Shown: positions 1-64,000 of the stretch, in pieces
Numbering within the stretch: the first letter of the stretch is position 1
Layout: every line of letters starts with the position of its first letter
Assembly: GCA_045545475.1 (NCBI GenBank)
Contig: JAZQAZ010000010.1
Location: forward strand, 64,001-128,000
Length of the DNA: 64,000 bases
Source: Clostridia bacterium
Lineage (GTDB): Bacteria > Bacillota > Clostridia > CAKSNL01 > HGM11501
Direction: 5' to 3'
Program-made: the position numbers and the translations under genes
The notes under the pieces: model-generated
Databases searched by the model: none
Told to the model about the DNA's origin: nothing
The model's input: the letters and a program-made list of their open reading frames with translations, nothing else

Positions 1-1
1 T

Positions 2-688
2 CGGTGCATTCCTGCAACGGTTGTGACTTTGTTTGTAGTAAGCGTAATATGTATGAATCTTCTGGCGAATAAAACGCTTTTCCAAAATAATTGGCTTGCC
101 CTTGACGGAGGGATACTTATTTCCTGGCTGTCATTTATGTGTATGGATGTTGTGACAAAGCACTTCGGGCCTAAAGCATCCAACAAAATATCGGTTTTAG
201 CTGCGGGGATAAACCTACTTACATGTCTGATATTTTTCGTTGCAAGTATAATTCCTTCAAACGCCAATGATTACAGTGCTTTCAACGGGATTTTTGGCGG
301 AACCTGGTTTATACTTTTAGGAAGTACCGTGGCTTTTTTATCTTCTGCCTGCATCAATAATATGCTGAACTGGACAATCGGTAAGGCTTTCAAGAAAAAT
401 CCTGATGGGAAAATTGCCTTTGCAGTCCAAAGCTATATTTCTACATTTATCGGACAGTTTTGCGACAATTTTATATTTTCCGTTATAGTTTTCGTTTTCT
501 TTGCTCCGATTTTCTGGGACGGATTTTGCTGGACTTATCTTCAGTGTACAACCTGTGCACTGACAGGTGCAATTGCGGAGCTTATTATGGAAATTGCATT
601 TTCGCCCATCGGATATAAAATGGTTAGACGCTGGAAGGAAAATTCTGTAGGTAAAGAATATCTGGATTATATCACCGAAGGAAGGTAG
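2..688 (+). CDS. VUT/YhhQ-family queuosine precursor transporter (5' end outside the window)
   Basis: Polytopic membrane protein with NLLANK, DVVTKHFG and STFIGQFCDN motifs typical of Vut_1; frame is open from base 2. Confidence 0.75.
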   Translation, partial: RCIPATVVTLFVVSVICMNLLANKTLFQNNWLALDGGILISWLSFMCMDVVTKHFGPKASNKISVLAAGINLLTCLIFFVASIIPSNANDYSAFNGIFGGTWFILLGSTVAFLSSACINNMLNWTIGKAFKKNPDGKIAFAVQSYISTFIGQFCDNFIFSVIVFVFFAPIFWDGFCWTYLQCTTCALTGAIAELIMEIAFSPIGYKMVRRWKENSVGKEYLDYITEGR

Positions 689-692
689 AAAA

Positions 693-1346
693 ATGAGAGT
701 ACTTATAACAGGCACGAGTCAGGGTATAGGAAAGGCGATAGCTGAGCTTTTCTTAGAAAACGGACATGAGGTTTTCGGCTTTGACAGAAACGAAGGTACG
801 ATTTTTAGCGATAATTATATTCATTATAAAGTTGATGTCAGAGATTATGAAAATCTCCCTGAGATTTCAGGAGTAAATATCCTCATAAACAATGCGGGAA
901 CACAGAATGAAGAAGATATTGATATCAACTTAAAGGCACTTATTCATATAACTGAAAAATACGGCATACAGTGCAAAATAAAATCCGTTTTAAATATAGG
1001 TTCTGCCAGTGGACACACCGGAGCGGAATTTCCCGAATATTGTGCAAGCAAGGGGGGCGTTATGGCGTATACCAAAAATGTGGCAATGCGTATTGCTGCA
1101 TTTGGAGCAACCTGTAACAGCTTAGATCCCGGTGGAGTATTGACACCCCTTAATGCCTGCGTCATAGAGGATAAAGAACTCTGGGCAAAAATTATGGATG
1201 AAACGCCCCTTAAAAGATGGGCAACTTGCGAAGAAATAGCCCAGTGGGCATATTTTCTTACCGTAACAAACGGTTTTTGCACAGGACAGAACATTTTGGT
1301 GGACGGCGGAGAAGCCATAAACTATAACTTTATCTGGAAGGACTGA
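693..1346 (+). CDS. SDR family oxidoreductase
   Basis: TGxxxGIG, NNAG and YCASK catalytic motif. Confidence 0.9.
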   Translation: MRVLITGTSQGIGKAIAELFLENGHEVFGFDRNEGTIFSDNYIHYKVDVRDYENLPEISGVNILINNAGTQNEEDIDINLKALIHITEKYGIQCKIKSVLNIGSASGHTGAEFPEYCASKGGVMAYTKNVAMRIAAFGATCNSLDPGGVLTPLNACVIEDKELWAKIMDETPLKRWATCEEIAQWAYFLTVTNGFCTGQNILVDGGEAINYNFIWKD

Positions 1347-1351
1347 AGAAA

Positions 1352-2485
1352 ATGGAAGAGGCAATCAAAAGCTATATAGAAGATAATTATTCTGTTATGA
1401 TGGAGCTTTTGAAGGAACTTTGTCATATTCCCGCACCATCTCATCACGAAGAAAAGAGAGCGGAATACTTAAAGGCGTATTTTGAAAAAATGGGTGCAAA
1501 GGGAACGTATATTGACGAAGCACTTAACGTGATTTTTTCCATAAACTGCGAGGGAAGTAGCGAAATAACTGTTTTTGCGGCACATACTGATACGGTTTTT
1601 CCGGATACCACCCCAATGCCTTATACTGATGACGGTGAAAAAATTCACTGTCCCGGTTGTGCTGACGACACGGCAAGCGTCACAGTGCTTACCATGATGG
1701 CAAAGTTTTACATTGAAAATAACATAAAGCCTGAAAAAGGAATCATGTTCGTATGTAACTCCTGCGAAGAGGGGCTTGGAAATCTTAAGGGAACAAGACA
1801 GCTCTTTTCCGATTTTAACGGAAGAATAAAGAATTTTATCACCTTTGACAGTACTCCTGAAGTGGCATGTAATCTTTCAGTGGGGTCTCACCGCTATGAG
1901 GTTACGGTAAAAACAGACGGCGGTCATTCTTTCCAGGATTTCGGAAATGCGAATGCCATAAACGAACTTTCCGGAATTGTAAGAAAAATATACGAAATAA
2001 AAGTGCCTGAAAAAGAAGGTACGAAAACCACTTATAACGTGGGGGATATATTAGGCGGTACATCGGTTAATACCATAGCACAGAGTGCAAGAATGCTTTG
2101 CGAATATCGCTCTGACGACAAGGACGGCCTTGCTTTTATGGAAGAAAGCTTCAAAGCAATTTTTGAGGAAGCAAAAAGCGACAAAGTAGAAGTAATTGTA
2201 GAAAAAGTAGGAGACAGACCCTGCGGAAACGTGGACCGAAGTAAAATAGCATATCTTGAAGGAAAAATCATTCCTGTAATCGAAAAAATTATCGGAAAAG
2301 AAGTAAGGTTTGTAAGCGGCTCCACCGACTGTAACATTCCGCACTCACTTGGTGTAGGTGCACTTTGTATCGGAGTTGATAACCACAAAGGTATTCATAC
2401 AAGAGAAGAATGGGTGGAAAAAGCATCGCTTAAAACCGGACTTGAAATAGCCATAAGATCAGGTCTTACTTTAACGGAGGGATAA
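1352..2485 (+). CDS. M20/M25/M40 family metallopeptidase
   Basis: AHTDTV, GCADD, CEEG, GGHS and C-terminal HTREE metal-ligand motifs. Confidence 0.9.
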   Translation: MEEAIKSYIEDNYSVMMELLKELCHIPAPSHHEEKRAEYLKAYFEKMGAKGTYIDEALNVIFSINCEGSSEITVFAAHTDTVFPDTTPMPYTDDGEKIHCPGCADDTASVTVLTMMAKFYIENNIKPEKGIMFVCNSCEEGLGNLKGTRQLFSDFNGRIKNFITFDSTPEVACNLSVGSHRYEVTVKTDGGHSFQDFGNANAINELSGIVRKIYEIKVPEKEGTKTTYNVGDILGGTSVNTIAQSARMLCEYRSDDKDGLAFMEESFKAIFEEAKSDKVEVIVEKVGDRPCGNVDRSKIAYLEGKIIPVIEKIIGKEVRFVSGSTDCNIPHSLGVGALCIGVDNHKGIHTREEWVEKASLKTGLEIAIRSGLTLTEG

Positions 2486-2487
2486 AT

Positions 2488-3777
2488 ATGAAATTTACAG
2501 CTGCGGGAGATGCAATAATTCAGCAGAGAATATATGAAGATTTTCCGGGATTTTCAGAGCTGGCCTCATTTATTGAAAAAGGAGATGCGAGATTCTTCAA
2601 TCTTGAAACAACCTTAAATCACGAGGGAGAAGCCTGTGCTTCTGCCTTTTCGGGCGGAACATACCTTCGCACAAATCCCGAGGTTTTGGGTGACCTTAAA
2701 AAATTCGGCTTCAATATGACAAGCTTTAACAACAATCACGCCATGGACTTTGGCTATGACGGCTTCCGTTTAACATGGGAAGCGGTGGAAAAAAGCGGGC
2801 TTGTCCACAGCGGAGCAGGCAGAAATTTGGCAGAGGCTTCATCGCCCAAATATCTTGAAACTAAAAACGGAAGAGTTGCACTTATTTCGGTAAATGCAAA
2901 TTTTGACCCTTCTATGATAGCGGGAGAAGCATCACCGAGAGTTCAGGGAAGACCGGGCATAAACGCCTTAAGGCTTGATAAATATATTGAACTTCCCGAA
3001 AAAGAGCTTGCCGAAATTAAAAAAATCGCAAATGCAACAAAAATAAATGCGGAAATGGATATCGTGAGAAAGGAAGGCTATCTTCCTGAACTCAGTGATA
3101 AAGAAGCCGAGCTTGGCTCTCTTAGGTTCGTTCTCGGCGACGAAATGCGATATGTGATGAAGGCATGTGAAAAGGATATGGCACGCATAGAAAAGGCGAT
3201 TTATGAGGCTAAGCTTCAGGCAGATTACATAATGGTATCGGTTCATTCACATCATATAAGCGGAGACACAAAAGAAAATCCGGCAGAGTTTTTAAAAGAG
3301 TTTGCCCACAGATGTATTGATGTTGGGGCAAACGCCATCGTAGGTCACGGTCCTCATCTTTTAAGGCCAATAGAAATATACAAAAATTCTCCCATATTCT
3401 ATTCGCTGGGAGACTTTGTGCTTCAGCTATACAGCGTTGAATTTGCACCCGAGGACTTTTTTGATAAGCATGGGCTTACCTCATCTTCAACTGTTCACGA
3501 ATTATTAAAAAAGCGTTCAAAGGACTTTACGGTAGGCCTTATGACGGATACGAGAATGTTCCGTTCCGTAATTCCTTACTGGGAGACTGATGGAACACGC
3601 CTTACAAAAATAATCCTTATGCCGATAGAAATGAAAATGGACGGTCATAAGTCGGAAATCGGGCTTCCCAGAAGAAGTGAAAATATGGAAATTTTCGAAT
3701 ACCTAAAAGAAATGTCAGAGCCTTACGGAACTAAAATAAAAGTTAACGAAGACGGACTTTACGAGTGTGAGTGGTAA
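2488..3777 (+). CDS. CapA/PGA_cap family metallophosphoesterase
   Basis: GD, NLE, NNH.MDFG, GHGPH and YSLGDF motifs. Confidence 0.88.
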   Translation: MKFTAAGDAIIQQRIYEDFPGFSELASFIEKGDARFFNLETTLNHEGEACASAFSGGTYLRTNPEVLGDLKKFGFNMTSFNNNHAMDFGYDGFRLTWEAVEKSGLVHSGAGRNLAEASSPKYLETKNGRVALISVNANFDPSMIAGEASPRVQGRPGINALRLDKYIELPEKELAEIKKIANATKINAEMDIVRKEGYLPELSDKEAELGSLRFVLGDEMRYVMKACEKDMARIEKAIYEAKLQADYIMVSVHSHHISGDTKENPAEFLKEFAHRCIDVGANAIVGHGPHLLRPIEIYKNSPIFYSLGDFVLQLYSVEFAPEDFFDKHGLTSSSTVHELLKKRSKDFTVGLMTDTRMFRSVIPYWETDGTRLTKIILMPIEMKMDGHKSEIGLPRRSENMEIFEYLKEMSEPYGTKIKVNEDGLYECEW

Positions 3778-4048
3778 AATAGTCGGTAGGTGAGGAAATA
3801 TTTTCTGTATCCTTAAAGATGAAAAAATATTTTGAAGAGCTTAAGCCTATGCTTTATATAGGAATACAAATGAGAATGCAGAGTGCAATGTATCAGATTA
3901 TAATTCTATCCTTTGCTCTTATATTCCATATATGGCACAGAATATCGGAGTAGGGAATATTGAAAGAGCGAGAAAAGCAATGCTTTCGGTAACGATGATA
4001 ACAAAGAACTTCAAGAGAAAAGACTTTATTAAATTAAGGGGTTTTATC

Positions 4049-6745
4049 ATGAAAAAAGGTTCTGTTAATAAAAATAAAAAGGCAAGTGTAGCGGAGTTTT
4101 CCGGCTTAAGTTATAAAACCAGGGGAAATTCCGATCCTTTTAATAAGGCCAGAGTATATTTTGCTTGCCACCACAAGGACTTTAAAAAATATTTTAATAT
4201 TATATCCGATGAAATTCTGGAAAAGGAAAACTGTTGTATATGGTACAGAGAAGACAGAGGAGTTTCAGGAAAAGAAGAATTTCTTGAGGAACTGAAACAA
4301 ATGGATTTAATTGTTATACCGGTCACTAAAAATCTTCTCACAACAGAAAATGAAGTGCTTTCTTCGGAATTAAAGTTTGCAACGGAACAGAAAATCCCGG
4401 TATTACCGATTTTAGTTGAAGCAGTATCTGAAAAGGTTTTTAACGAAAAATTCGGAGATATACAGTATCTTGACAGAAAACATGTTGATGAATCAGCTTT
4501 AACATATTCAAAGAAACTCGGGGATTTTCTGGAAAAGATTATTGTTACGGATGATTTGAGAAAAGAAATCTGTGACAATTTTGAAGGCCGTATATTTTTA
4601 AGCTACAGAAAATGCGACAGAGCGCAGGCTACAAAGCTTATGCATATAATACACAAGGAAGAAGGCCTTAAATATGTTGCTGTATGGTATGACGAATTTT
4701 TAAATCTGGGAGAAAATTTTAATGAAAATATAGAAAAAGCTCTGCGTGAAGGGAAACTGTTTGTTATGGCGGTTACGCCCAACACAGTGGAAGGCGGAAA
4801 CTATATTATTACAACAGAATATCCTATGGCGAAAAAGGAAAATAAAATAATAGTGCCCTTTGAAATGGTAGCAACGGACAGAAAAACTCTGGAAAAATGG
4901 TACGAGGGAATACCTTCATGCATAAACGGAAATGATGAGAAGGCCGTTGCAAAAGCTATATTGGAAGAAATGGGAGAGTTTGTCCGAAAGGAAAAAACTG
5001 CAGAGCAGGAATATCTCATGGGAAGTGCATACCTGAGCGGAATAGACGTGGAGGTTGATGCTGAACTTGGATTGAAGCTGATTGAAAACGCCGCAAAAAG
5101 AGGAAGCATAAGAGCAACATGTAAGCTTTCTGACATGTATAGTACCGGAAACGGTGTGGAATATTCACTCAAAAAATCAGCGGAGTGGAGCGAGTGGGAA
5201 ATTAAGCTTCTCAAACAACAGTATTATGACACACGGATTTTTGAAAAATATGCGTTTTTCGTTGATGCATATGTATCTTGTGCAAGGCTTTTAGTATATA
5301 ATGTTAATGATTATAAAAAAGCGAGAAATATGCTTCTTGATGCAATAAAATTTATAGAAGGCTATAAGTCAAGATGCACGGAAAATGAAGATTCGTGTTT
5401 AAAAGACATTGCCGTGTGTAAGCAGGAAATAGGAAGGACCTATTTGTTTGAAGGTAACATGAAGGCTGCCGTAGAATATATTAATTTGGTTGGAGAATAT
5501 TTTTGCAGTAAGTTTAAAGAAAACTTGACGGAAGAAAATTATATCAATCTGGTGGAAAATATCCTGCTTAAAATGGATTGCTTTGACGTCAAAGAAGACA
5601 AAAGCATCATAGATGAGTGCGAAATCCTTTTGGGTTCTGTAGAAGCAGCAGTGAAATTGTTTTCATCAGAAGTGAGTAAGAATCTTTACGAAAAGGCATG
5701 CTTTAAGATGGTAAAGCTTCTGGATGAGGCAGGAGAAAATGAAAGGTGTATTGAGTTTTGTGAAAAATGGGTTGATTTTTCACGCAGCTTAATGGAAGAA
5801 TTTGGAGACATAACATATAAGACTAATTTTATAAAAGCATTGTGTTCCTTGGGAGAAAGCTATTATTGCAGCGAAAAATGTGAAAAAGCCATAGAATGTT
5901 TCAATGAAGTTATGAGACTTTCTTACGAAATAGGAAAAAAGAATATAATAGATAGTGTGCTAAGAGAACAGATAAAAGCTTGTGCTTTTATTGTAGACTA
6001 TAGCCATGAAAAGAAGGAAAATGAAAAGAAAGCTCTTGAGTATTCCTTGAAAGGAATGGAGTATTCCAATAAGATAAAAGACGTTTCGGTAGAAGATTAT
6101 AAATACAGACTGGCCTTTTTGGATATCATTAAGCGGGTTTACAGGGAAATGAGAAAATTCAGGGATGCACAGAAGTATTATGAACAATTTATTGAAGTCT
6201 ATGAAATGCTTTTAATCTTTGATAATGATTTTTCCAAAAAAGTCGAAAAAATAAATGATTTAGGTGTGGCTTATGATGAATTGGGAGAATTGTATGAGGA
6301 GCATGGAGATTATAAAAAAGCATTAAATTGTTACAAAAAAGCTCTTAAAAAATTTAATGAAGCTGAAAAAAAGGATGATGCTGTCAAGATACTTAAGGAT
6401 ACGGCAATATGCGGGATGAAACTTTACGAAATCTATATAAAGCTTAATGATCTTTCAAATGCATATGAAAGCATTCTTATTACGGAGAAATATTGTGAAA
6501 GAGTAAATAAGGTTGAAAAAAGTGTGCAAAGCCTGACTTCACTTTCTTTCTGCTATGCGGCACTTGCTACTTTTTATTCAGGCAGTATAAAGAAAATTGA
6601 AGATCCCGTGCGTTCCGAAGAATATGGAAAAAAACTCAAGAAAATTGCAGAGGAACTTAAGGGATGCGACCTTAAAGGATATATAGAAACTCAAAAAAAT
6701 AAAATGAAGAAAAGGGGATATTTAGGGTGGACGAAAAAAGAGTAA
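4049..6745 (+). CDS. Tandem TIR-domain protein with Sel1/TPR repeats
   Basis: Two TIR-like units (RVYFACH...ELKFA..KIPVLPI; IFLSYR...WYD...TEYPMA..IIVP) followed by Sel1/TPR-like helices; ATG at 4049 preferred (AAGGGG upstream). Confidence 0.75.
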   Translation: MKKGSVNKNKKASVAEFSGLSYKTRGNSDPFNKARVYFACHHKDFKKYFNIISDEILEKENCCIWYREDRGVSGKEEFLEELKQMDLIVIPVTKNLLTTENEVLSSELKFATEQKIPVLPILVEAVSEKVFNEKFGDIQYLDRKHVDESALTYSKKLGDFLEKIIVTDDLRKEICDNFEGRIFLSYRKCDRAQATKLMHIIHKEEGLKYVAVWYDEFLNLGENFNENIEKALREGKLFVMAVTPNTVEGGNYIITTEYPMAKKENKIIVPFEMVATDRKTLEKWYEGIPSCINGNDEKAVAKAILEEMGEFVRKEKTAEQEYLMGSAYLSGIDVEVDAELGLKLIENAAKRGSIRATCKLSDMYSTGNGVEYSLKKSAEWSEWEIKLLKQQYYDTRIFEKYAFFVDAYVSCARLLVYNVNDYKKARNMLLDAIKFIEGYKSRCTENEDSCLKDIAVCKQEIGRTYLFEGNMKAAVEYINLVGEYFCSKFKENLTEENYINLVENILLKMDCFDVKEDKSIIDECEILLGSVEAAVKLFSSEVSKNLYEKACFKMVKLLDEAGENERCIEFCEKWVDFSRSLMEEFGDITYKTNFIKALCSLGESYYCSEKCEKAIECFNEVMRLSYEIGKKNIIDSVLREQIKACAFIVDYSHEKKENEKKALEYSLKGMEYSNKIKDVSVEDYKYRLAFLDIIKRVYREMRKFRDAQKYYEQFIEVYEMLLIFDNDFSKKVEKINDLGVAYDELGELYEEHGDYKKALNCYKKALKKFNEAEKKDDAVKILKDTAICGMKLYEIYIKLNDLSNAYESILITEKYCERVNKVEKSVQSLTSLSFCYAALATFYSGSIKKIEDPVRSEEYGKKLKKIAEELKGCDLKGYIETQKNKMKKRGYLGWTKKE

Positions 6746-7956
6746 AAGTAATTTACGACGAGGTAATGGACAAAATCAAAAATGTGCATATTGCTTGCTT
6801 TAAGGACATGGAAAAGCCGCTGTTCTTGATTTCCGAGCAATATCCCGGCCTTTGGATGGAGCATACATATGATTCCGTTTTCTTTGCGAAAATGGAGCCT
6901 TCTTATATTGAAACGGCGGAAAGCGCGATAAATCTTTTTATCGACAGACAAAAAGAAAACGGACAACTTCCGTTTACCGTTATGGACGGAAACAAGCGTC
7001 CCGGACTTCCGCCTGAAAAAATGGTAGGCTTCGGCCAGATTCAGGAATGTGTATCATTCTTAACTCTTGCTCTTGAAGTTTATGAGATGAACAAAAACAT
7101 TGCTTTTCTCCAAAAGGTTTATGATGCGGGAGTAAAGTGGAATAAGTGGTTCAGAACTTACAGAATGACCACCGGCCGTGGGCTTATTGAAATGTTTGTG
7201 GGTTTTGATACGGGACATGATAACAGCGGAAGACTCACCGGCATGGCATGTAAGGGGAACAACTCCGTAAACGGTGTTACGCAGACAGCGGATGTGCTTC
7301 CTCCTGATGACGGAATTACACCGATTCTTGCGGTTGATATGAACTGTAACTTCTATGCAGATGAAGTAGCACTTTCCAAAATGGCGGAAATTTTGGGAAA
7401 AACGAAAGAAGCCGATGCTTGGGCAAAATCTGCTGCAGAAGTAAAGAAAAAGCTTTTTGAGCATTGCTACGACGAAAAAGATGCTTTCTTCTATGACGTT
7501 GACAGAAACGGCAATAAACGTAAGTTTAAGTCAAGTACAATCTTCCATCTGTTCCTTGAAAAGGTTTTGGATAAGGATGAAGACAAGGAAATAATTGAAA
7601 GAATTTATAAAGAGCACATTAAAAATCCCGAAGAATTCTGGACGAATTATCCTTTCCCGTCAATGGCTATAAACGATCCTTCTGTTGAAGGCCACAAGGA
7701 CTTTAACTGCTGGGGCTATTACACTCAAGGGTTGATTGTCCTTCGTTGCTCACGCTGGATGGACTATTACGGATGGAGCGAGGACTATGAATATATTTTA
7801 AGTAAGTGGCTTGAAACGTGGACCAAGCATTATGATGAAATAAAAATGGCACAGGAAATAGACCCAATAACAGGAGTTCCTACAAAATCATCCGAATGGT
7901 ATTCAAGCTGTATGCTAAACTATGTATATGCAGCAAGAAGACTGGGTTTGGTGTGA
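6727..7956 (+). CDS. GH63/MGH1-like (alpha/alpha)6 glycoside hydrolase
   Basis: DTGHDNSGR, AVDMNC and YPFPS motifs resembling the GH63/trehalase-like fold. Confidence 0.65.
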   Translation: MDEKRVKVIYDEVMDKIKNVHIACFKDMEKPLFLISEQYPGLWMEHTYDSVFFAKMEPSYIETAESAINLFIDRQKENGQLPFTVMDGNKRPGLPPEKMVGFGQIQECVSFLTLALEVYEMNKNIAFLQKVYDAGVKWNKWFRTYRMTTGRGLIEMFVGFDTGHDNSGRLTGMACKGNNSVNGVTQTADVLPPDDGITPILAVDMNCNFYADEVALSKMAEILGKTKEADAWAKSAAEVKKKLFEHCYDEKDAFFYDVDRNGNKRKFKSSTIFHLFLEKVLDKDEDKEIIERIYKEHIKNPEEFWTNYPFPSMAINDPSVEGHKDFNCWGYYTQGLIVLRCSRWMDYYGWSEDYEYILSKWLETWTKHYDEIKMAQEIDPITGVPTKSSEWYSSCMLNYVYAARRLGLV

Positions 7957-7957
7957 G

Positions 7958-8006
7958 AAAATAAAAAAACATTCGGTCGCCACCGGCGACCGAATGTTTT
8001 TTATTT
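7958..8006. terminator. Bidirectional intrinsic terminator
   Basis: AAAAAACATTCGGTCGC-CACCG-GCGACCGAATGTTTTTT hairpin between convergent genes. Confidence 0.9.
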
Positions 8007-10233
8007 ATACTTCATCGTGGAATGTTCTGCTTATTACTTCAAGCTGTTGTTCCTTTGAAAGTCTGTGGAAGTTTACGGCGTATCCTGAAACTCTTATGGT
8101 GAGCATGGGATACTTTTCGGGATGTTCATAGGCTTCCATCAGTGTTTCTCTGCTTAATACGTTTACGTTAAGATGCTGTGCACTCTGACAGAAATATCCG
8201 TCAAGGATGTTTACAAGATTTGTTATTCTGGAATTCATGTCCTTGCCGAGAGCTTCTGGCACGATGGAGAAAGTATTTGAAACACCGTCCTGGCAAACAT
8301 CTCTGTAGGGAATTTTAGCAACGGAGGAAAGGGAGGCCAGAGCTCCTGAAATATCTCTTCCGTGCATGGGATTGGCACCGGGAGCCAAAGGCTCTCCTGC
8401 CTTACGTCCGTCAGGTGTGCTGCCTGTTTTCTTTCCGTACATAACATTGCTTGTGATGGTAAGAACCGAGAGAGTATGCTTTGCATCTCTGTAAAGCTTA
8501 TGCTTTTTAAGCTCGTGAATAAATCGGGTTACAATATGAACGCCGATGGAGTCGACATCGTCATCGTTATTTCCGTATTTTGGGAAATCTCCCGTAATTT
8601 CAAAATCAACAGCAACGCCCTGTTCATTTCTTATAGGACGAACCTTTGCAAACTTTATTGCAGACAAGCTGTCTGTTGCAACAGATAAACCTGCAACTCC
8701 GAAGGCCATAAGTCTTTCCGGATCGGTATCGTGAAGAGCGAGCTGGCTTGCCTCATAAGCGTATTTATCGTGCATATAGTGAATGATGTTATTGGCATTC
8801 ACATAAAGCTTTGCTACTTCCTTAAGCACCTTTTTGTAGTTTGCCCATACGGACTCAAAGGATAAATATTCATCGGTTATGGGTTCTATGCCGGGAACAA
8901 CCAAAGCTCCGGTCTTTTCGTCAACACCGCCGTTTATTGCATATAAAAGGCTCTTCGCAAGGTTACATCTTGCACCGAAGAACTGCATCTGCTTGCCCAT
9001 ACGCATAGCAGATACACAGCATGCAATGGCGTAGTCGTCGCCGTATATGGGACGCATAACATCGTCATTTTCATACTGAATGGAGTCTGTTTTTATGGAA
9101 ATTTCCGCACAGTATTTTTTGAAGTTTTCGGGAAGGTGCTCATCCCACAAAACTGTGAGGTTAGGCTCGGGAGAAGACCCTAAGTTTATGAGAGTATGAA
9201 GATAACGGAAAGAGTTTTTGGTAACAAGGCTCTGACCGTTAATTCCAAGACCTCCGACAGATTCTGTTACCCAGGTGGGATCTCCGCCGAACAGCTCATT
9301 GTAATCGGGAGTACGAAGATGTCTTACCAAACGAAGCTTTATAATAAGCTGATCAATTAATTCCTGTGCTTCTTCCTCTGTAATTATTCCTGCCTCAAGG
9401 TCTCTTTCGATGTATATATCAAGGAATGTGGAGGTTCTGCCGAGGGAAGTTGCGGCACCGTTGTTTTCCTTTATGCCGGCAAGATATGCCATATAAAGGG
9501 ACTGGACAGCGTCCTTTGCAGATACTGCAGCATTTTTTATATCAACGCCATAGCTTGCAGCCATTTTTTCCATATCGGAAAGAGCTTTTATCTGCATTGC
9601 AATTTCTTCACGGAGTCTTATGGTGTAATCGTTCATTTCTCCGTCAAGTTCCATAAGCTCTTTTTTCTTTTCTTCGATAAGTCTTGCTGTGCCGTAAAGA
9701 GCAACACGGCGATAGTCGCCGATGATTCTGCCTCTGCCGTATGCATCGGGAAGACCTGTGATGAGGCCTGCATGACGCGCAACTCTTACGGATTCGGGAT
9801 AAGCATCAAAAACGCCCTGGTTGTGAGTTTTTCTGTATTCTGAAAAATGCTCATGGATTTTTTCGTCCATCTCATAGCCATAGGCAGCCAGGCTTTTTTC
9901 CACCATACGCATGCCGCCATAGGGGTTAATCATACGCTTTAAGGGAGCGTCTGTCTGAAGACCTACAATAACTTCGTTTTCTTTGTCGATATATCCGGGT
10001 TCAAAGTTACATATACCTGAAATTCTCTCGGTATCAACGTCCAAAACCCCTCCGTTCTCCAGCTCCTTAGCCAAAAGCTTAACACATTTTGACCACACCT
10101 TTTTGGTTTTTTCGGTGGGGGGAGAAAGAAATGAGGAGTCGCCCACATATTCGGTATAATTTCTCTGTATGAAATCGCGTACATCAATTTCACGTTCCCA
10201 TTTTCCGCCTTTAAATAATTTTCTTTCTGACAT
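8005..10233 (-). CDS. pflB: Pyruvate formate-lyase (formate C-acetyltransferase)
   Basis: IACCVS active-site pair and RVSGY glycyl-radical motif; ATG 10233 with AGGAGG RBS. Confidence 0.97.
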
Positions 10234-10246
10234 GGCAACTACCTCC

Positions 10247-10963
10247 TTATAAGGTTTTAAAATGTTTTTCATAAAGCATTTTGCATTTTTCTTTATCCAT
10301 TGCAGGAATGTTTTCCATGGGAATTTTAAGTCCCATGGTTTTATATTTGTGCTGACCTAAAAGATGATAAGGTAAAAGCTCAACGCTTTTCGCTGAAGGA
10401 ATGTTCTCCTTTATGTACTCTTTCAGGGAATGCATATATTCGTCTGTATCGTTATAGACCGGGATTACAACCTGACGTACTATGGTTTTGGTCATGGTCT
10501 TTTTAAGAGCCTTTTGAAACTCTTCGGTTTTCTGTATTTCCTGTCCGCAAAGCTTTTTGTACTTATCAGGCTCTATAGCTTTTACATCATATAAAACAAG
10601 ATCGGTGAGGGAGAGGATTTTGTCATAATCGCCCGTTCCGACTCCTGCTGTGTCCAGACACGTATGAATGTCTTCGGCTTTTAATCTTTTGAATAAGTCA
10701 ATTAAAAAATCTTTCTGTAAAAGCGGTTCTCCGCCCGATGCGGTTACTCCGCCACCACTTTTGTCAAAATACGGCTTTAGCTTAATGAGCTTTTTTGAAA
10801 GTGATTCAGAATCAATTTCACTGCCTTTGTTACAATCCCAGCTTTCAGGATTGTGACAAAACCGACAACGAAGATTGCATCCCTGGAAAAACACCACGGC
10901 ACGGATTCCCGGGCCGTCAACAAGTCCCATTGACTCCAGAGAATGAATTTTCCCCTTTACCAT
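10247..10963 (-). CDS. pflA: Pyruvate formate-lyase activating enzyme (radical SAM)
   Basis: [24 protein letters not shown]; adjacent to pflB. Confidence 0.96.
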
Positions 10964-11033
10964 TACGACCGTCCTTTCTTTGATATTTTCCGGATTTCTG
11001 CATAAAAAATGCAGGCCGGAGGACATTGAAGTG

Positions 11034-11100
11034 TGCCCAGACGGTCGGCAAATAAAGTCATACTCCCCGTGGTTATTCCACTTCCGTCAGTCATATGACA
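11034..11100 (-). ncRNA. ZMP/ZTP (pfl) riboswitch
   Basis: Minus strand GTCATATGACTGACGGAAGTGGAATAACCACGGGGAGTATGAC...GCCGACCGTCTGGGCA fits the pfl consensus; upstream of pflA, after TTGACA-17-TATAAT. Confidence 0.92.
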
Positions 11101-11187
11101 GTTACTATTATATATGACAAAAATCGATTTGTCAATACATATTGTATGTTTTTTAAAAAATAAATACTATATATAGTGTTTTTACAT

Positions 11188-11222
11188 AAAAATAAGGCAC
11201 TTTAAACAAAGCACCTTATTTT
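11188..11222 (-). terminator. Probable terminator after the methyltransferase gene
   Basis: AAAATAAGG...CCTTATTTT inverted repeat. Confidence 0.55.
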
Positions 11223-11235
11223 GAGCTGTTTAATT

Positions 11236-12102
11236 TTAATCATTTGACCATCTTCCATATATGCCGCAGGGGAGAATGATGGGGGAGTTTTTAACGGGGA
11301 GGCCAACTTCACCGGAAGTGATATTCCCCTTAAATCTGGAGCCAACTGTTATATGCAATATGTTTTCCAACACCGTGGATGAGAGGCCTGTTGTATAGGA
11401 GTTGATGAGGAAAAATAAGGGATTGTCCGAAAGAACTTTTGAGCAAAGTGCAACAAGGTCAAAAAGGTTTTCTTCCAAGCTCCACACTTCTTTTCCGGCA
11501 CCTCTGCCGTATGAAGGGGGATCCATTACAATCGCATCGTATGTATTTCCGCGTCTGATCTCACGCTCAACAAACTTCCTTACATCGTCAATTATAAATC
11601 GCATTGGCTTGTCAGCAAGTCCTGAAAGGGCAACATTTTCCTTTGCCCAGGAGGTCATACCCTTGGAGCTGTCTACGTGACATACAAAAGCTCCTGCAGA
11701 AAGGCAAGCAACAGTAGCTCCGCCTGTATATGCAAACAGGTTAAGAACTCTGATTGGACGGCCGGCATTTTTTATTTTATCAATCATATAATCCCAGTTC
11801 ACAGCTTGTTCCGGGAAAAGGCCTGTGTGCTTAAAGCCCATGGGTTTTACGTAAAATGACAGATTTTTATAGTTTATCTGCCATTTATCGGGAAGCGGTT
11901 TAAAATATTCCCATCTGCCGCCGCCGGATGAGGAACGTATATAGTGAGCGGTTGCCGTTTTTAAGTAATTTTCCTTTGACTGTTTCGGCCATATAACCTG
12001 AGGGTCGGGACGAATAAGTAAAAAATCTCCCCAGCGCTCAACTTTTTCTCCGTCATAAAGGTCAATTATTTCATAATCTTTCCATTCGTTTGCTAATTTC
12101 AT
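11236..12102 (-). CDS. Class I SAM-dependent rRNA methyltransferase (RlmI/RlmK-like)
   Basis: HTGLFPEQ, VLNLFAYTGG and DPPSY motifs. Confidence 0.85.
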   Translation of the reverse strand: MKLANEWKDYEIIDLYDGEKVERWGDFLLIRPDPQVIWPKQSKENYLKTATAHYIRSSSGGGRWEYFKPLPDKWQINYKNLSFYVKPMGFKHTGLFPEQAVNWDYMIDKIKNAGRPIRVLNLFAYTGGATVACLSAGAFVCHVDSSKGMTSWAKENVALSGLADKPMRFIIDDVRKFVEREIRRGNTYDAIVMDPPSYGRGAGKEVWSLEENLFDLVALCSKVLSDNPLFFLINSYTTGLSSTVLENILHITVGSRFKGNITSGEVGLPVKNSPIILPCGIYGRWSND

Positions 12103-12121
12103 CAGAAAATTCCTTTCCTTT

Positions 12122-13033
12122 TCATAATGCAAAGGGTTCTTTTATTTCAAAGACCTTATCTTTTAAGTAATTAAGCTTTCCCGCATCCGAGGTGAAAGCA
12201 AATGCTAATCTGAAAGCACAAAGCTTTTGTGTTCCCTTGCCGCCGCCATACTTGAAATCGCCATATAAAGGATGACCGATTGAGGCCATGTGTGCTCTTA
12301 TCTGATGGGAGCGACCGGTAAAAAGCTCAATCTCAAGCAAAGAATGTTTATCGTTACTTGAAAGAACCTTGTATCCGGTTTTAACCGAAAGAGAACCTTT
12401 CTTCTCGGTTTTTATAATTTGGGAAACATTTTTTGCTTTATCTTTAAGTATATAGCCTTTTAGTATATCGGCTTTTTTATCGGGCACACCGACTGCGATG
12501 CAACGATAAAACTTCTTTATTTCTCTGGTTTTGATTTTTTCGTTTAAGATCCTTAAAGCCTCGGCGTTTTTTGCGGCAATTATCAATCCTGATGTATTTA
12601 CATCAAGCCTGTTGCAGATGGCAGGGGCAAAGGTGTTTTCGAGTGCCGGGTTATATTCACCCTTGTTCAGAAGATAGCTTTTAACATATTCGGAAACTGC
12701 ATTTTCTCCCTTTTTATCCGGTTGACTTTTTAAGCCCTCGGGTTTGTTTATAAGTAAAATATCTTCATTTTCGTAAACCACATCCAGCAAAAACGGTTCG
12801 GCGGGTAAAAAAGCTTCCTCTTTTAACGGCTTGAAGAAGGAATCATCAATAAAAAACGAGACCGTGTCTCCGGTGCATAGGATATAGCTGCCGTCCTTTT
12901 TCTTTTTATTTACCTTGATATGGCCGGTTCTTAAAAACTTGTATAAAAGGGCTCTTGGAATATCGGCAATTTTGGATATGTATTTATCAAGACGCTGAGA
13001 TGCGTCGTTTTCATTTGCTACAAAGCTTTTCAT
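12122..13033 (-). CDS. RluA family pseudouridine synthase
   Basis: N-terminal S4 domain (QRLDKY), NKPEG, NRLDVNTSG and GRSHQIRAH. Confidence 0.93.
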   Translation of the reverse strand: MKSFVANENDASQRLDKYISKIADIPRALLYKFLRTGHIKVNKKKKDGSYILCTGDTVSFFIDDSFFKPLKEEAFLPAEPFLLDVVYENEDILLINKPEGLKSQPDKKGENAVSEYVKSYLLNKGEYNPALENTFAPAICNRLDVNTSGLIIAAKNAEALRILNEKIKTREIKKFYRCIAVGVPDKKADILKGYILKDKAKNVSQIIKTEKKGSLSVKTGYKVLSSNDKHSLLEIELFTGRSHQIRAHMASIGHPLYGDFKYGGGKGTQKLCAFRLAFAFTSDAGKLNYLKDKVFEIKEPFAL

Positions 13034-13338
13034 AAAAACCTCCGCAAAAAATCCTCTAATAATTCTAACATGAAATAAAATAAAAAGCAATATAAAAATG
13101 CAAAAAACACAGTTGGGGAAACTGTGTTTTTGCTATAATGAGATATAGGAGAGGAAAATGAAAAACTTGTAAGGTGAAACCTTACGATATTATATTAACA
13201 TACGATTGTTAAAGAAGTATAGCCTAAATAAGAACAAAATGTTAATTTTAAATTAGCAGAGAAATTATTTTTACATATTGCAAAAGACAATAAAAAATGG
13301 TATAATATTATGATATCTTTTATGTTGTGGTGACTTAT

Positions 13339-14187
13339 ATGATAAAAGTGGAAAAATTGAAAGCTAAATACGGAGAAGATGAAGAAATAAAAATTGTTAT
13401 TCACGGAATTGACCTTGAGATAGAAAAAGGAAAGTTCGTGGCAATTTTAGGCCATAACGGATGCGGGAAAAGTACCCTCGCAAAGCATTTTAACGGCATA
13501 CTTTTACCATACTCGGGAAAAGTTACCGTTGAAGGAATGGATACCTCGGACGAGAGTGAAATTTATAACATCAGACAGAAAACCGGAATGGTGTTTCAGA
13601 ATCCAGACAATCAGATGGTATCCTCCATTGTTGAAGATGATGTTGCGTTTGCTCCGGAAAATCTCGGAGTTCCCCGTGAGGAAATAAGGCAAAGAGTGGA
13701 TTTTGCACTTAAAGCGGTGGGAATGTATGAACACCGCCATAAAACTCCTCAAACTCTTTCCGGAGGACAGAAGCAGAGAGTTGCCATTGCCGGAATTATT
13801 GCCATGAGACCTGATTATATTGTTCTTGATGAGCCTACAGCCATGCTTGATCCAAAGGGCAGAGAAGAAGTTATGAAAACCGTTTTGAAACTTAATAAGG
13901 AAAACGGAATAACCGTGGTTATGATAACTCATTTTATGAACGAAGCTGCCATGGCAGACCGTGTGATTGTTATGGATAAAGGTCTCATTAAAATGGATGG
14001 AACGCCAAAGGAAATTTTTGCCCGTAACGAAGAACTTACTGCCCTGGGACTTTCGGTGCCACAGGGAGCAATGCTTATATATGAGCTGAAAAAACGGGGC
14101 GTTTCCATCAACAGCGATGCAATAACTGTTGATGAATGTGTAAATGACCTTGTTGCATTTTATAAAAGCAAGGAGGCGGGAAAATGA
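13339..14187 (+). CDS. ecfA1: ECF transporter ATPase A1
   Basis: GHNGCGKST, FQNPDNQ, LSGGQKQR; first gene of the A-A'-T-truA operon. Confidence 0.92.
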   Translation: MIKVEKLKAKYGEDEEIKIVIHGIDLEIEKGKFVAILGHNGCGKSTLAKHFNGILLPYSGKVTVEGMDTSDESEIYNIRQKTGMVFQNPDNQMVSSIVEDDVAFAPENLGVPREEIRQRVDFALKAVGMYEHRHKTPQTLSGGQKQRVAIAGIIAMRPDYIVLDEPTAMLDPKGREEVMKTVLKLNKENGITVVMITHFMNEAAMADRVIVMDKGLIKMDGTPKEIFARNEELTALGLSVPQGAMLIYELKKRGVSINSDAITVDECVNDLVAFYKSKEAGK

Positions 14188-15035
14188 TAGAACTTAATAA
14201 CGTCTCCTATATATACGGCGAAGGTTCTCCTTATGAATCCATAGCTTTAAGGGATATTAATCTGAAAATTGAAGACGGAGAAATCGTCGGAATAATCGGA
14301 CATACAGGAAGCGGAAAAAGCACTCTTGTAAATATTATGGGAGGTATTGTAAAGCCGACTGATGGGCGTGTGCTTATTGACGGAGAAGATATAACAGAGA
14401 TGAAATCTGTTGTAAAAAAACTTGGCGGAAAAATAGGCGTAGTTTTTCAGTATCCTGAATATCAGCTTTTTGAAGAAACGGTGTATAAAGATATTGCTTT
14501 CGGCCCGAAAAACCTTGGATTAAGCGATGAAGAAATAGATATAAGGGTGCGCGAAGCGGCAAAAATGACAAATATAAGTGAAGAACTTTTCGATAAATCT
14601 CCTTTTGAGCTTTCAGGCGGACAGAAAAGAAGAGTTGCCATTGCGGGAATATTGTCAATGAAACCTAAGATGCTGATTCTTGACGAGCCTGCGGCAGGTC
14701 TTGATCCCGGCGGAAGAGAGCGTGTGCTTGGCGAAATAAAGGAAATGCACAAAAAATACGGCATAACTGTTATACTTGTTTCACACAGCATGGAAGACGT
14801 TGCGGAAGTGTGTGAAAGAATTGTGGTTATGTCAAAAGGAAGAATGCTTAAATGCTCTCCGATGAAGGAAGTTTTTGAAAACAGCTCCGAGCTTAAGGAG
14901 AATGGGTTATCCATACCGGAGATTACGGAAATAATGCTTTCGCTCAAAAATGCGGGATTACCTGTGAGAGATGACATATTCCGCATGGAAGATGCTCTCA
15001 GCGAGCTTATAGGCTTATTCGGGGAGGTGCATTGA
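14184..15035 (+). CDS. ecfA2: ECF transporter ATPase A2
   Basis: GHTGSGKST, FQYPEYQLFEE, LSGGQKRR. Confidence 0.92.
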   Translation: MIELNNVSYIYGEGSPYESIALRDINLKIEDGEIVGIIGHTGSGKSTLVNIMGGIVKPTDGRVLIDGEDITEMKSVVKKLGGKIGVVFQYPEYQLFEETVYKDIAFGPKNLGLSDEEIDIRVREAAKMTNISEELFDKSPFELSGGQKRRVAIAGILSMKPKMLILDEPAAGLDPGGRERVLGEIKEMHKKYGITVILVSHSMEDVAEVCERIVVMSKGRMLKCSPMKEVFENSSELKENGLSIPEITEIMLSLKNAGLPVRDDIFRMEDALSELIGLFGEVH

Positions 15036-15036
15036 C

Positions 15037-15837
15037 ATGGATATAACAATAGGACAGTTTTACCCCGGAAATTCTGTGATTCATAAAATGGATCCGAGAA
15101 CAAAGCTTCTTTTGGTTATAACTTATATGATAATGGTTTTTGTGGCAAAGGATGTCTGGAGCTTTCTTATTATAGGTCTTCTTACGCTTTGTGTCATTCT
15201 CTTAAGTAAAGTGCCTGTAAAGTACTACTTTAAGGGACTTAAACCAATTCTTATAATTATGATTTTCACATCGGTTCTTAATCTGTTTTTGTCTCAGGGA
15301 AAGGTTATATTTACCGTTCCTTATCTGGGATGGACAATTACTGATGAGGGACTTAAATTGTCAGTATTTATGGTGCTCAGGCTGAGTTTTCTTCTGACAG
15401 GAACATCGGCACTGACCTTTACGACTTCGCCCGTAACTCTTACGGATGGGATAGAAGCACTTTTAAGACCGTTTTCAAAAATAGGAATTCCGTCTCACGA
15501 AATAGCAATGATGATGACGATTGCACTTCGCTTTATTCCGACCTTTGCTGAGGAAGCAGATAAGATTAAAAAAGCTCAGGGAGCAAGGGGAGCGGACTTT
15601 TCATCGGGAAGCCTTCTTTCCAGGGCAAAAGCAATGATTCCTATTTTGGTGCCCTTGTTTGTGGGGGCGTTCAGAAGGGCAGACGAACTTGCAACTGCGA
15701 TGGAAGCAAGGTGCTACAGAGGAGGGAGCGGCAGAACCAGCCTTAAAAGACTTAAGTTTGCAAAGCGTGATTTTCTTGCTTTTGCTTTGATGCTTGTGCT
15801 TCTCGCCTCGGTTATAGCAATTAAAATATATCTTTAA
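15037..15837 (+). CDS. ecfT: ECF transporter T component
   Basis: DPRTK, ALRFIP, and the ARG and EARC coupling motifs. Confidence 0.92.
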   Translation: MDITIGQFYPGNSVIHKMDPRTKLLLVITYMIMVFVAKDVWSFLIIGLLTLCVILLSKVPVKYYFKGLKPILIIMIFTSVLNLFLSQGKVIFTVPYLGWTITDEGLKLSVFMVLRLSFLLTGTSALTFTTSPVTLTDGIEALLRPFSKIGIPSHEIAMMMTIALRFIPTFAEEADKIKKAQGARGADFSSGSLLSRAKAMIPILVPLFVGAFRRADELATAMEARCYRGGSGRTSLKRLKFAKRDFLAFALMLVLLASVIAIKIYL

Positions 15838-15852
15838 GAAAGGATATGTGCC

Positions 15853-16593
15853 ATGGCTAATATAAGAATATGGCTGAAATATGACGGCACGGATTTTCAC
15901 GGTTATCAGATACAGAAAAACGGGATAACCGTTCAGGAACATATTGAAAAAGCCATCATGAAAATTACCGGAGTTAAAACTTCTGTTACAGGATGCAGCA
16001 GGACGGATGCCGGTGTCCATGCTCTTATGTATGCCGCAAACTTTCATTCGGATACAAAGATTCCGGACGAAAAGCTTCCTGTGGCACTTAACACGGCCTT
16101 GCCCGATACCATAAGGGTTTATAAAGCGGAAAGAGTATCTGAAAATTTTCATGCAACATTTTCTGCCGTTGAAAAAACTTATGAATACACTATTGATACC
16201 AACGACATTGCAGACCCTTTTCTTAAACGATATGCCTGGCATTATAATTATTATGTGGATTCTGAACGTATGAAAGAAGGTGCTGTGCATCTTATAGGGA
16301 AACACGATTTTACGGCATTTATGGCGTCAGGCGGTCAGGTGAAAACCACCGTGAGAACCGTGAAAGATATAGAAATTACCGAAAAAGATAAGGTTATAAC
16401 TTTGAGAATAACTGCGGATGGATTTTTATATAACATGGTAAGGATAATTGCAGGCACTTTGGTTTATTGCGGAGCAGGAAAACTTAGTCCGGATGATGTG
16501 AAAAAAATGCTTGAATCAAAGGATAGAAGAGAGGGCGGAGTAACTGCACCGCCGGAAGGACTTAAACTGATTTCTGTAGTATATGAGGAATGA
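15853..16593 (+). CDS. truA: tRNA pseudouridine(38-40) synthase
   Basis: YDGTDFHG, SRTDAGVHA, FLYNMVR. Confidence 0.96.
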   Translation: MANIRIWLKYDGTDFHGYQIQKNGITVQEHIEKAIMKITGVKTSVTGCSRTDAGVHALMYAANFHSDTKIPDEKLPVALNTALPDTIRVYKAERVSENFHATFSAVEKTYEYTIDTNDIADPFLKRYAWHYNYYVDSERMKEGAVHLIGKHDFTAFMASGGQVKTTVRTVKDIEITEKDKVITLRITADGFLYNMVRIIAGTLVYCGAGKLSPDDVKKMLESKDRREGGVTAPPEGLKLISVVYEE

Positions 16594-17666
16594 TTATGAA
16601 AAGAAAAAATATATTAATATATATAATTATAGCAATAGTGGTGATTTCGGGAATATTGTTTTATGCTTTTAGAAACAAAGATGAGGCCGGAAAGGAAATT
16701 ATCATTTCCAAGGAAAACACCAGGGACTATATTTGCGATAAATATGAAGACGGATTTATAACTTACAACGGGGTGGAACTGATACACTACGATTCCGACA
16801 TGGAACAAAAATGGGTATGTGCGGTTGATGAGGTTTCGTCTGACGTTTATGTCGATGGGAAATATGTTATTATTTACAGTGAGAACAATAAGATTGTTAT
16901 TGTTAAGGATGGAAAAATTTTAAGTGAAATTAAAAGCGAAAAAGATCTTCGCAGGGCCTCCGTCAATGAAAACGGATACAACGTACTTTTGACTTCCGAC
17001 AGAGGATATAAGGGACAGTGCTTTGTATATGACAGCAAAGCATCTCTTGCGGCAGAGTTTTCGTTTGGAGAAAAATACATCCTTGGAGCATACCTTATGG
17101 CGGATAACAGGACGCTTGTTATGAATGTTATAGATGATAAGGACGACGGATACAAGGGAAAAATCCTTTACGCTGACATAAAAAGCGGAGAAATAATTAA
17201 AGAAATTGAATCGGACAGTATATATTCTTATATGAAGATTTACAAAGGAAAGGTTTTTGCCGAAAATGACGGAAGATTTTATTGCTACGACAAAAACGGA
17301 AATGAGAAATGGAGCTATGAGGTGGGCTCGGAAGAAATAGTTTACATTGGCTTTTCCGGAAATTATGTTTCCATGGTTGTAAAAGCGAAAGACAGTTTTG
17401 GGGCAAACGAGATTTTGACGTTTAATCTTAGCGGAAGACTTAAGGGAAGTTACCTTACAGAATCGCAGGTTACAGCCTTTGATGCCTCAAAGGGATATGC
17501 GGCAGTTTGTGTAAACGGAAAGGTGTTGCTTCTTAACAGAAGAGGCAAGGTTGTTTCAGAAATAGAAACTGATACTAATACTGTAAACAGCATTAAGCTA
17601 TTCAAGGATGATGACAGGGTACTTATGATATCCGAGAAAGCTGTTATGCAAAAATTCGGAAGGTAG
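16590..17666 (+). CDS. Membrane-anchored beta-propeller-like protein (DUF5711-like)
   Basis: N-terminal TM helix, repeated beta-rich units, upstream of a CvpA-family gene. Confidence 0.55.
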   Translation: MIMKRKNILIYIIIAIVVISGILFYAFRNKDEAGKEIIISKENTRDYICDKYEDGFITYNGVELIHYDSDMEQKWVCAVDEVSSDVYVDGKYVIIYSENNKIVIVKDGKILSEIKSEKDLRRASVNENGYNVLLTSDRGYKGQCFVYDSKASLAAEFSFGEKYILGAYLMADNRTLVMNVIDDKDDGYKGKILYADIKSGEIIKEIESDSIYSYMKIYKGKVFAENDGRFYCYDKNGNEKWSYEVGSEEIVYIGFSGNYVSMVVKAKDSFGANEILTFNLSGRLKGSYLTESQVTAFDASKGYAAVCVNGKVLLLNRRGKVVSEIETDTNTVNSIKLFKDDDRVLMISEKAVMQKFGR

Positions 17667-17681
17667 TAAGGAGGGTAGTGT

Positions 17682-18308
17682 ATGGTACTGGACATTATAG
17701 GAATTATAATCATAGGATATTTTTTGTATTCCGGAGTGAAAAAAGGCTTTGTTAAAAGTATTTTTTCTTCACTGTCCTTTATACTTGCACTGGCACTTAC
17801 GGTTATGACTTTGAATCCCGTGGTGGATTACGTAAAGGAAACTGAGTTTGGAAAGACTGTATACGAAAAAACCGAACTGACCTTTATAGAGGAGAATGCC
17901 GACAACGAAAGTGCTGAGGATGGCGAAGAAGAAATGTCTTTTCTTTCGGAGATTATAGACACCGATGGGATAATTGAAGAAGCCACTAAGATACAAGGAA
18001 ATATTTCGAAATCACTGGGAGATATAGTTATTCGTTCTATTTGTGCGTTGGCACTCTTTGTTATTTATATTATACTTATAAAAATAGCAGCTTCAATTCT
18101 TGATGCTACTGCAAAGCTTCCGGTACTGAAAACATTCAATAAAATCGGAGGAATTCTGGCAGGTGCTGTAAATGCTTACATATTTATGGCGATTTTTTGC
18201 TGCATTATTATGCTACTTATGTCTACGTCATTTAAGGATACAGTTGCGGCACAGTTGGAAGCCTCTTTATTTACCTCGTGGTTTTACAGTAATAACCCAT
18301 TTTTCTAA
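17682..18308 (+). CDS. CvpA (colicin V production) family membrane protein
   Basis: G.KKGFVK and FNKIGGILAG motifs, several TM helices. Confidence 0.75.
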   Translation: MVLDIIGIIIIGYFLYSGVKKGFVKSIFSSLSFILALALTVMTLNPVVDYVKETEFGKTVYEKTELTFIEENADNESAEDGEEEMSFLSEIIDTDGIIEEATKIQGNISKSLGDIVIRSICALALFVIYIILIKIAASILDATAKLPVLKTFNKIGGILAGAVNAYIFMAIFCCIIMLLMSTSFKDTVAAQLEASLFTSWFYSNNPFF

Positions 18309-18323
18309 AGGCGGAGTTATGTT

Positions 18324-20183
18324 ATGAAAAGAATAACATTATTAATTATTGTTTCTTTAATAGTGCTGTCAAGTTTTAATATATCGGCATCTTCTTTGAG
18401 TGAAGAATGCGGTGCACAAATCATTTCGTATGCACTTTTTGACGGCGAAGAAAAAATTGCTTCTTCAGGCAAAGAAAACTGCTTTGCAATAGGCTCAGTA
18501 AGTAAAGTATTTACTGCGGCACTTACTCTAAAGCTTTGCGAGGAAGATGTGCTTTCTCTTGATGGAAAAGTATGGGAATATCTTCCGGAGTTTTCAATGA
18601 ATGACATAAGATATAAGGATATTACGGTAAAACATTTGCTTAATCACACATCCGGCCTTATGGGTTCTACAATGAAAAACACCATGCTCTATAAAAAATC
18701 AGATTCGTGGAATCATGATAATTTCTTAAGTCTTTTAAAAAATCAGAACTTAAAATATGCCCCGGGACAGATGGCAAACTACTGTAATGACGGATATACT
18801 TTGCTTGAACTTATTATTGAGAAAGTATCGGGAATGGAATATACCGACTATCTTTATAAGGTATTTTCGGCTTTGCCTCAAGATAGGTTTAAAACAGCTG
18901 AAAATGTGGATTTAAGTGTTGAAGAAATTGTAAATTCAATTGCCGCAGGCGGAATTTATTCTGATGCGGAAACGGTTTGCAAAGCAATTTATAAGCTTAT
19001 CTGCACCGATACGATACTTTCGGATAATTCAAGAAAACTCATGCAAAGCCATGGAAATGATGCGAAAAAAGATGGGGAATTCGGTCTTGGATGGGACTCT
19101 GTGACAGCTTATCCCTTTGACAAGTATGGAATAAAGGCACTTACCAAGGGAGGAGACACTCTCTATTATCATTCATCGGTAGTGGTTTTGCCTGAATATG
19201 ATATTACGGCCTGTGTCATTTTGAAAGAAGGCGACAGCAGAGTTGCCGAGGCGGAAGCAAAAAAGTTGATTATTGATTATCTAAAGGAGAAAAACGGAAC
19301 ATTAATAGAGTATTACGGATATGAAAAGCCGGCTGTTGAAAATACCGACGATTTGGATTCTCTTTCGGGATATGAAGGACTTTACCTTTCAGGAAGCGGG
19401 CAGTTTAAGTTTTCTGTTAAATCAGGATTTGGGATACTTTCGGAGCTTTTTACAGGGAAAAACACGCCTCTTACTTATATGGGAAACGGAGTATTTGACG
19501 CAGGGGACGGTATATTGTATTTTTCAGAGGAAGATGGAAATATATATATGATGATTGAAGGTATATCGGCCTTAAAAGGCGGAGCGTTTTACCGCTATTT
19601 TGAGTATTACGGAGTAAAGGTGCAAGATGGCGGGGATGCCAATTCTTCATGGCATGAGCGAAACGGCAAGGTATATTTTATTTGTGACGAGAGATATGAT
19701 TCTCTCTTATATATGGAGGGAATAACTGCCCTGACTGTTGCGTTTTCTTCTGAAATGCCCGGGTATCTGAGTTATCTTAAAACCGTGGATGATAATACTG
19801 CACTTTCTGATATTGCACTTCCCGGTGCCTACGGAAGGGATCTTACGGATATAACAGTATTTAATGAAAACGGAAAAGAGTATCTTAAATCACAGGAGTG
19901 GACGTTTTTAGACAGAGAATATATAGGCAAGATATATAATGGGGAAAAATCCGTGTGCACTATTTTACCGGACGGTTATACCAGATGGTTTGCTTCGGGA
20001 GATGCGGCAGGAAAAACTTTAAAAGCCGAAATTGCAGGAAACGGAATGTTTGCCATATACGATGAAAATGGAAGATTTTTGTATTCTTCGCTAAAAGACG
20101 GTCCTTGTGCAACTATTCCTGAAAACGGCTATATAGCTTTTTCCGGTGAAGTCGGAACGGTATTTGAAATTACACTTGCATAA
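18324..20183 (+). CDS. Secreted serine hydrolase, beta-lactamase class C/PBP superfamily
   Basis: Signal peptide, SVSK, LLNHTSG, YCN and KGG motifs. Confidence 0.85.
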   Translation: MKRITLLIIVSLIVLSSFNISASSLSEECGAQIISYALFDGEEKIASSGKENCFAIGSVSKVFTAALTLKLCEEDVLSLDGKVWEYLPEFSMNDIRYKDITVKHLLNHTSGLMGSTMKNTMLYKKSDSWNHDNFLSLLKNQNLKYAPGQMANYCNDGYTLLELIIEKVSGMEYTDYLYKVFSALPQDRFKTAENVDLSVEEIVNSIAAGGIYSDAETVCKAIYKLICTDTILSDNSRKLMQSHGNDAKKDGEFGLGWDSVTAYPFDKYGIKALTKGGDTLYYHSSVVVLPEYDITACVILKEGDSRVAEAEAKKLIIDYLKEKNGTLIEYYGYEKPAVENTDDLDSLSGYEGLYLSGSGQFKFSVKSGFGILSELFTGKNTPLTYMGNGVFDAGDGILYFSEEDGNIYMMIEGISALKGGAFYRYFEYYGVKVQDGGDANSSWHERNGKVYFICDERYDSLLYMEGITALTVAFSSEMPGYLSYLKTVDDNTALSDIALPGAYGRDLTDITVFNENGKEYLKSQEWTFLDREYIGKIYNGEKSVCTILPDGYTRWFASGDAAGKTLKAEIAGNGMFAIYDENGRFLYSSLKDGPCATIPENGYIAFSGEVGTVFEITLA

Positions 20184-20215
20184 ACAGATTTTTTGTGATA
20201 AAATATTAAAGAAAT

Positions 20216-20322
20216 CAGAGTAGAATCCTCTGCGTAAAGTGCCTGAAGGACGGGGAGTTGTCTTCGGGACGAAAGTGAGAGTCGGTTGGCTTAAGCTGCG
20301 GTAGAGGTTTCGCATCCCGCTG
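20216..20322 (+). ncRNA. THF riboswitch
   Basis: CAGAGTAG...TGCGTAAAGTG...GGACGGGGAGTTG...ACGAAA...GCGGT...TCGCATCCCGCTG; upstream of a folate S component. Confidence 0.93.
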
Positions 20323-20382
20323 TACATATTAAAGGAATCCTCCTTGTGTATGTAGCGAGAAAATACATAAGGAGGTTTTTTT

Positions 20383-20922
20383 ATGAAAAAAATCAAAACT
20401 AAAAAGCTTTGCGTAATAGCGATGCTTCTGGCAATCACGGTTGTTCTTTCATACATTTCTGGATATCTGAGGATAGGAATGGGAATAAAGCTTACAATAA
20501 GCTTTATTTCGGTGTATCTGGCTGCAGCATTATATGGGCCTTTTGCAGGAGCTTTTGTCGGTGCGATGGCGGATGTTATATCCTGCATCGTAAATCCTGT
20601 GGGAGCACTGATTTGGCAACTTACCCTTATTGAGCTGTGCTACGGTTTCATGTACGGCATCTTTTTTTCAAGAAAAAAATATGCATGTTCTATAAAAAAC
20701 AGATACATAAAAGCAGTTATTTGCTCTTTTATAAGATTTTTATCGGACGTTTTTATTAAAACGGAAATTTTGTCTGAAGCAGGGTTTATGCCCGACGATT
20801 TTTGGTATGCAGTTACATTAAGACTTTCAAGCTGTCTTGCTATGATGGTATTAACGGCGGCAGCGATAATGTTTTTTGAAAAACACTATACGGATAAATT
20901 CAGCGAAATGGTAAATAAGTAA
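20383..20922 (+). CDS. folT: Folate ECF transporter S component
   Basis: AMLLAITVVL and YGPFAGA..G..AD S-component motifs; THF riboswitch upstream. Confidence 0.88.
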   Translation: MKKIKTKKLCVIAMLLAITVVLSYISGYLRIGMGIKLTISFISVYLAAALYGPFAGAFVGAMADVISCIVNPVGALIWQLTLIELCYGFMYGIFFSRKKYACSIKNRYIKAVICSFIRFLSDVFIKTEILSEAGFMPDDFWYAVTLRLSSCLAMMVLTAAAIMFFEKHYTDKFSEMVNK

Positions 20923-21002
20923 TTAAAAAAATCTTTACTTATCTTAAAAACGGTGGTATAATAATACATTATAGTGATTTTATGAAAGGAAGAGTGAATT
21001 AA

Positions 21003-21293
21003 ATGGCAGAAGAAAAGAAATATTTTGAATATAAGGGTAAACCTTTTATCCGCCGCGGAGATGTTCTCTTTTACGGAGATCCTAAGGAAAAGTACATTGT
21101 TAAGTTCACTATCAACAGCTATGAAAAAGTCGGAGATAAAGAGGTTGCAAATTCTGTAAAGGTACAGCTTTTGCAGAACACCTTGGGAGACAAAGAAAGG
21201 GTTATTAAGCAGGCCGAGCGTGACGGACTTTTCCGTGCGTTTGACGTAGGGGAATATTGGCTTAACGAAGCTTTTGAAGCAATGAAAGCATAA
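21003..21293 (+). CDS. Small hypothetical protein
   Basis: Strong RBS and promoter-like sequence; YKGKP..R.GD..FYGD pattern. Confidence 0.7.
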   Translation: MAEEKKYFEYKGKPFIRRGDVLFYGDPKEKYIVKFTINSYEKVGDKEVANSVKVQLLQNTLGDKERVIKQAERDGLFRAFDVGEYWLNEAFEAMKA

Positions 21294-21334
21294 TTCCGGC
21301 AATTTATTAGACTCCGTAAGAAAGGAAGATAGCT

Positions 21335-22789
21335 ATGTCTCAGTTCTGGAAAGATAATAATAATTACACCATGCTTTGCGACTTTTACGAGCTTACGATG
21401 GCAAACGGATATTTTGAAAGCGGAATGAAGGATCAGGTCGCTTATTTTGATATGTTTTACAGAACAATCCCGGATAAGGGCGGCTATGCTCTTATGATGG
21501 GAACTGAACAGCTCGTGGAATATATCGAAAAACTCAAGTTTGACGAGGATGATATAAGCTATTTAAGAGGAAAGAAAATCTTTTCCGAAGAATTCCTTTC
21601 CTACCTTGCCAATATGAATTTTTCCTGTGATGTCTGGGCAATGGAAGAGGGAACGCCCATTTTCCCGGGAGAACCAATCGTAATAGTAAGGGGGCCTGCA
21701 ATCCAGGCACAGTTTGTTGAAACAATGATTCTTCTTACTGTAAATCATCAGTCGTTAATCGGTACAAAAGCAAACAGAATTGTAAGAGCGGCACAGGGAA
21801 GAGCCGTTATGGAATTCGGATCACGCCGTGCTCACGGCTATCACAGTGCGATTTACGGAGCAAGAAGTGCTTATATCGCTGGTTGTACAGGAACTGCCTG
21901 TACCATGACGGATAAGCTTTTCGGGATTCCGGCTCTCGGAACAATGGCTCATAGCTGGATTCAGATGTTTGATTCTGAATACGAGGCATTTAAGGCATAT
22001 GCCGAGTGTTATCCCGCCGACTGTACACTTTTAATTGATACATACAATGTATTAAAGTCCGGTTTGGTTAATGCAATAAAGGTTTTTGACGAGGTAATAA
22101 AACCCAGAGGTTTTCGTCCTAAGGGTGTAAGAATCGACAGCGGTGACGTAACATATCTTTCAAAGAAAATCAGAAAAGCTTTGGATGATGCAGGATACCC
22201 CGACTGTAAAATTGTTGTGTCAAACTCTCTTGACGAATATATAATCCGTGATACCATAATGCAAGGTGCATGCATAGATTCTTTCGGTGTCGGCGAACGT
22301 CTAATTACAGCAAGCTCCGCTCCTGTTTTCGGAGGGGTTTATAAGCTTGTGGCTGTAGAGAAAAACGGGGAGATAATACCTAAAATAAAAATCAGTGAAA
22401 ACAGTGCCAAAATTACAACTCCGGGATTTAAACAGGTATACAGACTTTACAACAACGAAACCGGCAAAGCAATTGCTGACGTTGTAACATTGCACGACGA
22501 AGAAATAAATGACAAGGAGCCTTATACACTTTTTGATCCCATTGAAACATGGAAGAAGAAAGTGGTAACCGATTTTACCGCCAGAAAGCTCCTTATGCCT
22601 GTTTTCAAAGAGGGCAGATGTGTCTATAAAACAAAACCTATTGCCGAAATCAGAAAATATTGTGCAGAGCAGGTTGATGCATTGTGGGAAGAAGTTTTGA
22701 GATTTGAGAATCCTCACAGATATTATGTCGATCTTTCAGATAAACTTTGGAAGATGAAGCAGTCAATGCTTGAACAGTACTCTAAGTGA
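21335..22789 (+). CDS. pncB: Nicotinate phosphoribosyltransferase
   Basis: DFYELTM, EFGSRRAH, GTMAHS, RIDSGD, GGVYKL. Confidence 0.95.
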   Translation: MSQFWKDNNNYTMLCDFYELTMANGYFESGMKDQVAYFDMFYRTIPDKGGYALMMGTEQLVEYIEKLKFDEDDISYLRGKKIFSEEFLSYLANMNFSCDVWAMEEGTPIFPGEPIVIVRGPAIQAQFVETMILLTVNHQSLIGTKANRIVRAAQGRAVMEFGSRRAHGYHSAIYGARSAYIAGCTGTACTMTDKLFGIPALGTMAHSWIQMFDSEYEAFKAYAECYPADCTLLIDTYNVLKSGLVNAIKVFDEVIKPRGFRPKGVRIDSGDVTYLSKKIRKALDDAGYPDCKIVVSNSLDEYIIRDTIMQGACIDSFGVGERLITASSAPVFGGVYKLVAVEKNGEIIPKIKISENSAKITTPGFKQVYRLYNNETGKAIADVVTLHDEEINDKEPYTLFDPIETWKKKVVTDFTARKLLMPVFKEGRCVYKTKPIAEIRKYCAEQVDALWEEVLRFENPHRYYVDLSDKLWKMKQSMLEQYSK

Positions 22790-22793
22790 CATT

Positions 22794-22822
22794 AAAGGAC
22801 AAACTTTTGTTTGTCCTTTTGT
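22794..22822 (+). terminator. Intrinsic terminator after pncB
   Basis: AAAGGACAAAC-TTTT-GTTTGTCCTTTT. Confidence 0.75.
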
Positions 22823-22933
22823 GCTTTTGTTAATAGTAAAATGCATTTACTATTTTTTACATATTATTTACAAATTGATTATTACTGATATATAATTTTA
22901 TGATATAATAATTTATAAGCAGAATAAGGAGGA

Positions 22934-24790
22934 ATGTATATGGCAGAAAAAGAACCGCTTACCCTTAAAAAAAGGATGAAAAAGAAAAAGCTGATACTCA
23001 TAATAGTTATTGCTGCAATATTGGTTATTGCCGGAATAGTCACGGCAGCTTTGGTTATGAGCAACGATACTGCGGAAGAAAAAGAAACAGTTATTATGAC
23101 ATCAAAGCCGTTTATAAGTACGATAGAACTTACTGTTTCTGGTTCGGGAACGGTGGAGCCGATGGACAGATATGAAATAGTATCGCTTGTCAGCGGAGAT
23201 ATTATATCTTCTCCTTTTGAAGAAGGTGATCTTGTGGACGAGGATGATATAGTTTACGTCATTGACCATGAGACACAGGACAAGAATATTGAAAGTGCAA
23301 AAAATTCTCTGACAAAGTCTAAAATCAGGAATAAAATATATCTTGATGAAGAGGAGTTTAATAAAACTCTTGCAAAATATACTGTCAGAGCTGAGGAAGA
23401 CGGAATTATAAGTGACTTTTCTCTTGAAGTTGACGATAAGGTTACCGCAAACGGAAAGCTTGGTACAATACAGAATTTCGATGAGATAATAGCAACTGTT
23501 CCTTTTAATGCGGCACAGTTTGAGAAAATTGCTGAGGGCGACAGAGCCACGGTTTATCTTTATCCATCGATGTATACTGCCGAGGGAACCGTTACATATA
23601 AAAGTTATAAGACAACCGGAAGTATAGGCGGAGCTGTTGTCTATGATGTAGAAATTACATTTGACGGAAGCAACCTTACGCTTACTGATACAGGAGCCAG
23701 TGCAACAGTGCATACAGCATTAGGCGATGTGGACGCTCCTGCATCGGGAACACTCGGATATGATGAACCTGTAAACATCTTTGCTGAAGTGACAGGGGAT
23801 GTTTTGTCTGTACCGGACAATATAAAAAATGGTGCAAAGGTTAAAAAAGGAGATATTCTTTTTGTAATTGATTCCGAGGATTTTCTTGAAGAGAAAACTT
23901 TGATAGAATTTGAATATCATGATCTGGAGCTTAGTTTGGAAAGTGCACAGGACAGACTTGATGACTATGAGATAAAAGCACCCATAAGCGGTACTGTAAT
24001 AACCAAAAATGCAAAAAAAGGTGATACAGTATCAGCCGGAAACAATACTTCTGCATTAATGGTTATTGCAGACATGTCGGCAATGAAATTTATATTCCAG
24101 GCTGATGAAACAGACATTGAAAAAATAAAGGTAGGACTGGTTGTTAAAGTTACTGCAGAAGCGGTAACGAACAAAGTTTTCAGCGGTGTTGTTGAGTCCG
24201 TGGCTACTGAAGGCGTTTCTGCCAACGGCGTATCCTACTATGATGTTGAGGTAGTTGTTTCCGATTACGGACAAAATGACGAGTCTGGAATGCTTCGTTC
24301 AGGAATGAATGTTTCTGCTGAAATTGTTTATGAAAAAACTGAAAATGCCATGTGTTTACCGGTGTCTGCGGTTACATCGATGGGCGGCGAATCCTATGTA
24401 TTTGTAAAGAATGCAAAAGCTGTAAACGCTGAAGATTCGGGTGAAGAAACTGACGAAACAGAAAACGGTGGTATGGCTGAATCCGGTAAAATGGGATTTG
24501 GAAGCGGCGACAAAAACAATTTCATTAAAGAGCGTATCGACGAGATGACTCCGGAAGGATTTACAGCCGTAAAAGTAGTAACAGGTGTTACCAATGGCCT
24601 GACAATAGAAATTATTTCCGGAATTGACCAAAGTGCCGAAGTATATCTTGCGGAAAACGATAATGTGCAGTCACCTATAACATTCGGTGGTCCTATGGGA
24701 TTCACAGGCGGCATGGGCGGTGGCATGTACGGCGGTGGCATGTACGGCGGTGGAATGTATGGCGGCGGCATGGGCGGTTCAAGAAGATAA
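22934..24790 (+). CDS. Efflux membrane-fusion/adaptor protein (HlyD/MacA-like)
   Basis: N-terminal TM, barrel-sandwich repeats (IKAPISGTV), LRSGM; GGM(Y)-repeat tail. Confidence 0.85.
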   Translation: MYMAEKEPLTLKKRMKKKKLILIIVIAAILVIAGIVTAALVMSNDTAEEKETVIMTSKPFISTIELTVSGSGTVEPMDRYEIVSLVSGDIISSPFEEGDLVDEDDIVYVIDHETQDKNIESAKNSLTKSKIRNKIYLDEEEFNKTLAKYTVRAEEDGIISDFSLEVDDKVTANGKLGTIQNFDEIIATVPFNAAQFEKIAEGDRATVYLYPSMYTAEGTVTYKSYKTTGSIGGAVVYDVEITFDGSNLTLTDTGASATVHTALGDVDAPASGTLGYDEPVNIFAEVTGDVLSVPDNIKNGAKVKKGDILFVIDSEDFLEEKTLIEFEYHDLELSLESAQDRLDDYEIKAPISGTVITKNAKKGDTVSAGNNTSALMVIADMSAMKFIFQADETDIEKIKVGLVVKVTAEAVTNKVFSGVVESVATEGVSANGVSYYDVEVVVSDYGQNDESGMLRSGMNVSAEIVYEKTENAMCLPVSAVTSMGGESYVFVKNAKAVNAEDSGEETDETENGGMAESGKMGFGSGDKNNFIKERIDEMTPEGFTAVKVVTGVTNGLTIEIISGIDQSAEVYLAENDNVQSPITFGGPMGFTGGMGGGMYGGGMYGGGMYGGGMGGSRR

Positions 24791-24802
24791 TGAGGTATCC
24801 TT

Positions 24803-25498
24803 ATGATATTAATAAAGGACTTATATAAAATTTATCAGATGGGTGATTCTGAGGTAAGGGCACTTGATGGCATAAATTTGCATATTGCTCCAAAGGAATT
24901 TGTGGCAATAATAGGCCCCTCCGGAAGCGGAAAATCCACACTTATGAATATGATAGGGTGCCTTGACGTTCCCACGAGCGGAGAATATTTTTTGAACGGC
25001 AACGATGTAAGTAACTTAAGTGATGATGAACAGGCTTTTATAAGAAACAGACAAATTGGGTTTATATTTCAGCAATACAATCTGCTTCCTAAACTTACAG
25101 CATGGGAAAATGTAGAACTACCTCTTATATACAGAGGCATTAACGGAAGCGAAAGAAAAAAAATGGTTATGGAGGCTCTTGAAAGAGTGGGGATGGAAGG
25201 ACGTGCTGACCATTTACCGAAAGAACTTTCGGGAGGGCAGCAACAGCGTGTATCCATTGCACGTGCTCTTGCCGGAAAACCTCCGGTAATTCTTGCGGAC
25301 GAACCCACAGGAGCACTTGATTCGAAAACGGGAGCAGAGCTTATGGAAATGCTTAAAGAGCTGCACAGTGAAGGGAACACTATAGTCCTCATAACACACG
25401 ATTCTGATGTTGCGAGACAGGCAAAAAGAATAGTGAGGATTCAGGATGGCAAAATTACAAGGGATTCTGCTTCCGACAGCGAGGTGGTGTGCGAATGA
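24803..25498 (+). CDS. ABC transporter ATP-binding protein (MacB/LolD-like)
   Basis: [26 protein letters not shown]. Confidence 0.93.
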
Positions 25499-26679
25499 GA
25501 CTTTTCGGTTCATCACTTAAAATGGCGTGGGAGAGTATTATCGCCAATAAAATGCGAAGCTTTTTAACCATGCTTGGAATTATAATCGGGGTTGGTGCTG
25601 TTATTATTCTTGTAAGCCTTGTGGAAGGTGTATCTTCTGAGGTTGAAGACAGCTTCAGCGAAATGGGAACAACCAGTGTTATGGTTATGGCAAGGCAGAA
25701 TTTTGCCACACGAAGCTTTGATTATGACGATGTTGAAGATATGGTGTGGGAAAACGCCCAATACATCAACGGCTTTGTGCCATCTGCTTCAACGGCAGCC
25801 ACTTTGCGTAAGGGCGGAAATAACGGCATGACAACAGTTAACTGTGTAAACAGCTATTACTGGACTATGAATAACTTGGATACACAGCTTGGAAGAAAAA
25901 TAAGTGATATTGACTTGTCTAACGATTCTGCGGTTATTGTAATCGGAGAATGGAATGCCATTCAGTATTTCGGCTCTGTCAAAGAAGCGGTAGGGAATGA
26001 AATAAAGGTAAACGGACTGCCCTTCACGGTTGTCGGAGTTTTAGAGAGACAAACAGATGATGTGGTGCAATATGGTGCTGATGACTGTGCCTATATTCCT
26101 TATACAACCGCTGTTAAGAAGCTTAATGTAGGAGCACTTTCCGGTTTTACCTTAGATGCGGCTTCAACAGAGGATGTTGACAGAGTTGTGACAATTGCAA
26201 AAAACTTTATGTATGATATATATAAAGATACCGACAGGTATTCAGTTAACAACATGCAGACAATAATTGATACTCTTGATGAAATGATGGGTATGATGTC
26301 AGGAGTGCTTGGCGGAATAGCAGCGATTTCCCTTTTGGTTGCAGGTATCGGAATTATGAATATAATGCTTGTATCCGTTACTGAAAGAACCAGGGAGATT
26401 GGTATAAGAAAATCAATCGGAGCAAAAAGAAGCAGCATTTTGCTCCAGTTTGTGGTAGAGGCAACAGCGTTAAGCTTTTGCGGCGGTGTTATCGGAGTGG
26501 TATTCGGAATAGTTGTGGCTGTTATAGTCGGAAATATCATAGGCATTACGGCAAAGCCTACACCGGCAATTATTTTATTGGCATTGCTGTTCTCCTGTGC
26601 TGTTGGTCTTTTCTTCGGATTCAATCCGGCAAGAAAAGCATCAAAGCTTAATCCGATAGACGCACTGCGTTCAGAATAA
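25495..26679 (+). CDS. ABC transporter permease (MacB/FtsX-like)
   Basis: RSFLTMLGIIIG, GIMNIMLVSVTERTREIGIRK, PIDALR. Confidence 0.93.
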   Translation: MRLFGSSLKMAWESIIANKMRSFLTMLGIIIGVGAVIILVSLVEGVSSEVEDSFSEMGTTSVMVMARQNFATRSFDYDDVEDMVWENAQYINGFVPSASTAATLRKGGNNGMTTVNCVNSYYWTMNNLDTQLGRKISDIDLSNDSAVIVIGEWNAIQYFGSVKEAVGNEIKVNGLPFTVVGVLERQTDDVVQYGADDCAYIPYTTAVKKLNVGALSGFTLDAASTEDVDRVVTIAKNFMYDIYKDTDRYSVNNMQTIIDTLDEMMGMMSGVLGGIAAISLLVAGIGIMNIMLVSVTERTREIGIRKSIGAKRSSILLQFVVEATALSFCGGVIGVVFGIVVAVIVGNIIGITAKPTPAIILLALLFSCAVGLFFGFNPARKASKLNPIDALRSE

Positions 26680-26693
26680 TTCAATGGAAAGGA

Positions 26694-29423
26694 ATGACTG
26701 AGATGATAAAAAGAATATTATGTATATCGCTTTGCTTTGTTTTTCTTTTGCCTATTGCTACAGAAGCTGAGTTTTATGACGTTGAAAGCGATAGCGTATA
26801 TGCCGAGGCAATTGAGCGTCTCTCGGAAGCAGGGATTTTATCAGGATATGGAGATGGGAGCTTCGGAAGCAAGGATCCTTTGACAAGGGCACAATTTGCA
26901 AAAATTGTTGTTACAATGTCCGGAAATGAGGATGCGGCAAAGTCTAAAAATACCGAAGCCTTTACTGATGTGGATAAGAATCATTGGGCAATAGGGTATA
27001 TAAACGAGGCTGCTAATCTCGGACTTATAACAGGTTATCCCGACGGAAGCTTCGGGGCAGATGAAAAAATTACCTATGCTCAGGCTATTACTGTGGTAAT
27101 AAGAATGCTTGGGTATACTGAGGAAGAAGTAGGAAAAAACTGGCCGACAGATTATATAAATAAAGCCTCAGAGCTTGGACTTACGGATAAGCTTACCTTC
27201 GGGAGAAATGAGTTTATTACCCGTGAAGTGGCTGCATATATTATATATAATTCCCTTTCTGCAAAGGAAGGAACGGGAAACAAAGTTTCGAAGCTTACCA
27301 AGTTTGAAGACGTAATTGTCTACGGCGTAAATTCCGTAAATTCCGGTATAGCAGAGGACGAAGTTGCAACCAGCGGAGGAACTTTTAAGAAGGGAACTGC
27401 ATACAAAGACGAATATCTTGGGAAGAAAGTTACATTAAGGGTAAATTCGGACAACGAAATTGTAATGGTAATTCCGGAAAAGCAGGAAGCAAAGGTTTAT
27501 ACCGTGATTGCAGGATACCCCGATGAAATAGAAACCATTGAAAACGGAAGTGTAAAGATTGATTCCGGAAGCAATGTGTATTACAAAGGGGCGAAAGTTT
27601 CATATGCCTCCGTTAACTCCTCTCTTGCGGCGGGAAGCAAGGTTTATATTTACGGTGACTATATCTACATTGACAGCAGCGAAAAGAGCGATAAGGAAAA
27701 AGAAGATGTAGACTACAGTGCACTGCAGGATTCTTTCGGAGAGGTAATAACCAAGGTTGAAGATGTAATTATTTACGGTGTAAATTCCATAAATTCCGGA
27801 ATAGCGGAGGATGAAGTTGTAACAAGTGGAGGAACTTTCAAAAAGGGAACTGCATATAAAGACGAATATCTCGGAAAGAAAGTTACATTAAGGGTAAATT
27901 CGGATAAAGAAATAGTTTTTGTAACACCTTCCAAAACCGAAAGTACGGCTTATACTCTTATTTCTGCATCAAATGATAAAATCGAAACAAAGGAAAAAGG
28001 CTTTTCTGAAATAGACGGAAATATTACGGCTTATTACAAGGGAGTAAAGTCAACGTACGAGGCACTCTACACATCTTTTACCCAGGGCAGCAAAATTTAT
28101 ATTTATGACGATTATATTTATGTAGAAGAAAACAAGCTTAAAGGTCCTTACACCGTGACTAGGGATTACAGTCAGGTGTCGGAATTTTTCGGAAATGTTG
28201 AAAATGCCACCGTTACGGTTGACGGAGAAGCAGCAAAGCTTTCTGATATAAAGCGTTATGATGTGGTTTACTACAATGATGTAACTGAAAGACTCTATGT
28301 ATATACTGATCGTGTTACAGGAATTTATGAAAAGGCTATTCCGGCAAAGGAAAATATTACAGGATTGGTGCTTTCCGGCACAACATATTCTTCCATAAGC
28401 GTGGACGCTAAAAAGAAGCTTGACGATACAGAAGGTTCGTTTAAGATAAATGATAGAATAACCCTTCTTTTTGGCCGTGACGGCTCTGTAGTTGATGTTG
28501 TTGACATTGACGGAAGAACATTAAGCGACATGGGAATTCTGCTTAAAGCATATTCTGCAATATCAGCAGAAGAAGATACAAAGGGCAAGAAAGAGTTTTT
28601 TGCAGATATTATGCTGGCAACAGGAACAAGCGTGACATACAAGACGGACATAGAGTATACAGATAAAGATTATAAACAATATACAGGAAAGTTTGTTTAT
28701 ATTAAAAATCTCAATAACGGAACCGTTAAAATAGAACTTGCGGCGGAAAATAAACTTACAGGTACCTTTGATAAGAGCGTTCCTTCCTATGCGGGACACA
28801 GTTTCCAGCAAAATTATTCAATCCTTGAATTGGTGTATTCGGAAAAGTATGATGAAGCCATAGTAAGAAAAGTTAATCTGAGAGATATCTCCGTATCAGA
28901 TCTAGATGCAAAGGAAATAATTCACGTTGAATATGCCAACGATATGGAAGATATAGCTGTTATTTATGTGAATAACGTAACTTATGACGGCTATACTTTC
29001 GGAGTGCTTAATAAGGCTTTGCGTGATGAAGAGTCAAATTATAACTATGAGCTTAAGTCCTTCTCGGGGGTTACCAATTATTCGGGAACTGCAGGTTGGT
29101 CATTTGTAAAAGGTGAAGCAGTAATGGTATTGCTAAAAGACGGAAAAATAAAGGAAATTTATGAACTTCCGGAAATTGCTTCGGTTGCAAAAATTGATAG
29201 TTTTACAGATACTAAAATAAAAGTTAACGGAAAAGTTTATGCAATGGATGAAGATGTTTCCGTAGTGTATAAAAGTATCGGAGATTCTGACTGGAACATG
29301 ACGATGCTTGAAGATCTTTCGGATAATCTGGAATCGGGGACATGGAAGGCAAATGTAATAAATGTCTATGCGGATAGGGTTACTAACGGAAAGGTAAGAG
29401 TAATCAGAGTTACCTTGAAATGA
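26694..29423 (+). CDS. S-layer homology domain protein with an internal duplicated domain
   Basis: Signal peptide, SLH repeats (GYGDGSF..LTRAQ; GYPDGSF..ITYAQ), duplicated ~125-aa unit. Confidence 0.85.
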   Translation: MTEMIKRILCISLCFVFLLPIATEAEFYDVESDSVYAEAIERLSEAGILSGYGDGSFGSKDPLTRAQFAKIVVTMSGNEDAAKSKNTEAFTDVDKNHWAIGYINEAANLGLITGYPDGSFGADEKITYAQAITVVIRMLGYTEEEVGKNWPTDYINKASELGLTDKLTFGRNEFITREVAAYIIYNSLSAKEGTGNKVSKLTKFEDVIVYGVNSVNSGIAEDEVATSGGTFKKGTAYKDEYLGKKVTLRVNSDNEIVMVIPEKQEAKVYTVIAGYPDEIETIENGSVKIDSGSNVYYKGAKVSYASVNSSLAAGSKVYIYGDYIYIDSSEKSDKEKEDVDYSALQDSFGEVITKVEDVIIYGVNSINSGIAEDEVVTSGGTFKKGTAYKDEYLGKKVTLRVNSDKEIVFVTPSKTESTAYTLISASNDKIETKEKGFSEIDGNITAYYKGVKSTYEALYTSFTQGSKIYIYDDYIYVEENKLKGPYTVTRDYSQVSEFFGNVENATVTVDGEAAKLSDIKRYDVVYYNDVTERLYVYTDRVTGIYEKAIPAKENITGLVLSGTTYSSISVDAKKKLDDTEGSFKINDRITLLFGRDGSVVDVVDIDGRTLSDMGILLKAYSAISAEEDTKGKKEFFADIMLATGTSVTYKTDIEYTDKDYKQYTGKFVYIKNLNNGTVKIELAAENKLTGTFDKSVPSYAGHSFQQNYSILELVYSEKYDEAIVRKVNLRDISVSDLDAKEIIHVEYANDMEDIAVIYVNNVTYDGYTFGVLNKALRDEESNYNYELKSFSGVTNYSGTAGWSFVKGEAVMVLLKDGKIKEIYELPEIASVAKIDSFTDTKIKVNGKVYAMDEDVSVVYKSIGDSDWNMTMLEDLSDNLESGTWKANVINVYADRVTNGKVRVIRVTLK

Positions 29424-29829
29424 TTAATAAACCGTGAGGCAGTGCCTCACGGTTTATTTTAAGGATGCGAATTATAGACTTTTCTTTTGTTTTTTCCAGC
29501 ATAGTTCTTATGCCGGAGGCTGATGCCAGAGCCTCGGATTTATCTTCTGTCTTTATGAAACTCAAAAGCTTTTCGCATTCTGTGAAAGCATCATCAATCA
29601 AAGCTCTGTCTGTTACATAGTAAAGGAGTGTGGACTTTTCCTTAAGTTCCTTTTTGAAAGTCCTTGAAATTTCACCTGCTAATATAAAGTCTTCGCTTTC
29701 TATAGCAGTTTCGATTTTATAAATTTCGGAAGAAAGATAAGAAAATGTTCCTTCAATATAAAATGTGTAAATACAAAGAAGAATGATTAAACAAAGTATA
29801 ATAATTAATGCACTTAAAAATCCTTTCAT
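29410..29829 (-). CDS. DUF4363-like protein
   Basis: N-terminal TM plus helical body; overlaps the stop of the DUF421 gene, a common pairing. Confidence 0.6.
   Translation of the reverse strand: MKGFLSALIIILCLIILLCIYTFYIEGTFSYLSSEIYKIETAIESEDFILAGEISRTFKKELKEKSTLLYYVTDRALIDDAFTECEKLLSFIKTEDKSEALASASGIRTMLEKTKEKSIIRILKINREALPHGLLIISR
29426..29460. terminator. Bidirectional terminator-like hairpin
   Basis: AATAAACCGTGAGGCA-G-TGCCTCACGGTTTATT at the convergent gene ends. Confidence 0.8.
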
Positions 29830-30500
29830 TTTAAGCCTCGCTTCTGTATGTGTAAGTCGTTTCCGGATGCTGCTGCATAAAATATTTCGGATATGCTTTT
29901 AACGCCTTGCTTCTTGAGCATGGAATAAAGCCATTTTTCATCATGGCCTAGGCCTTTTAAACTATCGATTAAAAGCTCTCCGTCTGAAATTACCGTAATC
30001 ATAAGCTTGGAATCAGGAACGCATAAATTAAGATCTTCGGGAGTCAAAGGCCGTTTGCTGGCAACAGGTATAATATTAAGAGCACCGGTGGTTTCCAAAA
30101 CTGCATATTCCACATCTCTTATGTCGGGATAACCAGCAGTTCTTAGTTCTTCGGTAAGGTCAGATATGCTGTAGCGCATTTTCTGGAGTTCTGTTTCGGA
30201 AATAATTCCGTGACTTATCAATATGCATGGCCTTCCCGTAAGGGCGTCTCGCATTTTGCGGCTTTTAAGCGATATGAAAGAAAGTATAACCTCCATGCAC
30301 ATTAAAGTGGCTATGGGGATAAGTCCGCTTAAAAGAGGCTGATTCATGTCCTGCATCGGAATTGAAGCAAGGTCAGAAATGGCGATTGATACCACAAGCT
30401 CACTGGGTTGAAGTTCTCCGACTTGCTTTTTTCCCATAAGCCTCATGGCAAAAATCATCGAAAAATAGAGTATAACAGTCCTGAAAAATAAAGTTACCAT
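29826..30500 (-). CDS. DUF421 (YetF) family protein
   Basis: RLMGKKQVGEL and AVLETTG motifs. Confidence 0.88.
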   Translation of the reverse strand: MVTLFFRTVILYFSMIFAMRLMGKKQVGELQPSELVVSIAISDLASIPMQDMNQPLLSGLIPIATLMCMEVILSFISLKSRKMRDALTGRPCILISHGIISETELQKMRYSISDLTEELRTAGYPDIRDVEYAVLETTGALNIIPVASKRPLTPEDLNLCVPDSKLMITVISDGELLIDSLKGLGHDEKWLYSMLKKQGVKSISEIFYAAASGNDLHIQKRGLK

Positions 30501-30646
30501 TTAATCACCGGATTTATTATTGGTAGATTTTTAAAAACTATTTAATTTTCAGAAAGTAAAAAATGGAAGGGGAGATTCGTTGACATTTTGACAAAATTCG
30601 TGTATAATATTACAAGAGAAAATAGCAACAATCGGTGGGAAATAAA

Positions 30647-32215
30647 ATGAAAAAACTATTTATAATGATATTGGCAATTATTTTGCTTTTAAATTCTTTT
30701 TATATCTATGCAGATAGCGAAATTACACTTTATCTCGACGGTGAAAAGATAGATTGTGATCCTGCTCCTGTAATTGTAAATAACCGCACCATGATTCCTG
30801 TGAGAGCTGTTTATGAAAAAATGGGTGCAAAGGTTTCATGGGACGATGAAACCAGAACGGTTACCGTAACGTATAAAGATATAAAAATTGAAATGAAAAT
30901 CGGCTCGGATGTGGCTACCGTAAACGGTATAGGCATGAAGCTTGATTCGCCTGCAATTATAAAAAATGACAGAACTATGATACCGTTAAGGTTCGTGGGT
31001 GAAGCCGTAGGGTCCTATGTGCTGTGGGAAGATAAGACGAGAAGCGTACATATAACATCGCCTGAGGAGGTTCCGTTGGTTATAATAGAAAATGTGGTCT
31101 TCAGAAAAAAAGCAGACCACGATTCGCTGACAATGACTTCATCTGGTAAAGCTGCTGTAAGGATAATGAAACTTAAGGAACCGGACAGGCTAGTCTTTGA
31201 TATACAAAATTCTTCTCTTGCAGTTAAAAATGCAAGTTATGAAGGCGGTGCGGTATCTGTATTACGCTACGGAGGACACGATAATTTTGTCAGGATAGTG
31301 GCAGAGAATCCGAAAACTCCAAGATACATATTTACTGACGTAAACGGTGTAACTGAACTTAAGCTTTATGGCGAAAAAGGAAATTTCGACTATCTCGGAA
31401 TGTCGGAATATCGCCTTATATTCAAAGAAGGCAGTTATATAAGCTATAAAGAAAAAAGCGGAATGAAGCTTAAGTTTACTTCCAATGAGAAGCTTATCGA
31501 TGAGGTATATAAAATTGGTGACGAGCTTATAGATACTGTGACTACCGAAAACGGAGAGATAACCGTAAGCCTGAAAAAGGCGGCAGACTTTACCATAACG
31601 GAGAACACGGTGGTTTTCTCGGTGAAAGAAGAAGTTAAAAACGAGGTAGATAATGAAACCGGAATCGTTGTTCTTGATGCAGGACATGGCGGAAAGGACC
31701 CTGGAAGCTTGGGATATGACGAAGACGGAAAGACGATTCTGGCAACAGAAAAGGACATGAACCTTACAATAACCCTTATGGTGTATGAAATGCTTATGAA
31801 TCAGGGGGTTAATGTTATCCTGACAAGAAAGGACGACACCTATATCGGATTGGTTGAAAGAGCTGAAATTGCAAACAAGCATAAAGCGGAGCTTTTTGTT
31901 TCGATTCATAATAACAGCATTCCGGATCCTGAATATAAAGGCTCCATGGTTCTTTACAGCCTTAAGAGTAAAGGCGGAAGGACATTGGCATCAAATATAC
32001 TTAAGGAAATGACAAAATCTGCAAAAACAGAAAATAAAGGATTGCGTGACGGAACAAATATGGCGGTAATAAGAAATACGGCGATGCCGGCTGTGATTGT
32101 GGAATGCGGATGCCTTACAAATGCAGAAGAACTTGAAAATCTAATGGATATAGATTTCTTATATAGTCTGGCAGAGGGAATAACAGAAGGAATACTTCTT
32201 ACTTTGGAAAGCTGA
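30647..32215 (+). CDS. N-acetylmuramoyl-L-alanine amidase with copper-amine-oxidase-like N-terminal and AMIN-like domains
   Basis: NRTMIPVR stalk domain; LDAGHGGKDPG, SIHNNS and VECG Amidase_3 motifs. Confidence 0.92.
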   Translation: MKKLFIMILAIILLLNSFYIYADSEITLYLDGEKIDCDPAPVIVNNRTMIPVRAVYEKMGAKVSWDDETRTVTVTYKDIKIEMKIGSDVATVNGIGMKLDSPAIIKNDRTMIPLRFVGEAVGSYVLWEDKTRSVHITSPEEVPLVIIENVVFRKKADHDSLTMTSSGKAAVRIMKLKEPDRLVFDIQNSSLAVKNASYEGGAVSVLRYGGHDNFVRIVAENPKTPRYIFTDVNGVTELKLYGEKGNFDYLGMSEYRLIFKEGSYISYKEKSGMKLKFTSNEKLIDEVYKIGDELIDTVTTENGEITVSLKKAADFTITENTVVFSVKEEVKNEVDNETGIVVLDAGHGGKDPGSLGYDEDGKTILATEKDMNLTITLMVYEMLMNQGVNVILTRKDDTYIGLVERAEIANKHKAELFVSIHNNSIPDPEYKGSMVLYSLKSKGGRTLASNILKEMTKSAKTENKGLRDGTNMAVIRNTAMPAVIVECGCLTNAEELENLMDIDFLYSLAEGITEGILLTLES

Positions 32216-32269
32216 TTTTTCTTGACTAATTAAATAAGAGAAGGTATAATTACTATAGAGGTGATAGAT

Positions 32270-33085
32270 ATGTATAAAAAAATAACAGGTATTTTATTGG
32301 CATTGGTTATTATTTTTACCACTTGTTTTGCAACAACATTTTCGGATATGCCGGAAGAAAGCTATTGGTCCTACGAAGCACTTAATTCTGCTGTTACAGA
32401 TGGCCTTTTAAACGGATCTGACGGTAAAATTTATCCTAAAAACAACTTGACAAGGGCAGAAATGGCAACAATACTCGTAAGAGCATATAAGCTTACAGAA
32501 AAGGCTGATATATCAGAATATACAGATGTGGCAACCGATGCCTGGTATTATGAATATATGCAAAAAGCATGTGCAAAAGGTCTTTTTAAGGGAGACGGCA
32601 CAAATAAATTGAATCCCGATAATTACATTACCCGTCAGGAAGTATTTGTTGTTTTATCCCGTGCACTTAATCTGACAGGCGGAAAAGTAAGTGTTCTTGA
32701 TGCTTTTTCAGATAAGGATTTGATTGCATCATGGGCACTTGATGCAACTGCATCTATGGTTGAATCAGGATACATAAAAGGGTCGGGAGATAGGATAAAT
32801 CCCACAAACAATATATCAAGAGAAGAATTTGCACAGATTATGTATAATCTTAAGAAAGCAGGACTTTTCGAGGAAAAGAAGGAAGAAACTAAAGCAGAGG
32901 ATAAAAAGGAAGAAAATAAAGAAGAGACTTCTTCCGGCGGCAATTCAACCGGAGGTTCTTCAAAACCTTCTGGTGGCTCTTCAAAGCCTTCAGGCGGTTC
33001 TTCTTCGGGAGACAAGGACAATGACGAGCCTACAATATCACCGATTCCAGGAATTGACGAAAATGTTGATATGTCGGACGATTAA
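32270..33085 (+). CDS. SLH domain protein with Ser/Gly-rich tail
   Basis: Three SLH repeats (LTRAE, ITRQE, ISREE); GGSSKPS repeats. Confidence 0.85.
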   Translation: MYKKITGILLALVIIFTTCFATTFSDMPEESYWSYEALNSAVTDGLLNGSDGKIYPKNNLTRAEMATILVRAYKLTEKADISEYTDVATDAWYYEYMQKACAKGLFKGDGTNKLNPDNYITRQEVFVVLSRALNLTGGKVSVLDAFSDKDLIASWALDATASMVESGYIKGSGDRINPTNNISREEFAQIMYNLKKAGLFEEKKEETKAEDKKEENKEETSSGGNSTGGSSKPSGGSSKPSGGSSSGDKDNDEPTISPIPGIDENVDMSDD

Positions 33086-33091
33086 AATGAT

Positions 33092-33122
33092 AAAAAACGA
33101 AGCCTTGATGGCTTCGTTTTTT
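33092..33122 (+). terminator. Intrinsic terminator
   Basis: AAAAACGAAGCC-TTGAT-GGCTTCGTTTTT. Confidence 0.8.
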
Positions 33123-33240
33123 AGTGGAAATTTTTTATAAAAACGGTTGATTTTTGTATCTTTTTGTGTTATTATCTTTAAGGCTTTGAAAAAGCAAATA
33201 TTTGTAAACCGTATTAGGATAAAATAAAGGGGATAATTTA

Positions 33241-34536
33241 ATGAACACAACATTGTTGTCTGTATCAATAGCACTTCTTGCAGGTCTTTTGATGACAAGA
33301 TTAATGAAAAAGCTAAAGCTTCCGGCAGTAACAGCTTACCTTATCGCAGGTATCCTCGTGGGACCGTATGTTTTAGGCAGATGCGGTATTCCCGGACTTG
33401 GATTTAAGTCCATGGAAGAAATGGAAGGACTTGCCATAATATCGGATGTTGCACTGGGTTTTATTGCTTTTGCAATAGGAAACGAATTCAGAACTGAAGA
33501 TCTTAAGAAAACAGGAAGACAGGCTCTTATAATAGGTATTTTCCAGGCTCTTGTTGCCACACTTTTTGTTGATCTTGCACTGTACGGAATGCATCTTTTG
33601 ATGCCCGAGAAGCTTACAATGCCACAGGTAATTACTTTGGGTGCAATAGCAACTGCGACTGCTCCTGCTGCAACGCTTATGGTTGTAAGACAGTATAAGG
33701 CGAAAGGTCCGTTGACAAGTCTGCTTCTTCCGATTGTTGCATTGGATGATGCCGTTGGTTTAATCGTATTTGCCGTATCCTTTGGAATTGCAAAAACTCT
33801 TAAATCGGGACAGATGGATTTTGTTTCCATTTTAATAAATCCCATTATTGAAATAATTGCATCATTAATTCTCGGTGCGATTATGGGATGGATATTAACA
33901 CAGCTTGAAAAGCTCTTTAACTCCAACACAAACCGTCTTAACCTTACAATCGGAGCTGTGCTTCTTACAGCATCGCTTTCTATGATTAAGTTTGAAATAG
34001 GTCCTGTACATATCGGATTTTCTTCGCTTTTGGTATGCATGATGCTTGGAACGGTGTTCTGTAATATCTGTTCACTTTCCCACGACCTTATGGCGGCATC
34101 TGACAAATGGACGAGTCCGCTTTTCGCACTCTTCTTTGTAATAAGCGGAGCGGAGCTTGAATTGGGTGTATTTACAGATTGGGCAATTGTGGTTATAGGT
34201 GCTGTTTACATCATTTTCCGTTCTCTCGGAAAGTATATTGGTTCCTTTGCAAGTGCGAAGGCTACAAAATGTTCACCTGAAATCTGTAAGTATCTGGGTA
34301 TTACACTTCTTCCGCAGGCAGGTGTTGCCCTTGGTATGTGTACAACCGCAATGTCACTTGGTGCAGAGGGAGCACTTATACGCAATATTACACTTTTCGC
34401 AGTTTTGATATATGAATTATTTGGCCCCTTATTCACAAGAATGGCTCTTACTGCTGCAGGCGACATCAAGCCTATGAGCGATGAGGTTAAACATCGTCGT
34501 AAGATGAAGCTTGAAGCTGTAGGAAAAACTAAATAA
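33241..34536 (+). CDS. Cation:proton antiporter (CPA2)
   Basis: Polytopic; ATAPAAT, ALDD and PQAGVA motifs. Confidence 0.88.
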   Translation: MNTTLLSVSIALLAGLLMTRLMKKLKLPAVTAYLIAGILVGPYVLGRCGIPGLGFKSMEEMEGLAIISDVALGFIAFAIGNEFRTEDLKKTGRQALIIGIFQALVATLFVDLALYGMHLLMPEKLTMPQVITLGAIATATAPAATLMVVRQYKAKGPLTSLLLPIVALDDAVGLIVFAVSFGIAKTLKSGQMDFVSILINPIIEIIASLILGAIMGWILTQLEKLFNSNTNRLNLTIGAVLLTASLSMIKFEIGPVHIGFSSLLVCMMLGTVFCNICSLSHDLMAASDKWTSPLFALFFVISGAELELGVFTDWAIVVIGAVYIIFRSLGKYIGSFASAKATKCSPEICKYLGITLLPQAGVALGMCTTAMSLGAEGALIRNITLFAVLIYELFGPLFTRMALTAAGDIKPMSDEVKHRRKMKLEAVGKTK

Positions 34537-34694
34537 TTAAGAGGGATATTTCCGCTTCTTGCAGAAATATCCCTTTACTTTTTTTGCCAAAGGCAGTATA
34601 ATGAATTTAAGAAGTCAATCCTGAGATTTGTCGGTTCTGATTTTTAATAGAAAAACATATACTGTAAATTTAATGAAAGATGAAGGAGAATGGT

Positions 34695-35192
34695 ATGAAA
34701 ACTTTAATTGTTGTCGATATGCAGAACGATTTTATAACAGGTAGTCTGGGAAGCGAAGATGCGAAAAGAATCGTTCCTTATGTGAAAGAAAAGGTAGAAT
34801 GTTTTGAGGGAAGAGTAATCTTTACAATGGACACTCACGATAAGAACTATCTTAATACCCAGGAAGGTAAAAAACTTCCGGTGGAGCATTGCGTGTGGGG
34901 GACAGACGGCTGGCATATATGCGATGAACTTGCTCCTTATGTTCGTGAAACATTTGAAAAAAAGACCTTTGGCAGCATGAAGCTTCCTTATGCAATTGAT
35001 GCCGCAAATGAGGAAATTGAGCTTTGCGGGCTGTGCACCGATATATGCGTAATATCCAATGCAATGATATTAAAAGCGGCACTTCCGGAAATGCGAATTG
35101 TTGTAGATTCAAAAGGCTGTGCAGGTGTTACCAAGGAAAGTCACGAAATTGCACTTAATGCAATGCGTGCGGTGCAGATAGAGGTTATATAA
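34695..35192 (+). CDS. Isochorismatase-family cysteine hydrolase (nicotinamidase-like)
   Basis: VDMQNDF, DTH, HC, GLCTDICV. Confidence 0.85.
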   Translation: MKTLIVVDMQNDFITGSLGSEDAKRIVPYVKEKVECFEGRVIFTMDTHDKNYLNTQEGKKLPVEHCVWGTDGWHICDELAPYVRETFEKKTFGSMKLPYAIDAANEEIELCGLCTDICVISNAMILKAALPEMRIVVDSKGCAGVTKESHEIALNAMRAVQIEVI

Positions 35193-35224
35193 AAAGAACT
35201 TCAGGCATTGCCTGAAGTTCTTTT
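35191..35224. terminator. Bidirectional terminator
   Basis: AAAAGAACTTCAGGCA-T-TGCCTGAAGTTCTTTT. Confidence 0.88.
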
Positions 35225-35744
35225 AAAATTTCCTTAAGTATTCGCTTTTTAATATGCTTTCAATTTCTTCCGGTGTTTCTTTGCAGCCGGAGTTAATCCA
35301 TTTTCTTAAAATGGCGTTTAATCCGCTTTTGAAAAACTCTATATGATAATCTATAAATTCCGAATTGAAGAATTTTTCGGCACTTTCCTTGTCATAGCCG
35401 ATGATGGCGTCGCTGTCTGTGGAAAGCTTCATATAGGTTTTATAAAAAAGCTGGTTATCACGAATGTGATGAAATAGTTTTAGGAAGTTATAAGAACTGC
35501 TTTTCTGTGCAACCTCCTCACTGTAAAGGGATAAAAATTCTTTTTCCAGACGATCCTTGACTTTATCACGCAGGTCATAAATATCTAAATAATTGGCGTA
35601 AAATGTACTGCGGTTAAGTCCTGCACCGGTACAAATATCAGATACGGAAATTTTTGAAATTTCCTTTTCCTGAAGCAACGAAATGAAAATCTTTTCAATT
35701 TTTTCAATGCTTTCACGTTTTCTTTTATTGTTCTTTGTGTTCAT
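35223..35744 (-). CDS. TetR/AcrR family regulator
   Basis: ISVSDIC..AGLNRSTFY HTH; divergent from a membrane-protein operon. Confidence 0.9.
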   Translation of the reverse strand: MNTKNNKRKRESIEKIEKIFISLLQEKEISKISVSDICTGAGLNRSTFYANYLDIYDLRDKVKDRLEKEFLSLYSEEVAQKSSSYNFLKLFHHIRDNQLFYKTYMKLSTDSDAIIGYDKESAEKFFNSEFIDYHIEFFKSGLNAILRKWINSGCKETPEEIESILKSEYLRKF

Positions 35745-35860
35745 AAATCCTCCATTAAACCAACAACTGTCTGAAAATTGATGATTGTAATTTTAATTTT
35801 AGTACATTATACTATAAATGTATTAAATATACAAGTGTTGTTTTAATGGAGGTTTTATTT

Positions 35861-36229
35861 ATGAAAAAAAGCAGTTTTATTGCCCTTATAATGGGCACGG
35901 TGAGCGGATGTATGTTTGCACTTGGTATGTGTATGGCACTTCTACCCGAATGGAATGCTTTTGTTCCAGGAATAATTTTGGGAGTTGCCGGCATAATTTT
36001 AGGGTTTGTCACCGTCCTTATATGGCACAAAATGGAAAACAAAACACCCATCAAGATAGGAGAAAAAACGGTTGGAGCAATTCTTATTTCTCTTTTCGGG
36101 GCATTACTTTTAGGTGTTGGTATGTGTTTTTGCCTTGTGTGGAATAATATAATTTTAGGAACCGTAATCGGAATGTTTGGCATAATAACATTGCTGTTCT
36201 TAATACCTTTCATAAAAGGGTTGAAGTGA
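35861..36229 (+). CDS. Small four-TM membrane protein
   Basis: GGAGG RBS; internal LGMC repeat; hydrophobic. Confidence 0.7.
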   Translation: MKKSSFIALIMGTVSGCMFALGMCMALLPEWNAFVPGIILGVAGIILGFVTVLIWHKMENKTPIKIGEKTVGAILISLFGALLLGVGMCFCLVWNNIILGTVIGMFGIITLLFLIPFIKGLK

Positions 36230-36230
36230 T

Positions 36231-36842
36231 TTGAAAAAGGATTATAAGAGGGAAAGAGTAATTTCCTTTGCAACCGCAAGCCTTATTATAAATATGACAT
36301 ACGCCGTTGGAAATTTTCTTCTGGGTCTGCTTCAGAAATCATTTTGGTTTATGACCTCGGGAACATATTATATGGTGCTTGGAGTAATGCGGTTTGCGGC
36401 AGTTTTATTTTATAAGAGGCATAAAGGAAGCGACAAAGATGAGCTTTTCGTACAAAGGTTTTCGGGAGTAATGCTGGTTTTCTTAAGCGTTGTACTTTCA
36501 TGCTCGGTATACTTAAGCGTAAAGCTTGATGTGGCACGCAAGATTCATGAAATTGCCATGATAACAATTGCTCTTTATGCATTTACAAAGATGACTCTTG
36601 CCATAATCAGAACGATAAAGGTGAAAAAGGCAGAGTCTCCACTGCTCACTTCGCTCAGGTGTATAAGCCTGGCGGATGCTGCAGTATCAATTTTTTCCCT
36701 GCAAAGATCGATGTTGGTTTCTTTTGAAGGGATGACAGCGGGGAAAATAACGCTTATGAACAGCCTTACAGGAGTAGGAGTATGCTTAGCGGTTTTGGCT
36801 TTGGGAATAATATTAATAAAAAGAAAAGGAGAACAAAAATGA
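36231..36842 (+). CDS. Multi-TM membrane protein
   Basis: About six hydrophobic segments; operon position. Confidence 0.7.
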   Translation: MKKDYKRERVISFATASLIINMTYAVGNFLLGLLQKSFWFMTSGTYYMVLGVMRFAAVLFYKRHKGSDKDELFVQRFSGVMLVFLSVVLSCSVYLSVKLDVARKIHEIAMITIALYAFTKMTLAIIRTIKVKKAESPLLTSLRCISLADAAVSIFSLQRSMLVSFEGMTAGKITLMNSLTGVGVCLAVLALGIILIKRKGEQK

Positions 36843-37060
36843 GTAAATTACCCATAAAGAATGCAAATGAAAAAATTGCGGAAAAAGTAGTGGAAGGGTA
36901 TAAAAAGATAGAAGAAGGCGTTGTTGGAGGTTATAAAAAAATCGAAAACGGCGTTGTGGTAGGTTACACGAAGATAGAGGATAAATTCGTGGATACGTTT
37001 TTAACCAAAGACGGTGAAACTGTAGAGGAAGCCAAGGAACGCCTTAAAAAGACAAAATGA
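36839..37060 (+). CDS. Small hypothetical protein with VV.GYKKIE repeats
   Basis: AAGGAG RBS; three GY.KIE repeats. Confidence 0.7.
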   Translation: MSKLPIKNANEKIAEKVVEGYKKIEEGVVGGYKKIENGVVVGYTKIEDKFVDTFLTKDGETVEEAKERLKKTK

Positions 37061-37089
37061 AAAGCACCCTGAAGGATGCTTTTTATTTT
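37059..37089. terminator. Terminator hairpin
   Basis: AAAAGCACCCTGAAGGATGCTTTTT. Confidence 0.6.
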
Positions 37090-37252
37090 GGCGGAGCAAA
37101 TGCTTTAATATCCGAACTTTCTCCATTAGGACTTCCGGGGTCCCCGAAAAGCCGCTGGCTTTGTGGGGAAAAGGAAGAGCAAGGGAGTGGGCGGATATTT
37201 TCGCCGTATGGCGAAAACGGAGTTAAACGCACTTTGCTCTGACGTGGCGGAG
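37089..37252. repeat. MITE-like insertion at the tRNA 3' end
   Basis: TGGCGGAG duplicated at 37089 and 37245; GAGCAAA/TTTGCTC terminal inverted repeats; internal hairpins. Confidence 0.55.
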
Positions 37253-37302
37253 ACGGAGGGATTCGAACCCTCGTGTCCGGAAGGGCAAACGCATTTCGAG
37301 TG
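37245..37302 (-). pseudogene. 3' half of the disrupted host tRNA-Ser(CGA) (left junction)
   Basis: Minus strand CTCGAAATGCGTTTGCCCTTCCGGACACGAGGGTTCGAATCCCTCCGTCTCCGCCA: anticodon loop, long variable arm, T arm and CCA, with no D arm upstream. Confidence 0.9.
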
Positions 37303-37465
37303 ATTTTGGTCTAAAAAACTCTGTCGAAATTTAAGGTAAGATAACGGAATATAAAAGAGTGTGAAAACCCCTGTATTTACGCGGTTTTCACGCTTTTTTT
37401 GTTTCAAAATACCGAAAAATCAAGGGAAACATTAGAACCCAATTTTGAGCAAAATTTTGCACGTT

Positions 37466-37486
37466 TTTGGGAACTTTTTGGGAACT
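37466..37486. repeat. Tandem TTTGGGAACT repeats (putative integrase arm sites, left)
   Basis: Two copies; a matching pair lies at 62461-62483. Confidence 0.7.
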
Positions 37487-37528
37487 CGCACCTGCTATTA
37501 AATCTAAAAAAGAAGATGGTGGAACTTA

Positions 37529-38032
37529 ATGATAGTTAAATCAAACGACTATGTTTCAAAGGAGCAATTTTACAAATTATGTCACATTTCAAAAAAGACG
37601 GCATACAAGCTTATAAAGTCTGGCAGGATTAAAGCAATAAAACAGAATTGCGGTTCACTTCACTGTTATGAGATACCGATAAGCGAAATTGAACGGCTTG
37701 AAAGTGTAAGGTGTTATCTCAACAAATTGCGGGAAGAAGAAATCAGCAAGGTAAAAGAATACTATTCCGAAAAGCTTCAGAGTTATCCCGATGTTATTAC
37801 TTCGGAGGACGTTCAAGCAATAACAGGATATGTAAAAGAGACTGTCCGTAGATGGATTCAAGGCGGAAAACTCATTGCAATAGTTTATAAAAGTAAATAT
37901 GTCATAGCAAAAAATGATTTTTTGGATTTTGTTACAAGTCCCTCTTATGTGGGGATAACAAGAAAATCGCAGGTGCATCTTTCGGATTTTATTGAACTTG
38001 GAATTGTTGACAAAGGAGGTCAAAGATTATGA
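37529..38032 (+). CDS. Double HTH_17 (excisionase-like) DNA-binding protein
   Basis: ISKKTAYKLIKSGRIKA and YPDVIT...TVRRWIQGGKL units. Confidence 0.8.
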   Translation: MIVKSNDYVSKEQFYKLCHISKKTAYKLIKSGRIKAIKQNCGSLHCYEIPISEIERLESVRCYLNKLREEEISKVKEYYSEKLQSYPDVITSEDVQAITGYVKETVRRWIQGGKLIAIVYKSKYVIAKNDFLDFVTSPSYVGITRKSQVHLSDFIELGIVDKGGQRL

Positions 38033-38373
38033 GAAAAATATTTGTAACACCTAATGTGAAAATCTATATGGAGCAGGCAGACGATAAAACAAGAACGAAA
38101 ATAAATTCTGTGCTTTTGTATTTAACCGATGATAAAAATCCCCTGCGTGAGCCGTATGTCAAGCATATTGCAATGTCAAAGTATAAGGAGTTGTACGAAT
38201 TGCGGGTAAAAGCATCAAAAGAAATGTCAAGGCTCGTCTTTACCCTCTCGGGAGATGATATCGTGCTTCTCTATGCTTTCAAAAAGAAGTGCGGCAGGGA
38301 TAATGAAAAGGCTTTTGAACGGGCTTTTAGGATGAGCAAATTGAGTGAAGAACTTACGGAGGTATGTATATGA
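38029..38373 (+). CDS. RelE/ParE (Gp49-like) toxin family protein
   Basis: EPYVKHI, LYELRV, R.VF and LLYAFKKK pattern. Confidence 0.75.
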   Translation: MRKIFVTPNVKIYMEQADDKTRTKINSVLLYLTDDKNPLREPYVKHIAMSKYKELYELRVKASKEMSRLVFTLSGDDIVLLYAFKKKCGRDNEKAFERAFRMSKLSEELTEVCI

Positions 38374-39419
38374 GGAAATCATCATTTTTAATTGGAATGC
38401 TTTGCGGTAGCTTGTTGTTTAGCGGAGTTACGGTGTTTGCAAATTCAGAGATAGTTGCGAAACTTACGTCACAAATTTTCTTTTGGAATAACGAACAGAT
38501 TGAGCTTGAGGCATACAACATCAACGGAGCGAACTATATAAAGCTTCGTGATGCAGCAGAGTTGTTCGGCGTAAAGGTGGAATATTACGAAGACACGAAT
38601 ACCGTCTATTTGGGAGAACCAAGAAAAGAAAACACTTCAAAAACAATAATTGACGGAAACTCTTACGCAAAGGAAAATTATTCGGAAAAAGCAAATCCCG
38701 AGATATTCAACGAAATTTACACAAGGGATGCGTATAATGCAATCAGGCAGTCTATAGTTGATATTGCAGAAGTAACTAAAAATACGGATGATAACGGTTA
38801 TAATGCGAACTATGAGTATGCTCACTTTGTTGATGTGACATCTAAAGGAACGGAAAAAACGATAGAAGCAATGAAATCTGTTACGGCGACAATGTTCGGG
38901 TATTATAATTTCAGTTTAGGTTATGAGCCGACAATATCGAATTTGTACGAATATCCGGGCTACCGAATTTGTAAAGTGCAGATACATAAACACTTTGAGC
39001 CTGCAAACAACGCAACGGATACCTTCATTGCGGAGATTAAAAACTTGCCCGACACAGAAAAAGTAAAACGGATCGCCGATTACATTTGCGACAGAGTTGT
39101 ATATAAAGATGATAACGTTGCAGGAATCAACAGAGTATTCACTGAAACACCGCCCACAAACGGACTTTGCGGTACTTATGCAAACGCTTTCGTTTATCTG
39201 TGTCAAAGAACAAAAATTCCCTGCATAAGCGTTAAGGATGATGTTCATGCGTGGAACGAGGTCTATATTGACGGGAAGTGGTATACAGCAGATATAAGCT
39301 ATTACGATATGTCGAGAAACGATAAAATATTGTTTCAGGAAACATATATCAGAACAGATATAGATCCGCAAAAAACAAACTTTGCAAAAGAATTGCTTGT
39401 TCCGGGGAGTACGGAATAA
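38370..39419 (+). CDS. Secreted transglutaminase-like domain protein
   Basis: Signal peptide, NYIKLRD stalk motif, GLCGTYA / HAWN / D catalytic triad. Confidence 0.8.
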   Translation: MRKSSFLIGMLCGSLLFSGVTVFANSEIVAKLTSQIFFWNNEQIELEAYNINGANYIKLRDAAELFGVKVEYYEDTNTVYLGEPRKENTSKTIIDGNSYAKENYSEKANPEIFNEIYTRDAYNAIRQSIVDIAEVTKNTDDNGYNANYEYAHFVDVTSKGTEKTIEAMKSVTATMFGYYNFSLGYEPTISNLYEYPGYRICKVQIHKHFEPANNATDTFIAEIKNLPDTEKVKRIADYICDRVVYKDDNVAGINRVFTETPPTNGLCGTYANAFVYLCQRTKIPCISVKDDVHAWNEVYIDGKWYTADISYYDMSRNDKILFQETYIRTDIDPQKTNFAKELLVPGSTE

Positions 39420-39514
39420 TAGGCTGATTGTGTGTAGAAAAGTGTGATGTTTATTACGCAACACAAGAATAATATGTGGTTTTCACGCAACAAACAGCTT
39501 GTATCGTAAAGAAT

Positions 39515-39566
39515 AAAGAGTCAATCATTGGTATGAAGGTGCTTTTGATTGACTCTTTGTTTTTTT
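39515..39566 (+). terminator. Terminator hairpin
   Basis: AAAGAGTCAATCA...TGATTGACTCTTT followed by a T tract. Confidence 0.7.
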
Positions 39567-39592
39567 AAGAAATAAGGAGAGATATGCTTAAG

Positions 39593-39710
39593 AACTTCCA
39601 TTTCGGCATGTCTTGAATTTGTGTTTTAATCACAAAAAGTCGGTGTTTCCTTGTGTTTCACTCATAAACAGTTATTTTCTTGATATTAAGAACTGCCAAA
39701 ATGGCATATC
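39593..39710. repeat. ~118-bp imperfect direct repeat, copy 1
   Basis: AACTTCCATTTCGGCAT.TCTTGAATT ... CTGCCAAAATGGCATATC; colinear with 41828-41945. Confidence 0.8.
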
Positions 39711-39746
39711 TAAAATTAACTATCCAAAAAGGATAGTACATACCAC

Positions 39747-39775
39747 TTGAATTCTTTATTCGTTTGTGGTACAAT
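39747..39775 (+). promoter_or_regulatory. Sigma-A-type promoter for the RNase III gene
   Basis: TTGAAT-17-TACAAT with a TG extension. Confidence 0.65.
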
Positions 39776-39985
39776 ATCAATGTAAGAAGGTGGCACTGAT
39801 TTATAAAAGGTTTGACATAAAATAAGTTTATTTGTCTTGAATTATGTAAGTGATTCTTTACAAATAAGAGTGGTTTATGTAATACAGTTTATTCTTCGGT
39901 GCCCGAATGAGGCGCACGTGATACGTGGGCTTTATCGGGTTATATTTATGCCTTCTTGTAGAAAACTATAAGGAGGTTGTTTTTT

Positions 39986-40972
39986 ATGAACAACGAAACA
40001 TTGTTGGAAATTGCAACACAACTGGAATACGATTTTGACGATATTCGCATTCTGCGTCAAGCATTTACAAGAAAGTCTTATTCTGAGGAACATAACGGAG
40101 AGCATCACAATGAGGTGCTAGAATTTTATGGTGACAAAGCACTAGAATTTGTCGTTATGAAAAAACTGTCCGAGTTTTACGGAAATACAACGCAAAATGG
40201 CAAGTATGCTTCCGAAAAGGCGGAAGGACAACTTACCGAAATGAAAAAGAAACTTATATGTAAGAAGATGCTCGCACATCGAATTGATATGTTTGGTTTT
40301 ACAGAACATATTTTAATGGGTAACGGTGATGTCGGTCAAAAAGTTCAAAATCAGGATTCTGTCAAAGAAGATCTCTTCGAGGCGATAGTAGGTGCAGTGG
40401 CTATTGACAGCGACTGGGATGTGGATGCACTTGAAGATGTCGTTGGCAGAATGCTTGACATAGAGTATTATCTTGAAAAAGGCTTCAACGATGATGAAAA
40501 CTATGTAGATTTAATACAAACATGGTGTCAAAAAAGATACGGTTGGATTCCTGAATATGATTTTGTGGAAATAGAAGAAGATTATGAGTGCTCACTAACG
40601 CTGTCAGACGATTATGATGATTTTATCGGTTGCGGATATTCAAAACGAGAAGCAAGAATGAATGCGGCTCAAAAAGCTTATGAATATTTAGAAGAAAATG
40701 ATGAGCTGCTTCTACCTGTTGACGAGGTAGGTGAACCGGATATTGAACGCGCAATCAATCAATTGCAGGAGCTTTACCAAAAAGGTTATATTGATGAGCC
40801 ATATTATGAGTTTTACGAAGAATACGACAACAACGGTAATCCTATATGGAGATGTGAATGCCATATAAAAGGTGCCGAAGAGTATTATTGGATAAACTCA
40901 TCTTCGAAGAAAAACGGAAAAAAGCGTGTTGCCTACGATATGCTTTGTGATGTCCTTGAGTGGGGTGACTGA
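39986..40972 (+). CDS. Ribonuclease III-domain protein with two C-terminal dsRBD-like domains (island paralogue)
   Basis: AFTRKSY, NEVLEFYGD and DLFEAIVGA signature residues; SKREARMNAA and SKKNGKKRVA dsRBD-like helices. Confidence 0.88.
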   Translation: MNNETLLEIATQLEYDFDDIRILRQAFTRKSYSEEHNGEHHNEVLEFYGDKALEFVVMKKLSEFYGNTTQNGKYASEKAEGQLTEMKKKLICKKMLAHRIDMFGFTEHILMGNGDVGQKVQNQDSVKEDLFEAIVGAVAIDSDWDVDALEDVVGRMLDIEYYLEKGFNDDENYVDLIQTWCQKRYGWIPEYDFVEIEEDYECSLTLSDDYDDFIGCGYSKREARMNAAQKAYEYLEENDELLLPVDEVGEPDIERAINQLQELYQKGYIDEPYYEFYEEYDNNGNPIWRCECHIKGAEEYYWINSSSKKNGKKRVAYDMLCDVLEWGD

Positions 40973-40975
40973 GAT

Positions 40976-41173
40976 ATGAAACTTCGAGAACTCAGAGAGA
41001 AAAAAGGTGTAACACAAAAAGATGTGGCAACCGCTGTTGGGTGTACCGCCACCGTCTATTCGAGATATGAACGTGGGGAACGAGAACCGGATATTTCAAC
41101 ACTTTGCAGTCTTGCTGATTATTTTGAAGTAAGCATAGATAAATTGATTGGTTATATAAACAAACATAAATAA
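40976..41173 (+). CDS. XRE-family HTH regulator
   Basis: LRELRE..TQ.DVA..YSRYERGEREP..LADYFEVS. Confidence 0.9.
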   Translation: MKLRELREKKGVTQKDVATAVGCTATVYSRYERGEREPDISTLCSLADYFEVSIDKLIGYINKHK

Positions 41174-41827
41174 TAGCTATTAAAGTCGGTGATTTGTAAA
41201 TCATCGGCTTTTTTATTGCTTGTGCGTTGTAATAAGATAAATCATAGCATTGTTAACTTAATTTGTTAAGTTAATAAATTAACTTTTCAATGAAACGTTG
41301 CATATTTCTGTATAGAATATGAGCATTTAGAGGTGGCGCTGTTGAGTTGAAAAAGTCCTTTTTTACATTGGCAAAAAACAAATGGACAGCGTCACCTCTA
41401 AATAGGGCGAAAAGCTCTAGAATACGGGGCTTTTCTGCACATACTAAACCAACAAAAATGTGGACAGCAGCACCCTAGGGTAGGAGGTGACGCTGTGGAG
41501 TGTTTTTTGGCAGAATTGTGTGGTTTCTGAGGCGTTGAGAATCTTGCAGGAATAGCTTAGGTGAATTTAAAGGGATTGTTGATTTGTTTTTTTCAGAAAG
41601 TTGCTCTAAAAGAGAAAAAGAAGCCTCCGCTTTCCCCTTGCAGGAATAATCCCTTGGAGGAATTGCGGAGGCTTTTATACAGTTGTATTAAAGTTGTGCG
41701 TTGTAATATCAAGAAAGTAGAAATAGAGCGTTGGAGGAATATTAGGTCGAGGTGTTTGCTCTACCAATAATAAGATTAGAGCGAGAAAGTATATTGTACC
41801 AATATTTATTGGAGAAATGCAATCAAT

Positions 41828-41945
41828 AACTTCCATTTCGGCATATCTTGAATTAGAGTTTTACCTGCAAAACCGCGTATTTTCATATGTTTTACTAACA
41901 AACAGGCTATTTTTCCGAGATTAACACCTGCCAAAATGGCATATC
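41828..41945. repeat. ~118-bp imperfect direct repeat, copy 2
   Basis: Colinear with 39593-39710. Confidence 0.8.
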
Positions 41946-42039
41946 AAGAACTGCCGATTTGGAATATCAAGAAATACAGATAAAATGATAATTTCTTCAA
42001 TCCTTTATTTTATAAAGGATTATTTTTAACTTGACAATC

Positions 42040-42699
42040 TTATTTATAATTCTTTTTTCCTCGACGCTGATAATCGGCATTTATTTCCTCAGACCAATCC
42101 GCACCAAGTGGAGCACTTGCTCTTACATTGCAAACCGCTTTTGCAACCGACTCATAGAGGATATGTGTGCCTTCACCGTCCGCGTTATAGTTTACCGCTC
42201 TGTCTTTGCCAATACCATAGCGAGCTGCAGTTTCAACAGCATCAATATTTGCACCGATGAACAAAAACTCCCATCCGTACTTTTCTTTCTGCCGCTCAAT
42301 CATTTTCTTAACCTGCTCACTTGTATAACGGTGGCTTGCGTTCTCCTGTCCGTCAGTTGTGATAACGAACATCGTGTGCTCCGGCACGTCCTCGTTACGG
42401 GCATATTTGTGAATGTTTCCAATGTGGTGAATTGCTCCGCCGATGGCATCAATCAAAGCCGTGCAACCGCGAACAGTATAGTCCTTGTCGGTCATCTTGG
42501 GGATGTCGCCGAGCTTCACGCGGTCGTGCAAAACCTCACTCTCATCATCAAAAAGCACAGTGGATACGTAGCAATCTCCGTCCTGCTTCTTCTGCTTTTC
42601 AATCATCGAATTGAAGCCACCGATGGTATCGCTCTCGAGTCCTGCCATAGATCCGCTTCTGTCCAAAATAAATACGAGTTCAGTAATGTTGTTTTTCAT
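42040..42699 (-). CDS. VWA domain protein
   Basis: DRSGSM MIDAS, TAL.DA, TDGQEN. Confidence 0.88.
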   Translation of the reverse strand: MKNNITELVFILDRSGSMAGLESDTIGGFNSMIEKQKKQDGDCYVSTVLFDDESEVLHDRVKLGDIPKMTDKDYTVRGCTALIDAIGGAIHHIGNIHKYARNEDVPEHTMFVITTDGQENASHRYTSEQVKKMIERQKEKYGWEFLFIGANIDAVETAARYGIGKDRAVNYNADGEGTHILYESVAKAVCNVRASAPLGADWSEEINADYQRRGKKNYK

Positions 42700-42778
42700 A
42701 GTATAAAACCTCTCTTTCATTTGATGTCTATATTGTACATCACCAAAAGAGAGGTTGGGTCGCTTCGTATGCGACAAT

Positions 42779-43363
42779 TCAGTTTTCTTCAATTGTTATT
42801 CTCTGATTTATAAATCCACTGATTTTTGCAGTGTTTTCACAATCCAATTCTGTAGTAATGATCTTGTTATCATCGGTCAAAAAGCTGATGCAGATTTTTG
42901 AAAAATTAGCTATATGAACATTAGATAGCTCATCAAAAACAAAAGGAATAATATATATCTTGCTTTCAGTACAAACACAAGATTGATATGCAAAATCATC
43001 ACTAAGATTAACAGTATATGTCTTATTAAGATCAGTGACTACTAATTTGTTTGAGATATAATGAGCAACATGTTTTTTGCTGTCATTGATTGGAACAAAA
43101 ACACCAACAAAGTTCTTAATGTTGAATTGTTGTGTTGCAGATAATCTTAATGCTAAAAACAAAATTGATGACACATTTGTATTCTTCTCGTTATAAATGT
43201 TAGCATTAATACTTATAGACTTACATTCAACTTTCAAATAATCAATAACAGAAGAATACACTTTAATCTTTTTGTCAATTATCAATTTTTGGTTATTGAA
43301 AAATGCTTCAAAAGCTACTTTTGCCACGTCTATTAACACTTTTGTCCCTTCAGATGCACTCAT
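42779..43363 (-). CDS. Hypothetical protein
   Basis: AGGAGG RBS; AT-rich ORF between the macro and VWA genes. Confidence 0.6.
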   Translation of the reverse strand: MSASEGTKVLIDVAKVAFEAFFNNQKLIIDKKIKVYSSVIDYLKVECKSISINANIYNEKNTNVSSILFLALRLSATQQFNIKNFVGVFVPINDSKKHVAHYISNKLVVTDLNKTYTVNLSDDFAYQSCVCTESKIYIIPFVFDELSNVHIANFSKICISFLTDDNKIITTELDCENTAKISGFINQRITIEEN

Positions 43364-43386
43364 GCTTTATGTCCCTCCTGTAAAAA

Positions 43387-44412
43387 TTATGCTCCCAACA
43401 AACTCTGATCAAACGCAAACAGAGTCTCGTTGATTTCAAAAATATTGTAGTTACCTTTGCTGATAAAATACTCGATAATGATATCGAACTTATTGCTGTG
43501 AGATAAAGCAAAGCCCGCCTTACGGAGCATATCATCGGTTTCTGCGAGTGAAAGCTCTAAGGATATTGCAAATGCGAGTGCGGTGGATTTGCTCGGCTTA
43601 TAGTGAACGTCGCTACGGATTTTGGAGAACAACTTACGGTCAATATTCGCCTTTTTGTAGCACTCGGCATCGGTCATACCCTTTTCATCAATCTTACGCA
43701 GAAGCATTTGAGAGAAGCTCTCGTCGATCTTTTTTAGCTTCGCATACAAGTCATCCTCGGCAAGCATAGCCTTACAATCGCACATTTCAAGGAAATCTTC
43801 ATCCGCTTTCTTTCTTCTTGTGCGCGGAGCCATTGACGGCAGTGCGTTCATACGGATACGCTCACGGCTGTAATCAGTATGCTCGTCCACGTAATTGTCG
43901 TCAATGTATTCGGTGATATCCGAGAACAGCTTCTCGCTGATCTTATAGGCAGCCTTATCGAAGATGACGATATAAACCGTAATTTCGTTTTCAAGAAGAA
44001 AGTCGCTTATAATGTCGATAGCAATCTTCAAAGCTTGATCTTTTGGATATCCGTAAACTCCTGATGAGATAAGAGGGAAAGCAACGGTTTCGCATTGATG
44101 CTCCTTCGCAAGAGTTAAAGATTCGTGGTAGCAGGATTCAAGCAACGCCTTTTCCCCGTGTGTTCCGTCGCCATAGATAGGACCGACGGTATGTATTACA
44201 TACTTTGCAGGCAGATTATATCCGCCCGTGATTTTCGCTTTACCCGTCTTGCATCCGCCAAGAGTTCTGCACTCTGCGAGTAATCCGTCACCTGCGGTGC
44301 GATGAATCGCACCGTCAACACCTCCGCCGCCCAAGAGCGACTCGTTGGCAGCATTGACAATGGCATCCACCTTCATTTTTGTTATATCGTTTCTTACAAT
44401 TACTAGTGGCAT
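43387..44412 (-). CDS. Macrodomain protein (YmdB/O-acetyl-ADP-ribose deacetylase-like) with a C-terminal helical/HTH domain
   Basis: [37 protein letters not shown]. Confidence 0.9.
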
Positions 44413-44506
44413 AGGTGCACCTCTTTAATTCAACCCATCTTTCCTTACTGCATTATAACGTATTAGTCACATTTTGATGGCACTACTTTCATCAACATTA
44501 AAGTGC

Positions 44507-44713
44507 TCACCGTATCTTCATACGAAGCTCGTGCTCAATGTCTGATATAACTTTCTTGTTGTTTTCCTCTATTGCTTTACTTACTCCAATAACAAGCAAG
44601 TTTACCATTTCATCAATATAATCGTTGTTGATATAGTATTTTAAATCTGGATTTTTGTTAAGCGAATGTCGAATAATCCTCTCAACTTCATAATCTTTTA
44701 GCCCATATTGCAT
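44507..44713 (-). CDS. Small hypothetical protein
   Basis: GAGGG RBS, directly after the upstream stop codon. Confidence 0.5.
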   Translation of the reverse strand: MQYGLKDYEVERIIRHSLNKNPDLKYYINNDYIDEMVNLLVIGVSKAIEENNKKVISDIEHELRMKIR

Positions 44714-44716
44714 AAG

Positions 44717-46144
44717 TTATCCCTCATATTTGATATTTACATATTGAATCAAATCTGTCAGCAATTCGATTACTTTTTTCTGTTGTAAGTCCCATTCTTG
44801 TCTTGCAGACTTTATGTTGATGATTGTTTCATTCTCACGACATTTTTCGTAAAACTTGTCGTCTGCTTGCTTCCACTGTTCATCTGTAACATCTACTTTT
44901 TCTTTTAAACAATCTTTATAAGTTTTAAAAACTTCTTCACCAGAATTATTTAGCGCATGATGAATTATTGAATCGCCTAAATTAATTATACTACATTTAG
45001 TTCCAATGACATCTTGAAGAATATTGTTAGCAAGTTCTGTCATCATTTCATTATTGTTACTTCTTGCTTTTAAATACTTGCCAATCTTTTCAAACAACTT
45101 ATCAACTTCTTGGATTAAAATTTGTGGAGTTTCTAAGTAACGCGTATCTGTCTTTATCCTTCCCCAAACTGCATACTGAGGGAAATTTTGAGATACTCTG
45201 TCTAATGTTTCAAAAAATATCATACTGGGGTATGGATTTGTTGCGAGAACATCGTTTTCTATTTCGCACAATTCATCATACAAAGGTTTGTAGATTAGAT
45301 TTTTTCTTTTAATATGAGTTTGTGCTTTGAGTTGTTTCTTGTTAACATAAATACTGCCTATAAGGGTAAACATACCACCAATAATGGCACCTAATAGTGT
45401 TCCAATAACAGCGATAGTTTCTCCCTTCCAGCTACTGATTTTTTCGATGAAATTGAACTTGCAGAACAAAAATATAATTGCGGCAGTAGCGATCAAGGTA
45501 AAGCATGCGATTATCCATCTTCCATACTTTGCCCAAAACAATTGAACTTTTGGCCTTTTCAAATGACTCACACCTTTCATTATTTTTTGGATCCATTTCC
45601 GAATGTAATTTATAAATCTCTCTTTTAAGGATGGCTTTTTATAGTTTATTTTTTCTATTTCCGTCTGATAGTCTATAATTATCTTTCGTTCCGTTTTCAT
45701 CATCTCATATAAATACATATACGGATGAATTAATGTGGCTGGGAAATTTTCTTCATTTAATGCTCGATTGTAATAATCTTCTCCGTATTTTTCAAGAAGA
45801 TCGTGAATTTCTTTTAATTGATTTTTGTTGCCACGAATCAAATTTAAATTTGACGAAACACCTGCTCGGCAATCGTTTTGCAAAGAACATTGAATATAGT
45901 CTAAAAACAACTCTGCAAAACGAGGATAATATTCAAAATCATTTTTTTCAGTTAGTGAAATCAGTTCTTTTCTAAGTTCAAGTTCAATTTGAAGAAAAGC
46001 TTCTACTGAACCGTTTGAAAATCCTTCTTTAACAAGTAAAGAAGTTTGATGCAGATCTCGCATATCCTTTAGAGTAAACGATTCCGGCATTTTTACATTA
46101 TCAAAACTTCTTTCTTGCAAAGGGGTAGCCACGCAATAGTACAT
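44717..46144 (-). CDS. Hypothetical two-TM protein (start uncertain)
   Basis: Long ORF with two central hydrophobic helices; possible internal RBS+TTG near 45562. Confidence 0.55.
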   Translation of the reverse strand: MYYCVATPLQERSFDNVKMPESFTLKDMRDLHQTSLLVKEGFSNGSVEAFLQIELELRKELISLTEKNDFEYYPRFAELFLDYIQCSLQNDCRAGVSSNLNLIRGNKNQLKEIHDLLEKYGEDYYNRALNEENFPATLIHPYMYLYEMMKTERKIIIDYQTEIEKINYKKPSLKERFINYIRKWIQKIMKGVSHLKRPKVQLFWAKYGRWIIACFTLIATAAIIFLFCKFNFIEKISSWKGETIAVIGTLLGAIIGGMFTLIGSIYVNKKQLKAQTHIKRKNLIYKPLYDELCEIENDVLATNPYPSMIFFETLDRVSQNFPQYAVWGRIKTDTRYLETPQILIQEVDKLFEKIGKYLKARSNNNEMMTELANNILQDVIGTKCSIINLGDSIIHHALNNSGEEVFKTYKDCLKEKVDVTDEQWKQADDKFYEKCRENETIINIKSARQEWDLQQKKVIELLTDLIQYVNIKYEG

Positions 46145-47966
46145 CGTTATATGTTCTCAAAATACGACCGCGTCTTTGAACAAATTCTCTGTAATCATCA
46201 TTGCTGGAAAGTATAAGGGCACTCTTGATTGAAGGAATGTTGATACCTTCGTCAAGACATCGAATAGCCGCCAAAGCCGATATCTCGCCTTTATTAAAAG
46301 CATCGACTAATTGCATTCTGTCATCCATATTTTCCTGAGCTGTAAATTGACTGGATTTATATCCATGTGCTGAAAGAACTCGTTTTACAGATTGGATGTG
46401 TCGTAATTCTTCACCCGTGTTGTTATCAAACAATCGACCATCACCGCAGTAGACTACAAAATGATCCTTTTCTTGAATCTGAGATACTATATAATCTATT
46501 TTCTCTTGTTTTTCGTCCGCCATAGAAATAACACGCAGTCTATTTCTCAAAGACTTCACCAGCTGGTCTGGGTTTATACATACACTGTTTTTAAAACATG
46601 ACAGTATTTTATGAGTGTGATATTGAAATTTGTTTTCATCCTCTTCGCTTGCGTGTACATATATAGGGTGATAGTAATATGGAACAAGGAATTTGCGTTC
46701 AAGAGCTTCTTCAATTGGTAAGCTAAATACTTGTCCACCGAAGAATTCCATTAACTCCTTTCCTCGTTGAGCCGATGTACCGCTGAATGGAGTGGCACTT
46801 AATCCAAGCATATATTTGAATTGTGTATGCATATCTTCAGAACGGTCAGTAAAGCGATGTGCTTCGTCTACAATTAAGAGTTTATCTTCAGTTGATTTTC
46901 CCAAAGTGTTTGTAAACCTTGGCATTTTGAAAGATGCGATTGTTGAAATAATAATTGTTTGTGCTTTTGAATCATATTTCTTTCTGATAATTTCTTGGGA
47001 CATTTGTTGTTCCCACTTTGGATTTTCAGAAGAAACCAATATAATCTTGGCATCTTCGAATGCTTTTTCGACATCTTCTGCCCATTGTTTTACTAAATGC
47101 TTATATGGTGCACATATAACAATCATAGCAGGGTGCGTTTTAAGAAGTTCTTTTGCAGAATAAATTGCGGTCCATGTTTTACCTGTACCGGTAGCCATAA
47201 CATAAAAACCATGATAATCGTTTTCTACCCACGCTGCAATTGCTTGTTTCTGATAATCTCTTAATTCTATAGGAGATTTCGCAGAAACAGATGTAGCACG
47301 TGTCTCTATCATCTGTAAAATGTTAGATTGGGCACTTTCTTTGTAATCATAAACTTTTACAAATTTATTAGTGCCATTCCAAAGAGATTCAAATTCTTCT
47401 TGCTCATCGGCAATATTAGCACATTCTTCAGGAATCCAGTTTTTTACAACACGTATTTTTTCATAGTTGTTTTGATACCCACTTAAAGTAGAGTTTGCAG
47501 AACCGTAGAAAACCACAACATTCCCATCAAAATCCTCAAGAATACCAAGCTTATCATGATATATTCCGAGAGTATCAGTTACAGCAATCTTGATATCAAG
47601 AATTCCACGTGCAATTAAGGTAGCAAGTAATTGTAATTTGGCATCATCAAATACTTCTATTTCTTTCATAAAATCACGAGTAAAGGATGACTTTATAACC
47701 TTCTCTCTTGCTTCATATCCGGTAGTGATTGCCTGAACATCTTCTTCGGTAAGATTCGGACTTGCAATTAATTGTATCTTGCCATTGTTTCTCGCCAATG
47801 CAACTATTCCATCCACAATGGGCTGTAAAACCGACGAGGAGAAAAAACCTACACTTCGTTTATAATTTTTGGTACATTTTAAAACAGGAGTCAAAAAAGC
47901 TTTGGCTATATTTTCTTGACCCACACTTACATAACTTCGTTTAATATCTAATTCCCGGTAATTCAT
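46101..47966 (-). CDS. PLD-like + SF2 DEAH (ResIII-type) helicase resembling Dnd-associated restriction helicases; possibly C-terminally truncated
   Basis: YHDK...D...GSAN PLD-like motif, MATGTGKT, DEAH, LSATP, QRRGRILR. Confidence 0.82.
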   Translation of the reverse strand: MNYRELDIKRSYVSVGQENIAKAFLTPVLKCTKNYKRSVGFFSSSVLQPIVDGIVALARNNGKIQLIASPNLTEEDVQAITTGYEAREKVIKSSFTRDFMKEIEVFDDAKLQLLATLIARGILDIKIAVTDTLGIYHDKLGILEDFDGNVVVFYGSANSTLSGYQNNYEKIRVVKNWIPEECANIADEQEEFESLWNGTNKFVKVYDYKESAQSNILQMIETRATSVSAKSPIELRDYQKQAIAAWVENDYHGFYVMATGTGKTWTAIYSAKELLKTHPAMIVICAPYKHLVKQWAEDVEKAFEDAKIILVSSENPKWEQQMSQEIIRKKYDSKAQTIIISTIASFKMPRFTNTLGKSTEDKLLIVDEAHRFTDRSEDMHTQFKYMLGLSATPFSGTSAQRGKELMEFFGGQVFSLPIEEALERKFLVPYYYHPIYVHASEEDENKFQYHTHKILSCFKNSVCINPDQLVKSLRNRLRVISMADEKQEKIDYIVSQIQEKDHFVVYCGDGRLFDNNTGEELRHIQSVKRVLSAHGYKSSQFTAQENMDDRMQLVDAFNKGEISALAAIRCLDEGINIPSIKSALILSSNDDYREFVQRRGRILRTYNDVLLRGYPFARKKF

Positions 47967-50683
47967 ATCAAATCCTCATCTAAGTCTAATTCAATATAAT
48001 CCGATATCAAATCGTCTATATTGTCCAAATCATCTGCCTGTGTAATTGTCGCAGTCGTATCTACAGAAACACCTTGATATCTCTGTGTATCCAACTTTCC
48101 ACTTGGAGCAATTATAGGAACAGACAACTTAAACTGATTCGATGTTGTTCCAACCACTAAAGAATTGCTCCATTTGTTAACCACGCTGTAAATTAGCCAT
48201 TCCGTCCATGGTACATTGATTTTGGGAAGATTATATATGCACTCAAGTGATGTTACAAGCACCGTATCAGTAACTTCGCTTTCCAAAATAGATATTACAT
48301 CATTGGCAACATCATCATTTATTCCGATATGCTCAATAGTAGCAAATGTATTTCTATTCACAAGAAGATGGGTGTCGTTGAAATTATTAAGCAATTCAAG
48401 TATAGAATAAATCTCGTAATGGTTTTCTTTTGCAAAAGAGGTGATTTCGGATATTGCTATTTCTTCGCTATTTATTATTAAATCTTGTAACTGTTCTTCG
48501 GGATCTCCAATTTCGACACCAATATTTGCAACAAAAGGTCTCTTGAATTGATATTGTTCCCTAAACAGATACTCGAGCACCGAGAATAAACTGGTAGGAA
48601 AATGTATAAAAAGCTTATGTAAAAGATCTGAATCGTCGTGTGCTATATAGTCATACAATTCTTTGTAATGTTTTACTTTGTCATCCGAAACAAACTTTTT
48701 TAAAACTCTTGCAAAATACATTTTGTCTGAATCCGAAAGGTTCAACATACTACCGTGAATATATTTACCAAAGAGATTAATGATGTTTGTGTCATCTGTA
48801 GCAAAAGATATAACTATTTCCGTTACACCGGGAAAAGCTCTCTTGATATCTTCTTTCGTAATGGGATAAGAGAACTGTTTAATATATTGAATAATCTCGA
48901 CATACACAGAGGTAACAGATTCGTCTTTTGATATATAATCTCGCCTGAATACGAACTCAGAACCATATAACTCACGCAATATACCCTGTAAATAGTATTT
49001 ATTGTCAATGCCGAATTTGAGTAATTCATCTTCGAAAACACTAAACAAGGTATTGGTCATAAAAATTACAGAAGAACTCTCAACAATATATCGGTGTATT
49101 TTTTCTGCCAGTTCTTTCGAGATATATGATTCTTTCTTGGGACGATATTTACCCCTGCCGCAAAGAATACCTATATCAGAAAGACGCGCAGATATTGCTC
49201 GGCTCTTTTCGGGAAGATTCTTGCATCCATACTCTTCAACTGCAACATATCTGAATACTTGGAGCTCTTTCTCATTATAAATGTCAATTCCATTTGGATA
49301 ATATTTTTCTAGTATTTCAGTATAAATAGCGGTCAGAGAAAGGTGTGAACGATGATATGTAGAGCCGTCCTTTTGGAATTCTTCACATAAAGCTTTTTCT
49401 AATAATTCTCTCGGAATATTTTGTTCTTCAACAGCTTCTGATATAATAGCTTCATATTTCTTTTCATCAAAAGAATCCGGCAAAGATTCAACAATTCTTC
49501 CTATGACAGCAGAGATGGATTCATCACCCATAACAAAAACATCGAGTTGAGAATCATAATAGTAGGAGGGACTGTCAGAAGTACGAAGCAAAAAGACCAT
49601 TTCAGAATATTTATCATCAAAATATTCACTTAGTTCTGATGCAGAAAGAACAGTATCTCCGTTACGTTCCGCAGAAATCTTGGATAGAATATGAGCCTTA
49701 CCCTGCCAAAAATTAAAGATTCTTTTAGCTTTTGCCTCAATTTGACGAACTCTTTCACGCGTGACACCCATTTTGTCGCCGACGCTACCCAACGTTTCTC
49801 CGGAGGCTCGTCCTAAAATAACAGATTTAATACTTTTGGATTTACCATAAAGCGTTTGAAACAAATCCTCAATTTCTTCTTTTATGTCAAATGTGCACCA
49901 TTTAAAAAAATTCAATAATAAGGCAAAATCTGTTACAGACTCTGAAACCTTTTCAGAAACAAAACTATTTATAGTAGCAGTTGGATTGTTCTCTAAGCCA
50001 TAAATATCATAAAGAATTTTGCGTTGTTCATCATCGTTTGTAAAAGCGTTGATGTATCCGGAAACACTGTTTTTCCTTCGCCATACTGGTATAACCGCAA
50101 GATACTCATTAATTTTATTAATCCTGCATTCACGTTCATGTTGATCTTTTATAAGTGGCTTGAGAAGTTCCAACAACGGAAGAATATCGTTCGGAGAGTT
50201 ATAGCAGGCGCGTGCCAAATCAGCACCCAATACTTCAACTGCACTTTTGTATTTTTCAACAATAATCAATTCTTCTGTTGAAATATTCAATTCTTCGCAA
50301 AAAGAAAAATCCTGATTTAGTATGTTTTCAATATTGCTGGATATGATTTCGGGAATATAATTTGCAACTTTTTGTTTTTCATTCGTAGGGTTTAATTCGG
50401 TGGTTTTATTGGAAAGTTCTGACAAGTATTTACAAGTTTCATCATAACACTTTTTACCTGCACCACGAAGTTTGATAAACTCATCAACTTTCATTCTGTA
50501 AAGATCTGCTATGGTATTTACGCCACTATGCATCAATAGATTTGTTACACGAACGGAAATAGGAAGAGATTGTACACTCACATCCTCAACGCTCGACAGA
50601 TCAACTGGGTAAAGATCCCAGAAAGTTGTATCTGATATTAAATTGTCGGCAGTCTTTTTTGAGGTTTTGAGATTTTCTATCAT
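47963..50683 (-). CDS. Large protein with RNAP alpha-CTD-like and sigma70 region-4-like domains
   Basis: ISVRVTNLL..GVNTIADL..LRGAGKK (alpha-CTD-like); TL..VG..MGVTRERVRQIE (sigma R4 HTH). Confidence 0.75.
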   Translation of the reverse strand: MIENLKTSKKTADNLISDTTFWDLYPVDLSSVEDVSVQSLPISVRVTNLLMHSGVNTIADLYRMKVDEFIKLRGAGKKCYDETCKYLSELSNKTTELNPTNEKQKVANYIPEIISSNIENILNQDFSFCEELNISTEELIIVEKYKSAVEVLGADLARACYNSPNDILPLLELLKPLIKDQHERECRINKINEYLAVIPVWRRKNSVSGYINAFTNDDEQRKILYDIYGLENNPTATINSFVSEKVSESVTDFALLLNFFKWCTFDIKEEIEDLFQTLYGKSKSIKSVILGRASGETLGSVGDKMGVTRERVRQIEAKAKRIFNFWQGKAHILSKISAERNGDTVLSASELSEYFDDKYSEMVFLLRTSDSPSYYYDSQLDVFVMGDESISAVIGRIVESLPDSFDEKKYEAIISEAVEEQNIPRELLEKALCEEFQKDGSTYHRSHLSLTAIYTEILEKYYPNGIDIYNEKELQVFRYVAVEEYGCKNLPEKSRAISARLSDIGILCGRGKYRPKKESYISKELAEKIHRYIVESSSVIFMTNTLFSVFEDELLKFGIDNKYYLQGILRELYGSEFVFRRDYISKDESVTSVYVEIIQYIKQFSYPITKEDIKRAFPGVTEIVISFATDDTNIINLFGKYIHGSMLNLSDSDKMYFARVLKKFVSDDKVKHYKELYDYIAHDDSDLLHKLFIHFPTSLFSVLEYLFREQYQFKRPFVANIGVEIGDPEEQLQDLIINSEEIAISEITSFAKENHYEIYSILELLNNFNDTHLLVNRNTFATIEHIGINDDVANDVISILESEVTDTVLVTSLECIYNLPKINVPWTEWLIYSVVNKWSNSLVVGTTSNQFKLSVPIIAPSGKLDTQRYQGVSVDTTATITQADDLDNIDDLISDYIELDLDEDLI

Positions 50684-50784
50684 TATGAATCTTCCTTAAA
50701 ATTGAGTACTTGACTTAAATTATACCACACTTATTGTCAATTATCAAGCGTGGCTGTCGATAAATGTCTACTTATGCGAGTAAG

Positions 50785-52566
50785 TTATTTACAAAGATCT
50801 ATATATGCTTTACGTACAATTTGAGCCATTAATTGACGGCGCTTTTCAAGAAATTCAAGATATTCCATATTTTCAAAGTTTTCAGGCAAAGCGTTTTGTT
50901 CGCACGCTTTTTTATAACCTTCATCTCCGAGTTTTTGACGATAAACATTTACATACTCAGCAGGAGGCTTGTCAGAAATATCAATATTGGTGGCATAGTC
51001 CAAGTATGTAAAGTTAGCAAGTTGATTACGATCACGGTCATTAGTATAACCAATCTGTTCCAAATGGTGTTTCGGGAATATGTGATGCTTATCAATAGCA
51101 TTTTTCGTTCCGCTTGATCCGATAATAAAATATTTAGAAACAGGGGTATTACTGAACAACATCGGGTTGTTCAAAACGATTTGTGCAGCTATATAACCGT
51201 TCCAAGCGGGAGAAATTGCGGCAGCACTGTTAAGTTCACTGGGAAGGGTGAGATTGAAGTAATCGTCAGTAAATCTTGTAGAAATAACTCTGTCTATATA
51301 TGCAATAAATTCTTCAGCAGAATTAACATCTCTTAAATCAGCAAACTGATTTTCAACTTCACTTTCTGTAGAACCGGTGTAAAAATATGTAATGGTGCTC
51401 ATAAAGAACCATTTGCTAATACATTTTCTTAAGTTGATTGCGTCAAGTTTGTAATCATATTTAGCTATAAGATACAGCACATAAGAGAAAACAACAGCGT
51501 TAGAAGACGCAATAAGTTTGTTGCTAATATAGCCGGCTTCTCCGACAATGTTGATAAATCCGTGCCAATTATTAAGATTCATAACTTTGTCCAAAGCATC
51601 CTTAAATTTGTCGAGGTTAGCTTGACGTTCTTCTGCAGAAAATTTTCCTGTTTTAAGATTTTTACCACGCAACAGCATATACGCATAACGTAATCTTGCA
51701 CGTCTGAAACCAACACCTACCGCCATTCGAATCAAATGGGAGGGTTCAACTGCTAACAGCGTATTATAAGAAGTATTTTCTGCCGGAATTCTTGATTTTT
51801 CGGAAAACTCGTTTATTCTATCACTCGTTTCATTTTCGTAAACAGAAATCAATGTTTGAATAAAGTTGTTTTCTGTTAATTTCTGACCTCCGGAGTTTAC
51901 TCTTACAAAAATATCAGCAACAGCTTCTTCGTCAGCATTATATTGAATTTCCAGAGTTGGAAGTGAAAAATCTGAAAGATTGAGCAATGCATTTATGTTG
52001 TTTTCTACAGTAATTTCTTCGTCTTCGGTCAGTTCTGGAAGATTCTTTTTCGCTCTACCTTCATTAGCTTCTTTAATGAATTTTCGGCGAAGCGAAATAA
52101 TGTTGTTTTCTTCTTTTGCAAGAAATACCTCACTTATTCGAGAAATCCATTCTGTATCTCGCTCATATGCTGGAGTCCACACTGCAAATTCTCGTGTTAA
52201 AGGGTTGAACGATATTTTTATTTCTTTGTCCGCAAAATTTTTATCTTTGACAACAACCCCATACATTGCAGCAACAAGAGCGGTCAACCGTTGTTGGCCA
52301 TCTATAACTAATTCTTTAGGTTCGTCATGAATTTTTTCGTTTTTACCGATAACATTTTTCTTTGTTTCATAATCAGCCGGCGATTCCCAAATCATAACAT
52401 ATCCGATAGGGTAACCCTTCATCATAGAATCAAAAAGATCTCTTACTTTATTATCTGCCCACACAAAAGGTCTTTGTAAGTCCGGCAAACCTATTCTGCC
52501 TATTCGTACTCCTCTGACCAAGTCATCAACTTTACTAGGTATATTTTTGAATAATTCCGCACCCAT
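50785..52566 (-). CDS. DUF262 (GmrSD-like) protein with a C-terminal HNH-like motif
   Basis: PDLQRPFVW, IDGQQRLT, IFVRVNSGG; HHIFP...ANF..N. Confidence 0.85.
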   Translation of the reverse strand: MGAELFKNIPSKVDDLVRGVRIGRIGLPDLQRPFVWADNKVRDLFDSMMKGYPIGYVMIWESPADYETKKNVIGKNEKIHDEPKELVIDGQQRLTALVAAMYGVVVKDKNFADKEIKISFNPLTREFAVWTPAYERDTEWISRISEVFLAKEENNIISLRRKFIKEANEGRAKKNLPELTEDEEITVENNINALLNLSDFSLPTLEIQYNADEEAVADIFVRVNSGGQKLTENNFIQTLISVYENETSDRINEFSEKSRIPAENTSYNTLLAVEPSHLIRMAVGVGFRRARLRYAYMLLRGKNLKTGKFSAEERQANLDKFKDALDKVMNLNNWHGFINIVGEAGYISNKLIASSNAVVFSYVLYLIAKYDYKLDAINLRKCISKWFFMSTITYFYTGSTESEVENQFADLRDVNSAEEFIAYIDRVISTRFTDDYFNLTLPSELNSAAAISPAWNGYIAAQIVLNNPMLFSNTPVSKYFIIGSSGTKNAIDKHHIFPKHHLEQIGYTNDRDRNQLANFTYLDYATNIDISDKPPAEYVNVYRQKLGDEGYKKACEQNALPENFENMEYLEFLEKRRQLMAQIVRKAYIDLCK

Positions 52567-52568
52567 TT

Positions 52569-53006
52569 TTATTCTCCTATCCTGTTATTACTATACGCTT
52601 CCTTCAACCTATCAATCGCCAACTCTGGACTCATTGTATGGTACATAAGATAAACCACATTCATAGTTTTAGCCGGAGCTTGTTTATAAATTTCTTTACT
52701 GCTTTCGCCGGTATAATAGTTCCAATAGCGATAAATGTATCCGATCCAATAAAGTGCTTCCTTATCGTAGATTTCACCGTTTTTTGTAAGCTTCTCACCG
52801 AACTCATCCTCCATACGTGAAAGAATATACGCTTTGCCTGCCCATTGCACGTGGTGGAATTCTTTGTCCATATCGGCAGATACCTGAGTGGTCATATACA
52901 CCTTGATGAAAGCTTCACTGCTATATCCTCGCTCTGCCGCAAGTTCAAACAGTTGACCTTGTGTATCACATAAAGTGAGTTGTAACGACTTACACATATC
53001 ATTCAC
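52569..53006 (-). CDS. Putative antitoxin-like protein of the type found after DUF3990 genes
   Basis: QG.LFE, LYWIGYIYRYW, YHT.SPE.AI.R pattern. Confidence 0.55.
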   Translation of the reverse strand: MNDMCKSLQLTLCDTQGQLFELAAERGYSSEAFIKVYMTTQVSADMDKEFHHVQWAGKAYILSRMEDEFGEKLTKNGEIYDKEALYWIGYIYRYWNYYTGESSKEIYKQAPAKTMNVVYLMYHTMSPELAIDRLKEAYSNNRIGE

Positions 53007-53170
53007 CTTTCAAAATCTCGTCAAAGAATTCACTTTCACAACGGTAGTTAATTTCAGTTTTTTCTTTTCTTCTTTCTGAACTCATATCTTTGAAATGCGA
53101 AAATCCCTGGTTGTAAAGTGGTTCTTCTCCAACGCTTTTATATGAGATCACTATAGGAATGTCCTTGATT
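53003..53170 (-). pseudogene. Degraded 3' remnant of an upstream gene (possibly DUF3990-type)
   Basis: Short reading ending YRCESEFFDEILKR whose stop overlaps the next start; no intact ORF. Confidence 0.35.
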
Positions 53171-53249
53171 GTCATAATTTTTCTCTTAATAAAAAGATAC
53201 TCTAGTGCTCAGTAATTATACTACAATTGATGTCCTATAAAACGGACTG

Positions 53250-54071
53250 TTACTCTCTAAAATAGTCAGAATTGATTTTATATATATTAAATGTCTTGAC
53301 ACTTTCAACGCCAATTCCATATTTAACCATATAATCAGCTAATAACTCGCCATCAATAAGTTTCACGCTTTTTTGCTGTTGCTGAGTTCCAAAAGTCAAA
53401 GCTTCTTTTGTGTATGATGAGGTTGTAATAAATACGCCCTTCTGAATATGACCCATTGCACCAATGAATGCTTGCAATTCTTTTCTGCCGACTTTATTTG
53501 TGCTTGAATTACGCTTAGCTTGTATGTAAATGAGGTCTAATCCTAATTTATCTTCGCTGATAATACCATCAATTCCATTGTCATGCGAACCGCCAGTCAC
53601 AATTCCTGAATTTTTGTCATACCCGTAACCCATTTTTAACAACAATTCCACAACCAGTTATTCGAAAAAATCGGGGTGATTTGACATAATGTTATCCAGC
53701 AACTGTTGTTTTATCTGATGTAGATGCTCATCCAGAGCATTAACAATCTTTTCTTCTGGTAAAAAGTCTGTATTATCATCGTCTATATTTGTAGATTGAT
53801 TTGTGGTTTTCTTAAATTTGTCGCTGTCGCTTACAATAAACTTAAGCTTTTTCCCATCTTTTCCCGAAATCGCAAAGTGTTTAACTGGATATGCAGTAGG
53901 AAACTCAAGACCAATACAATGACGTCTGATTTCACCGTTGACAACACCAACGGGATTTTTTGCACCAAACTTATATAGATTTTTATCAATTATCCTCTGA
54001 TAAATATCAGCAGAAGATAAACCATCGGGCTCATCTTTTAAAACTTCTTTAATTGCTTCGATTATTGTCAT
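53250..54071 (-). pseudogene. mrr: Mrr-like restriction endonuclease interrupted by an in-frame TAA
   Basis: Both ORFs share a frame: PDFFE*LVVELLLKMGYG; D.GIDG, YIQAKR and FITTS Mrr_cat motifs; N-terminal winged-HTH-like region. Confidence 0.85.
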
Positions 54072-54186
54072 AGGGTTCTCCTTCTTTCGCAAACACCCAT
54101 ATATCTACAAATTTCGCGCCAATGGGTATATGACCTATGACATGAGGAATAGATATATGTGGCATAATTAAATTAATTCTTTTTTC

Positions 54187-55269
54187 TCAAACCAAAACTT
54201 CCCACTTACCGTAGCGTTTACCACTTTCACGGTGGATATAGTTTTTATTCTGCAGCGATTTCATAATTCGCTTAATTGTTGCAATAGATTTTCCGGTTAC
54301 TTCAACGAGCTCTTGCTGTTTCATCGTCGGGTTCTTTGCAACCAATTCTAAAACGGCAAGTTCTTCTAAAGTACAGTCTAAAGTATCAAATTGATACTTT
54401 GGAACTTTAGAATTGATACTTTGGGAAGCATTTACATCCACAAAATCAACGTGCATATAGCGGTTCTTCAGCTCGTGGTTCGTGCCGAGCAAAAGATTTT
54501 CGAAAAACAATTCCAGAAATTTTGTGGTGGAATGAATCCCTTTTTGCAAATCGTTATAGTTAGCACGAACGAGTGCGTTGCGGAAATACCAAGAGTTTTC
54601 ACGGAACGCATCGTTATTGACACGGAAACCGAAGGTTTTCATATATTTAATCATAAACACGGCGGTGGCTCTTGTATTGCCCTCGCCGAAGGGATGAATC
54701 TGCCAAATGTCCGATGCAAATTTAGCAAGGTGCTTTACCGATGCTTCAACCGACAGCCCCTCATATGAGAACTGCTTTTCGGTGGCAAAATCATAATCCA
54801 AGGTATCTTTTATGCTGTTGAAATCAGCATAGATAACCGTTTCGCCATTCAGTACCCATTCCTTTTTGGAAATGTTATACTGACGAATCTTACCGGCGTG
54901 GTCAAATACACCCTCAAACAATCTGCGGTGAATGGTAATCCACTCGGCAGGAGAAAACTGAAACGCTTTTTCGCCTAAAAGCTTGGTTATTCTTGCAGAA
55001 ACAATATCCGCTTCTTTGGTGTTATCTTCAGCTTCGGTGCGGGTACTTCTCTGCTCATAATAGCTGTAAATACGCTTTTGAGCTTCATCTATGGTGATTT
55101 TACCCTCGATGTGATCCTTTGCAGTATCAAGCAAATATTCAGACGTGTTGAGTCCGTCAACCGCCTGCAAACCAATAGCAGTTTGCCAAGCTTCACTTTT
55201 TTCGGCTCTTTCAGGTTCGCCTTGCTTTATATATTCTTCAAGTTCAAATTGCCAATTCTTATCGGGCAT
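54187..55269 (-). CDS. Fic family protein with N-terminal VbhA-like and C-terminal wHTH domains
   Basis: HPFGEGNTR; GLQAVDGL; C-terminal HTH. Confidence 0.88.
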   Translation of the reverse strand: MPDKNWQFELEEYIKQGEPERAEKSEAWQTAIGLQAVDGLNTSEYLLDTAKDHIEGKITIDEAQKRIYSYYEQRSTRTEAEDNTKEADIVSARITKLLGEKAFQFSPAEWITIHRRLFEGVFDHAGKIRQYNISKKEWVLNGETVIYADFNSIKDTLDYDFATEKQFSYEGLSVEASVKHLAKFASDIWQIHPFGEGNTRATAVFMIKYMKTFGFRVNNDAFRENSWYFRNALVRANYNDLQKGIHSTTKFLELFFENLLLGTNHELKNRYMHVDFVDVNASQSINSKVPKYQFDTLDCTLEELAVLELVAKNPTMKQQELVEVTGKSIATIKRIMKSLQNKNYIHRESGKRYGKWEVLV

Positions 55270-55298
55270 ATTTGCACCTCATTTCGCTATCATATCTA

Positions 55299-56201
55299 TT
55301 ATTCATTATCCAAAACCCTAAAATAATCATCATATCTCTCGCTGACATACTCAGCAACGAGATTTATCATCGGTTCAGGATCGTTATCTCTGTAGAATGA
55401 ATCAAATGCGTTATAATACCGCTTTCGGTCGGCAAATTTTACGTTGATTGCCGGATAACCGTGTCTTATAAGCTCAAGATTCATAATCAAGCGGCCTGTT
55501 CTTCCGTTACCGTCAACAAAGGGGTGAATGCCCTCGAATTCAAGATGGAACAACGCAATACGCTCAATGGTGCTCATTTCTGCCTTGCGTTCTTCGTTTT
55601 TTAAGAGCAGTTCAGTCATTTTGGGTTCAATCAAATAGGGCTGCACCGGCTCTGTAAAAGCTCCCATAATACGCACGGGAATGCGGCGATACACACCCTT
55701 ATCCTCTGGCTGATTCATCAACACAAGGGAATGAATGGCTTTTATGGCTGACTCGTTTAACGGCACATCCTTAGTAGCAATGTCCGTAACATACAGAAAA
55801 GCATCACGGTGTCCGACTGCTTCAAGGTGGTCTTTCAGCGGCTTTTGATCGACAGTCATTCCTTCAAGAACCATTGCGGTTTCCTTCAAGGTAAGCGTGT
55901 TTCCTTCGATTGCGTTTGAGTTATAAGTATACTCTATCATAAACTCTTGGCGGAGACGGTTTAACTCACCCTGTGTAAGAGGACGCATTGCATTAAGACG
56001 TTCTTTTTTGTATTCTATTTCTGCAATTATATTAGTCTTTGACAATCTGCCGTCCATGGGCTTAACTGCCGTTTCGGGAATCATATAGAGTTTTCCCTTG
56101 CGTATAACGCCCTCCACCTTGCCTTCGGCACACAATGTACGCACACGGCGAGGTGAAATTCCCCATTTTTCAGCAGCTTTTGATACCTTAATATATTCCA
56201 T
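55299..56201 (-). CDS. Fic family protein with an N-terminal HTH
   Basis: SNAIEGN inhibitory motif; HPFVDGNGRTGR. Confidence 0.92.
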   Translation of the reverse strand: MEYIKVSKAAEKWGISPRRVRTLCAEGKVEGVIRKGKLYMIPETAVKPMDGRLSKTNIIAEIEYKKERLNAMRPLTQGELNRLRQEFMIEYTYNSNAIEGNTLTLKETAMVLEGMTVDQKPLKDHLEAVGHRDAFLYVTDIATKDVPLNESAIKAIHSLVLMNQPEDKGVYRRIPVRIMGAFTEPVQPYLIEPKMTELLLKNEERKAEMSTIERIALFHLEFEGIHPFVDGNGRTGRLIMNLELIRHGYPAINVKFADRKRYYNAFDSFYRDNDPEPMINLVAEYVSERYDDYFRVLDNE

Positions 56202-56731
56202 TAGAGTTGCCTCCTCAGTTAATACAATACTACAAAATACATTATACACCATTTTGGGAATATTGTCAAGGTTGACTGAAAATGTTTACAACTGTTTTGT
56301 TCCCCAAATTGAATTTAAGGGAAGAATGTTTGTACAAGTGAATTGATTTTTGTATTTTGACACTGTTGTAGCATTCATGATAATTGCTACAGCGTAGCAC
56401 CAAATATAATGAAGAAAAGCCTTGAATGTAATAACTTTCAGGGCATTTCTTATGGTCTAGAGGTGGAGCTATGAAGTGAAAATTTAATATCAAAATTACA
56501 ACTTTGTGATAATTTATAATGTCGTACAGCTCCACCTCTGAGCCCTTGCAATTACTGGCTTTAACGGTGTTTGCCGAGGTATGCATCGCGCCTGCTCTTA
56601 GAGGTGGAGCGATTGACTTTTTTGATGGTAATATTCTTGAATCTATATTGAATTTGTAAATTCTATTTGCCAAAAACGAAAAACTATTGATTTTGACAAG
56701 TAAAATTAGAGCACCAAAACAGTGGCTCTGA

Positions 56732-57541
<810 letters not shown>

Positions 57542-57580
57542 AACCAAGTGATAATTTACAAATAAGGATTTTTACAGGTT

Positions 57581-57606
57581 TTATCAATTAGTGTACCTTT
57601 TGGTAA
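57581..57606 (-). promoter_or_regulatory. hix-like 26-bp recombination site (right, inverted)
   Basis: Minus strand TTACCAAAAGGTACACTAATTGATAA; 12-bp core CAAAAGGTACAC identical to the left site. Confidence 0.75.
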
Positions 57607-57634
57607 ACCTATATGGAGGTGAGAACATTCGGGA

Positions 57635-58090
57635 ATGAATAAATCAAAAATTCGGTGTACTTTTGCCGGGCACAGTGAGATTCATAACTCAAATCTTGTT
57701 GAAGAAATAAAGGCTACTGCAAAAGAATTGATTATCGAAAATGGTGTTAATGAGTTCTGGGTAGGTCATTACGGTGACTTTGATCATTATGCCGCAAAAG
57801 CAGTAAGGGAACTCAAGCGGGAGTATGACATAGAGCTTGTACTTGTAATTCCATATCTTACAAAGGAAATCGAAGAATACAAAGAAGACTATTATAAAAA
57901 TTTTGATGCGATAATTATGGCAGACATACCCCAAACAACACCTACAAAATTAAGAATTATAAAAGCAAATCAGTATATGGTAAATGAGTCTGACTACTTG
58001 ATTTGCTATGTGAAAAATACTTGGGGAGGAGCTGCGAAGACATTAGAATATGCAAGTCGTAAGAAAAAAACAATTTACAACTTAGGATAA
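57635..58090 (+). CDS. SLOG/DUF1273 (YspA-like) protein
   Basis: CTFAGH, G..GDFD..AA, N.YMV..SD..ICY...GGA..T..YA. Confidence 0.78.
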   Translation: MNKSKIRCTFAGHSEIHNSNLVEEIKATAKELIIENGVNEFWVGHYGDFDHYAAKAVRELKREYDIELVLVIPYLTKEIEEYKEDYYKNFDAIIMADIPQTTPTKLRIIKANQYMVNESDYLICYVKNTWGGAAKTLEYASRKKKTIYNLG

Positions 58091-58182
58091 ATGACATGTA
58101 TAGCAAATTAAAAAAATACAAAAGCACCCACTTTTTTAACTCCTGCCATTGAAAGTAGTAAAAGCATATGTTAAAATGTCAA

Positions 58183-58285
58183 TGTAAAAATGGTAAGCAG
58201 TTAAAATGGTAAGCAGTTAAGCAGGTATTGGTATGTGCATCCTTGGGATAGGTGTGTGCATTTATACTTGCTTGTTATTTTTTTG
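58183..58285 (+). ncRNA. Candidate small RNA unit 1
   Basis: TTGAAA-17-TAAAAT promoter, tandem AAAATGGTAAGCAGTT, long hairpin, T tract. Confidence 0.55.
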
Positions 58286-58427
58286 AAGGAAAACTAAATA
58301 GTTTTCGGGGAACTGATTGCATATTAACTTGCAGAATCACATATTTTCTTAAAATATTTTTCTGAAAAATACCCTTTATTTTTTCTCCTGGTCTTGTTTT
58401 GAGAAAAATAATGTGGTAAACTATGTG

Positions 58428-58533
58428 TGTAAAAATGGTAAGCAGTTAAAACGGTAAGCAGTTAAGCAGGTATTGGCGTATGCCTTTTCTTAGGATAGGT
58501 GTGTGCATTTATACTTGCTTTTTCTCATTTTTT
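58428..58533 (+). ncRNA. Candidate small RNA unit 2 (paralogue of unit 1)
   Basis: TG-extended TAAACT, same tandem motif and hairpin AAGCAGGTAT...ATACTTGCTT, T tract. Confidence 0.55.
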
Positions 58534-58628
58534 ACGGAAAACAAACTTTTTAGCAGAATAAAAAAATTTATACCTTCAATTTTAGCTCCACCGCTACCAA
58601 TTAGTATTTACATATGCTAAAATAGCAC

Positions 58629-58815
58629 TGTAAAAATGGTAAGCAGTTAAAACGGTAAGCAGTTTAGATGGTTTTTAAGGGTAACAAATTTACTCACAAA
58701 ACCGTCGGGGTTTTTGTCAAACCTTGTAAGAAGACGAGGGTACACATAAGCCTTTCCGACGGGAGAAGTATGCCCAAACGCCTTTTTTAAGGTGTTCGGC
58801 ACAACAAATTATTTC
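58629..58815 (+). ncRNA. Candidate small RNA unit 3
   Basis: TG-extended TAAAAT, tandem motif, several hairpins. Confidence 0.5.
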
Positions 58816-58920
58816 AAGTCAAAACAAACGATTTTTGTATTAAGAAAAAACAATTTACAAATTTATATTTAATTTAGCGCCACCTCTACTCAAGAGGGTT
58901 TACATATGTTAAAATAACAG

Positions 58921-59253
58921 TGTAAAGATGGTAAGCAGTTAAAATTGTAAGCAGTTGCGGTAACTTTAGTTACTGATAGTTTTTTCAGGAGATTAACCAT
59001 AAGTTCTTGTGAACCTTTACAAGTCGTAAAGAGTACACCAAAACTTTTATTACAGGAGATATTGTCTGAATACTCATTGAGTGTTCGGCAAGTAAACGGT
59101 ATGACTGAAGAGCGATTATGCTCATTTGCAGTCTGTGGAGTGGTAAAGCTACGGGATAACTATGTCCTGAAGCTCTATCTAAAAATTAAATATTACGGAA
59201 ACAAAAAGAATGTAGATTTAGCCTTAAATGGCTTATTTCTGCATTCTTTTTTT
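58921..59253 (+). ncRNA. Candidate RNA unit 4 (paralogue of unit 3), ending in a terminator
   Basis: TG-extended TAAAAT, tandem motif, hairpins, terminator AAAAGAATGTAGA...TCTGCATTCTTTTTTT. Confidence 0.5.
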
Positions 59254-59292
59254 ATCTAAATATCGAATGGAAACCAAAACTTTTGAAGAGTT

Positions 59293-59737
59293 CTATCGGC
59301 ACATCCAGCCCTGCTCGGCAGGAATGTGTACGGACAAAATTTTGTGGAACAACGAAAATGAAATGTGCAAGCTTTTAACGGTTTTCCTTGCACAGCAAAG
59401 TCGGGCGAAAAAGAGCCTCACTTTGTTACTTAAAATCCAGGATGTGAGCAGACATCCGGACACAGTAGCGGCTGTGAAAACACATTCATATGTCACCGCT
59501 TATGGCATATTTCAGCATCGGCATTTTATGCACCTGAGTTTAGCAGGTTGATGCTACCGCCGGATTTTTAAGTCCAAATAACAAAATAGCGGTAATATTA
59601 CTAACCTGGCAGTTAGCTTCATACTAAAGGGAGACAGAGATTAAAAAAGCACACGAAAGTGCCGTAAATATGCTGTTTTCCATTAAGTCAAACAAGGAAA
59701 TACAGAGGTAACAGATACAAAAAGCTCAGTGCCATAG
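59293..59737 (+). ncRNA. Candidate large structured RNA or ssDNA element upstream of a tyrosine recombinase
   Basis: Four nested long-range helices plus at least seven local hairpins identified by eye. Confidence 0.5.
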
Positions 59738-59766
59738 CTATGCCCTTGCGAAAGAAAGGGATTAAA

Positions 59767-60633
59767 ATGAAAACTGCAATATACAAGAATTTAGAAGTTC
59801 AGTACAACAAGTTGTTCCGTCACCTGAAAGTTGGCAGTTTCAAAACGAGAGAGCGTTACGGCAAGGCGTTCAAACGCTTTATGGTATTTCTGGCAAAAGA
59901 GTACCGATTGCAAAAGCTTTGCAACATTTCCGAAAAGCATATACTTGCATACGTTTCGTATATGCAAAAGAAAGGTCTGTCAGCTTCGACCATCAAGACC
60001 GAGCTTGCCGCCATTCGTTTCTTCCACGACAATATGCCGTACACGAGAAGCACATTGCCGAGCAATGAGGACTTAGACCTCAAAAAGCGTACCTTTGGTG
60101 GTGCGGACAGAACCTGGACTTCTCCGGAATTTAACCATATGCTCATTGCCGCAATTGATAACAAGGATTATCAGGCGATTCTGTGCCTTGCGAGATACGC
60201 TGGTCTTCGCTTGGAGGAATGCTTCCGCATCGACACCAATGATGCAAAAAACGCCCTTGATACAGGCAATCTGCTTGTCAAGGGCAAGGGTGGACTTTGG
60301 AGATATGTACCTATCAATGAGTCTATCAGAATTACATTCCGTGATATGTTAAAGATAACTCCCATTGGAGAAAAACTGTTTGTGCGACCTTACGACAAGA
60401 CGCATCTTGCAATGAAAAGACTGCAATGCTTTATTGCGTATCACAGAAAAAGATTTACTGAAAACACAATTACTTTCCACGGACTTCGACACACCTTTGC
60501 ACATGAGCAGTACAACAAGTTCATTGAACAAGGTTACTCTGACTTTATGGCTCGTAAAAAGGTATCGGAGCTACTCGGGCATCACCGTGATGATGTAACG
60601 AGAATTTATTTGTCGGGCGGTGATGATGTATGA
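59767..60633 (+). CDS. Tyrosine recombinase-family protein (second; no arm-binding domain)
   Basis: N-terminal SAM-like domain, AGLRLEE, KGKGG, HGLRH, LGH and terminal Y. Confidence 0.9.
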   Translation: MKTAIYKNLEVQYNKLFRHLKVGSFKTRERYGKAFKRFMVFLAKEYRLQKLCNISEKHILAYVSYMQKKGLSASTIKTELAAIRFFHDNMPYTRSTLPSNEDLDLKKRTFGGADRTWTSPEFNHMLIAAIDNKDYQAILCLARYAGLRLEECFRIDTNDAKNALDTGNLLVKGKGGLWRYVPINESIRITFRDMLKITPIGEKLFVRPYDKTHLAMKRLQCFIAYHRKRFTENTITFHGLRHTFAHEQYNKFIEQGYSDFMARKKVSELLGHHRDDVTRIYLSGGDDV

Positions 60634-60839
60634 CCAAAAAGAAAAATCTTTATACAAAAATGCTCAAAGATTACCCCGATGTATTAAACGTAAATCAAAT
60701 GTGCAAGGCTTTGGGAGGAATCAGCACAAAGACGGGCTACAAGCTTCTTAAAGAAAAGAAGATTGAAAGCATAAAGGTCGGTCGGGAATATAAGATAGCC
60801 AAAATAAATTTGATAGATTTCATCACAAATAACGGCTAA
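60630..60839 (+). CDS. HTH_17 excisionase-like protein
   Basis: YPDVL.V..M...GIS.KT.YKLL; directly upstream of the integrase. Confidence 0.85.
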   Translation: MTKKKNLYTKMLKDYPDVLNVNQMCKALGGISTKTGYKLLKEKKIESIKVGREYKIAKINLIDFITNNG

Positions 60840-60936
60840 AATCTTTACAAAAGCACCTGCTTTTGGTATAATAATTAAATAATAGCAGGTGCTTTACTTC
60901 CCGAAAGGAGGATTTATTTAAAGGAGGTAAAACACT

Positions 60937-62196
60937 ATGAAAAGAAAAGATATAAATGTCTATATAAGAGACAAAAAAGGTTATTACTATGCTGTTATAG
61001 TTTATAAAAATGCACAAGGCAAGCGAAAAGAAAAGTGGTTTCCGACTAAATTGCAGATTCGCGGTAACAAGAAAAAAGCAGAAGCGATTGCAGATCAGAT
61101 CCTTGAAGAATTTGAAATTCCTGCCGAGGATTTGTGTTTGAAAGAGAAGAGTACAAAGCTTGGCAAGAATTGTATTGCAAATGCTACGCTTGACGATTTG
61201 ACACAATCTCAGGTTGCAAATTTGTTGTTCTCGGATTACATCATAAAGTATTTGCCGCTGACGAGAAAAAGGCGAAGAAAGATTGAAGACACTACATATT
61301 CAGGCTATGAGGCAAACGTAAAAAGCGTTGTCGCTCCTTATTTTGCAAAGAAAAAGATTAAGCTTAAGGATCTGACGGCAAAAGACATTCAGGACTTTTA
61401 CGACAAGCAACTTGAACGTGTAAAACCAAACTCGGTTATTCGATACCACGCAATCATAAGACTTTCTCTGTGCCACGCAAGAAAGATGCGATACATCAAG
61501 GAAAATCCCATTGAAGAGGTGGAAAAGCCCGAGAAGAATCAGTTTATCGGCAAATTCTATACGGCTGAAGAACTTACCAAACTTATAGAGTTAGCCAAAG
61601 GCACAAAGCTTGAAATTCCCGTTATTATGGGCGGTTTTTACGGACTTCGCAGAAGTGAGGTTGTGGGATTGAGATGGTCGGCAATAGACTTTGAGAACAA
61701 CATATTTTACATCAATCACACGGTAACAACTCCGCAAATTGACGGTGTAACCAAAATTGTTGCAAAGGACAGAGCAAAGACTAAATCAAGTTTGAGAGCC
61801 TTACCACTTGGCAAAGATGTTAAAGAAATACTTCTTTGCAAAAAGCAACAGCAGGAAGAGTACCGCAAGAAGTTCAAAAGCTCTTATAACAAGAAATGGC
61901 TTGATTATGTGATGGTTGATGAATTAGGTGATTTAATTACACCCGATTACATTACCGGAGCATTCAAAAGCTTTTTGGCAAAACATGAGCTTCGTGAGAT
62001 ACGCTTCCACGATCTTCGTCACACCTGTGCTTCGTTGCTTCTTAACAAAGGCAAGCACGAGGGAATAACGCTTAAAGACATTCAGGTATGGCTTGGACAC
62101 AGCGACTTTTCGACTACTGCGAATACATATTCACATCTTGATGCAACGTCAAAAGGATTTTCGCTAAGTGCGTTAGAGAAGGCTATAACATTCTAA
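60937..62196 (+). CDS. Site-specific tyrosine integrase of the island
   Basis: N-terminal arm-binding-like region, GLRRSE, FHDLRH, LGHS...TYSH; next to the right junction. Confidence 0.95.
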   Translation: MKRKDINVYIRDKKGYYYAVIVYKNAQGKRKEKWFPTKLQIRGNKKKAEAIADQILEEFEIPAEDLCLKEKSTKLGKNCIANATLDDLTQSQVANLLFSDYIIKYLPLTRKRRRKIEDTTYSGYEANVKSVVAPYFAKKKIKLKDLTAKDIQDFYDKQLERVKPNSVIRYHAIIRLSLCHARKMRYIKENPIEEVEKPEKNQFIGKFYTAEELTKLIELAKGTKLEIPVIMGGFYGLRRSEVVGLRWSAIDFENNIFYINHTVTTPQIDGVTKIVAKDRAKTKSSLRALPLGKDVKEILLCKKQQQEEYRKKFKSSYNKKWLDYVMVDELGDLITPDYITGAFKSFLAKHELREIRFHDLRHTCASLLLNKGKHEGITLKDIQVWLGHSDFSTTANTYSHLDATSKGFSLSALEKAITF

Positions 62197-62297
62197 AATG
62201 AAAAAAGTAACCTATACTTTTTCACTATTCACTATTACTTATTACTTCCGCCAAAATCGACAGTAAGAGAGTAGTGAAAAGTGAAGAGGTAAAAAGT

Positions 62298-62335
62298 AAA
62301 ATCGACAGGGCTCTCTGTCGAACCCTGTCGATTTT
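62298..62335. terminator. Hairpin/terminator immediately 3' of the island tRNA
   Basis: AAAATCGACAGGG...CCCTGTCGATTTT. Confidence 0.75.
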
Positions 62336-62426
62336 GGCGGAGAAGGTGGGATTCGAACCCACGTGCCGGAATTACCGACAAACTGATTTCGAGTCAGCCC
62401 CGTTATGACCGCTTCGATACTTCTCC
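62335..62426 (-). tRNA. tRNA-Ser(CGA), complete, encoded inside the island
   Basis: Acceptor GGAGAAG/CTTCTCC, anticodon arm GCTGA-CTCGAAA-TCAGT, long variable arm, GGTTCGAATCC, G-CCA end. Confidence 0.95.
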
Positions 62427-62460
62427 ATATATGTTTAACAGTTATCCAAAAAAGCAAATC

Positions 62461-62483
62461 TTTGGGAACTTTCTTTGGGAACT
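62461..62483. repeat. Tandem TTTGGGAACT repeats (putative integrase arm sites, right)
   Basis: Two copies matching 37466-37486. Confidence 0.7.
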
Positions 62484-62576
62484 GCTAAAATCTTAAATAT
62501 TCAGTTTTTCAAAAAATCAAGCTATACAGCGGATTTAGGGCACTTTTTGAAGAGGATATTTCCGAAAAGCTTACCT

Positions 62577-62724
62577 CATTTCGAGTGTGCTCCGTTATGT
62601 CCTTTTGCGGTGCCCGGGAAAATTTCACACCTTGTGTTTATTTTTCCGACCGCGGCAGCTCCTTATTGCTCGCTGAATCTGCCACAGGCAGTGCTCGCAA
62701 ACGTCACCACTTCGATACGTATAT
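62577..62724 (-). pseudogene. 5' half of the disrupted host tRNA-Ser(CGA), itself interrupted by a 106-bp insert
   Basis: Minus strand ACGTATCGAAGTGGT[insert 62600-62705]CATAACGGAGCACACTCGAAATG; its ACG pairs with the acceptor CGT of the 37245 half. Confidence 0.8.
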
Positions 62725-62755
62725 AATATTGACTGCTTTTTTGCAACTGTTATTT

Positions 62756-62784
62756 ATAATACCACAGAAACCTTTTTGTGTCAA
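62756..62784 (-). promoter_or_regulatory. Original host tRNA promoter
   Basis: Minus strand TTGACA-17-TATTAT with a TG extension, pointing into the tRNA remnant and island. Confidence 0.7.
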
Positions 62785-62885
62785 TAAAAATCTGGCTTAC
62801 AATTTAAAAATCCTATTGAAAAAGAAATACTTTTGTGGTAATATAAAAACATTGACAAAAAATAAAATCGAGGAAGTGAACTATC

Positions 62886-64000
62886 TTGGCAAAAGGAAAA
62901 TTCCAGATAGATATGAGCAAGGGATCAATATTTAAAAATATTGTGTTTTTCGCATTTCCATTGATGCTTACAAGCCTTCTTCAGCTTTTCTACAACGCAG
63001 CTGACCTTGTAATTGTAAGCCGTTTCGCCGGCTCTAACGCTATGGCATCTGTCGGAGCTACAAGTTCTGTTACCAATCTTTTAATCAATCTATTTATCGG
63101 TCTTTCTATGGGAGCCGGGGTAATTGTTTCCAGAAAATTCGGAGCGCAGGATAAAGAAGGAATCAAACGCTCAGTTCATACTGCCATGCTTCTTGGTATA
63201 ACTGTCGGAATTCTGGCAGGCATTCTCGGAATATTTATTTCGGAGCCTATATTAAAGCTTATGGGAATTCCGGAAGGCGAAGTTATGGACGGTGCGGTTC
63301 TATATATGAAAATACTCTTTATCGGTGTTCCGGCATCTCTTGCTTACAATTTTGGAGCATCAATATTGAGAGCGGTGGGGGATACACGCCGTCCCTTATA
63401 CATACTGGCAAGTGCCGGAATTATCAATGTAATATTAAATCTTGTGCTTGTTATTTTTTTTCATCTTGACGTTGCCGGCGTTGCAATCGCAACGGCAGTA
63501 TCAAACTATGTATCAGTTATTGCTGTCTTCTATATTTTGACTCATACCAAAGATGATATAAAAATAGAAATCAAAAAGCTTAAATTCCATAAGCATGAGC
63601 TTAAAGAAATTCTCAGGATTGGCCTTCCTGCCGGAGTGCAGTCTTCATTTTTCAGCCTTTCAAACACCGTTATACAGTCATCTGTAAACAGCTTTGGTGA
63701 AGCGGCAATTGCAGGAAATGCTGCAGGCGGAAATATCGAAGGCTTTGTGTATGTGGCCATGAATGCCTTTTATCAGGCAACGCTTACAGGCGTAAGCCAG
63801 AATTACGGAGCCCAGGAAGAAAAGCGTATCAATAAAACCATATGGGTTGCACTTTTATGTGTTATAGTGGTCGGAGCAAGTCTTGGTGCACTTACTGTGG
63901 TATTTTCAGAGCAGCTTTTAGGTATTTACATAACAGATTCGGCTGAAGCCTTGAACTTTGGTGTAAAGCGAATGTATTTAACCTGTCTGCCTTATTTCCT
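62886..64000 (+). CDS. MATE family efflux transporter (runs off the window)
   Basis: Hand translation: MAKGKFQIDMSKGSIFKNIVFFAFPLMLTSLLQLFYNAADLVIV...LRAVGDTRRPL; absent from the ORF track because it has no stop in the window. Confidence 0.92.
   Translation, partial: MAKGKFQIDMSKGSIFKNIVFFAFPLMLTSLLQLFYNAADLVIVSRFAGSNAMASVGATSSVTNLLINLFIGLSMGAGVIVSRKFGAQDKEGIKRSVHTAMLLGITVGILAGILGIFISEPILKLMGIPEGEVMDGAVLYMKILFIGVPASLAYNFGASILRAVGDTRRPLYILASAGIINVILNLVLVIFFHLDVAGVAIATAVSNYVSVIAVFYILTHTKDDIKIEIKKLKFHKHELKEILRIGLPAGVQSSFFSLSNTVIQSSVNSFGEAAIAGNAAGGNIEGFVYVAMNAFYQATLTGVSQNYGAQEEKRINKTIWVALLCVIVVGASLGALTVVFSEQLLGIYITDSAEALNFGVKRMYLTCLPYF

Follow-up and report, generated by a model that had tools for sequence, protein, structure and literature searches.

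How can a mobile element cut a tRNA gene through its anticodon loop, rebuild the gene at neither end and still leave its host with a tRNA of the same anticodon? The question is raised by the stretch of gut-bacterial DNA analysed here, which is 64 kb long and is called the window below. In it, 25.3 kb (37303-62587) are bounded by two copies of an 11-bp core, CATTTCGAGTG, which corresponds to the anticodon loop of tRNA-Ser(CGA). We consider this segment to be an integrative defence island, neither phage nor conjugative element, that splits the host tRNA-Ser(CGA) gene and supplies a whole replacement, and we put the probability of this reading at roughly 85%. The features on which it is built are collected in Table 1.

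Table 1. Features of the island and of its flanks (positions in the window)
Position	Strand	Feature	Evidence
37245-37302	-	Displaced 3' half of host tRNA-Ser(CGA), anticodon loop to CCA	98% identity to intact G004 tRNA
37292-37302		attL core copy CATTTCGAGTG, anticodon loop	Exact-repeat count in window
37468-37485	+	P' arm: pair of TGGGAAC repeats 166 bp in from left end; putative integrase arm-type sites	Repeat scan
37529-38032	+	PF12728 protein	Pfam PF12728
38029-59551		Cargo, mostly anti-phage defence	Pfam, PADLOC, PHROGs
46101-47966		PbeA-like PLD-helicase, with 475-aa and 906-aa neighbours	PADLOC PbeA, 622 bits
50785-52566		GmrSD/HEC-05	PADLOC HEC-05
53250-53651		Mrr type IV REase	PADLOC mREase_IV
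54187-56252		Two Fic proteins	Pfam; PADLOC SoFic/PDC-S04
56795-57541		Serine invertase	Pfam
within 38029-59551		Further cargo: Gp49-like/HTH pair, transglutaminase-like, RNase III-like, Macro domain, YpsA-SLOG	Pfam
59740-60633	+	Second, XerC-like tyrosine recombinase	Pfam PF00589 and SAM-like N-terminal domains
60630-60839	+	Putative excisionase (Xis), 69 aa, HTH_17, directly upstream of int	Pfam PF12728
60937-62196	+	Tyrosine integrase (int), 419 aa	Pfam PF00589 (72 bits), PF14659; PHROG 1 integrase (202 bits)
62298-62335	-	Terminator-like hairpin and T run, directly after island tRNA	Consensus scan: 16 pairs, 7 G-C
62335-62426	-	Complete tRNA-Ser(CGA): acceptor GGAGAAG, long variable arm, discriminator G, CCA encoded	ARAGORN; Rfam tRNA, 53 bits
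62463-62482	+	P arm: two TGGGAAC repeats between island tRNA and core	Repeat scan; kept in L026, L042
62577-62587		attR core copy	Exact repeat; comparison with L026, L042
62588-62599	-	Host tRNA 5'-half remnant: D-stem 3' side and anticodon-stem 5' side	Comparison with G004, G007, G009
62600-62706	-	107-nt structured insert ('module') at D-loop position of 5' remnant	Covariance model R1, 106 bits
62707-62720	-	tRNA-like positions 5-19 (ACGTATCGAAGTGG...), acceptor bases GGAG replaced	Comparison with G002, G003, G004
62756-62784	-	Putative host promoter of former tRNA gene, TTGACA-17-TATTAT with TG	Consensus scan, best promoter-like site in region, 11/12

The core has two exact matches in the window, one at each end of the island, against 0.02 expected, and none of 100 shuffled sequences reached two. 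The original prediction, that the att core is only the anticodon loop, is borne out by this repeat. At the right end the window and two related loci, L026 and L042, are alike up to the T of ...CATTTCGAGT and diverge from the next base. G+C content shows no contrast that would mark the island (0.35-0.38 inside, 0.37-0.41 outside). The host 3' half was expected outside the left end and was found there. It differs from the intact tRNA-Ser(CGA) gene of the relative G004 by a single substitution, located in the variable-arm stem, and is 93-95% identical to the genes of G007 and G009; in the Rfam search the segment gave partial tRNA-like matches only.

The 5' half expected outside the right end is there only in part. 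The first 12 nucleotides continue the host tRNA, with two substitutions relative to G004, G007 and G009, one of which disrupts an anticodon-stem pair. The remainder consists of the insert and of a stretch equivalent to positions 5-19 of the tRNA; the four bases GGAG that should begin the acceptor stem are absent, whereas the GGAGACG acceptor is kept in G002, G003 and G004. G003 and G004 have the piece with the insert as a partial copy of its own, located upstream of the true tRNA. The form seen in the window, which is shared with G002 and L042, looks as if produced by a deletion that joined two CATAACGGGGCGC repeats. Three metagenome runs contain the insert-bearing form in related strains too, and the decay of the 5' half could therefore predate the island. 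The 3' half and the first 12 nucleotides of the 5' side are in register with the orthologous gene; the rest appears to have decayed too far to prove that the two pieces were once partners.

The insert itself shows covariation throughout its family and has no match among Rfam families. It is a member of a structured-RNA family tied to tRNA genes that is apparently undescribed, and a search of the literature for structured RNAs embedded in the tRNAs of Clostridia brought up no title or abstract of relevance. A YrlA-type RNA was considered for it; the genome has no Ro60/TROVE gene, which speaks against this identity.

Neither junction rebuilds a tRNA, as predicted: ARAGORN makes no call at either, and joining the two flanks in silico, which simulates excision of the island, yields no tRNA gene. 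An attP rebuilt from both ends has only the core in common with the tRNA and contains no restoring tRNA segment. The attB overlaps a host tRNA gene, the flanks holding the 3' half and the 5' remnant of a tRNA-Ser(CGA) that is intact in relatives. Four of these (G004, G007, G009 and G014) have an uninterrupted gene of the GGAGACG type, matching the split halves, and not the tRNA found at 62335-62426. This result and the in-register join of the halves answer the two conditions under which the original prediction was to fail, and both are in its favour. Their intact genes lie in other contexts, and a syntenic empty site was not found among the relatives; in G002 and G003, which have the same flanks, the site is also occupied, by other islands. 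Right-flank contigs in three of four metagenome runs (X1, X2 and X4) start to align at 62578 and have 18-21 unaligned letters to the left.

The island's tRNA-Ser(cga) is the only tRNA found by ARAGORN in the window. It is also the sole tRNA-Ser(CGA) found in the whole assembly, which is 95% complete and in which 35 tRNAs were found. As the original prediction stated, its anticodon is that of the host gene and its stems are different (GGAGAAG in the acceptor, compared to GGAGACG in the relatives), and 150 bp separate its 5' end from the core. The island and host tRNAs share 77 of 93 aligned columns and have identical anticodon loops. The same or a similar tRNA accompanies the 96-99% identical integrases of L026 and L042, where it precedes other host sequences. 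The consensus scan gave no promoter between the core and the tRNA on the tRNA strand; the host promoter, now aimed through the remnant and the P arm, probably reads through to the island tRNA, which is presumably expressed and charged.

The 69-aa protein is a putative Xis by its size and position. The word TGGGAAC occurs six times on the plus strand of the 64 kb, and four of the six form the two tandem pairs that flank the predicted attP. Similar paired repeats, with variant repeat words, are found at the same place in related loci. The pairs are likely to be arm-type sites, and the position of strand exchange is likewise a prediction. The cargo is, judging from PADLOC and Pfam matches, a cluster of anti-phage defence genes; PDC-S72 and PDC-M42B are further PADLOC matches in it. 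None of 22 island proteins falls into the PHROG head, tail, connector or lysis categories, and none of 28 ORFs matches relaxase, T4SS, coupling, capsid or terminase families of Pfam (E<=0.001). By its gene content the island is non-phage and non-conjugative, and it may be mobilised in trans. These counts, together with the whole tRNAs that accompany related integrases, support the prediction of a non-phage island that uses whole-tRNA replacement.

The following sequence of events is proposed. A lambda-type tyrosine integrase and a small Xis would recombine attP with the target tRNA-Ser(CGA), the two sharing only the anticodon loop and one or two flanking bases at either side. Since no tRNA half is present in attP, integration would leave the host gene in two dead pieces. 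The loss would be compensated by the island's complete tRNA-Ser(CGA), which is positioned between int and the P arm, has the orientation of the destroyed gene and would use its own terminator. After integration the host halves would drift, and the 5' half may have recombined with the upstream insert-bearing partial copy, losing its first bases. With the 5' half so changed, excision would no longer restore the tRNA, and the island copy would be the only one left. Four parts of this scheme are read directly from the assemblies: how the island is built, that the 3' half is orthologous to the intact genes, that the layout recurs with related integrases, and that a tRNA is rejoined in silico in two other islands.

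The recurrence, like everything else here, was examined in assemblies, mostly MAGs. Integrase homologues (E<=1e-40) are present in 65 of 400 sampled Clostridia genomes. Two sets of loci with related integrases were compared, 17 from a species collection and 29 further ones from a class-wide sample. A complete tRNA-Ser(cga) convergent with int is found at nine of the 17. At eight of the nine there follow ~150 nt of spacer in which the repeats are paired, a second copy of the anticodon-loop core and the 5' half of a different tRNA-Ser, so that the order int, whole tRNA, arm repeats, core and foreign 5' half is present at 8 of 17 loci; at the ninth, the contig ends at the second core. In L026, whose integrase is 99% identical, and in L042 (96% for the available part), the window's tRNA, P arm and core are present and are followed by different host 5' halves. 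In the class sample a whole Ser(CGA) and a second core are found at 8 of 29 loci, and a whole Leu(CAA) with a second core and a 5' half at two. The original prediction had asked whether a full tRNA-Ser routinely follows homologous integrases; the answer is positive. At three loci of the class sample the island side carries the 3' half of a tRNA-Ser whose break is at the anticodon loop, and four (L048, L054, L056 and L057) have the arms, the core and the 5' half without a tRNA. Seven have a classical appearance, in that the arm repeats separate int from the tRNA and a second core is missing; three are cut by contig ends and two show none of these features.

Two small islands, L091 (5.4 kb) and L092 (~6.7 kb), have both ends on one contig, and removal of either in silico creates a tRNA-Ser(cga) that is called by ARAGORN. 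For L027, L046 and L047 the contigs did not contain the other end of the island, and no 3' halves were found in the 13-kb record MT836101. In G007 an island of the same kind terminates in non-tRNA DNA and the host tRNA is intact elsewhere; a tRNA is therefore not the only integration site. A quick tree of the integrases, in which three rows have internal stops written as X and L032 is on a very long branch, shows near-identical integrases in different host families and mixes classical and tRNA-carrying members within the integrase family. No record of the phage collection has a closely related integrase: identity reaches 47% in the best of 77, and the leading matches are unverified virome scaffolds. 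Two such scaffolds were inspected; one has the island layout and the other is without a tRNA.

Does the carried tRNA replace the destroyed gene? It is conceivable, if improbable, that the split is real but the tRNA compensates for nothing. In that case tRNA-Ser(CGA) would be dispensable and the copy would be a landing pad, an anticodon-nuclease-resistant tRNA or hitch-hiking DNA. The assembly contains a tRNA-Ser(UGA), which may read UCG by wobble. Islands without the tRNA persist at the four loci listed above, and in two of the four genomes (G063 and G258, both 98% complete) the query used found no other Ser(CGA). Because of the tRNA-Ser(UGA) and of these losses of the island tRNA, it is doubtful that fitness depends on the latter. 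Furthermore, island tRNAs are demonstrably targeted by later islands, and the use of carried tRNAs against tRNA-cleaving defences is an idea raised in PMC10865867. However, the carried anticodon always matches that of the destroyed gene, at Ser(CGA) targets as well as at Leu(CAA) targets, and the carried tRNA is always co-oriented with the target and always beside attP. This is as compensation predicts, whereas the other uses do not require it. The island tRNA shows no sign of nuclease escape either, because its anticodon loop is the same as that of the host tRNA.

A classical integration is very unlikely. It would make 62335-62426 the host gene, reconstituted from its own 5' part and a 3' part supplied by the island, 37245-37302 the displaced host 3' end, and the core with its fragment (62577-62724) an unrelated older scar. 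The usual picture is indeed present, in that a complete tRNA has its 3' end next to int and the far end carries a tRNA 3' half; the two 3' halves are 80% alike, and there are the seven classical-looking relatives of the class sample. Nevertheless, the acceptor and anticodon stems of 62335-62426 pair with themselves, whereas the displaced half would create mismatches (GGAGAAG/CTTCTCC versus CGTCTCC). What is repeated exactly is the 11-bp core, 150 bp outside the tRNA, rather than a part of the tRNA, and the block of tRNA, P arm and core travels with the integrase, being followed by different sequences in L026 and L042. Least credible of all is a metagenome-bin mis-assembly across shared tRNA sequence that joined the island to this locus: the draft genome is in 50 contigs, gut metagenome runs have a word depth of hundreds to thousands at 62213-62515 compared to ~6-8 in the flank, as in a region common to many organisms, and public contigs break 18-21 nt left of the core, but both junctions are well inside one 171-kb contig, the two-junction architecture is found in independent assemblies of other projects (L091, L092, L026, L042 and MT836101), and the junctions show the precise core-sharing expected of site-specific recombination.

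Whole-tRNA replacement by the island remains the preferred reading, and it may be one step of a longer process. Stacks are found at several loci, in which the tRNA of an older island is split by a newer one, and no single contig was found to hold a complete nested pair with its four junctions. We would give even odds to a relay, in which the tRNA-Ser(CGA) gene of these Clostridia has in effect passed into the possession of mobile elements. Each island would kill the previous copy and install its own, resulting in nested stacks, progressive loss of the chromosomal gene (as in this genome), islands that cannot be shed without loss of the tRNA, and a host range that spans families. Since little more than the universal anticodon loop would be recognised, an island could enter the gene of any host or the copy of the previous island.

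The principle has been published for actinobacteriophages (Fionnbharth, LeBron, Gaia and others) as tRNA-dependent lysogeny (Guerrero-Bustamante & Hatfull, mBio 2024, PMC10865867), so the precedent of whole-gene compensation in some of these temperate phages, invoked in the original prediction, is real. According to the portions of that paper available, the principle was proven experimentally, the cores are 8-17 bp long, the phage tRNA is of the same isotype, and classical and tRNA-carrying members occur within one integrase family, a mixture repeated in our quick tree. The island resembles these phages in its tyrosine integrase, its flanking arm-type repeats and its attB in a host tRNA gene, commonly at the anticodon loop. 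It also has a short common core (11 bp, compared to about 8-17 bp), owing to which no tRNA is rebuilt in either system. One phage case is likewise at tRNA-Leu(CAA), with the tRNA downstream of int. As far as the same portions allow a comparison, the differences are that the element is not a phage, and therefore its behaviour is not lysogeny; that the hosts are gut and rumen Clostridia and the target is tRNA-Ser(CGA); that every member seen has the tRNA as part of its attP-int module; and that the islands stack by splitting each other's tRNAs. The tRNA requirement is proven for the phages. For the island it is a possibility on which the indirect signs are mixed, since the carried copy is the genome's only Ser(CGA) but islands without the tRNA exist.

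Classical tRNA-targeting islands and prophages, in the excerpts seen of the Islander paper (PMC4383910), have in common with the present island a tyrosine integrase beside a tRNA, a displaced fragment at the far end and a crossover in a tRNA loop. They restore the split gene at one junction, whereas here neither junction does so and the island brings a whole gene apart from them. A Firmicutes case cited in PMC10865867 is prophage Lj965 of Lactobacillus johnsonii, in which the tRNA is reportedly not rebuilt at the junction and a cognate tRNA is encoded; unlike the island, it is a prophage. Phage mv4 of Lactobacillus delbrueckii also uses a tyrosine integrase to target tRNA-Ser in a Firmicute, but it is a phage, and the part of the source consulted (bioRxiv 10.1101/2023.11.06.565760) mentions no carried whole tRNA. 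A literature search on island-borne replacement tRNAs gave nothing relevant by title or abstract, and among the matches listed for the phrase 'tRNA-dependent lysogeny' the titles concern phages or unrelated topics. The island is thus a non-phage Clostridial variant, with serial takeover, of a principle already published for actinobacteriophages.

The mechanism described for actinobacteriophages in 2024 is thereby extended beyond phage biology, to small defence-gene shuttles of gut and rumen Clostridia and to two different tRNAs. Island finders that rely on a regenerated tRNA and a displaced fragment would misplace the ends of such islands, and the tRNA gene counts of such genomes are in part counts of mobile DNA. 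Because the anticodon loop would suffice as a target, the compact int, tRNA and attP cassette is a candidate integration tool for Clostridia. If the relay is true, these islands would be a clean natural case of a mobile element that has become hard to lose through replacement of a housekeeping gene.

The only tRNA gene that ARAGORN detects in the 64-kb window is a tRNA-Ser(CGA) located inside the island, with an Rfam score of 53 bits. It is also the only Ser(CGA) gene in the whole assembly, which consists of 50 contigs, is 95% complete and has 35 tRNA genes according to ARAGORN; this count agrees with the original prediction that the island splits the host gene and supplies a complete replacement. 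The 11-mer CATTTCGAGTG is present in exactly two copies in the 64 kb (chance expectation 0.02), one at each end of the island and 25.3 kb apart. Taken in the tRNA orientation, it spells the anticodon loop CUCGAAA plus flanking bases, as expected of a core limited to that loop. The host 3' half proposed to lie outside the left end was found, and it belongs to a second, different tRNA-Ser(CGA). Strand exchange would occur within the anticodon loop, where it is placed because the shared sequence stops one base past the loop on the right.

Locations of tRNA pieces, island features and repeats (window positions, or contig positions in the source genome G000)
Feature	Location	Strand	Remark
~156-nt repeat	37097-37252	-	immediately follows the CCA of the host half-tRNA
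3' half of a second, different tRNA-Ser(CGA), anticodon loop to CCA	37245-37302		abuts the first core copy on its left
Core, left copy	37292-37302
PbeA-like PLD-helicase and neighbours	44717-50683	-	622 bits to the PADLOC PbeA model
Complete island tRNA-Ser(CGA)	62335-62426	-
Core, right copy	62577-62587
Host tRNA stretch, 12 nt	62588-62599
Non-tRNA insert, 107 nt (structured element)	62600-62706	-	after the 12-nt tRNA stretch
Former host promoter	62784-62756		strong; faces the same direction as the island tRNA
Structured element, ~105 nt, further copies	G000:C4:20388-20492; G000:C40:59161-59220; loci L074-L146

The left flank together with the half-tRNA was used to search 40 relatives. Four of the nine loci scanned with ARAGORN (in G004, G007, G009 and G014, with half-tRNA identities of 98%, 95%, 93% and 90%) contain an uninterrupted tRNA-Ser(CGA) at the matched site. 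This gene has the acceptor GGAGACG and the anticodon stem GCGCA/UGCGU, and is therefore the expected partner of the 3' half in the window. The carried tRNA has indeed different stems, GGAGAAG and GCUGA/UCAGU, and is identical to the host-type gene in 77 of 93 aligned columns. None of the four relatives with an intact gene provides a syntenic empty site. In G002 and G003, which have the window flanks in common, the same anticodon loop is occupied by other islands with different end sequences.

The right-hand side is less regular. The 5' half predicted outside the right end is present insofar as the tRNA continues past the core, but only for 12 nt; the 107-nt insert follows, and past the insert only tRNA positions 5-19 are found, the leading GGAG being lost, so this is not a plain half. 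When the window flanks are joined in silico, no tRNA results. In G004 and G003 the insert-bearing piece stands alone as a partial copy, made up of tRNA positions 1-19, the insert, CATAACGGGGCGC and a hairpin; the true tRNA, or its split 5' half, lies some 50 nt downstream of it. The form seen in the window, in G002 and in L042 (a locus with a related integrase) is what a deletion between the two CATAACGGGGCGC repeats would leave. Of the further substitutions in the window, one disrupts the anticodon stem, and another, in the 3' half, disrupts the variable-arm stem. Our reading of the fused, degenerate right side is that the halves, dead once split, then decayed. Related strains in three metagenome runs have the fused form too, and the opposite order, in which it is older than the split, is conceivable.

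The right end of the island contains, in order, a putative Xis (a 69-residue HTH_17 protein), a 419-residue tyrosine integrase, a terminator-like hairpin, the tRNA, which is convergent with the integrase gene, two TGGGAAC repeats and the core. A second TGGGAAC pair lies 166 bp inside the left end, and thus four of the six plus-strand TGGGAAC copies in the 64 kb flank the predicted attP. The pairs are placed as arm-type sites are around an attP of the lambda kind, and we infer that they function as such. The cargo is mostly defence genes: PbeA and its neighbours, GmrSD/HEC-05, an Mrr nuclease of type IV and two Fic proteins, among others. One PbeA neighbour (475 residues) has no known family and another (906 residues) has stretches resembling the RNA polymerase alpha CTD and sigma-70 region 4. 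None of 22 island proteins falls into the structural or lysis categories of PHROG, and none of 28 ORFs matches relaxase, type IV secretion, capsid or terminase families. The G+C content of the island is not distinct from that of its surroundings. Directly upstream of a XerC-like recombinase gene (59740-60633), the plus strand at 59487-59606 matches the xerDC RNA motif below threshold, with 42 bits (gathering score 72.5) and E 0.001.

That homologous integrases would be followed by a full tRNA-Ser was borne out in 9 of 17 loci encoding integrase relatives in the species collection, where a complete tRNA-Ser(CGA) lies just after the integrase gene on the opposite strand. Beyond it, eight of the nine have a ~150-nt spacer containing paired repeats, then another anticodon-loop core, then a 5' half from a different tRNA-Ser; in the ninth, the contig stops at the second core. 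The other eight loci include two cut by contig ends, one with a truncated tRNA, two that lack a tRNA but have arms, core and 5' half, two with nothing of the kind, and one in which a 45% identical integrase lies beside a tRNA-Leu(CAA) 3' half. Two loci, L026 (integrase 99% identical) and L042 (96% over the part present), retain the tRNA, P arm and core of the window up to ...CATTTCGAGT, beyond which each enters a different host sequence. This fixes the right boundary of the island and shows that the tRNA travels with it.

Across the class, integrase homologues with E<=1e-40 were found in 65 of 400 genomes and yielded 29 further loci, which are not to be summed with the 17 because both samples come from the same collection and may have genomes in common. 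A whole Ser(CGA) and second core are present in eight of the 29, and a whole Leu(CAA), second core and Leu 5' half in two. Three have only a tRNA-Ser 3' half beside the integrase gene, broken at the anticodon loop, and in four the arms, core and 5' half are there but the tRNA is missing; one tRNA (L048) was apparently lost by deletion between two copies of the arm repeat, which flank the tRNA in near-identical relatives. Seven look classical (Lys-CTT, Leu-CAA, Leu-TAA and Phe), three are cut by contig ends and two have nothing. In a quick tree the classical tRNA-Lys member clusters with whole-tRNA Ser members (SH-aLRT 95). Identical or near-identical integrases (branch lengths 0-0.009) are found in different families of the class (L045-L048 and L050; L034, L036, L056 and L057), pointing to recent movement of the islands between families. 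Two more distant integrases (L066 and L072, 46-49% identical) show the whole-tRNA layout at tRNA-Leu(CAA), in the order integrase gene, complete tRNA-Leu(CAA), GGAGGGA-type repeats, second anticodon-loop core and foreign Leu 5' half; their relatives L060, L061 and L068 are classical-looking at the same tRNA.

Both junctions lie on one contig in two small islands, each with its own distinct tRNA-Ser(CGA). L091 (5.4 kb) encodes an HTH_17 protein, a DUF2971 protein, a 595-residue protein and the integrase; L092 (G402:C186, ~6.7 kb) encodes an HTH_17 protein, two reverse transcriptases (RVT_1), possibly a defence-associated pair, and the integrase. The acceptor and anticodon stems formed by the outer halves of L091 pair perfectly, and in-silico removal of the island restores an ARAGORN tRNA-Ser(CGA) in both cases. 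They are clean versions of the structure that is decayed in the window.

In four loci (L027, L029, L038 and L051) the first 5' half is followed by a second spacer, core and 5' half, and such a stack is also found in L077 and in the virome scaffold MT836101. The first 5' half in L029 is identical over 44 nt to that of the tRNA carried by the L040 island, and the next spacer is of the same build as that of L040 (140 of 205 aligned columns identical, two TGGGAA repeats present). In L044 and L055 the island tRNA is cut to its 3' half beside its own integrase gene, and the left end of another island type follows. Most simply, later islands would have integrated into tRNAs that earlier islands had carried in. 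No single contig among the loci searched contained all four junctions of a nested pair.

A consensus scan found no sigma-70-like site on the tRNA strand between the core and the island tRNA. The former host promoter is co-directed with this tRNA, a predicted hairpin provides the tRNA with its own terminator, and a TG-n-TAAA..AT stretch was seen by eye ahead of the island tRNAs in the loci inspected. Therefore, the tRNA could be transcribed from its own promoter, by read-through from the host promoter, or both. The assembly also has a tRNA-Ser(UGA) gene (ARAGORN), and tRNA-Ser(UGA) may read UCG. Islands without a tRNA persist; another Ser(CGA) gene is present in two of their four genomes, and none was found with the query used in the other two, both 98% complete. 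Summed word depth over the island tRNA and terminator (62213-62515) ranges from 70 to ~10,000 in four gut metagenome runs, compared to ~2-9 for the host flank, so this stretch is common to many organisms or elements in those samples. A related island in G007 (L156, G007:C21:1-3300; integrase 73% identical) carries its own tRNA-Ser(CGA) and ends at a core; the DNA beyond is not tRNA and includes a sugar-transferase-like gene. The G007 host tRNA-Ser(CGA) is intact on another contig, giving this genome two Ser(CGA) genes. The L156 placement is a secondary site or a rearrangement.

The insert belongs to a family, which BLAST detects in 17 of 399 genomes of the class. With a covariance model trained on 13 copies, members turn up in 9 of the 14 genomes sampled for the order and in 31 of 150 for the class; a single genome has as many as seven, and the source genome three. 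When 58 distinct copies are aligned to the model, 93.3% of cells pair, compared to 67.6% after shuffling, and 27 of 28 pairs have changed at both positions. The covariation score reaches 0.51, compared to 0.14 for shuffles and 0.07-0.10 for slid partners, in an alignment fitted to the model, which favours it. An intact tRNA lies within 300 nt in 26 of 38 loci, always on the same strand, and the copies are embedded in a loop of a duplicate, partial or degenerate, of the adjoining tRNA: the D-loop (Ser-CGA, Leu-GAG, Pro-GGG), the anticodon loop (Pro-UGG) or the T-loop (Glu-CUC). Others adjoin the 3' parts of fMet, Trp, Asn and Ser-GCU. That orthologous placements are seen repeatedly across the genus suggests an RNA that is inherited and functional, as opposed to a recent repeat. 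The family has no match in Rfam 15 and is possibly an undescribed RNA class. The source genome has no Ro60 gene. A Gut-1 RNA motif occurs just downstream of tRNA-associated copies, above threshold in L088 (1696-1770, 58.8 bits) and below it in L087 (1763-1831, 41.4 bits).

An 8-nt duplication of the tRNA end (CTCCGCCA, tRNA strand) borders the ~156-nt repeat, which G002 lacks at the orthologous site. Copies related to it are found behind other tRNA ends; in G011 two tandem units follow tRNA-Ala, each closing with a copy of the 3' end of that tRNA. Outside the window, at G000:C40:58850-59440, three successive units follow tRNA-Ser(GCU), each consisting of an inverted T-arm piece, a variable insert, about the last 23 nt of the tRNA (T-loop to CCA) and a terminator. 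The insert of one unit is half of the ~105-nt structured element.

The principle is already published, as the tRNA-dependent lysogeny of actinobacteriophages (PMC10865867). In that system, a tyrosine integrase uses an attB within a tRNA gene, the core is 8-17 bp and the tRNA is not rebuilt; the phage carries a same-isotype tRNA, which is required for lysogeny. Classical and tRNA-carrying members occur inside one integrase family, and one case is at tRNA-Leu(CAA). Its authors suggest that the system may also exist beyond actinobacteriophages and cite prophage Lj965. Four of the six defining features are found in the island, and a fifth, being a phage, is not; on the sixth, a requirement for the carried tRNA, the indirect signs point both ways. 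Judged by title, 22 of the 23 papers with the phrase 'tRNA-dependent lysogeny' concern phages or unrelated topics, and nothing relevant to island-borne replacement tRNAs was found in a search of literature outside subscription journals and supplements. The present islands, which are non-phage and Clostridial, have a fixed cassette of integrase, tRNA and attP, hit two target tRNAs and show serial takeover, are in our view a new form of this published principle.
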